NCBI GenBank assembly: GCA_947487955.1
Contig: CANKYV010000004.1
Location: 14,892 to 78,891, forward strand
DNA: 64,000 bases
Source: Alphaproteobacteria bacterium
GTDB taxonomy: Bacteria > Pseudomonadota > Alphaproteobacteria > Paracaedibacterales > CAITNM01
Reading direction: 5' to 3'
Numbering within the stretch: position 1 is the stretch's first letter; the number at the start of each line of letters is the position of its first letter. The notes beneath the pieces are model-generated. The model saw only the letters and a list, made by a program, of their open reading frames with translations. It was not told where the DNA came from and did not search any database. The position numbers and the translations under genes are program-made. Of this stretch, positions 1 through 64,000 are shown piece after piece.

Positions 1-758
1 ACCTTACTATACAGCTTGTCCAAGGAAGCTCACCTGCAGCAAATATTACAGCAACAGGTGCAATTTCTTTACCTGAGACGCTTAAAATCCTATGGATTAA
101 AGGTGATGCTAGAGGATTTGATACGCTTGTCTCAAGTGGTCGTCAATATGCTTTACCAACTCCTGCTGCTGGTACTCTTATTCGCTTTTCACTAACGCAT
201 GCCCCTGAAACATCTCCTCTTGCATGGTTTCAAGGCGATCTTCCTAATGGTTGTGGAGTAGCAATTGAGCCTAATTCTGCAGATCCTTTTATCAATGCAA
301 CATTCCCCAAAAATGGTGGCACCATATTTATAGGTTCTCGTATAACACCTGCAATTGGATTCTCTGATTTGCTTGGCAATGCAAACGGCACAGTAAATAT
401 CCAAAGGCATCCTGATTTGAATGTAAAATTAGCCTATAGAGCACCTTTAACGCTTCTTGAACCTACAACATTCCCTTATGCTGTGGAGGGAACAAGCATG
501 GATTGGATTGGTGAAGCAATAAATCCAGGCGATCCCTGTAAAGTTACGTTTGAAAAAAATGCATCACTTGTTGATCCTTCAGAAGCATCTGGTAATGCAG
601 GGTATTTCGTTGTAGCTCACCGATCACTTCAGTTGTATGCTGCTGATCCTAACGAGCGTCCATTAGCTGGTATCAAGTCACGATGGGCAGCAGGAGGCAC
701 GTCCAGCACAAAAGTTGCCCCTTCATCACCTACATTAACCATTCCAAAATTCGGTTAA
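1..758 (+). CDS. 5'-truncated member of a tandem family of secreted hypothetical proteins (paralog 1 of 3)
   Basis: Frame open from base 3 (LTIQLVQG...LPETLKILWIKGD...YALPTPAAGTLIRFSLT...WFQG...IQRHP...) to the stop at 758; same motifs as 1175..2143 and 2293..3369. Confidence 0.85.
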   Translation, partial: LTIQLVQGSSPAANITATGAISLPETLKILWIKGDARGFDTLVSSGRQYALPTPAAGTLIRFSLTHAPETSPLAWFQGDLPNGCGVAIEPNSADPFINATFPKNGGTIFIGSRITPAIGFSDLLGNANGTVNIQRHPDLNVKLAYRAPLTLLEPTTFPYAVEGTSMDWIGEAINPGDPCKVTFEKNASLVDPSEASGNAGYFVVAHRSLQLYAADPNERPLAGIKSRWAAGGTSSTKVAPSSPTLTIPKFG

Positions 759-997
759 AAACCCATATAATAAAAAATCCTCCACTGAGTAGTAGTGGGG
801 GATTTTTAATACTTATTTCACACTTTTCAAAAAATAAGAATAAAAATATTTATTTAAATATTAATTGTCTGTTCCAAAATTCAATTAGAACACTCCTATA
901 ATAAAAAATCCTCCACCGAGCAGTAGTGGAGGATTTTTAATACTTATTTCACACTTTTCAAAAAATAAGAATAAAAATATTTATTTAAATATTAATT
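741..997 (+). repeat. Tandem duplication (period ~130 bp) of the gene's last codons, terminator and AT-rich spacer
   Basis: 766-866 and 897-997 are nearly identical; preceded by att cca aaa ttc ggt taa (741) and gtt cca aaa ttc aat tag (871). Confidence 0.9.
772..807 (+). terminator. Intrinsic terminator hairpin (second copy at 903-938)
   Basis: aaaaatcctccac...gtgggggattttt; copy 2 aaaaatcctccac...gtggaggattttt. Confidence 0.75.
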
Positions 998-1174
998 ACA
1001 TTTCTTAAATAATAATTAACTATTGATTGGTATAAATACAAGTATTAAGCATTTATATAATGAAACAATACTTCATTGTGTTCTGCTTTACAGCAAGAAA
1101 CCGTACATAAGTCATTATTCCAGACCATTCTTGTTGAACTTGGTGACAACTTAAAATATTAGGGAGATTCTAAT

Positions 1175-2143
1175 ATGAATAAACAATTAAAGTTATTAGC
1201 TATAGCAGCTATATTTGCGTCATACCTTGAAGCTGCAACTATATATGAGCCCGGGCCAGAAGGCAGCGAGATGCGAATTGATACAATTCGTCTAGGTAGT
1301 GCCGGAGGTTTCAATGGTTTCGTATCCCCTTCTGCTAGCGTAAAAGCGCTTTACATTAATCTTATGCCATCAGGTGGAACAGTTGAATCGAATACAAGTA
1401 GAACTTTTTCCGCTTATGATGGAACAGGTACTATGCCTTACTTACCAAGCACAGTAAAAGACGTATACATACAAGGTGATGCTACTGACTGGGCAACGCT
1501 TGTTTTGGGTAACTCAGCTCACACTATGTATGGTCCTACGCTTGCTCCAAGCGCTTATGGTTTACCAACGCCTGCTAGTGGAACAACTGTTCACTTCAAG
1601 CTCACTCACCGCCCTTCAGTTATGCCAGAGCTTTGGTTCCAAGGAGATTTGCTTGCTAAATCTAGAGTAGTAATAGAACCTGGCTATCAAGATCCTTATC
1701 TTGCAACTGTTCTCCCAAAGAACGGTGGCAACATTATTCTTGGGGCTCCAGTAGAAACAGAAGCTGGATTCTCAACTGCACTAAATAATTGTGTAGGAGC
1801 AGTCACTATTCAAAGACATCCTAAAGTAGCAATTACTGACGCTGCTACAGAAGCTGTTCTAACACTGGGCGAAGACACAGTATTCCCTTGCTCAATATAT
1901 GGAATCAGCATGGCTGGTGCTTATGATACTACCTTCAATAAAAATGCTTACCTGGTTGACCCAGCTAGTGATTTTGCAAATGCACATGTTTCTATAGGTA
2001 ACTGTGAACTTGAAGTTTTTGCTTCAGCACGAGACCTTCCTGCGTTTGCAGATATATCTACTGCAGCGGGTAGTATTTCTAAATTTGAGAAAGCTAGTAA
2101 AGCTAAAGCATTACCTACACTTGTCCCAGCTCTTAAAGCATAA
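1175..2143 (+). CDS. Secreted hypothetical protein, paralog 2 of 3
   Basis: Signal peptide MNKQLKLLAIAAIFASYLEA; shared motifs GGFNGF, LPTPA.GT, WFQ, IQRHP, LVDP; RBS gggag. Confidence 0.85.
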   Translation: MNKQLKLLAIAAIFASYLEAATIYEPGPEGSEMRIDTIRLGSAGGFNGFVSPSASVKALYINLMPSGGTVESNTSRTFSAYDGTGTMPYLPSTVKDVYIQGDATDWATLVLGNSAHTMYGPTLAPSAYGLPTPASGTTVHFKLTHRPSVMPELWFQGDLLAKSRVVIEPGYQDPYLATVLPKNGGNIILGAPVETEAGFSTALNNCVGAVTIQRHPKVAITDAATEAVLTLGEDTVFPCSIYGISMAGAYDTTFNKNAYLVDPASDFANAHVSIGNCELEVFASARDLPAFADISTAAGSISKFEKASKAKALPTLVPALKA

Positions 2144-2149
2144 AATCTT

Positions 2150-2186
2150 TTCACCTTTTCGCTTTGCTTTTAAGCGAAGAGGTGAA
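2150..2186 (+). terminator. Stem-loop after paralog 2
   Basis: ttcaccttttcgctt...aagcgaagaggtgaa. Confidence 0.55.
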
Positions 2187-2292
2187 CCCTATTGTCTATA
2201 AAATACCTTTGAATACAACACATTATATTAATTGTTCAACTTAATTATTTATTAAATATTTTTCCTTATAAAGGTTATTAAGAGTTGCTTAC

Positions 2293-3369
2293 ATGAATAT
2301 TCATGGTTGCTACTTCACTGCAGCACTAGAGTGTCCACGCAAATTACCAAAGCAAATCTTTAAGCAGCACCTTAAGAACCAAGGAGATTTCATTATGATT
2401 AAACAGTTAAGATATGTATTGCTTTTCATTGCAATCATTGGTTTACAACTTGACGCTGCAACAAAATATACTCCAGGGATAGAAGCTGATGGGAAAAGAA
2501 TGGATAGCATATTGATGGGAAGCGAAGGTGGCTTTAATGGTTTTACACAGCCCAGTAACCGTTGCACAGAACTTTATATTAATTTAGGGGTATCCAACTC
2601 ACAACCAGCACCTAATAACATTCCAACCAATAGTTACAGAGGCTCAGGAACACCCCCTTCTCTACCATCTACCCTTAAACATCTCTATATTTACGGTAAT
2701 GCTTCGTATTTTGATACTCTTGTTTTAGGGAATACACTTTCTGGTCCAGATGCACCTATTTACCCAGCAGTAGCTTATGCTTTACCAACGCCTGCTCGTG
2801 GCACCGTCATTCATTTTTCCTTAACTCAACCACCTGCTAGTAGCCCTCTTACTTGGTTTCAAAGCCCTCTTCCTGCGAATTGTACGCTTGTTATTGAAAT
2901 TGGCTCCGCGGATCCTTACACTATCACCATGCTACCACTTGCTGGAGGCCATCTTGTTATTGGCTCTAATGTAAATTTCGCCTCTGGCTTTTCTAGTCTA
3001 CTTGGCAGCGCAACAAAGCCTGTAGTTATTCAAAGGCATCCAGAAGTAGATGCGAATGATGCCTATTTACACGCGGTGGCTACTTTAGAAGAAAATACGA
3101 CCTTTAGATGGGCTGTTTGGGGAATTAGTTTGAATGGAGCGTATTCTTCAACATTTGATGTGAATTCTGAAATTATTGACCCTGCAGAGGATGCGGCTAA
3201 TGCAGGGATTGCAATTGCTTCTGGGGAAAAACTCTCTATTTACAGTCATGACCACAGGACATTACCTGAGATTCAGTCCTATATGGGATCTGGAGGAGAT
3301 TTTACCTCTGGTGTATTTATTACAAAACAACCTGCTGCTTTACCGGTGAAATCTGTAAAGCCTTCTTAA
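2293..3369 (+). CDS. Secreted hypothetical protein, paralog 3 of 3 (true start probably ATG 2395, MIKQLRY)
   Basis: aaggag RBS before 2395; signal peptide; same family motifs. Confidence 0.85.
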   Translation: MNIHGCYFTAALECPRKLPKQIFKQHLKNQGDFIMIKQLRYVLLFIAIIGLQLDAATKYTPGIEADGKRMDSILMGSEGGFNGFTQPSNRCTELYINLGVSNSQPAPNNIPTNSYRGSGTPPSLPSTLKHLYIYGNASYFDTLVLGNTLSGPDAPIYPAVAYALPTPARGTVIHFSLTQPPASSPLTWFQSPLPANCTLVIEIGSADPYTITMLPLAGGHLVIGSNVNFASGFSSLLGSATKPVVIQRHPEVDANDAYLHAVATLEENTTFRWAVWGISLNGAYSSTFDVNSEIIDPAEDAANAGIAIASGEKLSIYSHDHRTLPEIQSYMGSGGDFTSGVFITKQPAALPVKSVKPS

Positions 3370-3466
3370 AGCCTTCTTAAAGCCTTCTTCTTACAAGTAG
3401 TAAGCCTTAGATTCTTACTCTCTCGCTCTTTTTTTTACGAACGGGAGAGGTTTTTTATTGAAAGAT

Positions 3467-3727
3467 TTAATTCTTCTCTTTTCTTTTCGAAGCTACTTTT
3501 TCGTATTGTCTGAGAGTCTTTGCCAAAGAAATTCCCAGAGCTTTGCATATCTTTAAGATAATAAATAAGCTTGGGTTACGTTTTTTATTTTCAATAAGAC
3601 TAATTGTAGAGCGGTCGATACGTGTACGCTCAGCTAAGCTTCTATGGGACATTCCAAGTTCTTTTCGCCTTTTCGCGATTTCATCAAGAACATAAAATAC
3701 AATTTGAATTTCAATGTTATCTTTCAT
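3467..3727 (-). CDS. XRE-family helix-turn-helix transcriptional regulator
   Basis: RRKELGMSHRSLAERTRIDRSTISLIENKKRNPSL HTH_3-like pattern. Confidence 0.9.
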   Translation of the reverse strand: MKDNIEIQIVFYVLDEIAKRRKELGMSHRSLAERTRIDRSTISLIENKKRNPSLFIILKICKALGISLAKTLRQYEKVASKRKEKN

Positions 3728-3894
3728 AGCAAAAGGAATTATGCAGTAATATAACTAAGATAAATACGTGACAATAGTCAGTATATAAAATAGATTGTTC
3801 GTAATTCATTAATAGATTTTTTTACAACTTTTAGTCTTTTTAACGAGCATACGAATATTTTTATTTCTTCACCTCAAAAATCAGAGAGAATATT

Positions 3895-5130
3895 CTAAGA
3901 AGGCTTTCTTGAATTTTTTATTTTTTTCACACCAACTAACTTGGCTTTTGTAAAAATTTTCTCGACAAATAATGCAAACGCACCATTGCCCATTACGTTA
4001 TGAAATGTACCAAAAGGATCATGCAACACGTATAAGGTAGTAATGAGACTTACCATTTCTGATGAAAATCCTAAATGTTCTTTAAGCACTGGCAACACCA
4101 CAAGCAGGCTAGCTCCGGCAATTCCAACGCAAGCAAGTTTGGCAATACAAAATCCAACTATATAAGGAAGGAATTCAGTAAAACTTGGAAGCGGCGCTCC
4201 ACTTACCATGATTAAGGTTAAAGCGGTTAAAGTAATGGTGATATCATCGCCTAGCATATGCATGTTAGAGGCAGTGGGAATAACCATACGCGCCAAGGTT
4301 GGATGTTTAACATTATTTTCCGTGCACTCTAAAGTTACCGGCATTGTAACTGCTCCGGACATTGTGGAAAATCCAGTAATACCTGCAGGAAGCATGTTTA
4401 AAATTAATGTTTTTAGAGGCTTATAGCCGATGCTGACAAGCTTATAAAAAGCGAGTACGTAACAAAAACTTACCACCACGTTGAGAGCAAAAATGGTAAG
4501 GTATTCGGTGTATAAAAATGTGAGAGTACCTTCGCTGCTCATTTTTAGCATGAACCCCAACACGTAGAGGGGCAGTATAGGCAGAAAAGCTTTTTTCAAA
4601 AACGTCACAATTATTGCTTGGATTTTATGAATCAGCCTAATGAAGCTGCTAGTGGCTTGAATTTTTCCTTTAGCCTTAACGCAAAAAAATGCGATGATGA
4701 ATGCGCTTAAAGCTACGAAATCAGTGCGAATTCCGTGTTTAAAAGGTAGGCGGAAATATGGATGAACTGATGATGAAATTTCAGTTAACCCTATGTGCAC
4801 AGCCAGATGAGGGATCACTACACTTCCTATTCCGTAGGCGAAACACAAAGCCACTGCGTTTGAAAGACAAATCAGACCAAGCAGAGAAAACACCAGTACG
4901 GGACCTTTTTCTTCGGCAGCGATTAGCGCGTTGAACATGTAGGAAAAGATCATTAACGGCAAAAGAAAGAGTATGCAATCGATGAAAAATAGGCTGAGGG
5001 TATAGGCACCGCGCACGAATTCTTGGGGCAGCATTCTTCCAAAAAGGCTTGCCAAAAGAATGCAGAGCAACAGTTGAAATGGGGTTGAGCGTAAAAGCGA
5101 GCTCAGGGATGATTTAGATGATCTGCTCAT
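3895..5130 (-). CDS. Dicarboxylate/amino acid:cation symporter (DAACS) family
   Basis: Multi-TM protein; FSTMSGAVTMP, NMHMLGD and DPFGTFHNVMGN motifs. Confidence 0.85.
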   Translation of the reverse strand: MSRSSKSSLSSLLRSTPFQLLLCILLASLFGRMLPQEFVRGAYTLSLFFIDCILFLLPLMIFSYMFNALIAAEEKGPVLVFSLLGLICLSNAVALCFAYGIGSVVIPHLAVHIGLTEISSSVHPYFRLPFKHGIRTDFVALSAFIIAFFCVKAKGKIQATSSFIRLIHKIQAIIVTFLKKAFLPILPLYVLGFMLKMSSEGTLTFLYTEYLTIFALNVVVSFCYVLAFYKLVSIGYKPLKTLILNMLPAGITGFSTMSGAVTMPVTLECTENNVKHPTLARMVIPTASNMHMLGDDITITLTALTLIMVSGAPLPSFTEFLPYIVGFCIAKLACVGIAGASLLVVLPVLKEHLGFSSEMVSLITTLYVLHDPFGTFHNVMGNGAFALFVEKIFTKAKLVGVKKIKNSRKPS

Positions 5131-5197
5131 TGTTTAAATATAACATAAGCTGGAGAATGGAGCAATTTAGAGAAACTCTAATGACAAAGACAGCAAC

Positions 5198-5227
5198 AAA
5201 AAAAATAGGAGCACGAAGCTCCTATTT
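5198..5227 (-). terminator. Intrinsic terminator of the NHL gene
   Basis: aaataggagc-acgaa-gctcctattt with a T-run on the minus strand. Confidence 0.7.
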
Positions 5228-5252
5228 AATTGCAGACTAATAATTGAAGTAC

Positions 5253-7163
5253 TTAGCTTACCGAAGTTACCGTGACATCATGTGCCCAAGTTGCACCAGC
5301 ACCAAGATCTACCGATGATCCAGACTGCATAAGCACGTCACCAACAAGAGCTACGTCGTTGTCTGTTGGGATAACAATAGTTGGATGAGCTGAGTTCATC
5401 GTCGCGTCACTATTATAATAAATATATCGTGTCCAACCAAATGCAAACCCGCCGGGATTAAAAAAGGTAAGATTCACACCTCCATAATTTCTATGCTGAT
5501 CAGACGTGTCTGTAGTAAACCAAATACTAAAAGGACCATTGGTTTCACCAGCAACCGCTGTACCATTATCAAACCCAGTCAACCCCGACGGCCAAGCAAG
5601 TACATTAGACCCTGACTTAAAATACCCATCATTAACATCAAAATCATAAGTAAGTGTTTGCGATAAAACATCCCCCACCTTTTTTCCAGCATCCACCACA
5701 ACAGTTCCCCCAGCATCCACCGTTAGTGCCTTAGAAACTTGACCACTAGTAAGTCTTAACTGTACACCGTTAGCAATTTTAAGAGGAGCAACCGGGGTTT
5801 TACCGCCATTTACGTGCATTTCTCCATGGTTCATGTTGATACCACCTGCTGTATTTGAACTTAGATCAGATGTTACATCAACCACATTATTTCTATCACT
5901 TTCAATTGAGAGTATTCCGGGACCAGCAATCTCGTTAAGGCTAACACTATCAGTAGTATGTACATCTAGAATACCATCCTGATCCATGGCTACAGGAGGA
6001 AGGACAAACCCTTCTGTGACAATCACATCACCACCATCTAGGTGCACAAACCGACCACTCATTATTGGTGCGCTTGAGCTTATTGACATTTTACCTTTAT
6101 TTACCCATACGTCATTGGTTGCTGAACCATCAAAAGTACACACATCACTGTCGCTTGCACCAACAAACTTAATACTACCTGTAACTGGTGCTGAAAGTTC
6201 TGCACCGTTTGTAAAATCTACTGTAAGAAAAGGAAAAGAGAATTTACGAACCACGTTAGCATTACCTTCTGTTACATAAAGATTCATATCTTCATCTGCA
6301 CAAAGACCTTGAGGCCTATTTAAGCCACTAATAAGGGAAATAAGAGTCTTACTACCGGCATGTACCATTGAAATTGATCCACTATTTGCTTCCGAAATAT
6401 AGATATTATCCTGTACATCGACACAAACTCCGTATGGATTATTTAAACCTATAATAAAATTGGAATCATATGTGGAACTTAAAAAATCATACCTTCCAAT
6501 TGTTCCCCCACTACCACCGTGAGGATCGGCAACATATACATTACCCGATGAATCAACGCATATTGCTTTAGGATTAGAAGCCCCAGTGATTAGATTAGCG
6601 ACATTTATACTACCATCTGCATTGTACTTATCAACACGTGCAGGAAAATTTGCACCTATATAGAGTTTATTGCTTTGGTCAATACCAATGGTTTGCGCAA
6701 AAATTCCCGAGATAAAACTAGCGTTATATGTGTGAGCAGTTGCATTATAAAAGCCTACTTGCAAATTACCTTGATCTGCCACATAGATGTTATCACTTGC
6801 GTCTACACAAACACCTTGCGGATTATTTAATCCACTAATAAGAGTGGAAATTATGCCATTCGTATCAACTTTTCGAATAGCATTATTTGTATTATCAACA
6901 ATATACAAGTTACCAATGGAATCTCGCGCGACAGCATAGGGATTTGCTAATTTTGCAGCAGTAGCAGACCCTCCATCACCCGAGTAACCTGAAATACTAT
7001 CACCTGCAATAATTTCATTTTCATAACTTGCTTCAATGCCCGTAGATAATCCTAGCTGAATCACAATAGCTACAGTCCATATCGATACGGTTTTAATCCT
7101 CTTTTTTATAAAATCCCTTCTCATATTTTTACTCCATGTAAGATAATAATAATATCTTGCCAA
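5253..7163 (-). CDS. Secreted NHL-repeat beta-propeller protein with a beta-rich C-terminal region
   Basis: GYSGDGGSATAAKLANPYAVARDSIGNLYIVD and repeated LNNP.GVCVD...NIYV units; signal-like segment. Confidence 0.85.
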   Translation of the reverse strand: MARYYYYLTWSKNMRRDFIKKRIKTVSIWTVAIVIQLGLSTGIEASYENEIIAGDSISGYSGDGGSATAAKLANPYAVARDSIGNLYIVDNTNNAIRKVDTNGIISTLISGLNNPQGVCVDASDNIYVADQGNLQVGFYNATAHTYNASFISGIFAQTIGIDQSNKLYIGANFPARVDKYNADGSINVANLITGASNPKAICVDSSGNVYVADPHGGSGGTIGRYDFLSSTYDSNFIIGLNNPYGVCVDVQDNIYISEANSGSISMVHAGSKTLISLISGLNRPQGLCADEDMNLYVTEGNANVVRKFSFPFLTVDFTNGAELSAPVTGSIKFVGASDSDVCTFDGSATNDVWVNKGKMSISSSAPIMSGRFVHLDGGDVIVTEGFVLPPVAMDQDGILDVHTTDSVSLNEIAGPGILSIESDRNNVVDVTSDLSSNTAGGINMNHGEMHVNGGKTPVAPLKIANGVQLRLTSGQVSKALTVDAGGTVVVDAGKKVGDVLSQTLTYDFDVNDGYFKSGSNVLAWPSGLTGFDNGTAVAGETNGPFSIWFTTDTSDQHRNYGGVNLTFFNPGGFAFGWTRYIYYNSDATMNSAHPTIVIPTDNDVALVGDVLMQSGSSVDLGAGATWAHDVTVTSVS

Positions 7164-7349
7164 AAAGTAATTAAATTATTATTAATAATTTTTTAATTAT
7201 TTATTAATGATATTTAAAATTTATTAAGTGTTTTATTATAGCTTTTAAAGAAAAGTTTAAAAAGCAATCAAAGATATGGGCAAAAAAATTAGGGGCTTTT
7301 TTGAGTTTGGAGTAATACTGATTTTATTAAAAATTTCAAAAAATTTTGT

Positions 7350-8675
7350 ATGTATCAAGCTGCACTAAATACTCTAGTTCCTCCTTTAAAAAGAAAGACG
7401 CTTTTATTATTAATTAAGCCTCTTTTCAACACTACTATAGAAAAATACTTCGCACAAAAAGAAGAAAAGAATCACCAAAGTTGGGAACATACAGCACGAC
7501 CGGAGCAACGCGAACCAACCCATCAACCATGGAATACGTGGCTAATTTTAGCAGGGCGTGGATTTGGCAAAACACGCACTGGCGCTGAAACGGTGTGGAG
7601 CTGGATTAGAGATACTCGCTATAAGCACATTGCGTTGATTGGCCAAACAATTATTGAAGCACGCCAAGTGATGGTTGAAGGTGAAAGCGGATTGCTTAGC
7701 GTTATTCCAAAAGGTGCACTTAAAAAATATCATAAAGGTGATGGCTTACTTGAATTTCATAATGGTGCGCAGGTGCGTATATATAGTGCGGATAGATATG
7801 AACGTTTGCGAGGCCCTCAGTTTGATGCAGCGTGGGTTGATGAGCTAGCAAAATTTAAAAATACAGAAGCATTTTGGGAACAGCTAAGTTTATGTTTGCG
7901 CTTGGGAAATGACCCGAAATGTATTGTCACAACAACGCCGCGTCGAAATTCGGTGCTTACTCAACTAATAAATGATGATGCTTGCGTGGTAACACGTGGA
8001 TCTACTTTTGATAATGCGGCAAATTTAGCACCGGGGTTTTTGAAAAATTTAAATAAGCAATTTGCAGGCACAAGGCTTGAGGCCCAAGAAATTTATGCGC
8101 AAATGTTGGATGAAACAGAGGGGGCATTGTGGGCACCTGATAAAATTGTTTATGAAAAACCACCCAATGAAGATTGGCGACGGATTATTATAGCGGTTGA
8201 CCCGGCAGAAACACATGCTGAAACTAGCGATGAAACGGGCATTATAGTGATGGGGTATCACAGTAATGGGCAGGCATATGTGCTAGAAGATGCTACACAT
8301 AAGGCGCCACCATCGCAGTGGATACGAAAAATAGTGGAACTGTATGAGAAATATGAAGCCGACCGGGTGGTGGCTGAAGTAAATAAAGGTGGTGATATGG
8401 TTAAAGATTTACTGTTGGCGTGCAGTTCGCATATTAGTTACAAGGGGGTGCGAGCAACGCGAGGTAAAATGATTCGAGCCGAACCGATTGTGAGTCTATA
8501 TGAGCAAGGTAAAGTTAAGCATGTTCAACCCCTACCCCAACTAGAAGCGCAGTTATGTGCGTGGGTACCAGAAGTTTCAAATAAATCTCCTGATCGTTTA
8601 GATGCGTTGGTTTGGGGGTTAACGGACTTATTCTTATCAAACGAAGCGCGACATCAGTATAAGGTTTGGGTGTAG
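7350..8675 (+). CDS. Terminase large subunit, gene-transfer-agent/phage type
   Basis: Walker A LAGRGFGKT, RLRGPQF...WVDE Walker B, TTTPR, nuclease AVDPA and SPDRLDALVW. Confidence 0.92.
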   Translation: MYQAALNTLVPPLKRKTLLLLIKPLFNTTIEKYFAQKEEKNHQSWEHTARPEQREPTHQPWNTWLILAGRGFGKTRTGAETVWSWIRDTRYKHIALIGQTIIEARQVMVEGESGLLSVIPKGALKKYHKGDGLLEFHNGAQVRIYSADRYERLRGPQFDAAWVDELAKFKNTEAFWEQLSLCLRLGNDPKCIVTTTPRRNSVLTQLINDDACVVTRGSTFDNAANLAPGFLKNLNKQFAGTRLEAQEIYAQMLDETEGALWAPDKIVYEKPPNEDWRRIIIAVDPAETHAETSDETGIIVMGYHSNGQAYVLEDATHKAPPSQWIRKIVELYEKYEADRVVAEVNKGGDMVKDLLLACSSHISYKGVRATRGKMIRAEPIVSLYEQGKVKHVQPLPQLEAQLCAWVPEVSNKSPDRLDALVWGLTDLFLSNEARHQYKVWV

Positions 8676-8755
8676 ACCAAGGAATAAAAGAAGAATATTT
8701 TTAATGTTTTGGGAATTCTATAAGAAATGTTGCCTTAGGGGCATGTACTTCTTTA

Positions 8756-9046
8756 TTAGTAATCCCAGTTTTCTCCAGGCATTGGTTGCCGAGGATAATA
8801 CCTATTCATGTGAAATTCTAAAATTTTAGCAGCCTGCAGTCCTTCCTCTGATTTCCCGTATTCCACTGCTTTTTGAACCAAAGCTTTAGTAATTTCTTCT
8901 TGATTTTGCTGAAGTTTTGGATCGTGGTTTTGAGAATCATTTGATGAAGATCTACTCCGTTCTTTTTCTATTTGCTCTGCTTCCATTGCAAAGAGAGCAG
9001 GTAAAGAAATTAGTAAGACCACTTTTAAAATGCTTTTTGTTATCAT
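8756..9046 (-). CDS. Small secreted hypothetical protein
   Basis: Signal peptide ending LFA-ME. Confidence 0.7.
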   Translation of the reverse strand: MITKSILKVVLLISLPALFAMEAEQIEKERSRSSSNDSQNHDPKLQQNQEEITKALVQKAVEYGKSEEGLQAAKILEFHMNRYYPRQPMPGENWDY

Positions 9047-9112
9047 TTTTCACTCTCTACATGCTATTTCTATTAGCAATTTATATAATTAACCTTTCTT
9101 TGTCTAGAAAAA

Positions 9113-10474
9113 TTACTTCAGGATACATGCATAATTAGCTGCCATTTGAATAGAAGTAAGAATACCTAGAACCTCAATCGTATTAGTAGAAGTATTAAAC
9201 CTTAAAAGGGGACCACCACTCATCCCCTTCATTGCCGCTGCATCATGGCGCAAAGCCCCTTTTGGCGTAAGCGCTAAAATAGTTTCGCCTGGAAAAATTG
9301 GTCTATCTGCTGAATATTTAAGGGCACTATGGCTTTTCGTCATGACAAGAGGAGCAAAGCCCTCCTGTTGCACGAGCAGATTTTGCCCTGATACACCATA
9401 GTAAGAAAAAGAAGGATAGCCTAGCGCGTAATACTCATAATTTCCTGTAGGAAGCTGTTTTAAAACATTAATGTTAGCAAGTGTCACACCAGGACGATGA
9501 AATCCTTTATCTGCCAAGAAAAACCCATACCCACTATCTTCATGTAGGAAGTGTCTTGGAATATGGCTTTCTAGTATAGAAGTGTACGATCTACCTGTGG
9601 CTCGAAAGCTGGTAATACGCCGTACGTTATTATTATGGTCTGTATCATTACTTTCTTGGCGCAAATATTCAATAAAATGTTGTGTGCCAACTTCCTCAGC
9701 AAGTATACCTAGTGTTGCTGCTATACGCTCTGGCGAAGGAAGTCCTGTTTCAGGATTAAGACTACCCGCGCGCACAAAATAAAATTCAAGATCTGGGGAG
9801 AAATCGTGCAATGCTAAGGCATGACAGCATGTAGCAATCTCATTATATTGTCCATTTTTAGGAATAATCATACCACTCGCAGTTTCTACAATATCAGGCC
9901 CTTTGTGTGTATTCTTAACTACAAAAATACGTCCAAGCAGATGATTAATTGTTTGTCTAAAAATTTCTGGATTTGAGGGTGAGCCATTGGGAATCCCTTG
10001 AAACACAGCCTCTCCTATAAATCCTCTATTATTAACCACCTGATTTTCAATGTTTGCCAAATAAAAACGATCTGTAACAGCAGCTAATGTATAACGAAAA
10101 TATTCAGAAAAGGCCGCATTAGGCATTTGAAACGCAAAAGCACTAATATTATCATGCATAGTTCGTAAAGCATTTAAGAGCAGCAACGAATCTCGTGCGT
10201 TTGGTAAATCATGAGGGTTTCTAAACTCAATAAGATGCTTACAGAAAGCATCCAGTAGAATTGCATTTTGGTCTATTTCAGGTAATTTCTGAGGAGTTGC
10301 GTATGCCGGCACTAAGCCAATTTTGTATGCATTGATTAGGTTAGCAACATGTCGATCACAACCTACTGGAGGACTAGGTACGTTGTCAGCCAAAGGCATT
10401 GTTGCGCTTTCAAGCCGCGAGACACATAACAACAACACAACACAGCAAAAATTTAAAAAACTTTTTATATACAT
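9113..10474 (-). CDS. Secreted trypsin-like serine protease with a novel N-terminal region
   Basis: TCCHAL (His), EDSGYG (candidate Asp), GMSGGPL (Ser); signal peptide. Confidence 0.75.
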   Translation of the reverse strand: MYIKSFLNFCCVVLLLCVSRLESATMPLADNVPSPPVGCDRHVANLINAYKIGLVPAYATPQKLPEIDQNAILLDAFCKHLIEFRNPHDLPNARDSLLLLNALRTMHDNISAFAFQMPNAAFSEYFRYTLAAVTDRFYLANIENQVVNNRGFIGEAVFQGIPNGSPSNPEIFRQTINHLLGRIFVVKNTHKGPDIVETASGMIIPKNGQYNEIATCCHALALHDFSPDLEFYFVRAGSLNPETGLPSPERIAATLGILAEEVGTQHFIEYLRQESNDTDHNNNVRRITSFRATGRSYTSILESHIPRHFLHEDSGYGFFLADKGFHRPGVTLANINVLKQLPTGNYEYYALGYPSFSYYGVSGQNLLVQQEGFAPLVMTKSHSALKYSADRPIFPGETILALTPKGALRHDAAAMKGMSGGPLLRFNTSTNTIEVLGILTSIQMAANYACILK

Positions 10475-10546
10475 ATTTCATATAAATAATATACTTATCT
10501 GTATTATCTTATATTTTTATTAATAAAATTCTAAGATTATCAAAAT

Positions 10547-10714
10547 ATGCGGATTTTTTTAGTATTATTAACGTCGATTAATTTTGGTGGAATTTTTTCA
10601 GTGGAAAGGTTAGAACCTCTGGCTGAAATAACCATTGATGATGTTCGTCAATCTCTAGCAGTTTGCAATGCCCTACCCTTTAGCACAGTGGTGAAGAAAA
10701 ATTCATTGCTATGA
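10547..10714 (+). CDS. 55-aa signal-peptide ORF, possibly truncated
   Basis: Own translation MRIFLVLLTSINFGGIFSVERLEPLAE...; below the ORF track size. Confidence 0.4.
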   Translation: MRIFLVLLTSINFGGIFSVERLEPLAEITIDDVRQSLAVCNALPFSTVVKKNSLL

Positions 10715-10809
10715 CCATGAAATTTTTCTTCATTTGTGGTTAAGAAAATTTTAGCTAAGCTAGAAAAGTACGAGTAAATACTATCATGCTAAATTTTTAT
10801 AGGTGAGAT

Positions 10810-12648
10810 TTGAGCTTTATGCATTATATTGCTGTATTTCTTTTTTTTATCCTTACTGCATTAAATTCGTTGAAATGCTCTTTCTTCGAAATAGAGTTTG
10901 AAGATAATGCTACGATTTCTGCCCCATTATTTAGTGATAATGGCATGTTATTAAAGGGTAAAACCGATAGCACTATTATAACTTTTGAAAATTTCTATAT
11001 TATAGAAGCGCCAAATTCAAGTTACCCACTAAGTGATATTATTATAGAAGCACGATTAGAACGAGGCATGGTAAAAGATGCAAATGGCATTGTAAAAATC
11101 GCACCAGCTGTTTTTAGCTTGCTTTATAGCGAGTCGAGAAATTACAGAATTACTGTTGAATCACAAGCTAATCAATTAGCAAATCGATTTAGAGAAGGAA
11201 AGCATTTTACACGCGAGGAATACGCTCTAGGCATGCTGATTTATAGATTAATTCCAAACGCATCTACAGAAACATTTCAACAGTATTTTTCTCCTGAACG
11301 AGCTCAAGCTATTTATGCTACTTTCATGCAATCTTCATTTAGACCTGGAAGTGATTTCACGCTTAAAGAGCAGGAACGAGCGTTAAAAATTTTAAGAAAA
11401 CACAATGACTCTACATACTTAAACGCTCTAGAAAAAAAATTTTCTCAGGCACGCGCGCTGGCTCTTTATCAAAATTGGACTCACCGTCCTGGAACTGACT
11501 TTACTGATACAGAATTTGATAAAGCCATACAAATTCTACACGAAACACATTATAAAACAGAAGAAGATTACTTAACCGCATTACAGCAAAAATTTTCTCA
11601 AGTACGGACCCTTGCTCTTTATCAAAACTGGCCACACCGACCTGGAGCTAATTTTACTGATACAGAGTTTACAAAATCTATATCTCTTTTACAGAATTCA
11701 ATAGATACAACTGAGGAACATTGCTTACAAATATTACAACAAGCATTTTCCCCTGATCGTGCTCTAGCTCTTTACCAAAACTGGCCGTATCGCCCTGGTG
11801 CTGAGTTTACTGATACAGAATTTAATAAAACCATAAATCTTTTACGTAGTTTATGGCGTCCAACAAAAGCAGATTGTTTAAAAAGATTACAAGAAAATTT
11901 TTCTAAAATGCGTGCGCTAGCCCTTTACCAAAATTGGCCACAGCGACCTGGAGCTGATTTCACTGATACAGAATTTGATAGAGCCATGGCAATGATTTTA
12001 GCTGCTGAAAATAAAACCACAAAAGGCTATTTGGAAATACTATCAAAAGAATTCCCTCGAGCACGCGCGCTGGCTCTTTATCAAAATTGGACTCACCGTC
12101 CTGGAACTGACTTTACTAATGAAGAATTTGATAAAGCCATACAAATTCTATACGAAACACATGATAAAACTGAGGAAGGCTACTCAAATGCATTGAAACA
12201 AAAATTCTCTCAAGCACGCGCGCTGGCTCTCTATCGCAACTGGCCGCATCGTCCTGGTGCTGATTTTACTGATACAGAATTTGATAAAACCATGGAACTT
12301 CTCAAAAATGTGTCAGAGAAAACAGAAACTGCTTGTTTAGCCAAATTGCAAGAATATTTCGCTGATGAACGTGCTCTAGCTCTTTTCATAAACAGACCAG
12401 ACCGACCTGGGGCTGACTTTACTAAATTTGAATTGAGTAAAACCACATGGTTACTGCAAAAAGCAACATCTCAAAATGAGCAAGGCTATCTAAATGCTCT
12501 ACAAACAGTATTTTCTTTTGAGCGTGCGCAGGCTCTTTTAAATGCATTTGTTAGCGGAGATCTGATTGTACCAAAGACTCAAGAGGAAAAAGTGGCAGAT
12601 GAAATACATTGCAAATTTCGTGGAGAAGAACTTTATAAAGGTGGTTAG
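10810..12648 (+). CDS. Secreted protein with nine ~51-aa tandem repeats
   Basis: Signal peptide; RALALYQNWPHRPGADFTDTEF core every 153 bp. Confidence 0.9.
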   Translation: MSFMHYIAVFLFFILTALNSLKCSFFEIEFEDNATISAPLFSDNGMLLKGKTDSTIITFENFYIIEAPNSSYPLSDIIIEARLERGMVKDANGIVKIAPAVFSLLYSESRNYRITVESQANQLANRFREGKHFTREEYALGMLIYRLIPNASTETFQQYFSPERAQAIYATFMQSSFRPGSDFTLKEQERALKILRKHNDSTYLNALEKKFSQARALALYQNWTHRPGTDFTDTEFDKAIQILHETHYKTEEDYLTALQQKFSQVRTLALYQNWPHRPGANFTDTEFTKSISLLQNSIDTTEEHCLQILQQAFSPDRALALYQNWPYRPGAEFTDTEFNKTINLLRSLWRPTKADCLKRLQENFSKMRALALYQNWPQRPGADFTDTEFDRAMAMILAAENKTTKGYLEILSKEFPRARALALYQNWTHRPGTDFTNEEFDKAIQILYETHDKTEEGYSNALKQKFSQARALALYRNWPHRPGADFTDTEFDKTMELLKNVSEKTETACLAKLQEYFADERALALFINRPDRPGADFTKFELSKTTWLLQKATSQNEQGYLNALQTVFSFERAQALLNAFVSGDLIVPKTQEEKVADEIHCKFRGEELYKGG

Positions 12649-12740
12649 CGGTACTGCAATATTTCTTTTCTTCATTTGTTATTAAGAAAATCTCGGTTAA
12701 GCTAAAAAATGAAATGAATCTATAGCTTAAACAGAGGGAT

Positions 12741-13538
12741 ATGAAATATTGTTTCAGCTCACTATTGATTTTCTTGTTATTAGCTGGAATGAAAATTGAT
12801 GCTTGCTGTTGTTGGACAAAATCAGATGATGTGGATGATTTAGCTAGGCGAGATAGCTTAGCAAAACGTGAATATTCTTTTTCTACCAATTCTAGCAGTT
12901 CAGATGAAAGGTTCTCAGAACAATCGAATCCCTCTGCCTTAAAAAATCGAAAAGAATCTTTCTCTATTTTTACTGTTTGCGACGGAAATTTTTCACAAGA
13001 TGTTATAGGAACAACTAAAGAAATTTTACTATGTCAACACAAATTTAATGAAGAATCTGCAGCGTGCTTTATATGGTTAAAGAATTGCTTAATGAACAAC
13101 TTTGATTATGAAGGTCCTTTAGAAAAAACACGTGATATAAGACAGCATGCCCTAAAATATTTAAACGAGAGAGGGGATTTTTTTCCTCAAGACTACTTAG
13201 AAGACTCAAAAATAAACTTAGTATATGCACTACAAGTGCTGCTTCAAAAACGTTATGCATTGCTTAATTATTGTATGAGAATCGTACTTGATGATTCGCC
13301 AGCAACAAGTGAGTTTTTTTTGCATTTCCCAGACAAAATTTCTATCACACAAAAATTTCCCGAGTACTTGGCAAATTTTGTTGCAAGCAATCCTACAACG
13401 AAAATGCCTAAAACTTTAACAGATAGTCTTTCTAGAGCAAACACTTGGATAACTATTACTGCGGCTTTTAATTCTTATCCGACAAATAAGGGTTATTTAG
13501 AGCGTTTTTGTATGATGCTAACAAGAGTAAGAAATTAG
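12741..13538 (+). CDS. Secreted hypothetical protein, probable distant paralog of 50143..50865
   Basis: Signal peptide; FNEESA and SITQKFP motifs. Confidence 0.75.
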   Translation: MKYCFSSLLIFLLLAGMKIDACCCWTKSDDVDDLARRDSLAKREYSFSTNSSSSDERFSEQSNPSALKNRKESFSIFTVCDGNFSQDVIGTTKEILLCQHKFNEESAACFIWLKNCLMNNFDYEGPLEKTRDIRQHALKYLNERGDFFPQDYLEDSKINLVYALQVLLQKRYALLNYCMRIVLDDSPATSEFFLHFPDKISITQKFPEYLANFVASNPTTKMPKTLTDSLSRANTWITITAAFNSYPTNKGYLERFCMMLTRVRN

Positions 13539-13587
13539 TACTCGTCAGAGATCTAATAAAGAATACTGATTACCAGCTCAGTAGTTG

Positions 13588-14202
13588 TTAATGCTCGAGA
13601 ACATTTTTATAAGGTAGCAAAATGTCTGCGACATCAGTAAAACCGCATTTTACAGCTTTAGCGTAAGCATTGCTTATACCATTTTTGTTAGGACAAAGTT
13701 GCCCTGCTGAACGATCTAGTAACAGTCTTGCCATTGCTGCTTTGCAATATATCGTTGCTATCCATAAAGCCTCATTCATGCCCCACTGATCAGGCCTAAG
13801 TTGTTGTTCTGAGAGGTTAATCAAGTATCTTACTAAAGGTTGGTTATCAAAAGCCGCGGCATTAAAAAGGACATCATTAATGCGACATGGAGATGGAGAT
13901 AGCTGACTTTCATGAGGTGTTAGTAAAAAATCCATTGTACACCGCCAGTTTGAGATAGCAGCATTTGAAAATATTTTATCTACTTGATATTGGTTAAGCC
14001 TTTTGTCTTTCAGGTCTTTTGTCAGTTTATGAAGTGATTTTTCTTCAGCAGTAGTCATGGTAAGCTGAAGATCTATATGTATGATTTGGGTTGGTTTTCT
14101 GGTTAAGACAATAACGTCATTATCAACACCGGCTTCCATACCCAATATTTTTGGCAAGATTAAGCACAAAGTTAAAACTTTTAGGCAAAAAGAACTTTTC
14201 AT
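13588..14202 (-). CDS. Secreted protein with ~34-aa ankyrin-like helical repeats
   Basis: Four units such as PSPCRINDVLFNAAAFDNQPLVRYLINLSEQQLR; signal ending ILG-ME. Confidence 0.65.
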   Translation of the reverse strand: MKSSFCLKVLTLCLILPKILGMEAGVDNDVIVLTRKPTQIIHIDLQLTMTTAEEKSLHKLTKDLKDKRLNQYQVDKIFSNAAISNWRCTMDFLLTPHESQLSPSPCRINDVLFNAAAFDNQPLVRYLINLSEQQLRPDQWGMNEALWIATIYCKAAMARLLLDRSAGQLCPNKNGISNAYAKAVKCGFTDVADILLPYKNVLEH

Positions 14203-14326
14203 AAAATATCTTATCTAAAGATACGATAATATTTTATGATATTAACTATTAATTTTGCATTAATTGATAATTTTGAATTTAAATAACAAATAAAGCTTTT
14301 CAGCTGCTTTCTATTTCTTTAAAAAT

Positions 14327-14890
14327 TTAGAGTCGCTTGCGACGTTTCCACCACCAATAAGCTGCTATTAATACGACAACAGCACCGATTCCTAGCATAA
14401 AGTAATGCTCGGCTTTTTCGAGGTTTTTAAGGAGGGATTCAAGCATATCACCCATAGCGTAGCCGCTGTAACAGCTAATCGTTGTCCAGATGAAGGCAGA
14501 GAGTATATTCAAAGGAGTGAAACGCTTATGCTCAATATTTGCAGCACCAATCACAATTGGGCTAATCACACGAATACCATATATGAAACGGAAAACTAGA
14601 ATAAACCAGCGATCGAAACGGTGTAAAAGTTTAAAAGCACGGTCAGCACGAGGACGAAGTTTTGGGAATTTTTCAAAAAACGTTGGACCGTAACGCCTTC
14701 CAACCAAAAACAAACCTTGGTCAACAACCACCGTTGTGCAAAAGGTGATAGCCATAACTTTGTAAAAATCTAAATAGCCGAGTGAAGAAAGTGCAGACGC
14801 TGTTAGAATAACGGTTTCGCCTTCAACAATGGCACCAAGGAAAACAGCAATATAGCCCCATTCATGTACGAAAGATAAAAATGATTCCAT
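14327..14890 (-). CDS. DedA family membrane protein
   Basis: EGETV, GRRYG, RFIYGIR and F..LNILSAFIW motifs. Confidence 0.9.
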   Translation of the reverse strand: MESFLSFVHEWGYIAVFLGAIVEGETVILTASALSSLGYLDFYKVMAITFCTTVVVDQGLFLVGRRYGPTFFEKFPKLRPRADRAFKLLHRFDRWFILVFRFIYGIRVISPIVIGAANIEHKRFTPLNILSAFIWTTISCYSGYAMGDMLESLLKNLEKAEHYFMLGIGAVVVLIAAYWWWKRRKRL

Positions 14891-15011
14891 ATAGTGTTCA
14901 ACCTCACTGATCTTGAGATACTAACAAACTTTGATCCAAAAGACTATGCTTGGGCAATCTTTTTATCTATTACTGATTTTTGCACTATTTTGTTAAAAAC
15001 AAGTAAATCTA

Positions 15012-16475
15012 TCAGAAGCACGATGCGTATTCAGAGGTTCTTATCCTAGGGGATGGAATAAACCAGACTCGGTTATTTTTAAAATCTTTACCTCTCATAA
15101 CGCTTAAAACACTTCTAATTCGGCTCTCATATGCTGCAGTATCACAAGCGCCTGAAACTCTTAAAACTTTCCCGAACTGTTGAAAAAGACTAGATTTTAA
15201 ACGAGTTTCTCCATTGAGATCGCTTGTTATTTCAGCTCCGTGAAAATTTTGATTAAAGTGAAAATAGCCATCGGGTTCTATTCTGGTAACCTCACCAGTT
15301 TGAGTATTCGTGACGACAAGATCAAGCTCACTGCACAAATTTGGATCGTACACATTACCTTTTACCTTGTAATGAGAACCCAACTCCCTCTTCACTCGTA
15401 TTTCAAAACCGGATGGTTTCGTTTTCTTTACTGGTTCACTGTTGATTACTGCCCTTAAATCTAAAATAAGCTTTCTTTGCCTTTTTAATACATCTGTTGG
15501 CATTTCTTGTGTGGGATCAAAGCAAAAATTTGCTGATGAACCTGTTTCAGGCTTGCAAATGAAATCGAGAAGCAAACCCCGGTATAAATTCTTTTTGTTG
15601 GGGATGGCATCTTTTATAAATCGTTCTCGTTGCACATCATCAGCATAAGTATCTAATAAATCTGCCAACGTAGTAATTGCTACATCCAGCGGAAAATCCG
15701 TTGGTTCAAATTGTTCTTTAATTCTTGAAAAGGCTTTTCCGCTCATCATGTTATAGCCAATGACGATGTTGGTCAGAATTTCTGCAATCTCTTTCTTTTT
15801 ATAAAAACCTAAGTTGTTGTTTTGAATTTTTCTTCTTGCACGATCAACAATGTTTCCTAAGTACGCGTGAAACTCAAAGCCTGCAGAAGAATCCAAAGAA
15901 GAAGATGATGATGTTTCCTCAACATCGCGCTGTTCTGGGCAAATAGGACAGAAAGATACAAACATTCCTGATTGTTTTTTTGGAAAATATTGTGATTGCG
16001 CCATTGCATAGAATAATTTCGTATAGCCTAAATCGTCCAAACGTGGAGGTTGATAACCCCACTCCCATAATTGATTCTCAAGCGCATCAAAAAGATAATG
16101 ACTCGAAAAATAGCATTCTGAAAGAGAAATTGCGCATTGGATAATATCCAACAAATCATTTTGATTAAAGGAGTCAGCGACTAAATTGCTATAAAGCCAA
16201 GACGACATATTTTTTAATTTTGCTTTGGATTTTGTCCCTAAAGGAAGAATATAATTCGTCTGTTTTCTGTACCTATTAATTTCTGCCTTAAAATCATTTA
16301 TAGAATCAAGCTGATCCCTTGCCGACATTTTTTCAACGTGTGCATTGAGCCATCTAGGGTTTTCGCGCTGCATTAGTTGATCTGTATCACTAACGCGATG
16401 AACTGCACTTGCACACAAGCATACAGAAAAAGTTTCTACAGCTAATATAAATATTCTTAATAATTTACGCATCAT
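15012..16475 (-). CDS. Secreted protein with a C-terminal RAP-like (PD-(D/E)xK fold) domain
   Basis: SGFEIRVKREL...ELDLVV...IEPDGYFHF...NGETRLKSSLFQQFGKVLRVS. Confidence 0.6.
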   Translation of the reverse strand: MMRKLLRIFILAVETFSVCLCASAVHRVSDTDQLMQRENPRWLNAHVEKMSARDQLDSINDFKAEINRYRKQTNYILPLGTKSKAKLKNMSSWLYSNLVADSFNQNDLLDIIQCAISLSECYFSSHYLFDALENQLWEWGYQPPRLDDLGYTKLFYAMAQSQYFPKKQSGMFVSFCPICPEQRDVEETSSSSSLDSSAGFEFHAYLGNIVDRARRKIQNNNLGFYKKKEIAEILTNIVIGYNMMSGKAFSRIKEQFEPTDFPLDVAITTLADLLDTYADDVQRERFIKDAIPNKKNLYRGLLLDFICKPETGSSANFCFDPTQEMPTDVLKRQRKLILDLRAVINSEPVKKTKPSGFEIRVKRELGSHYKVKGNVYDPNLCSELDLVVTNTQTGEVTRIEPDGYFHFNQNFHGAEITSDLNGETRLKSSLFQQFGKVLRVSGACDTAAYESRIRSVLSVMRGKDFKNNRVWFIPSPRIRTSEYASCF

Positions 16476-16677
16476 GTCGAGACATTTCTAAATTCAAAAT
16501 GGTATTTATAATGACATCATATTTTTTTATGAAAAGTCGTGAAAAATAAATAAATTTAACGCAACCAAACATTCTCTGTGATTATATTTATAACTAATTT
16601 ATTAATTTTTTATTATATTTTTATTAATGTTTTAATTTTATATTTTGTTTAGTACGATTCATTACAAGGTATGAAAC

Positions 16678-17922
16678 ATGAAAATGTATTCGATAATAAG
16701 TTTAGCTTGGACATTATTCACCCTACAAATAACAGCAAACGCCAGTCATGGGGACTCTTATTGCGAAAGTATTGTTGATCAATTTTTAGCTAAACCTCCT
16801 ATGCTAGGATGCAAAGGTGAAGCTGGGAACGTAACTCCAGATGATTCATTGGGCGCCCCTTCCGATTGCAGCCATGTTATTGCCCTCTTAAATGACCCCG
16901 CCATTCCAGTACCAACAAGCCAATCTATCCACCCCATTATTAAATGGAAATTATCTGACATGAGTCTTGAGAACACCGCTGTATACTTAGTTAGTATGGC
17001 GTTTGTAAACTTCTACGCTAATCGTTTCTGGGAAATTTCCAATATGGAACAAGAGAGCCTAACCCCAGAGGGCTGCGAAAAACTACGTCATTCTGTCAGA
17101 ACAGGTGACGCACTACTTGAGAGAATTATTGCAGACTGTAGCGCTGATCAGCCTTTTGAACACAGGCATTATGTGTATATGAAATTATCCCTCATGAAAT
17201 TTCTTAGGGAGGCTAGCTTTGGGGTTGGCGGGATAAGTAACACTAGCTGGTGGAAAGCTAATGTTGGCCTCGCTCGATTATGCCATCCAAAAATTGTGCA
17301 TGAGATCATGACAGAAACCACGCGCAATCTTATAGGAGAATGGAGCGCATTATATTGCAGTGCAAGTTCTTGTGAAATGCTAAATGCATTATCAGCTGTT
17401 GAGCTAAATGCTGTGGCAGCTCCAACTTTTGTTGGGACGAGAAGTATTACAGAAACAGAGAAACACAAAAAGTTTTTTAAAGTTTTCAATCCGAGTCGAT
17501 CGCTTGAGGATCCTAAATGGAATGAACTAGTGAATAGTGTTCAGCAAAGCCCTCATCACTCAGCAGATTTTAACAACGCCAATTGTGTTTTTGTAGAAGC
17601 ATTGTGGACGGTATTTTCCAAAAAAGAGATCTATTTAGCTGCGATAAAGCGGGTTCTTGAAGGGAATGAAGCGGATATCGATTCCGTTTTTATGCATTTA
17701 GCCTTTGGTCGGAGACCTTCAAAAGATTATATTCAACGAAGCGCCGGGGCTGTATTAGGCAAAATCATCAGCCATGAGTATGATCATATAATAGAAACGC
17801 TGAGAAGTAATAACGTACATGTAGCTTCCCCTAGGAATGGTGAATATGCAGAGCTATATAACAAATTGGATGAAGCGGATACGTGGAATAAGATTATTCA
17901 AGCGTATAGAGAGATAACTTGA
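16678..17922 (+). CDS. Secreted hypothetical protein
   Basis: 414-aa ORF with signal peptide; no recognised motif. Confidence 0.75.
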   Translation: MKMYSIISLAWTLFTLQITANASHGDSYCESIVDQFLAKPPMLGCKGEAGNVTPDDSLGAPSDCSHVIALLNDPAIPVPTSQSIHPIIKWKLSDMSLENTAVYLVSMAFVNFYANRFWEISNMEQESLTPEGCEKLRHSVRTGDALLERIIADCSADQPFEHRHYVYMKLSLMKFLREASFGVGGISNTSWWKANVGLARLCHPKIVHEIMTETTRNLIGEWSALYCSASSCEMLNALSAVELNAVAAPTFVGTRSITETEKHKKFFKVFNPSRSLEDPKWNELVNSVQQSPHHSADFNNANCVFVEALWTVFSKKEIYLAAIKRVLEGNEADIDSVFMHLAFGRRPSKDYIQRSAGAVLGKIISHEYDHIIETLRSNNVHVASPRNGEYAELYNKLDEADTWNKIIQAYREIT

Positions 17923-17924
17923 TA

Positions 17925-18176
17925 TCGCCTACTCACAGCTATAGCCAGACTCATATAAATTGAGCACATAAATTTAGATTGCCGCGCAATCTTAGATTGC
18001 TCGCAAAGACTTTAAACGCTTAATTTTTGTCTTCACGAGGAGCATAAGCGACGTAGCGATCTTATAATTAAATTGTAGTGTTCTGACTATATTCCCAACA
18101 ATATCACAAGGATACTCAACCAAAAGATATTGATGAGAGACTTGCAGGTGTGTTCAATTTTCTATTTTCATCCTCG
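17925..18176 (-). pseudogene. Displaced copy of the ccmF 3' end, interrupted by a MITE
   Basis: Reads IEHTCKSLINIFWLSILVILLGI[MITE]AVSRRY versus CcmF IELTHKPLINIFWLGILIVLIGIGVSARC; exact 20-bp core ccaaaagatattgatgagag. Confidence 0.85.
17940..18091. mobile_element. ~150-bp MITE (copy 1) with TA target duplication
   Basis: Ends tatagccaga...tctgactata; near-identical copy at 50988-51138. Confidence 0.85.
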
Positions 18177-18232
18177 ATCTGCAATAGCCGAAGGGCTATA
18201 ATCACAAGGATCAAAAGATTAAGGCTGAATAT

Positions 18233-19321
18233 ATGATTTTTCGGATAGTTGATAAAATTTTTTTAGGTATTTATTTACTTTGGATAGGATTTAGTCATGT
18301 AGGGGAAGTATATAATTGTATTTTAATAGATGTATTTGCACATCAAGTAGGCTCACCAGTATTTGGTGAGCATGACCCCATTAAAATCAAGCAGCATCTT
18401 AATAATGGTATAAATCCAAATAGTACTTGTTTAAGTGGTCTTACACCCTTGCATTGGAGTAGAAATGCTGAAACAACTCGGGTTCTGATTGAAGCAGGGG
18501 CAAAAATTAATGCTAGGGACAGCAATCTCGATACGCCACTTCATCTTGTCCCTGATGCTCAATCAGTAAAGTTGCTTATTGCACATGGAGCGAGCCTAAA
18601 TGCTAGAAATTATACAGGAGATACACCACTTCATACGGCAAAAAATGCTGAAATTGCTCAAGCTCTATTAGATGCAGGGGCAGATATTAATGCCTATAAT
18701 CGCCTTCGGCAAACACCTCTTCATGTGCACCATGATAGAGTAAATACTACCAGCGAAGAGTTAAAAAGTAAGAGAACAGAAATTGTCGACTTGTTAGTTA
18801 GGTCTGGCAGCAATACAAATTTAACAGATCGAATAGGTAATAAGCCTTTAACGCAGACTTCTAAAAACTTTGATGTTAATCTTTATAGCTCAGATACAAT
18901 ACGATATGTGATAAGCGGCATACTTTTTTCTATTGGTATAGTATTTCTTTTCGCATCACGCATCTTCAACAACAGAACAAGACAAATTTTTGGCTGGATT
19001 AGTTTACTGAGTAATCCATTTTTATTATTTTTTTCTCTAACATCCTATATACCCATGACTAGTGTATTATACTGGCTACCCGGATCGGTGGCTTTTATAA
19101 CATTACTACACTGCTTTGCTAGTTTTATTTTTTATCATCGGTTTATGCTTTTTATTAGCAAATCAACTTTCGATACGTATTTATCAAAAAGTTTATCATA
19201 TTGTTTATGTCTTATCCCATATTCTATTCTATTAATTACTTTCGGGGGTCCAGAACTAATTTTAGGTGCAATTATTTCCTGTCCTTTGCTGCTCATGATT
19301 ATTATTTATAGACGCCGTTAA
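18233..19321 (+). CDS. Ankyrin-repeat protein with C-terminal transmembrane helices
   Basis: Repeated TPLH...LI.AGA.INARD units; hydrophobic C-terminus. Confidence 0.9.
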   Translation: MIFRIVDKIFLGIYLLWIGFSHVGEVYNCILIDVFAHQVGSPVFGEHDPIKIKQHLNNGINPNSTCLSGLTPLHWSRNAETTRVLIEAGAKINARDSNLDTPLHLVPDAQSVKLLIAHGASLNARNYTGDTPLHTAKNAEIAQALLDAGADINAYNRLRQTPLHVHHDRVNTTSEELKSKRTEIVDLLVRSGSNTNLTDRIGNKPLTQTSKNFDVNLYSSDTIRYVISGILFSIGIVFLFASRIFNNRTRQIFGWISLLSNPFLLFFSLTSYIPMTSVLYWLPGSVAFITLLHCFASFIFYHRFMLFISKSTFDTYLSKSLSYCLCLIPYSILLITFGGPELILGAIISCPLLLMIIIYRRR

Positions 19322-21236
19322 ATATACCGCATCTCGCACTTACTCCAATTCCTATCAACACGATAAGGATACCAAGCCAAAAGATATTGATGAGAGGTTT
19401 GTGGGTGAGCTCAATTTTTATCCTGTCTTCTTCTTTAAACACAGTAGCGTGAACATCATCTAGCTCTACACGTGTGATCGCCGTTTGATGCTTAGTAACA
19501 CGACTAATGTGAAAATGCTGGATTTCAGGTTGCAACAGTTTTTCAGCTATGGAAATCGTGAAGATTTCTTTGGTGATACTTGGCGATTCGACGCTGGTTT
19601 GAGACATATAATGCAAAGGTTGCGCTGCAAAAGTGGACGACAATTGATTGAGGTTAAACTCCTGTTTGGTGGTAAAAATTTCTGCGTGCGATGCACCCAA
19701 TATACAAAGCCCTACCCCCAAATGCGCAGCAACAAATCCTTTGGTAAAGACAGACTTGATGTGATTAAGAGAACTCAGCATCAACCAAAATCCAACAAGA
19801 GCAGCACAAATGGCGAGAAGATGAAAATGTGGTTGCACAAGCAAACACCAAAGACCAGTGCAAAGCCCCGCGCTGGCAAAGCTCCACCAGTGCGCTTTCA
19901 TATGGGGAGCAAGACCCGCAAAAAGCAGAAGGCCCAATAGGCAGGGGTTGATGTATTGATGAAAAAAGCTTTCGTCGATGCTGATGTTTGCGTTAAGGCA
20001 GATTTTTGCTAGTACGGGAACTAGAATGAGAGCGCAAAATACGACAAGAATGCACAAGAAGCCGATGGGGATGGCGGTGCGGAAAGTAGGCACTGGCCCC
20101 CGTTTTGCAACGGGGAGTCTAGTGGAAAAACCTGGATTCTCACGCGAAGCAAAATCTTCGCTCAGAATGACGCTAAAAGAAGGATTGCCACAGCCCTGCG
20201 GACTTCGCAATGACCTAGTTGCACTAGCGCTTTTTTCGTCATCCTGAGAGAGAGCTAGCTCTCGTGAGGATCCAGTACATAATTTCGACAAGACAGACTG
20301 GATTGCCACGCCTCTTACAGAGGCTCGCAATGACGCAATGGAAATTACGCCAACCATCAATGTGCAAACTCCAAGCCAAATGCCGTTAAATGCATCAAAG
20401 CCAAAACTGTGCACTGAAACAAGCACACCGGAACGCACCAATGTTAATCCTAACATCACGATGGGAAATGTGATGAGCAAGCAAAGTCTTTGCCGGCGTA
20501 CATCATTTCTACAAACGTGCACCGCTGCAGCAATGGCAAGCCACGGGAATAGTGAGACAGTTTCAACCGGATCCCAAAACCAGAATCCTCCCCAGCCAAG
20601 CTCTCCGTAGGCCCAACGAGCACCAAGAGCAAGACCTAGCGTTATGAGGCCAAAACACAAGCGGGTATAAAATGGAATTTTGGGATCATCTGGTGTAAGG
20701 CATGCTTTGATCCAGAGCAGGAAGCATAGAGTTTGACCGGCATATAAAATGGGAGGATGAATAGCTAGATATGGATTTTGCAAGGCAGGATTTAGATCTT
20801 GCCCTGCTATCATTTTGACAGCTAACACCGCGAAGGGGTTTGCAGCAAAATACAGGTAACCACCAAGAGCAAGTAATATAAAAGATGCTAAACGAATACA
20901 TTCACTGTGACGAAGACGTGTTACCCAGGCAGCGAGAAAAGTAAAAAATAGCAACATGGAGCCTTCGTGATTACCCCAAATACCAGCAATTTTGTAAAGA
21001 AGTGGTGTGCTTTGATGTGAATTGAGCCAAACGTTAGCAATAGAAACGGCATCAGTTAAATAGAAAAACAAAAGCACGCCCACAGCAAAAGCGCTTATCA
21101 AAAAAGGCGCCATAAGTTTTGCATTAGTTTTTGCAAAAATATTGCGCACCAAAATGATAGCGAGCACGCCAAAGAGAGCATCGATAAGAAAGGTGAGATG
21201 AAGGATAGGATCAAGCAAGTAATAGAACGTAGTCAT
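19302..21236 (-). CDS. ccmF: Cytochrome c biogenesis heme lyase CcmF, carrying an in-frame palindromic insert
   Basis: WGNHEGS, LNPALQ, IHPP, WAY.ELGWGGFWFWDPVE, RSGVLVSVHSF. Confidence 0.93.
   Translation of the reverse strand: MTTFYYLLDPILHLTFLIDALFGVLAIILVRNIFAKTNAKLMAPFLISAFAVGVLLFFYLTDAVSIANVWLNSHQSTPLLYKIAGIWGNHEGSMLLFFTFLAAWVTRLRHSECIRLASFILLALGGYLYFAANPFAVLAVKMIAGQDLNPALQNPYLAIHPPILYAGQTLCFLLWIKACLTPDDPKIPFYTRLCFGLITLGLALGARWAYGELGWGGFWFWDPVETVSLFPWLAIAAAVHVCRNDVRRQRLCLLITFPIVMLGLTLVRSGVLVSVHSFGFDAFNGIWLGVCTLMVGVISIASLRASVRGVAIQSVLSKLCTGSSRELALSQDDEKSASATRSLRSPQGCGNPSFSVILSEDFASRENPGFSTRLPVAKRGPVPTFRTAIPIGFLCILVVFCALILVPVLAKICLNANISIDESFFHQYINPCLLGLLLFAGLAPHMKAHWWSFASAGLCTGLWCLLVQPHFHLLAICAALVGFWLMLSSLNHIKSVFTKGFVAAHLGVGLCILGASHAEIFTTKQEFNLNQLSSTFAAQPLHYMSQTSVESPSITKEIFTISIAEKLLQPEIQHFHISRVTKHQTAITRVELDDVHATVFKEEDRIKIELTHKPLINIFWLGILIVLIGIGVSARCGIFNGVYK
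20132..20334. repeat. Cluster of four CGTC-type palindromic (REP/RPE-like) units inside ccmF
   Basis: ggattc...gaatgacg; ggattgcc...cgcaatgac; cgtcatcc...ggatccag; ctggattgcc...cgcaatgacg. Confidence 0.85.
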
Positions 21237-21278
21237 GACTGCTGATAAAGGAAAAATTTTTTAATGATAAAAAATTGA

Positions 21279-22070
21279 TTAAATCCACTGCAAGAAGTCT
21301 TTGAGGATGGAAATGACAACTTCTACCAAAATGAGGATGATAATGACCCACTCAAGGAAAGATGAGTGCGCGTGCTTAAGCTCGTTACTGAGGATTTCGT
21401 AGAGTTCGTGTACCACGTTGAGCTTACTGTTTAGGATATTAAGCCGAACTTGAATATCAAGAAATTCAACCGAAAGCTGGTAAAATGGCTCGTAGCGCGG
21501 GCGTTTCCAAAAGAATTCCGGTGTATCAAGGGCAAAGGATTCAAGGTTGATAGAATTTTTTTGGCTAAAGAGTTTGCCAATGTGTTGAGAGATTTTTTTG
21601 CGGGATAAACTGATTTTGCCTTTTTCAGCTAGCTCAGCTGGCATATGGCGCGTGCGCTGAATAGTTTGATCAATATCATGTTCAAAAGCCGCGAGTTTTG
21701 CCGATTGAGAAAGTCCGTAAGAAAGCGAAATTTTTAAAAGTGGATCTTCTGACTGAAGAATTATACGATCTTCTTCTTCATCAATCACCGTTTCAACGCC
21801 ATATTCATAAATGAAGGTATCTTCTTGGATTTTTTCTAGAGGTGATTTTAAAAAGGGAGATAAAGCCTGTAACGCTTCACGTTCTTTGGTGACGTTATAG
21901 CCCCAAAAAACGACTGCTCCATAAGCAAAAACGCACATGGTTTGTTCTGGCTCCATGGACAAAAGTACGACTTCATCATAGGATTGCGCAGCGATCGTTA
22001 GCGATCTAAAGGTCTGAAAAATTCCATTAATATCGTAAGCAATGCCGGTGCAATAGGATGCGCAACGCAT
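21279..22070 (-). CDS. RMD1/DUF155 family protein
   Basis: F.YGAVVFW, SYGLSQSAKL, LDTPEFFW, LEWVIIILI. Confidence 0.88.
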   Translation of the reverse strand: MRCASYCTGIAYDINGIFQTFRSLTIAAQSYDEVVLLSMEPEQTMCVFAYGAVVFWGYNVTKEREALQALSPFLKSPLEKIQEDTFIYEYGVETVIDEEEDRIILQSEDPLLKISLSYGLSQSAKLAAFEHDIDQTIQRTRHMPAELAEKGKISLSRKKISQHIGKLFSQKNSINLESFALDTPEFFWKRPRYEPFYQLSVEFLDIQVRLNILNSKLNVVHELYEILSNELKHAHSSFLEWVIIILILVEVVISILKDFLQWI

Positions 22071-22077
22071 AAGTTAC

Positions 22078-23484
22078 CTATTCTGTAATATGCACAACTT
22101 TTGCGCCATCCATTTTTACAGCATGCTTCATGGCTTTAACTTTTTCCTCAAAAGGACCCATGAGCAAACGGTAAACAATTTCACCATCAGTTGTTTCAGA
22201 TTCTTTGATCTGAGATTTCATGCCCTTTAAATTGTATTTTGCTTGAAAGCGTTTCCATTCTTTAAGAGCCGCAGCCTCTGACTTAACCGTTGCAATCTGC
22301 ACAAAGTAACTACCTTTAAGAGTAGCCTCCGGTTTAGCAATAACTTCTGGTTCATTTGCTTGTGACTGAGTCGCAGGTGCAACAACAGGAGCAGGCATTG
22401 GCACAGCTACTTGTTGCTGAGGCTGTACATTCATAGGCATTTGTTGAGCAGGCATTGGCTGCCCAACCATCGGCTGTTGCTGCATGTTTTGCATTTGTGC
22501 CGGGTGCATACCGCCCTGCACTTGCCCATTTTGCATTGTATTATCAGGTAGATAACCAGGCGCGTTATACATGGGCTGCTGGACCATTTGCTGATTTTGC
22601 TGTTGGTTTTGATCCATAGGAGGTTGAGCCTGCGTATTCATTGAAGGCGCCTCGGGCGGAGGTAGTAATCGCTCAGCTGGCTCTGCATTATTGCCATCAC
22701 TAATCCGGTCATATATCAATTTATCTTGATAAGGAATATTGATACCACCCCGATGATCTGGATGAACCTTGTGAGGACCAACTTCTGCGTGAATAAGTGG
22801 TGGCGTGTCAGATGAAGGAGATTTCGCCCACTTGTACGCAAACCAAGATAAACCTGCAATTAGGGCAACGCCTGCAACAGCCACTAGTAAACGAATCGGT
22901 GAATTTGACTCTTGTTCAGTTTCTGGCTCTTCAAATCCTGAATTTGCTTGAGTTTCTCTCCAGAAATTTAGCGCTCGAACATCTTCTGGTGCATAGCTAG
23001 GGTATGAGGCCTGCCCCCCTTGAGGAGAAGGATACCCTTGAAAATTCCCCATTTGGCTTGCTTGCACTGGGTGCATGTAAGCGCTTGGCCCTTGTTGTTG
23101 AGGCATCTGTGGATTTGGCATACCGTAAGGTTGATTAGGAGCGTGATTTAACATAGGTTGCTGTGGATGGCGCTGGGCCATACTCTGCATTGCTTGTATT
23201 TGCTGAGGAGTATAAAAATTTTCCTCATAATTCTGGAAAAAAGGCTGTGCTGGCTGTTGATTTCCATGAGATTGAGGACCAGGGCCTGATTGTGGTTGTT
23301 GGAAATAAGGATGCTGTGGGGCATAACCAGCGTTAAAATTTGGATCATATCCTTGAGGTTGCCCCATTTGAGGGTACATTGTTGTGTCAAAAGGTTGTTG
23401 TTGACCAGCTGCATTTTGAAAAAATGGCTCTTGCTGAGGTGATTGTTCGCTCACATCGCCTCGGCGCCGGAATTTAAATGACAT
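22078..23484 (-). CDS. SPOR-domain cell division protein (FtsN-like) with Q/P-rich regions
   Basis: Single TM; GPHKVHPD..GG..IPYQDK.IY; C-terminal YFVQIA...YRLLMGPF. Confidence 0.8.
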   Translation of the reverse strand: MSFKFRRRGDVSEQSPQQEPFFQNAAGQQQPFDTTMYPQMGQPQGYDPNFNAGYAPQHPYFQQPQSGPGPQSHGNQQPAQPFFQNYEENFYTPQQIQAMQSMAQRHPQQPMLNHAPNQPYGMPNPQMPQQQGPSAYMHPVQASQMGNFQGYPSPQGGQASYPSYAPEDVRALNFWRETQANSGFEEPETEQESNSPIRLLVAVAGVALIAGLSWFAYKWAKSPSSDTPPLIHAEVGPHKVHPDHRGGINIPYQDKLIYDRISDGNNAEPAERLLPPPEAPSMNTQAQPPMDQNQQQNQQMVQQPMYNAPGYLPDNTMQNGQVQGGMHPAQMQNMQQQPMVGQPMPAQQMPMNVQPQQQVAVPMPAPVVAPATQSQANEPEVIAKPEATLKGSYFVQIATVKSEAAALKEWKRFQAKYNLKGMKSQIKESETTDGEIVYRLLMGPFEEKVKAMKHAVKMDGAKVVHITE

Positions 23485-23619
23485 GCGTTAAGCTCCCCAA
23501 GTAATTCAGGATAAATAAAACTCTTACCTTATAAGATAGTATGTTCTGACGCTAATTGCAAAAAAATGATTTTTGAATATTAAAGAAGTTTAGAAACCAT
23601 AAGATATAACTTGCTGCAG

Positions 23620-23662
23620 TTATCTGCGCCTTTCTTCAAAGAAATTCACTAAAAGTTCAGCG
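23620..23662 (-). repeat. Displaced copy of the tadA 3' end
   Basis: 23631-23662 identical to 24283-24314 (32 bp); encodes AELLVNFFEERRR*. Confidence 0.92.
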
Positions 23663-23663
23663 T

Positions 23664-23948
23664 TTAAATTCTTGATATAGCTTTTTTATAAACAAGGGAT
23701 TTATCACGTTTTCCAATAGCAATCACTTGCACAACAAAGCGGTCTTTATAAATTTTATATACTAATCTGTAGCCAATAGAGCGTAGTTTTATTTTGTAGC
23801 AATCATTCATCCCAAGAAGTTTATCTTTATTTCTGACAGGATTCACAAGGCATTTAGCCAATTTATTTTTGAATTGCTGCTTGATAGATGGTGATAAATC
23901 ATCCCACTCTTTTTTTGCTGATTTTAAAAAAACTAAACTATAAGTCAT
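23664..23948 (-). CDS. relE: RelE/StbE-family toxin
   Basis: AKKEWDDL...CYKIKLRSIGYRLVY...VIAIGKRD. Confidence 0.9.
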   Translation of the reverse strand: MTYSLVFLKSAKKEWDDLSPSIKQQFKNKLAKCLVNPVRNKDKLLGMNDCYKIKLRSIGYRLVYKIYKDRFVVQVIAIGKRDKSLVYKKAISRI

Positions 23949-24186
23949 CGAGGGTAACGGCTATTTCTTCTTCACCCATTCGACTTTTTATAATTTCAAC
24001 AAGATTTTGATCATCAATTAATTCAAGCAATTTTTCGTAGTAATCTGCCGGCACACAATAAAACACAGGTTGATTGTGATTGAGAATAGCTATAGGTTCT
24101 CCGTGACCGTTCTGCATAGTAAGCATAGGATTCTTTTTCAGATCTGATATGCTTGCTGCGTAAAGACTATGAACTTCGTGAACCAT
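23938..24186 (-). CDS. Phd/YefM (StbD-like) antitoxin
   Basis: ASISDLKKNPM...PIAILNHNQPVFYCVP; overlaps the toxin start. Confidence 0.9.
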   Translation of the reverse strand: MVHEVHSLYAASISDLKKNPMLTMQNGHGEPIAILNHNQPVFYCVPADYYEKLLELIDDQNLVEIIKSRMGEEEIAVTLDDL

Positions 24187-24227
24187 AGATTCTCCTTTAA
24201 TTTCTATGATTGTACCACAAAAAAAGC

Positions 24228-24262
24228 ACTTTAAAAAGATTTTTTTAAGGTCTTTTTAAAGT
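24228..24262. promoter_or_regulatory. Inverted repeat, likely TA operator
   Basis: actttaaaaaga-N11-tctttttaaagt upstream of the antitoxin. Confidence 0.6.
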
Positions 24263-24274
24263 CAAAAATCAACA

Positions 24275-24706
24275 TCAGCGCTTTTCTTCAAAGAAATTCA
24301 CTAAAAGTTCAGCGCATTCTTTTTCTAAAACACCACCGATAACTTCAGGCTTGTGATGGGAATGTTCAAAAATTTTTGGGCCGTGCTCTACCCCACCTGA
24401 TTTGACATCGTAGGCACCGAAGACAACCTTGCCAACACGCGCTTGGGCGATAGCTGCGGCGCACATAGGGCAAGGCTCTAACGTGACGTAGAGCGTACAG
24501 TCATTTAAGTATTGGGTTTGTAAATGAGCAAAACCTTGCGAAATGACGATGAGTTCTGCATGGTGTAGAGGGTTTTGGTCAGCGATGCATTGGTTATGAT
24601 CTTGGGCAATGATTTGGTTATTATAAACTAGCACTGCCCCAACGGGGACTTCATTGTGGGATATAGCACATTTTGCCTGATGCAAAGCTTGATGCATATA
24701 GTTCAT
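24275..24706 (-). CDS. tadA: tRNA adenosine deaminase
   Basis: EVPVGAV, HAE, TLEPCPMC. Confidence 0.9.
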   Translation of the reverse strand: MNYMHQALHQAKCAISHNEVPVGAVLVYNNQIIAQDHNQCIADQNPLHHAELIVISQGFAHLQTQYLNDCTLYVTLEPCPMCAAAIAQARVGKVVFGAYDVKSGGVEHGPKIFEHSHHKPEVIGGVLEKECAELLVNFFEEKR

Positions 24707-24779
24707 GGGATAAGTATTTTAGAAATTTCGTTTAAACTAGCATACAAGCACAAGTTTTTTGAAGATATTACTAAAGCGT

Positions 24780-25961
24780 TTAATACTCTCTTGAAAAATC
24801 AACCAGAGCACCCTCTGCATTAAAAGTATACCTTAGATCACCTGAGGTAGCTGTGCTATAAATGGGCAAATGAGTTTGAAAAATTAGCCATTGAGGTTTT
24901 TCGGCTTCCTTAAGATATGTGAAAAACTGCATAAGCTGACCCTTTACATATTCATGGTCACGCGGATCTGGAACACCAATTGCTATTTGATGGTTATCAT
25001 CATAACTAAAAAGACCAGCAGAAGCTCCAAGAGAATCAATCATTGTAAGATCCACAAATGGCTCCACATTAGGATGATAATATCCTTTACTATCACTACC
25101 ATAGTAGCCTGCACTAATTGCTACACGTCTGGGCCTTATTTGGCTGAGCCATAAACCATCATTTGCTCCTTCAGCATCACTAGCACCATGATGACTTTCA
25201 ACAAGCAGCTGCGTATTTTTAAGAGCTTCTCGATGGTCAGGATTTATCATATATCGACGTGTTGTAAAAGCTGAAGCATCGCCCATAATTAAAATATTTT
25301 GACCATTAATACAAAAGCGAATAATAGCGCTATTGGTATTTTCATTATTATGATACGAAGTACCGTGGCCTGCATTTGAGCATAAGATTGATAGATGAGT
25401 GTTTTGAGCTAAACTTTCATCATAAAGAAAGCCACTCTCAGAAAGTGAGTAATTTTCAGTATATTCTGCGACATTAAAGTAAGCACCTCTATCTAAAACT
25501 TCTATCACATTTTCATGCAAGTCTTTCCCATATTTCGTATCATAATTTTCGCGAAGATCTCCTAAAATGAATTGAGTCATTCTTTCAAATAAAATAGCAT
25601 TAAGGTTGAATAATTTTGAAAAAATATTGATATGATCTTTGTCACTATGTGAAGTGATTGCAGCAACTGTATTAATATAGCTAGGAAGATCAGTGCGACT
25701 TTCCCCAAAACCAAGTTCATGCGCAATACGATTGATAATGTCTAAAGGAGCATCAGATGATGTTCCTCCATCAACCATATAATGATGCGAATTTTTATTA
25801 TTTTTTAAAACAGAACAACTACCCTGGCCAACATTTTTTGCAGTAACACTAAAATTAGCACCGTTATTTTGGCATTTTTGAAAATCAGCGACATCAAAAC
25901 CAACTACTGCATGCAGGGTTTGAGATAAAAAAATTATAAGAATTAGAATGAAATTGGGCAT
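24780..25961 (-). CDS. Secreted ComEC/Rec2-like metallo-beta-lactamase-fold hydrolase
   Basis: NVGQG, DGG, SHSDKDH, NTNS, GDA, HHGAS, ISAG, YHP. Confidence 0.8.
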   Translation of the reverse strand: MPNFILILIIFLSQTLHAVVGFDVADFQKCQNNGANFSVTAKNVGQGSCSVLKNNKNSHHYMVDGGTSSDAPLDIINRIAHELGFGESRTDLPSYINTVAAITSHSDKDHINIFSKLFNLNAILFERMTQFILGDLRENYDTKYGKDLHENVIEVLDRGAYFNVAEYTENYSLSESGFLYDESLAQNTHLSILCSNAGHGTSYHNNENTNSAIIRFCINGQNILIMGDASAFTTRRYMINPDHREALKNTQLLVESHHGASDAEGANDGLWLSQIRPRRVAISAGYYGSDSKGYYHPNVEPFVDLTMIDSLGASAGLFSYDDNHQIAIGVPDPRDHEYVKGQLMQFFTYLKEAEKPQWLIFQTHLPIYSTATSGDLRYTFNAEGALVDFSREY

Positions 25962-27334
25962 TTTTTTACAAGAGTTAAAAGGTTAACATACTTAGCAATG
26001 CATACTTCTAAATCTGCCCATTCTGATGTCTTTGGTTTTTCAGCACCTTTGCCTCCTAATAAGTCTCCAGCATGGAAAAAATAGCTCTTAGCAGCCTCAG
26101 TAGCGAGGCGCATCACTTCTCTGCTTGTATCAGTAGAGGTGAGAATACTAATTTCTTTTGAAATTTCCACTTGTTTTCTATACGCCTCTCCAATTCCATT
26201 CTCTGCTGCCAAACGAAAATGATTACAAGCTTGTTCGAGAGCCTCTACTCTTTTTCTTATATCTGTTTGTGAATGCGCAAAGTATTCAGCAAAGTCACCT
26301 GCATCATAAAAAATTTCTGGAAACTCGGTGCCACCTGGTAAGGCGCGAAGATAGTAATCATTAGCCGTAACAAGGTCACGTGGTATAACGCCATGAGCGG
26401 TAGGAAAAACATAGCGATGGAACTGCGCAAGCTTCCAGTAGGCATAGTGTTCTAAATTTAAAGGAGAAGGGAGTGAAGAAGAAGGTGGAGGAGCTAAAAT
26501 ATTAATAAACTCTTTTGCTCTTTCCAAACCTTGTTTAATAATTGTAAATCCATACTCTATAGCACCCCTGCGAGATCCATGATTTTTAGCACCATTAAAT
26601 AAGTCTAAGGATAGATCTTGTCTTTTAAGAGATTTATAAACATGTCCAGCATTCACAAGAATTGTGAGGTTTATTGCTGCAGGTTCTGCCGCAGAAAGAT
26701 TTCTATAAAAAAAATCTTGTTTATCAGGAGCATTTAAAATTTCTTTGGCTTTTCGAATAACCATGCCGTTTTCCGCAGCAAAAGGAATGGAGAGAAGTTG
26801 ATATAAGTCTTGTCCAGTGGGAATTGCACTAAGATTTACTTTTTCATTATTTCCTAAAACAATAATATTTCTAGCTGGTTTAAATCCTAAATCAGCAGAT
26901 ATAAGGACGAGCGCTCTTTCAAAGAAAGACAACTGATTAAAGTTTGTTTTGATAGTATTTCTAAAGGAATTATGAGGAAAAAATAATACTCCAAGAAACT
27001 CACCAACATTAGGATCATCTCCAAGCATCTGTTTCGATTGTTCCATCTCCTCATGAGAAACACCTATTTCACTGTGAATCTGATTCTTTATTTTTGGTGT
27101 TAAAAATTTTTCAGTTTTAAACTTTAGCTCTAACTGCTCCTTCATCACAAAAATCTGTGCTAATTTTTTAGCTCCGATTAATTCCTTAAGACCATCACGA
27201 ACACCAAAATCACTTGCTTCAAATGGAGATAAGCAAAATAAAATTAATAAAGATAACTTATTCCTTGTGCTCAAATTCAATATAGTCAAAACCAGTAACT
27301 CCAAAATTGTATGCTGTATACGCTGGATCATCAA
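25943..27334 (-). CDS. Secreted helical protein with Sel1/TPR-like segments (start probably near 27280)
   Basis: RDLVTANDYYLRA, HFRLAAENGIGEAY. Confidence 0.6.
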   Translation of the reverse strand: MMIQRIQHTILELLVLTILNLSTRNKLSLLILFCLSPFEASDFGVRDGLKELIGAKKLAQIFVMKEQLELKFKTEKFLTPKIKNQIHSEIGVSHEEMEQSKQMLGDDPNVGEFLGVLFFPHNSFRNTIKTNFNQLSFFERALVLISADLGFKPARNIIVLGNNEKVNLSAIPTGQDLYQLLSIPFAAENGMVIRKAKEILNAPDKQDFFYRNLSAAEPAAINLTILVNAGHVYKSLKRQDLSLDLFNGAKNHGSRRGAIEYGFTIIKQGLERAKEFINILAPPPSSSLPSPLNLEHYAYWKLAQFHRYVFPTAHGVIPRDLVTANDYYLRALPGGTEFPEIFYDAGDFAEYFAHSQTDIRKRVEALEQACNHFRLAAENGIGEAYRKQVEISKEISILTSTDTSREVMRLATEAAKSYFFHAGDLLGGKGAEKPKTSEWADLEVCIAKYVNLLTLVKKCPISF

Positions 27335-27665
27335 TCCAAGCTCTTATATTAATTCTTGCCCCATCATAATCTGTTGACCATTTAGCAAAAATTTCTTGTA
27401 AGTCAGGAAAATATTGGTAAAGAAGAGACAGAGTTAATTCAGTAGGAAGCAATGATGACTCAAGTGACGTTTCTTCTTCTATAGCATCACCTTTTTCTGG
27501 CGGAGTTATTCTTATGTCTAACTTAACTCCCTTTCCAACCGCTTGGCTTCTTTCTTTGAGTAAATTCATATTTACTTTGCCAATGAGAGGGCAGTGCTCT
27601 TCTTCCATTGCCAACAATGAGCCCATTAAGAATGGTGCAAAAAGTGCCAGTGCTAGTTTTTTCAT
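27258..27665 (-). CDS. Small secreted hypothetical protein
   Basis: ggagg RBS; signal ending LLA-ME. Confidence 0.75.
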   Translation of the reverse strand: MKKLALALFAPFLMGSLLAMEEEHCPLIGKVNMNLLKERSQAVGKGVKLDIRITPPEKGDAIEEETSLESSLLPTELTLSLLYQYFPDLQEIFAKWSTDYDGARINIRAWIDDPAYTAYNFGVTGFDYIEFEHKE

Positions 27666-27880
27666 TTCAGCCTCCCTTGGTTAATATTAATACAGCAAAG
27701 ATTAATTTTTCATTTAAACCATGCTTACAATAGTACTTTTATCCTAAATATTATGGAAAGAGAAGGATTATTTTAGTTTTAATTCTCGTAATAAGGTAAA
27801 GAAATCCACATGTTACAGTAGATAAAATGTTAAAATCTCAATACCTTATTTACGATACATGAGAATACGTCCTTCGGATC

Positions 27881-28321
27881 TCACCGAAAAGGCGCTTGAA
27901 CATAGTTCATTACTTCTTTTAATGGTGCCTTAGTGAGGTCCTTATCAATTTCATGCACTACCTTAGAAATCACATGAGGCGACAAATGCTGACGCAAGCA
28001 TCCCAACACAACAGGCGCTGCAATGAGAATTAGTTGATCATAATTTTTGGCTGTGTTGTGAATAATTGCTGCTATTTTAGTTGCAAATGTTTCTTTCTTA
28101 AAATGATACCAATCGGAATGAGAGGGATAACTATGAATGCCTCTATTTGCAATGCCTTTGCCTACTTTTCCAGGGGTAGACGCACCTTTATCTTGGTGAA
28201 TTGTCACATCATCGGCGGCATGGTGAGTAGCCATGATTGGCACCAGGTTACGGTTACTTTTAGTTAAAAACTTGGCACGAGTGCCATCGGCTATTACTAC
28301 ACAAGTGGTTTGTTCTTTCAT
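27881..28321 (-). CDS. Host attachment protein (AtsE-like) family
   Basis: VVIADGTRAKF...LILIAAP..LG.LR...EIDKDLTK. Confidence 0.85.
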   Translation of the reverse strand: MKEQTTCVVIADGTRAKFLTKSNRNLVPIMATHHAADDVTIHQDKGASTPGKVGKGIANRGIHSYPSHSDWYHFKKETFATKIAAIIHNTAKNYDQLILIAAPVVLGCLRQHLSPHVISKVVHEIDKDLTKAPLKEVMNYVQAPFR

Positions 28322-28600
28322 CGCATATCCTCCCTCTGAAATCTGCCCAACGGTAGAAGGCTTATGTTCGAAACAAAAGCGTAAAAGACATACGATTTTT
28401 CACGTTGATAATCGAAAGCAAAGACATTTGCAGACAATGCGGTCAAAAAGATATTACTCAGAACTACCCCAACAACATCGCTATTTATTCCTCTGGATAA
28501 AAAATTCATCAGGCTATATTAATTGCAAAAAATCATTGCGCATAAAACGCATAAGTGTTATTCAAAATAAGCAATACAGCGCTTAGCAGTGCGCTTCCTC

Positions 28601-28845
28601 TTTGTTAACCTTTTATTAACTTATCCCCAAAATCTGTGGATAAATCATTGGATAAATCTTGAATAAATACACACGCTCGAGGCCAGGGTTCATGTCTGTT
28701 CCCTTTGCTGAAAAAACAGGCTAGTCCCTTAAACTCCTTCCTTTCTGCCCATTTTAAAAAAAATTATCAAAAAATTTTATTTAATTTTGCATTAGCTACT
28801 TATTCGTAATTCGTGAAAAAAATCTGTGGATAACTCTGTGTCAAC
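28601..28845. promoter_or_regulatory. DnaA box and CtrA box cluster (candidate replication origin)
   Basis: TTAA-N7-TTAAC 28605-28620; TTATCCCCA 28621; TGTGGATAA 28635 and 28825; IHF-like TATCAAAAAATTT 28765. Confidence 0.55.
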
Positions 28846-28859
28846 CCATAAATTATCGA

Positions 28860-29606
28860 TTGACATCCTTTTTTTTGCCATTCATTGTGTTTTTTTCTCC
28901 TTTGGAAAATCACATAGTGGTTGAGGTAATTTATAAGGATGCCTTGATGCTAGTCATCAACAAGCCTGCAGGACTTCCAGTACACAAAGGTGCTGGACAA
29001 AAAATTGCAACGCTTGAAGATTATTTGGATGATTTGCGCTATGGATTACCTAAAAGGCCAGAATTAGCGCACAGACTAGATAAAGACACCACAGGATGCT
29101 TAATTTTAGGACGCAATAAAGTTGCATTAAAAAGATTAAGTGAACTTTTTCAGCAGCATCTCATTGGAAAAACTTACTTGGCAGTAGTGCATGGAACTAT
29201 TAAAGCTCACTCTGGGGAAATTAATTTACCTATTGCCAAAAAATCTAGCGATAAAAGATCATGGTGGGGGAAAATTGATGCAAAGGGACAACCTGCATTA
29301 ACTAAGTACGAAGTACTACAGCGATCAGAGACTGCAACGCTTGTAAAATTGACCCCCATTACGGGGCGAACGCATCAGCTAAGGATTCACCTTCAAGCTA
29401 TTGGTTACCCAATTGTAGGCGATCAAATATATGGCAAGAAAGATAAACAGCATTCACTTTGCTTGCACTGTTATGAAATGGAAGTGCCTTTGTATGCCAA
29501 AAAGGAAAAAATAGTGCTGCATGCTTCTTTGCCAGAAACATTTACAAAAGTTTTGGAAGGTATGGAACTGCAGTTGCAAGATAGCGTAGTTAAAGAGAAC
29601 ATATGA
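28860..29606 (+). CDS. RluA-family pseudouridine synthase (start probably GTG ~28917)
   Basis: NKPAGL, HRLDKDTTG, TGRTHQLR. Confidence 0.92.
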   Translation: MTSFFLPFIVFFSPLENHIVVEVIYKDALMLVINKPAGLPVHKGAGQKIATLEDYLDDLRYGLPKRPELAHRLDKDTTGCLILGRNKVALKRLSELFQQHLIGKTYLAVVHGTIKAHSGEINLPIAKKSSDKRSWWGKIDAKGQPALTKYEVLQRSETATLVKLTPITGRTHQLRIHLQAIGYPIVGDQIYGKKDKQHSLCLHCYEMEVPLYAKKEKIVLHASLPETFTKVLEGMELQLQDSVVKENI

Positions 29607-30736
29607 TGAGAAAAATTTTTCACGTTAAAAAATGGTATTTGCTGTGGGTGGTTTTTTATATCGCCAACATTGCGGTTAGTGCATCTTCTGTATCACCAGA
29701 AGCTTTAAAAAAATTAGATGCTCATGTAAAAAAGAAAATAGACGAAGGAAGCGCTGTAGGGTGCGCTATTGCGGTACTAGACCACGATCAAGTAGTATTT
29801 TTAAAAACCTATGGCGTGAAGAAAAAAGGCGCACAAGAAAAAATAAATACCAATACAATTTTTCAAATTGGCTCTATTTCAAAACCTATTACCGCAACAG
29901 TTCTGGCGATCCTGCATAAGTCTGGCAGCCTTAATATTCATGATTCTGCACAAACCCACCTGCCTTATTTGCACCCTGACACAAAAATTCACCACATTTT
30001 AGCGCACACAACAGGGTACAATCGCATGGGTTGGAATAACAAAATTGAGAGCAGTATTTTTAGACCGCAGCTTTTAGAAGCGTTAATAACGACATCTCGT
30101 CAGCGTGAACCAGGGCAGGAGTTTGATTACCATAATGTTGTGTATAGTTTATTAGAGGAAATTTTAGAGAGTACTCAAAAATTATCTTTTAAAGACATTG
30201 TTCATGAGAAATTATTTAAGCCTCTTGGGATGCAGCGAGCAACCGTTGGGTATGAGGATTTTATTAATCAAGATAATAAAGCATGGCCCCATACAGTTGG
30301 GAAAAATAAAAAATTTTATCCATCTAAAAGTTATTCAAAATTTTATCATGGAGCGGTAGCATCAGCAGCTGGTGTTAATGCCAGCATTATGGATATGATT
30401 CCGTTCTTGCGATTGCAAATAATTGGCGATGATAATTTATTAAGCACAAGAGATTTGGAACTTTTTCATCAACCACATACCACGGCACCGGATTTGTTTT
30501 TATGGTTTAAAGATCAAATGCAGGGAAAATTAAAGTCGTACTATGGACTTGGTTGGCGCATTGTCGAAAATGATAGATGCCGGGTGGTTTTTCATGGCGG
30601 ATATGTAAAAGGATTCATCAGCTTTCTTGGTTTTTTACCGGATAAAAAAATCGGTATTATTGTTTTGCACAATGGGCAAAACATATTTTCGGCAGAAACA
30701 GGGATAAAGTTTTTAAGTGATTGGGTGCAGGAGTAA
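29603..30736 (+). CDS. Serine hydrolase, beta-lactamase/AmpC-like family
   Basis: GSISK, YHN, YGLGW, HGG. Confidence 0.88.
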   Translation: MMRKIFHVKKWYLLWVVFYIANIAVSASSVSPEALKKLDAHVKKKIDEGSAVGCAIAVLDHDQVVFLKTYGVKKKGAQEKINTNTIFQIGSISKPITATVLAILHKSGSLNIHDSAQTHLPYLHPDTKIHHILAHTTGYNRMGWNNKIESSIFRPQLLEALITTSRQREPGQEFDYHNVVYSLLEEILESTQKLSFKDIVHEKLFKPLGMQRATVGYEDFINQDNKAWPHTVGKNKKFYPSKSYSKFYHGAVASAAGVNASIMDMIPFLRLQIIGDDNLLSTRDLELFHQPHTTAPDLFLWFKDQMQGKLKSYYGLGWRIVENDRCRVVFHGGYVKGFISFLGFLPDKKIGIIVLHNGQNIFSAETGIKFLSDWVQE

Positions 30737-30770
30737 AAAACACCCCCTGCCTATTTGCTAAAATTTAGTT

Positions 30771-31091
30771 CTATGAAATAGCCTTTTCCTCAACCACATC
30801 AGCACCGCAAATTGCCATAATCAGGATGGCAATAGGAAAAAACACAACAGCCCAAAAGAGAAGCCAGCCCCAAGAACCACGGTAACGTAAATAAAATATT
30901 GAATCAGCTTTTACAAAACGGGCATTTTTGATTAACAAAAATATTCCAAGCGGTGGCCAAAAAATTAAGAAAAAAATAAGCCAAAATAGATTGCTTGCGT
31001 ATTTTAGTGGGTATACGTGGCGGGTGTTAATGAGGGGCATGGTGGGATTTTTGATCAAGGTATTTTCATATAGTAACGATACTTCACGCAA
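30771..31091 (-). CDS. Small membrane protein with an internal duplication
   Basis: LKYASNLFWLIFFLIFWPPL and LRYRGSWGWLLFWAVVFFPI. Confidence 0.7.
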   Translation of the reverse strand: MREVSLLYENTLIKNPTMPLINTRHVYPLKYASNLFWLIFFLIFWPPLGIFLLIKNARFVKADSIFYLRYRGSWGWLLFWAVVFFPIAILIMAICGADVVEEKAIS

Positions 31092-31132
31092 AATAAAAGT
31101 TTAGAGGACAAAGAGCAAACCTTAACAAAACT

Positions 31133-31573
31133 CTAGATCTGGTCTAATTCTTTTAATAATTCTCCAAAAAACCCAGACAAAGAAGAAACAAAGTGTTCTA
31201 CTGCTTTATTTTTATCTGGACGAGACACGATTTTCTTAGCAATGTCTTTAAAACAATCACCTGAAGCATTACACATTTGGGAAGAAGAAAAATATATTGG
31301 GATAATAATATCACATCTAATTTCTTCACAGATAAGCATTTGCCTTTTAAAGCTATCTATTAATTTTATAAATTTTTCTTTTTTATTTTCACTTAATTTA
31401 TCCTCAATACTATCTATAGGGTATTGCTGAAAAATTTCCTCAGTTTCTGGAATAAGTTTGACTATTTTCTCCCAAGCAGAACTAGGATCGTCATCCTCTT
31501 CTCCCATTGACCAGATAGCTGATAAAAAAGGCATAATAATTAGAAGAAGCACTTTTAACATATTGCACCTCAC
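31133..31573 (-). CDS. Secreted hypothetical protein
   Basis: Signal peptide MLKVLLLIIMPFLSAIWS. Confidence 0.7.
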   Translation of the reverse strand: MRCNMLKVLLLIIMPFLSAIWSMGEEDDDPSSAWEKIVKLIPETEEIFQQYPIDSIEDKLSENKKEKFIKLIDSFKRQMLICEEIRCDIIIPIYFSSSQMCNASGDCFKDIAKKIVSRPDKNKAVEHFVSSLSGFFGELLKELDQI

Positions 31574-31694
31574 CTATGAATTACTAATTCATTAGCACAT
31601 TATTTTATTTCTGAGTCAATTATTTTTTGATAAAAATTCTGATTACAAATAGATCCAACTTGCATTCACAACAAAATCTAAACTTTTTCTAAAG

Positions 31695-34598
31695 TTACAT
31701 TTGGAGCCAGGTTTTTACATCTTTTAGTTTTTGGTACGCTGCATCGATCTGCGGTACATCCTCTATCGTGATAGCTGTACCTCTATTGCATAACCCTTCA
31801 AGTATTTGCTTTGCTTGATTTAAATCTGCTGAAAATGTTGCATAATTAGCATCAGTTGAGTATTTATCAAGTTCAATTTTTACATTTGGAATTTCTACAA
31901 GTAAATCTCTTGCAAATTGGTCCGGAGCTTCTAAAATAACTCGAATTGGCGTTGTAATTTTCTTTTTTAATCTTAGAGTGTTTAGACTTTGGGCATCATA
32001 GGAAGTTGATATATTAGTAATATCATTTTCTAAACTAAGTATACTACTATAGTACCTATTAAATGGCGATATCGTTAGTATATTTGAGTGAGCAAAGCCT
32101 TTATTTTGTGCATAAGCATCTATTGTTTGTTTAATAAATTGAATATCTTCACGCAGTTCCTTTATAAGCTGCTGTTGATTAGAAATACTTGGTATTTTTG
32201 AAGAAATAGAAGCCATAGGAGAGTGAGCAATTCCCCCTCCTCCTCCAAGATTAAGTTGAGGTGATGGAAAAAGTACTTTAACTTTACTACTTGTAGGAGG
32301 TGTAGAGTTTTGGGCGCTTGAACTATTACTTACTTGAAGAGATTTTACAGGGGATACTAGAGAAGCAGAAAAACTTGAAGCTTGTCTTATTTTATCTCCA
32401 AATTTTTCTACTATTATTTTTACTTCTTGCAAATCTTTTATTTCTTGATCAATTATTTGTTTAGCATCGTTATGAACTCTAACTTCAGCAGTACGCTGAT
32501 CTTGCAAATAATCCCAGCATCTTTTCAAAATTTCTTCTTTTAATGGATCCGCTAACATCCCATCAAATGATGCTTTATTTTCAAATTGTTTTAAGGGTGA
32601 TATATATGAATTCTTTATGTCTAAAAGACTAACTAATTTTTCAACACGACATTTACGCGCTAGATCACCTAGATTTTGGTTGATCATTTCATAAATTCTA
32701 ATAAGAGCAGTTATATAGGTAGAATTGTATTTTGTTAGTTTAAGATTTTCTACTTGAGTATCTAGCTGTTTTTTATTAATACTTTTTTTCAAAACTTCTT
32801 TAAATGCCTTTACTTCTGAGAGTTTGACCTTGTTAACTTCGCAAGTAATATCAGCATAAGTCTTTTCAAGGGCTTCAAAGTTTTCTGAAATATTGATAAT
32901 GCTTAAAAGAAGAGCTTTCTTTTGAAGATTTGTAAGCTTTGCAAGATCCATCGTAAAAATATAAAACCTAGAATCGTTATCGGCAGCATTTGACTTACCA
33001 GCAAAGAAGTCTTTCATAAGCTGTTTACTGTCATTTAGAGCTAAAAAGAGGTACATAGGATCTAGCATAAAGGCAAAGCAGCACGGCATTTCTAAGAGAG
33101 GTTTTTTATCATTTTGTAGCAACGCACGACTGATGTCCTTTTCACGGTCTGCAGATAAAGATATTACCAGAGACTGGATCTTAGCAATCAGCCCACCTAA
33201 CACAACTTGCGCTTGTGATTGCATAGAAGTAAGCTCTGCTCGAACCTCTGGGCTATTTCTGCAACTTTCAACAAAATCTGCTTCTTCTTGGGCAATTAGC
33301 TTCTCTGCTTCTTTCTTATCTTTCCCTAATGCAGCTATATAAGAATTAAAATATACTGGAGAGAAAAGTGCAGTCATTGATTTTAAGTTTTGGAGGCATT
33401 CATCATATTTTTGAATCGTGCTCAATAAAAGGCTATTTACATCCGTTGAAAAATCTTTTGCAGCTACCATTTGCGTGTAAAAATCTTCAGTAGCAGATAA
33501 AAGGGTGTCACCAAAATCTTTTTTTTGCGTCTTAAATGTACTCTTTAATTTTTGCAAATCTATACCACGTCTTTCCAATATTTTTTGATAATTTGGAAGG
33601 GTTATAATGCCTATCGCATCCTGTTCAGTGTTAGCTAAATTCAAGTCTCGCATTATTTCTTTTGCAATTATCAATGCATCTTGTTCCATTTCCTCAGCTC
33701 GGGTTACGATCTGACTAGCTGCTTCTAAGGTATAATAGTAAGAGTCCATCAAAGAACTAAGAGCTGGAGGCTCTCCGTCTTGTTTTGCAGGACGATCTGT
33801 TAAAATAATTTTATATTGTTGACGTTGTGGCCCACCGAAAACTGACTGTAGAAGCTCATATTGCCGGGCCATTGCTTTAAATCCGTCAACGACTAGATCA
33901 TATTGTGCTGAAGCAAAAGAAAAATTTTGATTGATTACACCGCCATCTTTCAATTTTACATTTAAAATTACTGTATGAGTAGCATCATCAAATACAAAAT
34001 CATGGCTTTCTTTATCTTCTAAAGTGAGTAGCTTATGTACTGTAACGGCAACATCTTGCGGAATACCTCTGGCAACGATATTACCAAGCTGAGCAACTTC
34101 TAAATTTTGGCCAACCTCAACAAGCTGTTGTTCCATTGCAGATTTTTCTTTTTCCGTTGTGGAGAGTTTTTCTTGAAGAACAGCCTTCTGCTGAGCCTCT
34201 TGTTGGAGACGCTCTTCAACTTCTTGTTTTGCTTCTTCTAATTCTTGTATTTTAGCAGTAGAGACGGTGCTGGAGCCGTGGCGAGAGGCGTACCAGTTTC
34301 TGTATACATCAACTGTGTTAGCTTTTTTAAAACTTAAAAGATTAGCAGGCATATCGTTGATATTACCTTTTAGTACCTCTTGGATAAACTGTTGACCTTC
34401 TGAGGTTGAAGCAAGAAAATTTTTAAAGTGTCCTATATATGAAGGATAGTCTCCGCTTCTTTCGGGAAATTTGGCTGTAAAGTTATCTGGATGAGCATTT
34501 GGATTTAGTCCCGAAGAAGATGTTGACCCAAATAATGAGTGCTCAAAAAAGCATATCACCAACATGAATGATATTACTTGTTTAATGATAAAAAACAC
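31695..34598 (-). CDS. Large secreted coiled-coil protein, shared-N-terminus family member A
   Basis: AHPDNFTAKFPERSGDYP...YRNWY module then coiled coil. Confidence 0.85.
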   Translation of the reverse strand: MFFIIKQVISFMLVICFFEHSLFGSTSSSGLNPNAHPDNFTAKFPERSGDYPSYIGHFKNFLASTSEGQQFIQEVLKGNINDMPANLLSFKKANTVDVYRNWYASRHGSSTVSTAKIQELEEAKQEVEERLQQEAQQKAVLQEKLSTTEKEKSAMEQQLVEVGQNLEVAQLGNIVARGIPQDVAVTVHKLLTLEDKESHDFVFDDATHTVILNVKLKDGGVINQNFSFASAQYDLVVDGFKAMARQYELLQSVFGGPQRQQYKIILTDRPAKQDGEPPALSSLMDSYYYTLEAASQIVTRAEEMEQDALIIAKEIMRDLNLANTEQDAIGIITLPNYQKILERRGIDLQKLKSTFKTQKKDFGDTLLSATEDFYTQMVAAKDFSTDVNSLLLSTIQKYDECLQNLKSMTALFSPVYFNSYIAALGKDKKEAEKLIAQEEADFVESCRNSPEVRAELTSMQSQAQVVLGGLIAKIQSLVISLSADREKDISRALLQNDKKPLLEMPCCFAFMLDPMYLFLALNDSKQLMKDFFAGKSNAADNDSRFYIFTMDLAKLTNLQKKALLLSIINISENFEALEKTYADITCEVNKVKLSEVKAFKEVLKKSINKKQLDTQVENLKLTKYNSTYITALIRIYEMINQNLGDLARKCRVEKLVSLLDIKNSYISPLKQFENKASFDGMLADPLKEEILKRCWDYLQDQRTAEVRVHNDAKQIIDQEIKDLQEVKIIVEKFGDKIRQASSFSASLVSPVKSLQVSNSSSAQNSTPPTSSKVKVLFPSPQLNLGGGGGIAHSPMASISSKIPSISNQQQLIKELREDIQFIKQTIDAYAQNKGFAHSNILTISPFNRYYSSILSLENDITNISTSYDAQSLNTLRLKKKITTPIRVILEAPDQFARDLLVEIPNVKIELDKYSTDANYATFSADLNQAKQILEGLCNRGTAITIEDVPQIDAAYQKLKDVKTWLQM

Positions 34599-34657
34599 TT
34601 ATGTATACCTATTTCACTCACATATCTCCTATGCTAAAGAAGATAGGTTAATTTTTA

Positions 34658-37600
34658 TTACTTCACCTTTATAGAAATAATATTATTCAAATCATTAGCT
34701 GCCATATATTGGTCAATTACAGAAATCACTGGAGCAATAACATCAGTAGATGCGGAAGGCGCAACAGAATCAAAAACTCTTATAATTGCGTTACCAATCA
34801 ATGCTCTTAAATCAGGATGAATTGCTTTTATCATTTTAAGCAGCTCAACAGTATGATGAGCACTTAAAGAATTAGGTGTTTTGTAAGCTTTGATAAGGTT
34901 AGAAATGCTGTATTTACCCAGATCAAAATATGTGCGCTCTAGTATTCCTATTGTACGAGTAAGCTCTGCTCTACGAGGGTCTCTCGCTGTTGCTAGAATT
35001 GTATCTCGCTCTTGAGTAAATTTAGCGCGTATAGCAATTCGCAAATGCAGATCAATTGCAGTTAATAATTGTCGAGCTAAGTGAAGCGAATCTTCTTCTT
35101 TGGTTAATTTTGAAAAATCAACGTGCATCAAGTATTCTCGTTGCGCGTCTTTAAATTGTTGATATAGATCTATTTTATTTTCAATAGTTGACTGCGCATT
35201 AACCCCTCTTACTCTGCCAACTTCATTAGTAAACCAATCGACTAAATTCGCTGCCGCTGCGTTTACGTCTGCATATACGAAATCATTAGTACTACCCGCC
35301 TTTGTTTGACGCAATGAGGCCAAAGAGAATACTCCCTTGCCTCCCCCTGCACCAGCGAACATATTTGCCACTGAAGATTTCGGCACGCTAGACACTGAGT
35401 TTTCTTTATAAACAATAGGCAAATTCAGACCATGCCTTGTATTAATTGCAGTACGTATGAACTCTGCTGTTTTTCCTTCTCTCTCTAATTGGTTATATTC
35501 ATTTATAATCTTTTGCGTAAATCCTAATGCAGCCAGCTCTGGTGTGCCATAGTAACGCTCTTCTTTGTTTGCCTCCATAATAGACGCTAAGATCGAAGGA
35601 TCACTGACCCTAAGCCCATCAATATTTGCATAAACATCAAGAGATTCAGTACCTGTTGGATCATCATACTTTTCTTTTTGCAGATTGAATTTTTCAACAA
35701 ATTGCATAAGTTTCGTGATTTGCTGGTAAAAAGCCTGACATTGCTTACGCAAATTTTCAGATACTATAATAATCTCGTCTAATGCTTTTAGTGCTGCAGC
35801 TGCCTCTGAAGAGGTTGAGGCTTTAGTTCCTATGGCTCTAAGCATTTCATTAAAATCTGCTTCTGAAGGCATTGACAGATCAATATAATGCAGTACTTTT
35901 ATCGCATTATAAAATGCACCGTAGTAGACATCATGTAAAAATATATTAGGGTTTCCAATTGTACTATCAAACTCAAGTTGTGAAAGACCTGACGCCACCT
36001 TGAAAGATCCTGATGCTTTTTTAGCGCTTGATGCGTTTCCTGCTACTAGGGCTTGCGCATCATTTCCTGCAGTCAAAAAATCTTTGCTAATTCTTTCCAA
36101 CTGAGCAAGCTTACTTAATAACCCATTAAGGATTATTTGCTCGTCTTTATTGAAGAGGTCTTTATGCCTATCAAAAAAATCCCGTTTAAGCACAGTACTT
36201 CTTGTATCAGAATCTCTTGCACCAAGAGAAACTGAGAAATCTCCAGCAGCAGTTTTAAAGTCATTATATTTGGCTACGTATTCCTCTTTTATTAAAGGAA
36301 GACTTAGAACCAGTTTTACAAAATCAGTTCCTAGGGCTTTTGCAGCTAGTGATTGCCTGAAAAATGCGTTTAATCTACTGTTTCTATCACTAACCGGAAC
36401 TAGCACACCACCTGCTACAAGATTCACCGCTAAATAACTATCTAAAAACTTTTTCTTATCAGCTTCGTTTTCCAAAATATTGTCTTGAAGTTCATATCTA
36501 AATACAGCATCTTGCACTAAAGAATTACCAAAATACTCAGCATTTTTTGCAATTTTTTCAACTTCTTTTCGAGTCAATTTTCCTTTTTTAAAATCATTTT
36601 CTGTGATTAGTTCACAAGTTCTCAACACTAAATCCATTTTCATTTTTGTATTGGAATCTGTTTGTAGACCTAAAATACGGCTTTTTAATTCATCTAAATC
36701 TATAGTCATTACCGATGTGTTTGCTATTAAGTGGTCTAGGTATCCTTTCATGAATGCAACATTTTCTGATTGCTTTAATTTTTTATAATTATCTTCATTA
36801 AAGACAAAACCAGTTGAATCTAGTAACGCATCTTTTATTTGCTTCCAGTCAACTCCATAATATACGGTGCAAACCGCTTGTAGTGCTGGAACAATATTTC
36901 CAACTATAGATCGCTTAGCAACAGCATCAAATTGTTTTTGCGCAAATTTTTGCATTAAGAATAAAACAGCTCTAACTGGAGTTATTTCAGAACCTCCAGT
37001 TTTTATGCGTTGAGTAGCGCCCCCTGCATCTTGATAAGGTAGCGAACTAAGCGTTAGTGAAGTTATGCCCTGTAAATGGCTAACTTTTCCTTCAAGATTT
37101 TTAGCAGCAACATCAATATTCATGGGCTCATTAAACGATTCGCAAATGTTTTGAAAATCAGATGGCAACATAGGAGCAGATCCAGCTATTGCAGCATCTA
37201 TATTTTGAAACATTTGGCTGATTCTGGGCTCATTAAAAAGAGTTTCATCCTTTTTGAGCATTTTTGCTTTGAGTTCATTCACACCATTATTAAATTCGAG
37301 CAACACTGAGTAATAGTCGCTGTTAATAACAAAGCCATCAAACTCATCTGTTTCTAACAAAAGCCCTAATTCTTTAAAAATATCTTCGATTTCAGTTTCC
37401 GAAAATTCTACTTCGGTAGGCAGCAAAATTGAAGATTCAATTTTATCAAGAAACTTTTTAAGAGCAGCACTTCCAAGTGGAAAATTATCGGAACCCTCTG
37501 GTGGTATACGGCCTTTTATTACTCCGAACTCACTTGCAACTTGTTGCCTTGCAGCATCAACAGTATGTGCATCAGCAAAGCGAATCTTCAAAAAATTATT

Positions 37601-38539
37601 TAATGGCAACGCATGCCATGCGGTAAATTTCTCATCCAAATTTCGGTGATACTGTAGGTATGTATCTAACCTACTGCTGACTGATGCTAACTGTCTAGAT
37701 TGCATAAAGTGAAAATCTAATGGCTGCGCACTTGAGAGAATATCAGAAACCAAGTCACTCATGGCGCCAGATGCTGCATTGTATGCCGCAGAATGCATTT
37801 TCGCAAATATAGCAAGAAATACTTTTAAGCGATTGTATTCCTGCGCAGGTAATCTGGTAACGTTAAGAAACATTTGCTGGCCATTAACTTTAACATCTAC
37901 ATTGACTGATGTCGTATCATCATCAAAAGCCATTCCCCCAACCTCTACTTCTTCCGCCGCACCTATTGCCTGTACAAGGTCATTGACTTGAGAGTCAGTA
38001 AATTTATCCCCACCTCCTGCTAAAATAGCTGCCAGGCTTGCTTGGTGTGTTGCGAGTGCCCGTTCGCGTTCTTCCTTGTGTAGTAGAACAAGCTGCTGTT
38101 CCTTTCTTCTCGCTTCCTCTTGTATTCTTTCTCTTTCTTCTCTTTCCCTTTCGAGTTCTTCAGCTGATTGTTTAAGAGCAGCTTCAGCATTGGCGCTTAC
38201 ACCGTACTTGGATTGGTACCAGTTTCTGTATTTATCAACGGTGCTATCTCTTTTGAAAGCTAAAAGATTAGCTGGCATACCATTGATATTATCTTTTAAG
38301 ACTTCTCGGATAAACTGCTGACCTTGTGAGGTTGAAGTGAGAAACCTTTTAAATTCTCCAATATATGCAGGGTAATCCCCACTTCTTTCAGGAAACCTAG
38401 CGGTAAAATTATCAGGATGCGCTGGGTCTGATGTTGCAGAAATCGTTGATCTAAATAATGAGGTTTCAACGAAACACATTAGCAACATTAATGATACTAT
38501 TTGTTTAACAATACAAAACATTCTATCTATATATTTCAC
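34658..38539 (-). CDS. Large secreted coiled-coil protein, shared-N-terminus family member B
   Basis: Same N-terminal module; 1293 aa. Confidence 0.85.
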   Translation of the reverse strand: MKYIDRMFCIVKQIVSLMLLMCFVETSLFRSTISATSDPAHPDNFTARFPERSGDYPAYIGEFKRFLTSTSQGQQFIREVLKDNINGMPANLLAFKRDSTVDKYRNWYQSKYGVSANAEAALKQSAEELEREREERERIQEEARRKEQQLVLLHKEERERALATHQASLAAILAGGGDKFTDSQVNDLVQAIGAAEEVEVGGMAFDDDTTSVNVDVKVNGQQMFLNVTRLPAQEYNRLKVFLAIFAKMHSAAYNAASGAMSDLVSDILSSAQPLDFHFMQSRQLASVSSRLDTYLQYHRNLDEKFTAWHALPLNNFLKIRFADAHTVDAARQQVASEFGVIKGRIPPEGSDNFPLGSAALKKFLDKIESSILLPTEVEFSETEIEDIFKELGLLLETDEFDGFVINSDYYSVLLEFNNGVNELKAKMLKKDETLFNEPRISQMFQNIDAAIAGSAPMLPSDFQNICESFNEPMNIDVAAKNLEGKVSHLQGITSLTLSSLPYQDAGGATQRIKTGGSEITPVRAVLFLMQKFAQKQFDAVAKRSIVGNIVPALQAVCTVYYGVDWKQIKDALLDSTGFVFNEDNYKKLKQSENVAFMKGYLDHLIANTSVMTIDLDELKSRILGLQTDSNTKMKMDLVLRTCELITENDFKKGKLTRKEVEKIAKNAEYFGNSLVQDAVFRYELQDNILENEADKKKFLDSYLAVNLVAGGVLVPVSDRNSRLNAFFRQSLAAKALGTDFVKLVLSLPLIKEEYVAKYNDFKTAAGDFSVSLGARDSDTRSTVLKRDFFDRHKDLFNKDEQIILNGLLSKLAQLERISKDFLTAGNDAQALVAGNASSAKKASGSFKVASGLSQLEFDSTIGNPNIFLHDVYYGAFYNAIKVLHYIDLSMPSEADFNEMLRAIGTKASTSSEAAAALKALDEIIIVSENLRKQCQAFYQQITKLMQFVEKFNLQKEKYDDPTGTESLDVYANIDGLRVSDPSILASIMEANKEERYYGTPELAALGFTQKIINEYNQLEREGKTAEFIRTAINTRHGLNLPIVYKENSVSSVPKSSVANMFAGAGGGKGVFSLASLRQTKAGSTNDFVYADVNAAAANLVDWFTNEVGRVRGVNAQSTIENKIDLYQQFKDAQREYLMHVDFSKLTKEEDSLHLARQLLTAIDLHLRIAIRAKFTQERDTILATARDPRRAELTRTIGILERTYFDLGKYSISNLIKAYKTPNSLSAHHTVELLKMIKAIHPDLRALIGNAIIRVFDSVAPSASTDVIAPVISVIDQYMAANDLNNIISIKVK

Positions 38540-39936
38540 TCATATCACATACCTGCTATAGTACTCACAAATATATTAATTTTTATTTAATGCAATTGGT
38601 TTTATGAAGAAATATCTCTCCATTTTTATGATTTTTACGGCAACACAAGCTTTTAGTGCTAATCACAGTTTTTATATTGGAGGTAGTCTTAGTCAAACCT
38701 CTATTTCAGGAAAGCGCAATGATTCTGCAACAAACGAAAGATTAGTAGATAAAAACTTAACGAACAATAAAAGCATTCATAGAAAAAATGCTTATGGAGG
38801 AGTATTTGCCGGATATCTATTTCGAATTGAAAATTTTGGTATAGGGCCAGAATTTTTTTATAATTACGGTAAACTTGAAGAGACAATCAGCGGCACTCAC
38901 TCAGATCCACTTGGTCCTATTAATACTACTTTTGATATTACCCATAAACTCACTAACCAAGCTGGTGCAAACGTGAGGTTCGGATACTTTTTAGATAGTT
39001 ATTTTTTATATACTCTATTAGGTATTCATTCACAAACAAGTCAATTTTATGCAAAAGCAAAACATATTGATTTGGGTGTTGGCACGGAAGAAGACTACAA
39101 TTACAAAACAAAAAAGAAAAATACAAACGTTTTTAGCTTTGGGTTTGGCGTGCAAAAGTCAATCGCTGAAAATTATGCGATTGGCTTAGAATGCAAATTT
39201 GCGAACTTTCCAAACAAAAATTTCACTTGGAATTTAGGAGATGCTGACACAACCAAACTAACCAGTTCATTTAAATATCAGTTACGGTCGATCAATTTAA
39301 AACTTATGTACGTGTTTTAGCGATATTTGTTATATTACTTTAACTTTTTATGTTATTTTTTATGTTTTTTACCATAAAATTTGTTTAAAAAATAACACAC
39401 TATTGACATTTTAGTTTATAATCCTTAGCATCTTGCGTTACAGGCAAAGGATTTAAATACTTATGAAACGCACTGAAGAGAGAAAAAAAACTAAAACTTT
39501 ATTCCTTTTTAATAATAAAACTCCTGCAGTTAACGGAAGAAATGATAAAGATATAGTTATTTTTTCAGGTTTTAATTCTGTGACCTTGTCCGTACTGAAA
39601 TTTGCAAGTTACAAAAACGAGTTGAATTAAGTGATGTTAATTATTAAACAAGCAATATCGTTAGCATTTCTGATATGCCTTTTTAAAATCTCATTATTTG
39701 GGCCAACAATTTTTGCAACATCAGACCCAGCGCATCCTGATAATTTTATCGCTAGGTTTCCTGAGAGAAGTGGGGATTACCCTGCATATATTGGAGAATT
39801 TAAAAGGTTTCTCACCTCAACTCCACAAGGTCAGCGGTTTGTCCAAGAAGTTTTAAAAGATAATATCAATGGTGTGCCAGCTAATCTTTTAGCTTTTAAA
39901 AGAGATAGCACTGTCGATACTTACAGAACCTGGTAC
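38216..39936. repeat. Inverted repeats (38216-~38515 and ~39640-39936) formed by the 5' modules of members B and C
   Basis: About 16 mismatches over a ~225-bp core by manual alignment. Confidence 0.85.
38604..39320 (+). CDS. Small outer-membrane beta-barrel protein
   Basis: Signal peptide, FYIGGS, GGVFAGY, VRFGY, GFGVQ, C-terminal YVF. Confidence 0.85.
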   Translation: MKKYLSIFMIFTATQAFSANHSFYIGGSLSQTSISGKRNDSATNERLVDKNLTNNKSIHRKNAYGGVFAGYLFRIENFGIGPEFFYNYGKLEETISGTHSDPLGPINTTFDITHKLTNQAGANVRFGYFLDSYFLYTLLGIHSQTSQFYAKAKHIDLGVGTEEDYNYKTKKKNTNVFSFGFGVQKSIAENYAIGLECKFANFPNKNFTWNLGDADTTKLTSSFKYQLRSINLKLMYVF

Positions 39937-50142: not shown

Positions 50143-50865
50143 ATGAAAAAATTGTTATTTAGATCTTTCTTATTTTTAATATTGCTAAGTTCGCATGGCT
50201 CAGCAGCAGCAGATGAAGAAGCAGTAAACTTTTGCATGGAATGGCATGACCTTACAAAGCTTTCTATATCAGAAAGAATCCCTTCCCTTCAAGAAAAAGG
50301 ATTCAATGATGAATCAGCAGAAATTCTTTCACGATTCATGACCCTTGCATATCCTACAAATATTGAAGTGATTGCTAATTACCTGTGTGATTCAAATTCA
50401 CCATTTGAAGGATTAAGAAATTTTCACTCTTCTGAGACAGACAAACAAGCCATCGGGTCGGCTATCAAAGCAATTTTAGTTTACCAAGGTCCAATTTATA
50501 TATATGCATATGGCGTTCTAAAAGGTTTTTCAGAAAATAAGCTAGAACTTTTGGTAAACAGCATGCTTATGAATACAAATGCAAGATTTCAAGCCGTAAC
50601 CGAATCGCATGCAATATCACCAATCAATATAGAGTTACTTAAAAACATTTTTTCTAGTAAAGATTCAATCACACAAACCTTCCCAACTTTATTAGGAAAC
50701 ATATTAAAAGATTGCTGTAACGCACAGATCAGTACTGGCATAATGGACGATTCTTCTTTGCAAGAAATTTCAAACTATAGATTTTGGAAAGTAATTTTTG
50801 ATACCTGTGACGCCAATACTGTATTAAAAGCTGTATCTGGAGAATTTCAATTTATTCGTTTTTAG
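50143..50865 (+). CDS. Secreted hypothetical protein
   Basis: Signal peptide; FNDESA and SITQTFP motifs shared with 12741..13538. Confidence 0.75.
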   Translation: MKKLLFRSFLFLILLSSHGSAAADEEAVNFCMEWHDLTKLSISERIPSLQEKGFNDESAEILSRFMTLAYPTNIEVIANYLCDSNSPFEGLRNFHSSETDKQAIGSAIKAILVYQGPIYIYAYGVLKGFSENKLELLVNSMLMNTNARFQAVTESHAISPINIELLKNIFSSKDSITQTFPTLLGNILKDCCNAQISTGIMDDSSLQEISNYRFWKVIFDTCDANTVLKAVSGEFQFIRF

Positions 50866-50949
50866 CTTAAGGAATTGAAGAGAAATTCGCGGCGTGAGCA
50901 TAGTTATTTGAGCTAACGAATGTTAAAGGTTGCTTCTAAATATTTCAAA

Positions 50950-50984
50950 ATTGCCACGCCCACTACGTGGGTTCGCAATAACGC
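50950..50984. repeat. Single degenerate REP-like unit
   Basis: attgccacgcccactacgtgggttcgcaataac resembles gattgccacgcctcttacagaggctcgcaatgac in ccmF. Confidence 0.65.
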
Positions 50985-50987
50985 AAC

Positions 50988-51138
50988 TATGCCAGACTCA
51001 TATAAATTGAGCACATAAATTTAGATTGCCGCGCAATCTTAGATCGCTCGCAAAGACGTTAAATGCTTAATTTTTGTCTTCGCGAGGAGCATAAGCGACG
51101 TGGCGATCTTATAATTAAATTATAGTACTCTGGCTATA
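50988..51138. mobile_element. ~150-bp MITE (copy 2)
   Basis: Near-identical to 17940-18091; right end tctggctata. Confidence 0.85.
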
Positions 51139-51243
51139 AGACACAGCTCCTGCAACAAAAAGACATATCTTTTTATGGGAAAAAATATCTATATTGCACG
51201 TAGCTGAAAAAGCTTTTACTTATTTATAATTTTTGTTTAACAA

Positions 51244-52932
51244 ATGGATCTTTATATGAAGAAAGTATTTATTTTTTTTGTTTTTGCTTTTTTAAGCGCC
51301 TTCAATGTTCTAGATGCGACTGATGCAGAATATGGTCAGTTACGTACGTATATCGGCACAAGATATCTAAAAGAAACATACGTAGACATAGCCAGGGATT
51401 TTGAGGCTAATCCTAAAGCAGCATCTAATCTTGCTAAAACTATTTCTAATTTTTTAGGTGGAAATACAAAAAAACCTCATACACTTTTAAATAAGGTTAA
51501 AGAAAAATACCCAAACATTTTTCAGCCAACAGTACCTGTTCATCACGCTGTTGCACCATTAGTACCTAACGTAGCACCAATTGTTGATCAACTAAATATT
51601 CAACAAAGAGCTGCCCCCATGATTAGACAGGAAGTTATACCTATTGTTAAACAAGAAGAGGTCATAACTCCTAGCCAGTATCTTGCATTGCCAGATTTAG
51701 CAACAGATTCAAAATACGTTATTTCCATGGTACCTATGAATAGTTCTGGTGATAGTTATCACATTTTAGCATATCTTATTCTTGCCAAATCCCATCAAAA
51801 AATCGTTCCTGATATATTGCTAACCTATGATGGCGTTGATGAAATCAGAGATGTTGAATCAAAAATGAACGCCTACACGCAAGTACAACGAACGCTACAT
51901 TTTGCGCAAGTTCTGGGGTATGGAGGATATTTCCAAACAGCATTTATTGATACAGGAAATTGCCAACGCGAAAATAATCGCCAAAGCAAGTTAGAAGAAT
52001 ATTTAAGCACAACTGAATATACTCATTACGTCGATCAAAAAGCCCTCACCACAATAATTGCTGAGCATTTTAGAGCTTTTGGCAAAGACAATACTACCCA
52101 AAGATTACGTGATGGCTTTAATAAATATTCGCCACAATACCTTAGTCAAACTGCATGCAAAAAACTTGTAAAAGATGCGCAGGATGAGGTTAGCCGTATA
52201 GGAGCTAATCCAAATCCTCTTGTTGTTATGCATGTACGATACTCTTCAAAGGCAAATGAAAAGCAAAATATGGAAGATGGCGTTATTGGTAAATTAAGTA
52301 GTTATGTTAAATCAAAAGGATATAACGTATGGTTCATCTTCACCGATGGTCGTACACGGGTGTCCTTTAAAAGCCTCGGCAATGATAGGACAGCCCCTTT
52401 TCCTTTCATAACAACAGACCACAAGGATAACGGTAAGTACTTTCATTTACAGCTTTTGTTAAATCTTAGAGATCTTCCTAATTTAAGGGGTATAATTGGC
52501 AATACCAGTGGTACACTAGACCTTGCTGGTTTCCTTGGGCACAACGTGTATAACCTACACAATGCGCAGCAAGCTTTTGATTATCAGTCTTGTCGGATCT
52601 TGATTCAATCTAGCTTTTTAACAGTAGAAAAATTGAATTTCGATTTATTAGAAAATGCACTTAGAACACGTGAAGGAAAATTAGGTGAGCTTAATGATAC
52701 TATTGCTCAAACACATTTACCGTTCTTAAGTAATTGGATGACAGGTGCTATGCAAACAGTCGGCGCAAGAGCATCTACTTCTCAATCAACAATTAATTCT
52801 CACCATGCAGGGTATCGGGAGCTCTTTTTTGTCAAAAAAATTAAAACCGAGCAGTTTGCTAGTTTGCCTTTGGTACAATCAATAATTACCTATTTAGAAA
52901 TGATAGCACCCACAATAAAAATTGAGGTGTGA
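51244..52932 (+). CDS. Secreted protein with glycosyltransferase GT-B-like motifs
   Basis: SGDSYHIL, VMHVR, IIGNTSGTLDLAGFLG. Confidence 0.55.
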   Translation: MDLYMKKVFIFFVFAFLSAFNVLDATDAEYGQLRTYIGTRYLKETYVDIARDFEANPKAASNLAKTISNFLGGNTKKPHTLLNKVKEKYPNIFQPTVPVHHAVAPLVPNVAPIVDQLNIQQRAAPMIRQEVIPIVKQEEVITPSQYLALPDLATDSKYVISMVPMNSSGDSYHILAYLILAKSHQKIVPDILLTYDGVDEIRDVESKMNAYTQVQRTLHFAQVLGYGGYFQTAFIDTGNCQRENNRQSKLEEYLSTTEYTHYVDQKALTTIIAEHFRAFGKDNTTQRLRDGFNKYSPQYLSQTACKKLVKDAQDEVSRIGANPNPLVVMHVRYSSKANEKQNMEDGVIGKLSSYVKSKGYNVWFIFTDGRTRVSFKSLGNDRTAPFPFITTDHKDNGKYFHLQLLLNLRDLPNLRGIIGNTSGTLDLAGFLGHNVYNLHNAQQAFDYQSCRILIQSSFLTVEKLNFDLLENALRTREGKLGELNDTIAQTHLPFLSNWMTGAMQTVGARASTSQSTINSHHAGYRELFFVKKIKTEQFASLPLVQSIITYLEMIAPTIKIEV

Positions 52933-52971
52933 TACCTGCGTGTTTGCCATGTTATCATGGCAAATACGTAA

Positions 52972-53355
52972 ATGCTTAATCGATACATTTTGAGAAATAC
53001 GATTATTGTCTCTTCATCTAATGTAGATCGTACCAGTAAAATCCCTGAAGATTTAGGAGAGTTGCTAAGCCAGAATATTGTTGTTTCAGCAACTGCAAAA
53101 TATCAATACACAAAATTTGCTGACATAAAACCTGAGATGATTGCTGAAGCCACGCAAAATGCTAGAAAATCTGCTGATCAATTTGCGAAAGATTCTTCTT
53201 CAAAAGTGGGAGTAATTAAATCTGCAAATCAAGGGGTATTTACAATAACAATAAAAAATTTCTCAAAAGATGAGAACGATTATCACGAATCAAAAAGTAT
53301 AAAGAAGAAAATTCGAGTAGTGAGCACTATAACGTTTTCGCTAAAGAATGCTTAG
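52972..53355 (+). pseudogene. C-terminal fragment of a SIMPL/DUF541 protein
   Basis: IKPEMIAEATQNARKSADQFAKDS.S.VG.IKSANQG.F...KKIRVVSTI; N-terminal part absent. Confidence 0.75.
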
Positions 53356-53451
53356 CGTCATTCTTAGAACGTCAGGCTTTGTGGAATTCAGTTTTTACCT
53401 TTGACACTATTTACTGGATCCCACGAAGGCTATTCGCCTTCTGGGATGACG
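53356..53451. repeat. Dimer of CGTC-type palindromic repeats
   Basis: cgtcattc...ggaattcagt / actggatccc...gggatgacg; same layout as ccmF units 3 and 4. Confidence 0.75.
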
Positions 53452-53478
53452 CGTTTTCAATAATTACTTTAATAAAAA

Positions 53479-53604
53479 TCATCTTTGCAGATTCTTTTTC
53501 AGCTCATTCCATGTAGTAGTTGGTACATTAGACAAACTTAGAAGACCAGCCTCAATTTCTTTATTTAGAATTTGTTGATTTAGTTGTTCTTGTATCATTT
53601 CCAT
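53479..53604 (-). CDS. 41-aa ORF, possible antitoxin-like remnant
   Basis: MEMIQEQLNQQILNKEIEAGLLSLSNVPTTTWNELKKNLQR. Confidence 0.35.
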   Translation of the reverse strand: MEMIQEQLNQQILNKEIEAGLLSLSNVPTTTWNELKKNLQR

Positions 53605-53607
53605 TCC

Positions 53608-54903
53608 TTACGCCACCAAGCGAAATTCACTTTTTTGCGCAGCGGGTGATTCTTTAAAAAGCCAAAGAAGTGACACACCACCTAAAAACACAACTGTTGC
53701 GATATAAATCATCACTCCAACCACACTTCCACCCATAAGTTGGGTGAGAGTATTAGTGATAAGTGGCGTAAGCCCTGCAAAAATGCTAAGACCTGCTGAG
53801 AAGGCAAAACCTGATAATCTACCTCTAATAAGAACAGGCACATCAAAAGAATTTAAAGGGTGTACGACTGCATAAGACATCGCTGCTGGTAAAATCATGA
53901 TAAGTTGAAAAAGAACAAAATGATGATTATGCAATAGCATAAATGCCGGATAAAGACAGATTAGCTGCATAACACAGGCACCCATCATGACTTTCTTCAT
54001 GCCCACTTTATCGCTTAACCACCCAAAAATTGCCGTCAAGACATTATGGCCAATAACTGCAAGTACCGTCATTTTCACAGCCGTGTGCAAAGGTATTCCC
54101 ACAACTTTTGTCATATAGAACGAGGTATAGTTGAGAGGGATCCAAATCAAAACCCCAGTCACCGCACCCACACAAAATGCTCTGTATACAAACCGTAAAT
54201 GCTGCGAGCTTAAAAGCTTTAGATTTTCACCAGAGCGAATTTTAGCTTCATTTTCAAAAAGAGGACTTTCCCGTACAAAGCTTCGTAAGTAAAAGGTAAC
54301 GATACCAAGAAAAGCAGCCAGTATAAAAGGTACTCTCCAAGACCAATCAGGCATACCTGGGCGGGTCGCAATGGCTACACACGCAATAGCTAAAAGACTA
54401 CCCATACCCGCTGCAGAATTATATAAACCAGCAACAGTTCCGGCTTTTTTCCATCCATAATTTTCAATAAGCAAGATACCACCGTTGGTAAATTCTCCGC
54501 CCATACACATGCCTTGAATGATTCGACAGATAATCAAAGCAATAGGCGCCATAATTCCAACTTGCGCATACGTAGGTGATAGGCCAATACACAAAGTAGG
54601 AATTGCCATACCAAGAACAGATAACATAAGGCTTTTGCGACGTCCCTTAAAATCAGCCATACGTCCAAAGATATACCCACCTAGAGGACGTGCCAGAAAT
54701 CCAATTGCAAAGAACAAACCACCGATAACAGCATCATGCAAGGGACTAATAGGTGGATAAAATTTAGAAGCAAGCAGAAAGCTAAAATGCGCAAAAATAA
54801 AGAAATCAAAATACTCAAGCAGGTTACCACACATTAAAGCGCCTAGTAGGTATTTTGGGGGTTTTGGAAGGGAGGCCATTGAATTTATCCTTAAGCAGAA
54901 CAA
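53608..54903 (-). CDS. MFS transporter, ProP/MHS-like
   Basis: GNLLEYFDF, RPLGG..FG..AD..GR, GGEF, WRVPF, ESP.F. Confidence 0.9.
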   Translation of the reverse strand: MFCLRINSMASLPKPPKYLLGALMCGNLLEYFDFFIFAHFSFLLASKFYPPISPLHDAVIGGLFFAIGFLARPLGGYIFGRMADFKGRRKSLMLSVLGMAIPTLCIGLSPTYAQVGIMAPIALIICRIIQGMCMGGEFTNGGILLIENYGWKKAGTVAGLYNSAAGMGSLLAIACVAIATRPGMPDWSWRVPFILAAFLGIVTFYLRSFVRESPLFENEAKIRSGENLKLLSSQHLRFVYRAFCVGAVTGVLIWIPLNYTSFYMTKVVGIPLHTAVKMTVLAVIGHNVLTAIFGWLSDKVGMKKVMMGACVMQLICLYPAFMLLHNHHFVLFQLIMILPAAMSYAVVHPLNSFDVPVLIRGRLSGFAFSAGLSIFAGLTPLITNTLTQLMGGSVVGVMIYIATVVFLGGVSLLWLFKESPAAQKSEFRLVA

Positions 54904-55042
54904 GCTATACGTTTATAGTATGAAACGCATGCACAAAATGCGCAAGTGATTTTGCAGAGATCAGAATTTTTTATTGATTTAAGTGAAAATTAATGAAATG
55001 TTGTGTACATTACAACTTAGAGGGATGTAAAAACGTTACGGT

Positions 55043-56329
55043 ATGATGTTTTTTATAATTTTATTCACTGTCTTTTTATATAATTCTTCAACAATACTGA
55101 TTGCAGCTGACCAGGATTTGAATCCGCTAAACGAAAATTCAGAAAAGACTACGAATCATGGCACTAGTACGGGAGATAGCTTAAATAATCTACCAGTAGA
55201 TCCAATAGCAGTTGCTCTAGGAAATACCTCCACTAATCGCGTTGTTACATTTGACCCATTGTTAATGATGATGCTAACTGCAGAAATTTTTGGACAATCA
55301 GTTAGAGCTCTAGGTGCCCCCAGCACTCCTTCTAACTTGCCCATTTCAACAGATCCAGATGCAGAAAAAGTAAAGAAAAGACAAGAAAAAAGAAAAAGAC
55401 AAGAAAGTGCTTCAATACAAAGTGCAGAAGAAAGAGCGGAAGAAGAAGCAACAGAAGAATGTGTTGTAATAGATACGTTAGCTGTCTGTGACCAGTCAGT
55501 TTGGTTAAAATCACAGTTATATCTACAAAATCGTGCTCTTGCTTATCAAGAAAAGCGTTCTCAAGCTGAAGTTAATTTGAAAGACGATCTTGATTTATGG
55601 GCAATACTTGTACGCAGAGGAATCTGCGGAAAAGCTGAACACAGAAAAACTCTTGATTGGATTAAACAACTTACGCTTGCTAATGGAAGCGGCTTAGAAG
55701 GCGCTATTGGACAATTCGATGCGGAACTAAGTGCATATGAGAGCAATATCAATCTTTTTCGCAATAGAAGTCCCTATAACGAAAATGAAATCAATTTTAT
55801 GCTTTGGTTTACTAGCTTACCGGAACGCCAAGACAGAGAAATGAGTGATGAGAAATTATTAAAATGGTTTCAAAAAGTAGAAAAGGCTTTCATTAAAACT
55901 CCTTTCAGAAAAGGTCTTTCTCTAGATCCAAAAACAGAAACATTAAAACAGAGGATCTGCCGAAAATGGTTAAGTGCTTTACCAAGAAATGCAGGTCCAC
56001 AATCAGACATTAAACGTGCTATTGCTCAAGCAACGCACATGGAAATACAACGGTACAAACTTATGCAGCTACAAGAAAGGCTGGAAGATTTTTATAAAGA
56101 ACAGGTTGATGCCCTACCACTTATCACCTCGGAAAGTATTATTGATTTTGCTTTGCGCCCTATTAGTTTAGAAGATTCACATCTTGCTAAATTTATGGAA
56201 GGCAAACACGAGACAAACGAGGGAGTTGAAGAGCATCCTATTAGTGCTGAAGAAGTTACGAGTATGATGGAATTCATTCAAACGCATCAAAGACATGCTG
56301 TGAAATATATAAGCGAGACATTGCTCTAG
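55043..56329 (+). CDS. Secreted hypothetical protein
   Basis: Signal peptide; basic cluster KVKKRQEKRKR. Confidence 0.7.
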   Translation: MMFFIILFTVFLYNSSTILIAADQDLNPLNENSEKTTNHGTSTGDSLNNLPVDPIAVALGNTSTNRVVTFDPLLMMMLTAEIFGQSVRALGAPSTPSNLPISTDPDAEKVKKRQEKRKRQESASIQSAEERAEEEATEECVVIDTLAVCDQSVWLKSQLYLQNRALAYQEKRSQAEVNLKDDLDLWAILVRRGICGKAEHRKTLDWIKQLTLANGSGLEGAIGQFDAELSAYESNINLFRNRSPYNENEINFMLWFTSLPERQDREMSDEKLLKWFQKVEKAFIKTPFRKGLSLDPKTETLKQRICRKWLSALPRNAGPQSDIKRAIAQATHMEIQRYKLMQLQERLEDFYKEQVDALPLITSESIIDFALRPISLEDSHLAKFMEGKHETNEGVEEHPISAEEVTSMMEFIQTHQRHAVKYISETLL

Positions 56330-56330
56330 A

Positions 56331-57050
56331 ATGCGCAAATTACCCGCTTTTGCTTTGATTGAAATCGCTATCGCACTTTGTGTACTCGGGGTTATTGGCT
56401 ATATGACAATGCCACTACTTGGCAAAGTTCAACAGTGGCAACGCGTAAGGACAACAAGTGCGCATCAAGAAAAAATTATTGAAGCATTAGCGGGTTATGT
56501 ACTTGCTAATAAGCGCTTGCCCTGCCCTGCAGCAAATTCAAACGGACAAGCCCAAACTGTGTGCACAAACGATACTAAAGCTGGGTTTGTACCCTATCAA
56601 ACATTAGGTATTGATGCAAAAACAGCTAAAGATGGTAACCATCATTGGATGACATACGTAGTGCAACCAAACCTTACAGCTGCGCGCATTAATTGGATAC
56701 AGCCGATGTCGGATTTACGCGTTGATCCCAAAACAATTTTTTGTAAAGTCCCCGCAGAGGAAACATTGAAGGTACTTAATGAGCAACATCAACGTTGTGT
56801 AGAAGCCCCTGATTTTGTGGCGATTGTATTGATTGCACATGGTATGAGTGGCGGGTATGCGCTGGAGAGTGGAGCAATCCAGCCGACTGTGAGTTTAGAC
56901 GCTGATAAGATAATGAATGTTGTGCGAGGTGATCAATATATAACAAAAGCGCCGCAATATCGCGACGCTTCGGTTTTTGATGATACGGTGCTGTTTGCAA
57001 GCCGCAATAATTTAATGGCACAGTGGGCTAAAGTACCGTGTCAACATTAG
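56331..57050 (+). CDS. Prepilin/pseudopilin-type protein
   Basis: AFALIEIAIALCVLG N-methylation motif; RLPCPA, GFVPYQTLG, AKDG. Confidence 0.85.
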   Translation: MRKLPAFALIEIAIALCVLGVIGYMTMPLLGKVQQWQRVRTTSAHQEKIIEALAGYVLANKRLPCPAANSNGQAQTVCTNDTKAGFVPYQTLGIDAKTAKDGNHHWMTYVVQPNLTAARINWIQPMSDLRVDPKTIFCKVPAEETLKVLNEQHQRCVEAPDFVAIVLIAHGMSGGYALESGAIQPTVSLDADKIMNVVRGDQYITKAPQYRDASVFDDTVLFASRNNLMAQWAKVPCQH

Positions 57051-58000
57051 AATTTCCGTTTCTGGTTTGCCAAATATTCTGAGCACCTTGCATATTGTTC
57101 TTGCAATTCTAATATTGTTTTTAAGTCTGATGAAGCTTCTTTTTCTGAACCAAATAAGTCATTTAATAACTCATGACCTGCGTAATAAGGAAAAGAATCT
57201 CCTAATTTTAATAGATCCTTAGCATATTTCACGCTATTTCCCGACATATTTAGACGATTGAGACTATCTGTTGGAAAACAATACCCAAACTTATCCTCTG
57301 TATCGAAATAATCTACATGCATACCGATAGTTTTTTTCCAAGTTGGATCTAGCTGATCTCGACTAGTAACTTCAGGCACATATGCACTCTCTTTATCATC
57401 ATGAAATTCTACAAAAAGAAGAGCTTCTTGCTGGCTTTTTGATAAGACTCGAGGCCAAGAAGCGATTACTTCAAGGATACCATTGGTTAGAATATCTTTT
57501 GAACCAATACAAAGAGTTTTTGAGATAGTTGCTGGCCATTGCGCAACCCACATACCCCCTGCACTGGTACTATAGTTGTGAAGTCTACTTTGAATTTTAA
57601 TTTTTATATCTTCAATATTATTTGTGTTAGTTGGGACTTCTATATGCTCACCTGGTAATGGTAACATTCCCGAAAATGCTTCTTTCTTACCATCTCTAAG
57701 AGTTACTTCTATTAATATCTTAAGATCATGAAGTGCATGTGCACCTTGTTCTGAGAATCCATATTCTGAAACATAGGGAATTCTAAATAACCCGCTGCCC
57801 GGACGTTTTCCAGAGGTGTGGCTATTAACGTATTCTTGATCCTCTAAAAATTTACCGCCTTTAACGGGGCCAATGTTATGATTCCAGATCTTTAGAACTA
57901 CACCTTCTTGAGCATTTACTTCTCTTATTTCTGACGCCGACAGGTCAGAAAATAACCCAAGGGCAGACAAAATCAACATAAATACTTTAACATTTCTCAT
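57047..58000 (-). CDS. Secreted hypothetical protein
   Basis: Signal peptide ending LSA-SE. Confidence 0.75.
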   Translation of the reverse strand: MRNVKVFMLILSALGLFSDLSASEIREVNAQEGVVLKIWNHNIGPVKGGKFLEDQEYVNSHTSGKRPGSGLFRIPYVSEYGFSEQGAHALHDLKILIEVTLRDGKKEAFSGMLPLPGEHIEVPTNTNNIEDIKIKIQSRLHNYSTSAGGMWVAQWPATISKTLCIGSKDILTNGILEVIASWPRVLSKSQQEALLFVEFHDDKESAYVPEVTSRDQLDPTWKKTIGMHVDYFDTEDKFGYCFPTDSLNRLNMSGNSVKYAKDLLKLGDSFPYYAGHELLNDLFGSEKEASSDLKTILELQEQYARCSEYLANQKRKF

Positions 58001-58089
58001 AAAAATACCTTTCTTGCTATTGTTAGGTTAGTGATAGCAATTTATAGAAAGGTAAGCAATAGAGAACACTGGTTAATTCCTTAATTTAA

Positions 58090-58695
58090 TTAAGGCGCAG
58101 TACTAACTGATTCAGCTGCTTTTGGCAAAGAAGAGGTACTCAATATTTCTTCAATCAATACGAAAAGTTTTTCAACAGACTCATGAAGAGGAATCTCGCT
58201 TAAAATTTCACCTGTAGTGACTCTAGATAGAGGTTGTATTAAAAAGTCTTGATGAAGCTCTTCAGGCAATCCCATTTTACTTAAAGAAAATTCGCCAATT
58301 TTGTCTATTTCTCTTATTTCGACAATAGCTTTACTGTATGCGAGATCAATTTTACTATCATCTTTATACGCTCCCATTGAACCGTTATTTGGCGAAAAGT
58401 AAGGGGGTGATAGCACATCAAATTTTGTTTGAAATTGGCGAATACATGGCGTTTCACTCTCAGCCATTAGTCCAAAATTATAAGTAACACTAGGGTTATC
58501 TACAGTCTTTAAGAAATTCTAGTAATAATTTTTGAAAATATCATCAATAGTACTTTCTGCTCTTTCATTACTTTCAGTAAGAACAGGTATTTGACTAGAA
58601 TCAAAAGCTTTAATCATCGGTATGGTGATACCTTCTATTGCAAAAAAATCATCTAACTGTCTGACATTTTCTTTAAAAATTTTCTCAAATCGGTA
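58090..58695 (-). pseudogene. Degraded hypothetical gene
   Basis: Frame of 58090..58467 continues upstream through a single TAG at 58519-58521 (FEKIFKENVRQLDD...NYY*NFLKTVDNP). Confidence 0.6.
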
Positions 58696-58748
58696 AATCT
58701 ATACCCAGAATTGTTGTTTTTTTTAATGCATTCAATACGCATAAAATT

Positions 58749-58955
58749 GGAGAAAGTGGTGAATATGCACTTGATAATGGGTCAATTCAACCTATTACAA
58801 GTAGTGATGCTGACAAAATTACCAATGCTGCACGCAACAATATTTTTATAACAAAAACGAATCGCACTGGACCAGCTGTGTTTGACGATACAATTTTATT
58901 TGTGACCAGAAATAATTTGACGGCGCAGTGGGCAAAGTTTCCGTGTAGAAGATAA
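58749..58955 (+). pseudogene. Orphan second 3' end of the pseudopilin gene
   Basis: GESGEYALDNGSIQP...VFDDTILFVTRNNLTAQWAKFPCRR*, 39 of 69 aa identical to 56841-57050 by manual alignment. Confidence 0.9.
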
Positions 58956-59136
58956 AAAATATTCTCACTTGATTAATTCGGCAAAAAAGAATATAAAGCT
59001 CATCAATATTGATATTAATATCTTTATATCAAAATAATAGTAATTATTTTTAAAATTATAATTGTTTGTTAATTAATAAAAAATTAATTATTGATATTTA
59101 AAATTATTTTTGAGTTTATTGTTAGATTATTAAAAT

Positions 59137-61116
59137 ATGATTTTATTTCGTTTTCATTGTAGTTTTTTCAAAGCATCAGCGCTGATATGTATATTATTTG
59201 CTAGCCAAGGTAATGCATCAGAACAAGAAATGTTAAGGCTTGCAGAACAAAAAGCTCGAGGCTCTTCTGCTTATGAGGGATTAGACACCGTTAAAGAATT
59301 TATAAACTGGTATAGTACATCAGACACACATACAAAAGAAAATCTTGTTAGGGTTTACGATAAGCTTAGGGCCAAAGATGGTCCGGACTCTGCTATTGTA
59401 ACAATGGCTCTTGAATGCAAAAGAATTGGCATATCTGAGTTCCTTGGTCAGCATAGTGATGTTACACAAAGTAGAGCTGCTGCACCAACCTCTGTAACAT
59501 ATGCTTCTGCAACGCATGCTAATTATGGGACAAGCAGTCCATTACCAGCAAATCTTTCTAGTTCTAGTTCTGCTGCTCGGCATCCTTATCACAATCAAGA
59601 AACAATTACGGATTTATTTGGGAACCAACTACAATCAGATGGCGAGAACGGAGTCTATACCATTTTCACAAATGCTAAAGAATTCGGACTTGATAGGGCT
59701 GAGATTAAAGATAGTCTCGGAGCACATGTTCAACAACTTGGCATACAAGTAAATTCCCAGAATTATCATCAATATCTCAATGACCTTTATGAAAAGCTTG
59801 ATGCCAAAGCTAATGGGAAGAAGCCTGCTGCTGTCAGTGATTATAAATACCCTTCAGGTGCTGGCGGGTATGCTGGCGGAGCACCTTTATATAGAGGCGC
59901 ATCGTCAGCTGCGTATCACGCAGTAGCGGCTACTCAACAACCAGCGACACCACTGAATGAAATGCTTGATTATGCAAATAGATTAAGACTGGATACACCT
60001 GATAGGCAACCATCTCCAACATTCTCAAACTTTCTTCAAGTATTGCAGCGAGAGTCTTACGCTCAGCAACAGAAACTTGCAAACATTTATGAAAAATTTA
60101 TCACTACAGACAGAAGAGAAAAAGGAGAAGCCATTACAACAGTTGCTCGTGAATGCCAAGATAAGGAACAACTTGATGCGTTCATTAGAGCTCACCTTGG
60201 AAAAGCTATTGATAGCCCGAAAATTAGAAAATTACAGGAAGAAAGAGAACGTATTTTAGAAAGAAATGGAGCTGCATATATTGAAGGAATAGATCAAGAT
60301 GGAGCTCCCGGGGCAGTACGTCGAATTCGTGAAATTGAAGCTGAAATTCGATATATCGAAACCCATAGTGATCAGGAAGAAGAAAATGACTTGATTCTTG
60401 CTCAACAACTTTATGAACGACAACGCCAAGAAGAAAGCGACTCAGCTTATGCGCGACGACTCCAGGCTGCACAAGAAGCAGATCAAGGTCTAAGGTATGC
60501 GAGACAACTGCAAGAAGAAAGCGACTCAGCTTATGCGCGACAACTTCAAGAAAGAGAAGCTAGGCAGCAACCTGCTCATCATGGCATTTTCGACATCGCT
60601 GGAAGGCATGGAGATGAGTATCCAAGACGAGAGGTTATTGCGCCGGTTAGAGCTGCAGCTAAACTAGTTGCTGTACCACCAGTTCCGCATAATATTAGTT
60701 TCGAAGAGTATAATCATAACGAGATGAAAATTATTGAAGATGCGTATATTGAGCACATGAGAGATTTGCAAAAATCAAATGAAGCTCGTATCAAAACATT
60801 AGAAAAAGAAATCCACAGCCAAGAACGCGTACTTCAAAGTGTTATAGGAGACGGCATTCGTAGTCAGTACTCACCGGTTCAAATTCAACAGGCACGCAAT
60901 GATTTAACTGCCCTTAATAAAGAAAAAGAGCGCCTAGTCCAAGAATCTGCTGGTGTTATGCAAAGATATTCTGAAGAGTTTGAACAAGCTACAACTCCAC
61001 AGGCAAAAGCTCAAACAAGTGGAGTTCGGGCATTAATGAGTAAAATACAAGAAGGAAACCCTAACTTTTCCTATGGAAAAATTCTGGGGTATCTGCGCGA
61101 TGCAATGGGGTGGTAA
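59137..61116 (+). CDS. Secreted protein with a duplicated helical domain, tandem MIU-like motifs and coiled coil
   Basis: Signal peptide; DSAYARxLQ repeats; 31-bp exact DNA repeat at 60427 and 60511. Confidence 0.75.
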   Translation: MILFRFHCSFFKASALICILFASQGNASEQEMLRLAEQKARGSSAYEGLDTVKEFINWYSTSDTHTKENLVRVYDKLRAKDGPDSAIVTMALECKRIGISEFLGQHSDVTQSRAAAPTSVTYASATHANYGTSSPLPANLSSSSSAARHPYHNQETITDLFGNQLQSDGENGVYTIFTNAKEFGLDRAEIKDSLGAHVQQLGIQVNSQNYHQYLNDLYEKLDAKANGKKPAAVSDYKYPSGAGGYAGGAPLYRGASSAAYHAVAATQQPATPLNEMLDYANRLRLDTPDRQPSPTFSNFLQVLQRESYAQQQKLANIYEKFITTDRREKGEAITTVARECQDKEQLDAFIRAHLGKAIDSPKIRKLQEERERILERNGAAYIEGIDQDGAPGAVRRIREIEAEIRYIETHSDQEEENDLILAQQLYERQRQEESDSAYARRLQAAQEADQGLRYARQLQEESDSAYARQLQEREARQQPAHHGIFDIAGRHGDEYPRREVIAPVRAAAKLVAVPPVPHNISFEEYNHNEMKIIEDAYIEHMRDLQKSNEARIKTLEKEIHSQERVLQSVIGDGIRSQYSPVQIQQARNDLTALNKEKERLVQESAGVMQRYSEEFEQATTPQAKAQTSGVRALMSKIQEGNPNFSYGKILGYLRDAMGW

Positions 61117-61280
61117 TGACCTTCAAAAAATAAATATTTTTTGTTTTATTTATGAAAAAGAAAATTTATTACTTAGAATGTATTTTTTTTAAAATTCAGT
61201 ATTAGATTTTTTATTACTATTTCTTGACTTTTTTAAAATAATGATTACATTGATGATGATCATGAATAATACTGACCCTA

Positions 61281-62573
61281 ATGGCATTTGAAGAAACGGG
61301 CCTTGGTGAGGCCTTAGTTAAGCGGCTTACTGAAATTGGCTTTACGACCCCTACTCCGATTCAAAAAAAAGCAATTCCTATAGCACTGCGTGGGCAGGAT
61401 ATTATTGGTTTAGCACAAACGGGCACAGGAAAAACAGCGGCGTTTTTATTGCCTATACTTAGTGTTCAATCTGAAAGACATCAAAAATCTAGAAATCCTA
61501 GCGTATTGATTTTGGAACCGACCAGAGAGTTGGCCTTTCAAGTACAAGAAAGTTTAAAACGGTTTGATCCGGAAGAAAATTTAAAGTCAGTACTGCTAAT
61601 AGGCGGTGATCCTATGGGATTGCAAGAACGGGCTTTAAAAAAGCCTCATCATATTATTATTGCAACGCCTGGCCGCTTAATGGATTTTATCGATCGCGGT
61701 AAGTTGTTAATGTACGGCGTGCAACACGTGGTCATTGATGAAGCTGATCGCATGCTAGACATGGGATTTATTCCTGATGTGGACAAAATTTTAAAAGTAC
61801 TGCCTAAGACACGACAAACACTTTTGTTCAGCGCCACCATGGCCCCTGATATTCGAGCTCTTGTTGAGCATTACATGATGCTTCCTAAAACTGTTGAAGT
61901 AAAAGAGCAAAGAAGTAAAGCATCAATTGAGCAAACAGCTATTTTGGTTAATGATACTCACAAGCGAGAAGCTTTACGTAAAATTTTGCGCGAACATCCC
62001 AACTTAAATGTGGTGGTATTTTGTAATCGCAAAAAAGATATTGATGAGCTGAAAAGCTCACTAACCCGACATAAATTTTCTGCAGGCGCTATACATGGTG
62101 ACATGAGCCAGGAAATGCGAAACAAAACTTTGCAATCATTTAAAGATGGTAAGCTCAATATTTTAATTGCAAGTGACGTGTTAGCACGTGGTGTTGATAT
62201 CGAAGGCCTTGGCATGGTAGTAAACTTTAATGTGCCTTTGCAAGTAGAGGATTATATTCATCGCATTGGCAGAACTGGCCGCGCTGACATGAAGGGACTA
62301 GCATTTACGCTCGTAAATACAAAAGAGAAATCCCTACTTAAAAATATTGAACAACATTTAAGCACAACACTTAATAGCGAAACCTTTAAAGAAGAAGATG
62401 CACCTGTAGAAACAAAAGAGCATCATCGTCATCCCCCTTCAAAAAAACCTGAGTTTGATAGAGTGCGTATTTTATCAGAGCCAGTATCATCAGAACCTGT
62501 AATTGGCTTTGGCGCAATCTTACCAGCATTTATGGCTCAAAAAGAAAATCCAAAAAAACAATTAAAATCATAG
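61281..62573 (+). CDS. DEAD-box RNA helicase (RhlE-like)
   Basis: AQTGTGKT, PTRELA, DEAD, SAT, HRIGRTGR. Confidence 0.95.
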   Translation: MAFEETGLGEALVKRLTEIGFTTPTPIQKKAIPIALRGQDIIGLAQTGTGKTAAFLLPILSVQSERHQKSRNPSVLILEPTRELAFQVQESLKRFDPEENLKSVLLIGGDPMGLQERALKKPHHIIIATPGRLMDFIDRGKLLMYGVQHVVIDEADRMLDMGFIPDVDKILKVLPKTRQTLLFSATMAPDIRALVEHYMMLPKTVEVKEQRSKASIEQTAILVNDTHKREALRKILREHPNLNVVVFCNRKKDIDELKSSLTRHKFSAGAIHGDMSQEMRNKTLQSFKDGKLNILIASDVLARGVDIEGLGMVVNFNVPLQVEDYIHRIGRTGRADMKGLAFTLVNTKEKSLLKNIEQHLSTTLNSETFKEEDAPVETKEHHRHPPSKKPEFDRVRILSEPVSSEPVIGFGAILPAFMAQKENPKKQLKS

Positions 62574-62693
62574 TTGCAGTACTTTAAAAAACAACCGCAA
62601 GCTTAAATACACCCATTAATTAAATAAAAATTAAGTAATTTTGATTATAATAGCAACATAATCATTTCAATATATTTGTTAAGGGTGATCTTT

Positions 62694-62912
62694 ATGTTAA
62701 AAAAAATTATTTTATTTACAGTAGCTCTTATTTTTGCAGACGGTCAAACTTGGGCAGCGACATCTGGAGAGCTGGAAAATTGCAAAAAACATTGCCCGCA
62801 AGGTAAAGCAGGACGCAGCTGCAAGAAAAGATGCAAAAAAATAAGCGCTTGTAAGGCAAGATGTCCACAAGGTAAAACTGGACGTAACTGCAGGAAAAGT
62901 TGCGAAAGATAA
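62694..62912 (+). CDS. Secreted cationic cysteine-rich peptide
   Basis: Signal peptide, then two CxxxC-x8-CxxxC units. Confidence 0.8.
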   Translation: MLKKIILFTVALIFADGQTWAATSGELENCKKHCPQGKAGRSCKKRCKKISACKARCPQGKTGRNCRKSCER

Positions 62913-62992
62913 GCAAAGCTAGCAGCTGAGTACGTTCAAAAATAATATTCTTTCTCTAAAAACGCTAAAAATAAAAGCTTTTGGCGTTTTTT

Positions 62993-63043
62993 ATATTAAT
63001 TAATATATAATTTTATTAATTAATATATAACTTTATTAATTAA
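62993..63043. repeat. AT-rich 20-bp tandem repeat (~2.5 copies)
   Basis: tattaattaatatataa(t/c)tt repeated. Confidence 0.6.
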
Positions 63044-63102
63044 AAATTAAAAAATACTATATTATAAATAGATATATTTAAATTTATTTTTCGTACGATA
63101 GT

Positions 63103-63837
63103 ATGCTGAAAAAATTTCTTTTATTTCTATTATTTTTAATAGCTGCATTCGAGCAAGTACAAGCAAGCACAAGCCGTAGCCAACCCAACAAAACAAAAGT
63201 AGTCCCAATAGAAATAAAGGTCGTTCCAAAAAAACATTCAGACAGTGAAAGCAGTGAAGAAACACGTGACACCGAAAGAATATATACAGAAGATGAAAAT
63301 TCTAGCCGAAGCAGAAAAATAGTACCAGAATCGCTAATTGAGTATTACGAAAAGAATAAGCAAATCAATACAAATATAGCATCCATACCAAAAATCAGTA
63401 TCACTAAAGAAACCAGAGAAATAATAAATGAAATGGAAGAATCTGATGAAATTAAGGAATTAATAAAAAATGCAAACCTTTCAAGCCTTCAATATTTAAG
63501 ATCTTCCATTATGAATAATGAAGATGCAGGGCATATAGATAACTTACATGAAACTGGAGAAACAAGGGTAAAAAAACGTTTAAAAAAATGTATAAATGGT
63601 TGCTTAGAAAACGGAGCTGAACTTTTCACTGACCAAAATGATTTCAATGAACTAAAACCACTATGCAAAAATTCTTGCAAACGAAAAGAAGCTAAAACTC
63701 TTAAAGAAATAAAAGCGAAAGTCGGCGAGGCATGCATTGCACACAAGCTGAATCAAGCTACCAAGAAAAATTATACGGCATTTGGGATAATTACCGAACT
63801 ATTGAAATCTAGAAATTCAAAATTAACGAATAATTAG
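63103..63837 (+). CDS. Secreted hypothetical protein
   Basis: Signal peptide; CINGC and CKNSC motifs. Confidence 0.7.
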   Translation: MLKKFLLFLLFLIAAFEQVQASTSRSQPNKTKVVPIEIKVVPKKHSDSESSEETRDTERIYTEDENSSRSRKIVPESLIEYYEKNKQINTNIASIPKISITKETREIINEMEESDEIKELIKNANLSSLQYLRSSIMNNEDAGHIDNLHETGETRVKKRLKKCINGCLENGAELFTDQNDFNELKPLCKNSCKRKEAKTLKEIKAKVGEACIAHKLNQATKKNYTAFGIITELLKSRNSKLTNN

Positions 63838-63884
63838 ATATTTTTCACCATAATACTAATATTATTTCGCAATTTTTAGAATAC

Positions 63885-64000
63885 ATGCTGAGAATTATTT
63901 TCTTTTTCTTGTTAATAACAACGTTTGAATTCTATAGCGCAAGTGTTCGTCCAAGCACAACGCCTAGAAAAGCTGGAGGGATTTCTCCGTCGCTAAGTAT
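63885..64000 (+). CDS. 5' part of a secreted protein running off the window
   Basis: MLRIIFLFLLITTFEFYSASVRP..., signal similar to 63103. Confidence 0.55.
   Translation, partial: MLRIIFFFLLITTFEFYSASVRPSTTPRKAGGISPSLS

Follow-up and report, generated by a model that had tools for sequence, protein, structure and literature searches.

Displaced gene ends in the window

Why would genes as unrelated as ccmF, tadA and a pilin-like gene each be followed by cargo and then by a copy of their 3' end that lacks a start? This order was proposed in a sequence-only reading of the window (the whole stretch of 64,000 nucleotides that was analysed), and all three cases are indeed found in the window sequence. 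The genome that holds the window is denoted G000 and its relatives G002-G013; the lineage is related to protist endosymbionts. With a probability of roughly 55%, we consider the downstream copies (scars) to be insertion marks from host homologous recombination with a fragment bearing a homologous gene tail and cargo.

The tadA locus is composed as follows:

24275..24706, - strand: tadA-like deaminase, intact target (PRK10860, 141.7 bits, just below the cut-off of 150)
23938..24186, - strand: cargo, Phd/YefM (YafN-like) antitoxin (family matches below cut-offs)
23664..23948, - strand: cargo, ParE/RelE-family toxin (Pfam)
23622..23662, - strand: tadA scar, immediately past the toxin stop codon (alignment to tadA end 24274-24314)

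The scar is identical to the end at 24274-24314 for 39 of 41 nt, and at both differences there are relatives that agree with the current end. In G002 and G004 the final codons of the tadA scar and the intergenic DNA match the insertion-less G011 and G006, and the current gene end is a different allele from that of the scar. Sequence comparison thus supports a putative foreign replacement end at tadA in these two genomes.

The ccmF locus is built in the same order:

19302..21236, - strand: ccmF, intact target (domain/family match)
18233..19321, + strand: cargo, ankyrin-repeat protein with hydrophobic C-terminal part (Pfam)
18091..18165, - strand: ccmF scar, conserved residues decayed (alignment to ccmF end 19348-19421)

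The ankyrin gene is convergent with ccmF, overlaps its end by 20 nt and was not found behind ccmF in the relatives fetched. The scar shows 79% identity to its own gene end over 71 nt and stops 46 nt ahead of the ccmF stop; relatives agree with the current end at 12 of the 15 differing sites.

The third locus is that of the prepilin-like gene:

56331..57050, + strand: prepilin-like gene, target, mosaic (comparison with G010 and G005)
57047..58000, - strand: cargo A1, 317 aa, no known family (Pfam scan, G005 comparison)
58090..58467, - strand: cargo A2, 125-aa ORF (G005 comparison)
58749..58955, + strand: pilin scar, open 68-codon frame ending in AKFPCRR and a stop codon (alignment to end ~56847-57050)
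59137..61116, + strand: 659-aa gene past the pilin scar (G006 homologue)

Pfam and NCBIfam gave no match for the protein of 56331..57050, whose putative label of pseudopilin goes back to a prepilin-like N-terminus. Its gene is G010-like in the 5' part and G005-like over the 3' ~460 nt: counted as G005-like to G010-like, informative sites stand at 99:169 for the MFS gene upstream, 18:34 for the 5' part and 67:36 for the 3' part of the pilin gene, and 115:178 for the helicase downstream. The best breakpoint has p=6e-4 (2/200 in permutation, p=0.01). A homologue of A1 adjoins the pilin gene in G005 too (76% aa, 82% nt), and A2 is homologous to a portion of a 575-aa protein that G005 encodes at this position. 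A foreign replacement end is supported here as well. Since the donor-like tract measures ~460 nt and the scar ~205 nt, a simple single crossover does not fit unless the scar was shortened later.

The pilin scar itself shares 59% aa identity over 68 residues with the current end. At the nucleotide level it is closer to G006 (72%) than to the current end (61%), and it branches outside the G000/G005/G010 clade (93% bootstrap). It is stop-free, with pS 0.74 and pN 0.25; as proof of selection the open frame was set aside as weak, given a neutral-decay probability of 0.14. A homologue of the 659-aa gene (33% aa) sits right behind the pilin gene in G006, hence this gene is likely older cargo; between 61116 and the helicase no trace of an older scar was seen by eye. 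In G006 two successive scars lie downstream of the pilin gene.

Two further features had been singled out:

742..997, + strand: tandem ~126-nt duplication, 742-866 / 872-997, no cargo (sequence comparison)
7350..8675, + strand: large terminase, stand-alone, possible GTA terminase, in no scar (Pfam Terminase_6N/6C)

The first was presented as a fourth, cargo-less case. The duplication is there (93% identity across 126 nt), but as a case of cargo insertion it does not hold: only ~17 last coding nt are included, the remainder being a terminator-like hairpin and AT-rich intergenic DNA in a tandem paralog array, and without cargo this terminator tandem repeat is a weaker and different case. The terminase was correctly recognized and has a syntenic homologue in G010 and in G005. 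Likewise, the window was said to be without integrase or transposase, and none scored among the 54 window ORFs scanned against Pfam.

Contigs from public runs span the window junctions (X2 56940-58855, X1 57453-59905, X1 23631-24312 and X4 18076-18253), where X1 and X2 possibly stem from the source study itself. The relatives compared all belong to other species; near-identical strains in the public runs carry the inserts, and a joint skipping the insert was not seen in their contigs. No empty-site or circle joint was found in six runs (X1-X5, X7), represented by contigs, in which rare variants drop out, and with small coverage for X3, X4, X5 and X7.

Frequency and position of the scars

The genome-wide search for downstream 3' ends that the sequence-only reading suggested was run with a threshold of at least 35 bits, for intergenic copies on the same strand, and about 1% of the genes proved to be scarred. 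In the whole G000 genome a downstream 3'-end copy follows 12 of 1341 genes (11 once curated). As controls, 3'-end copies upstream number 2 (both paralog fragments at contig ends), 5'-end copies 1 upstream and 3 downstream, and mid-gene and opposite-strand copies 0 each. Four genus relatives (G010, G005, G003 and G013, partial) yield 16 of 1450 genes (15 curated), a rate that is not unbiased since their contigs were picked as long and holding target genes. Over the five genomes together, a downstream 3' copy follows 28 of 2791 genes; upstream copies number 5 for 5' ends (binomial p=3e-5) and 3 for 3' ends (p=2e-6), with the reservation that kin are not independent. The expected preference for 3' over 5' ends is thus borne out.

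Curation removed two antisense ORFs, C12_44705 (G000) and C26_179682 (G003). Left out of the counts were G005 lepA (20 nt) and trmL, both inside called ORFs, and the Rhs-like C1_61081, which matches an internal segment. An ungapped scan found no additional class.

The targets comprise at least 25 different genes, including ccmF, tadA, murB, fabH, lepA and an AI-2E transporter, and none of the 7 scars in G010 is at a gene scarred in G000. Strictly aligned scar length ranges from 21 to 183 nt (up to ~205 nt for the pilin scar). The spacing between gene and scar is 0.6-6.2 kb in all 26 curated cases and at most 4.5 kb in 25 of them; 22 of 26 scars start more than 30 nt ahead of the gene end, and all three window repeats exceed 30 bp. 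The other boundary lies no more than 15 nt from the stop codon in 19 of 26 scars and over 15 nt beyond it in 5 of 26. Ends near the stop fit a homology model, because similarity between orthologues is expected to end there.

Outgroups were scanned over 200 kb each, giving 0 of 168 genes for G028 and 1 of 146 for G040, where the single match also covers mid-gene and was rejected as a broken paralog; this sample is too small to warrant a claim of genus-specificity.

Recurrence in relatives and origin of the gene ends

The claim that a scar keeps the original downstream context is supported at several loci: scar and downstream DNA match insertion-less genomes at galU (G010), at AI-2E (G004 versus G003) and at the murB terminator. 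Two scars in a row lie behind a trmB-like gene of G010. In G000 and G005 the murB cargo is common to both (82% and 71% nt) and the murB genes are 74% identical at the nucleotide level, yet the scars match their own gene at 79/80 and 66/69 positions; since each scar fits its own diverged murB despite the common cargo, the scars have apparently been renewed. The AI-2E scars of G000, G006 and G009 begin ~57-62 nt ahead of the gene end and have the same MNT-HEPN-like cargo ahead and different genes after. Identity to the own gene end reaches 95-100% for the murB, tadA and alpha/beta hydrolase scars of G000 and for three G010 cases.

Cargo types include toxin-antitoxin pairs, ankyrin and a NUDIX protein. 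The proposed role as an effector-acquisition route is therefore too narrow. Among the G000 cargo proteins scanned, neither integrases or transposases nor restriction-modification families were matched.

It had been predicted that relatives would match the scar rather than the current end. The opposite is observed: the pooled core alignments contain 95 differing sites at which relatives agree with the current end, against 35 that favour the scar (33:25 for synonymous codons, 61:10 for non-synonymous ones, one site unclassed), in line with tadA and ccmF in the window. This split does not tell a generally foreign end from plain duplication followed by decay, which predicts the same pattern and fits the differences equally well. 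The synonymous excess reaches only p=0.05 when the pilin case is included and p=0.27 when it is left out, under a null model that allows the living copy to drift. A swapped C-terminus is supported in 2-3 cases, for the pilin (as a mosaic) and for tadA of G002 and G004 (as an allele), and is not distinguishable in the pooled sites. The left-to-right chimaeric gradient that was predicted was not found in the scars (p=0.38; 9/17); an apparent gradient seen earlier was an alignment-edge effect and disappeared in strict cores.

Mechanism and alternatives

Under host homologous recombination, a short fragment from a related strain or species would bring a conserved gene tail with its neighbouring accessory gene(s). 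Integration would proceed via the tail alone, leaving the target gene whole and its old tail beyond the cargo. The fragment may be trimmed and then circularised, allowing one crossover (a route seen in E. coli, PMC3240628); alternatively, one homologous and one illegitimate junction could be involved. The 3' bias likely results from selection, as the gene retains its promoter. Once present, the repeat would allow pop-out and re-entry of the cargo, by which the scar is renewed.

This reading draws on the frequency and 3' polarity of the scars, the right boundaries at the stop, the pilin mosaic, the tadA allele swap in G002 and G004, scars abutting ancestral DNA, stacked scars and murB scar renewal. 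RecA and DprA are present in G000, ComEC is intact in 11 of 13 relatives and a GTA-like capsid is encoded by 11 of 13, with portal, protease, capsid and connector in G010. A GTA-like particle, or uptake of the ComEC type, might plausibly deliver the fragments. Counted against it are the pooled sites (which fit duplication and decay), the absent gradient, the pilin tract exceeding the scar, the 5 of 26 post-stop duplications, the lack of an empty-site or circle joint in the contigs, the failure to find Ku for end joining, the comEC frameshift in the G000 assembly and overlaps of 20-50 nt, which are short for RecA. Capsid and portal were not found in the G000 assembly either; contig C4 ends at the syntenic position, which points to a possible assembly gap for the capsid, and loss of the GTA was set aside in view of the synteny with G010. 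The single crossover originally proposed is a candidate route only, since the pilin donor tract extends further than the scar.

It is possible, though we regard it as unlikely, that end-less cargo was joined to the ends of a staggered break or of a gap under repair, with duplication of 20-200 nt of the recipient's own DNA. The distal copy would then decay, and selection would retain those events that lie close to 3' ends. Several scars with 95-100% identity to their own end, the pooled site pattern (its null), duplications that include post-stop DNA and its description for restriction-modification genes (PMC2853133) agree with such ligation, which nonetheless leaves unexplained the foreign pilin tract linked with common cargo, the tadA allele swap, the right boundaries, of which 19 of 26 lie close to the stop, and fresh scars at the same gene with the same cargo in diverged species (murB, AI-2E).

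We find it improbable that scars form rarely and afterwards spread and renew, with a donor scar acting as second homology arm in a double crossover (adding cargo and removing nothing downstream) or with gene conversion homogenising the copies. The AI-2E scars with similar starts and cargo but different following genes, the renewed murB scars and the long pilin donor tract would suit this; the expected gradient from a decayed left to a fresh right side is undetected, a 50-nt arm would be a poor competitor against long downstream homology, and the first scar is left unexplained.

Integrative elements that restore the 3' end of their target are well known, and the tyrosine integrases of G000 comprise two long ones and two of XerC/XerD size. 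Remnants of such elements (attL/attR in gene 3' ends, integrase lost or acting in trans) are nevertheless a very improbable source, given at least 25 targets, variable lengths, cargo of only one to three genes, no integrase match in the scanned cargo genes or next to an att site, and no common core in 11 left junctions (compared by eye only); moreover, contig C7 is without cargo-flanking scar and the nearest scar on C1 lies ~21 kb from the integrase. Decay of whole-gene tandem duplications, although tandem paralogs are common in the genome and 742-997 lies inside such an array, is largely refuted by the positional counts (G000 mid-gene remnants 0 versus 12 at 3' ends) and by the sharp left ends with which near-identical scars fuse to the cargo tail.

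Comparison with known systems

Such scars are already known from toxin and restriction-enzyme loci. In the accounts of rhs C-terminal displacement (Jackson et al. 2009, PMC2935791) and of sequentially displaced T6SS effector modules (Kirchberger et al. 2017, PMC5361080) an intact gene, incoming DNA and an old 3' end moved downstream are likewise described without integrase, with fragments of variable length, stacked arrays, and models involving a circle and single crossover or homology-facilitated illegitimate recombination (HFIR). In those systems the exchanged tip, a toxin with its immunity, is itself the payload and belongs to one gene family, whereas here the conserved housekeeping tip is only an anchor, the payload lies in the cargo behind it, and many single-copy genes without relation to one another serve as targets; a conserved core with toxin tip and immunity gene, typical of Rhs, CDI and T6SS, was not found among them.

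As insertion with long target duplication, Furuta et al. 2010 (PMC2853133) describe inserts below 20 kb that are flanked by long direct repeats of variable length and lack any other mobile element; two examples, from H. influenzae, overlap the 3' ends of genes. That cargo is restriction-modification and its insertion is blamed on DNA breaks by these systems; here the repeats are centred on coding 3' ends, some with a foreign allele. For E. coli, Amarir-Bouhram et al. 2011 (PMC3240628) report that with one-sided homology 56 of 60 clones carried a partial duplication of the homologous end, measuring 109-950 bp in the 14 that were sequenced, in a laboratory plasmid-conjugation assay; the scars here are mostly shorter. 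Canonical HFIR combines insertion with deletion rather than duplication, and is further marked by microhomology of 3-10 bp where the illegitimate joint forms and by a need for RecA. Here no deletion beside the anchor was found, recipient DNA is duplicated and the downstream context is retained. GTA clusters of protist endosymbionts are described by George et al. 2022 (PMC9254644), with function given as unknown; as in these Holosporaceae, a head-tail cluster is accompanied by a large terminase encoded elsewhere, and the description of the clusters draws no connection to insertion scars.

Our search of openly readable papers found no such scars at housekeeping genes in Holosporales. What is new is their presence at housekeeping genes that are unrelated to one another, seen across a genus of endosymbionts, together with their apparent renewal per lineage.

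Implications

Host-restricted bacteria with genomes of 1.5 Mb are usually viewed as gene losers. Here about 1% of the genes bear a mark of gain that is datable and has an orientation; it is found at housekeeping genes, no integrase being involved, and speaks of ongoing within-genus exchange of toxin-antitoxin modules, ankyrin and lineage-specific proteins. The scars offer a simple means to list recent gains and to test GTA against transformation as supplier. More speculatively, and in our judgement rather doubtful, gene end, cargo and scar might form self-renewing, enzyme-free cassettes, carried on GTA-sized fragments that take accessory genes from one endosymbiont species to another, with housekeeping gene tails as addresses and the scar driving re-insertion. 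If true, these intracellular bacteria would acquire genes mainly by such a route, among others, and the scars would be a genomic read-out of GTA activity.

Gene-cargo-scar units in the window

The window was compared with itself to verify the duplications. At ccmF, tadA and a prepilin-like gene this recovered the order that the sequence-only reading had described: an intact gene, inserted "cargo" and then a start-less copy of the gene's own 3' end (the "scar").

Gene-cargo-scar units (window positions)
19302-21236, minus strand: ccmF, target; then an ankyrin gene in convergent orientation, and behind it a copy of the ccmF end (71 nt, 79%)
24275-24706, minus strand: tadA, target; then genes for a Phd-type antitoxin and a ParE/RelE toxin, followed by a copy that matches at 39/41 nt
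56331-57050, plus strand: prepilin-like gene, target; then two reverse ORFs and an open 68-codon copy (59% amino acid identity)
742-866/872-997: fourth case; cargo-less tandem duplication, mostly non-coding terminator DNA

The fourth case, placed earlier at 741-997, is a genuine duplication, but mostly of terminator DNA rather than of a gene end. Among the 54 window ORFs scanned, no integrase or transposase was recognised, in agreement with the absence claimed before. Misassembly is unlikely, since contigs from public sequencing runs span the unit junctions (the source study may itself have produced two of these runs, X1 and X2).

Several repeats were observed alongside. A 156-nt dispersed repeat (93% identical; 17936-18091 and 50984-51138; four genome hits including itself) adjoins the ccmF scar. 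The ccmF interior (20050-20350) carries an in-frame insertion of about 70 codons that is also a dispersed repeat, with 18 other genome hits; the relatives' ccmF matches are interrupted here, and the insertion resembles the repeat elements inside Rickettsia coding sequences. Elsewhere in the window we found three paralogous proteins in tandem (1-3369; no known family; array kept in the genus relative G010), a 612-aa protein with 51-aa (153-nt) tandem repeats (10810-12648; no convincing Pfam family) and three large paralogs of 967, 1293 and 950 aa (31695-42483; no Pfam hits) that share an almost identical N-terminal region but have unrelated C-termini.

The genome (G000) is assembled into 48 contigs totalling 1.55 Mb, at 98% completeness. 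Among named records, tadA is closest to Candidatus Finniella inopinata (76%) and to Candidatus Odyssella sp. (75%); Finniella are described as symbionts living in the cytoplasm of cercozoans and ciliates (PMC11909080). We read the source as a probable Finniella-related Holosporales bacterium. DNA identity to the nearest genus relatives is only about 79%.

Genome- and genus-wide scan

For all 1341 G000 ORFs of at least 100 aa (simple in-house caller), 150-nt end and middle segments were searched against 10 kb on each side, counting intergenic matches of at least 35 bits. Copies of 3' ends were found 12 times downstream and twice upstream, against three and one for 5' ends; middle segments and the opposite strand yielded no copies in this search. 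One downstream 3' copy was discounted as an antisense ORF and both upstream 3' copies are contig-end paralogs. A whole-CDS scan gave 13 downstream end matches against 9 internal ones, mostly weak. Scars are therefore neither rare nor equalled by 5' copies, the two outcomes that the sequence-only reading had said would refute it.

The same scan on parts of the relatives' genomes also gave downstream 3' copies (G010 7/380, G005 6/647, G003 2/274 with one antisense, G013 1/149). Pooled with G000 this amounts to 28/2791, against 5 upstream 5' copies (p=3e-5, though kin are not independent). The outgroup sample (314 genes) is too small for judging lineage restriction. The 26 curated scars reproduce their genes from a point 21-183 nt ahead of the gene end onwards (median 52), with a gene-to-scar spacing of 0.6-6.2 kb; 19 stop within 15 nt of the stop codon, a boundary favoured by gene-end queries.

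Targets in G000 include murB, fabH, a galU-like gene, two alpha/beta hydrolases and genes for an RsmD-like methyltransferase, an AI-2E transporter and a PAP2 protein; a 20-nt case at lepA lies outside the counts. The inserted genes encode TA pairs, ankyrin, NUDIX, MFS and peptidase proteins, along with many proteins that have no family. The lone upstream 5' copy, at a SpoU/TrmL gene (L182, G000:C12:29142-30916), is a genuine mirror image of the 3' pattern; similar 5'-end scars lie upstream of ccmF in G005 (C4:13853-17154) and of an hscB-like gene, named from context, in G010 (C17:250070-251528).

Recurrence and age of the copies

The same genes are hit in several species, with cargo that differs: AI-2E is scarred in 6 of the 11 genomes examined, tadA in G000, G002 and G004, fabH and murB in both G000 and G005, and an engB-like gene in both G010 and G005. 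In G006 two scars stand one after the other behind the pilin, and in G010 behind a trmB-like gene. The murB cargo is common to G000 and G005 and has core-like divergence, yet in either genome the scar and that genome's murB are 96-99% identical. A dead copy of 70-80 nt would not be expected to keep such identity since the G000/G005 split, and the scars therefore appear to have been regenerated or converted within each lineage. This points to homology-dependent events and away from a one-off illegitimate insertion.

Past the scar, DNA continues as in insert-less relatives (galU of G000 against G010; AI-2E of G004 against G003; the murB terminator; tadA of G002/G004 against G011/G006; pilin scar 1 of G006 against G004). 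Alleles inside the repeat are a stronger test, because target duplication also predicts ancestral DNA behind the scar. For tadA of G002 and G004 the last scar codons are those of G011 and G006, and the present gene end is a different allele. The window pilin locus has G010-like flanks (G005-like:G010-like sites 99:169 in the upstream MFS gene, 115:178 in the downstream helicase) and a G010-like 5' part (18:34), with a G005-like 3' part of about 460 nt (67:36; breakpoint permutation 2/200); its cargo is also present in G005. The scar groups outside the G000/G005/G010 clade, and the gene behind it has a homologue directly 3' of pilin in G006. Two displacements in succession would be the simplest reading; alternatively, the scar and the gene at 59137 would be the imported foreign piece. 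At AI-2E the G000 scar shares residues with G005 and the present end resembles the G006 group, which carries the same cargo (HEPN-like gene 87% nt, against 78% for AI-2E itself); triplet counts along the gene reveal no clear breakpoint.

Cargo-less relatives had been expected to match the scar. Over the pooled strict core alignments, relatives agree with the current end at 95 sites and with the scar at 35 (synonymous 33:25, non-synonymous 61:10), with no positional gradient along the scars. An incoming foreign gene end is supported at pilin and at tadA of G002/G004; the pooled counts speak against its generality. A pN/pS of 0.38 over 11 G000 scars rejects decay of the scar alone but is compatible with scar decay combined with drift in the living copy (p=0.05; p=0.27 without pilin). 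At the window tadA and ccmF the alignments show scar decay and say little on the donor.

Mechanism

Our preferred reading (probability roughly 0.55) is that a fragment from a related bacterium, carrying the tail of a gene and its neighbour, would integrate through that tail only, leaving the old tail beyond the cargo. In E. coli, one-sided homology is reported to give the same product by trimming, recircularisation and a single crossover (56/60 clones; PMC3240628), and Jackson et al. proposed this route for rhs (PMC2935791). Target duplication without a homologous end is less likely; in the genomes compared, near-identical donors would look the same as such a duplication. Propagation with the scar as second arm is unlikely overall, even if it suits a pilin tract longer than its scar; that tract fits better with such an arm, later erosion, or a homologous plus illegitimate junction as modelled in PMC5361080. 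Decayed integrative elements are improbable, with none of the four G000 tyrosine recombinases inside cargo, and decayed whole-gene duplication is highly improbable.

In its workings the pattern resembles both Rhs C-terminal displacement and "insertion with long target duplication" (PMC2853133), but the toxin tip that defines the former is missing here, and the RM cargo that, as described there, defines the latter is missing from the G000 cargo proteins scanned. A search of the literature, with few subscription papers within its reach, turned up nothing on scars of this sort at Holosporales housekeeping genes. Separately, L183 (G000:C1:60694-68658, near tRNA-Thr) encodes a 2525-aa putative Rhs-like protein; behind it come a small ORF and an orphan second copy of one internal segment from its C-proximal part, an arrangement that looks like classic tip displacement.

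Recombination and uptake machinery

G000 contains recA, dprA and a PD-(D/E)XK protein that we read as AddB-like; a search for Ku found none. Its comEC is frameshifted near residue 460-476 (C7:37550-39600), either a pseudogene or an assembly error, and is open in 11/13 relatives. Searches of the G000 assembly detected neither capsid nor portal; a GTA-like capsid is present in 11/13 relatives. In G010 a GTA-like portal-protease-capsid-connector (head-tail) cluster, broken up by lineage-specific genes (L153:2312-14647), starts at a position syntenic with the end of G000 contig C4 (81174), and is absent from the G000 assembly. The window encodes a stand-alone large terminase (7350-8675, plus strand), possibly that of a GTA; in Holosporaceae GTAs, too, the terminase is reported as encoded separately (PMC9254644). 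Near-identical public strains have diverged local tracts in the DEAD-box helicase beside the pilin locus (61314-61563, X2) and in ccmF (20805-20999, X1), which suggests homologous exchange with diverged donors, ongoing in the helicase case.

Overall, the gene-cargo-scar pattern is a real, well-quantified feature; that its scars would be self-renewing and fed by a conserved GTA is a rather doubtful, tentative extension.
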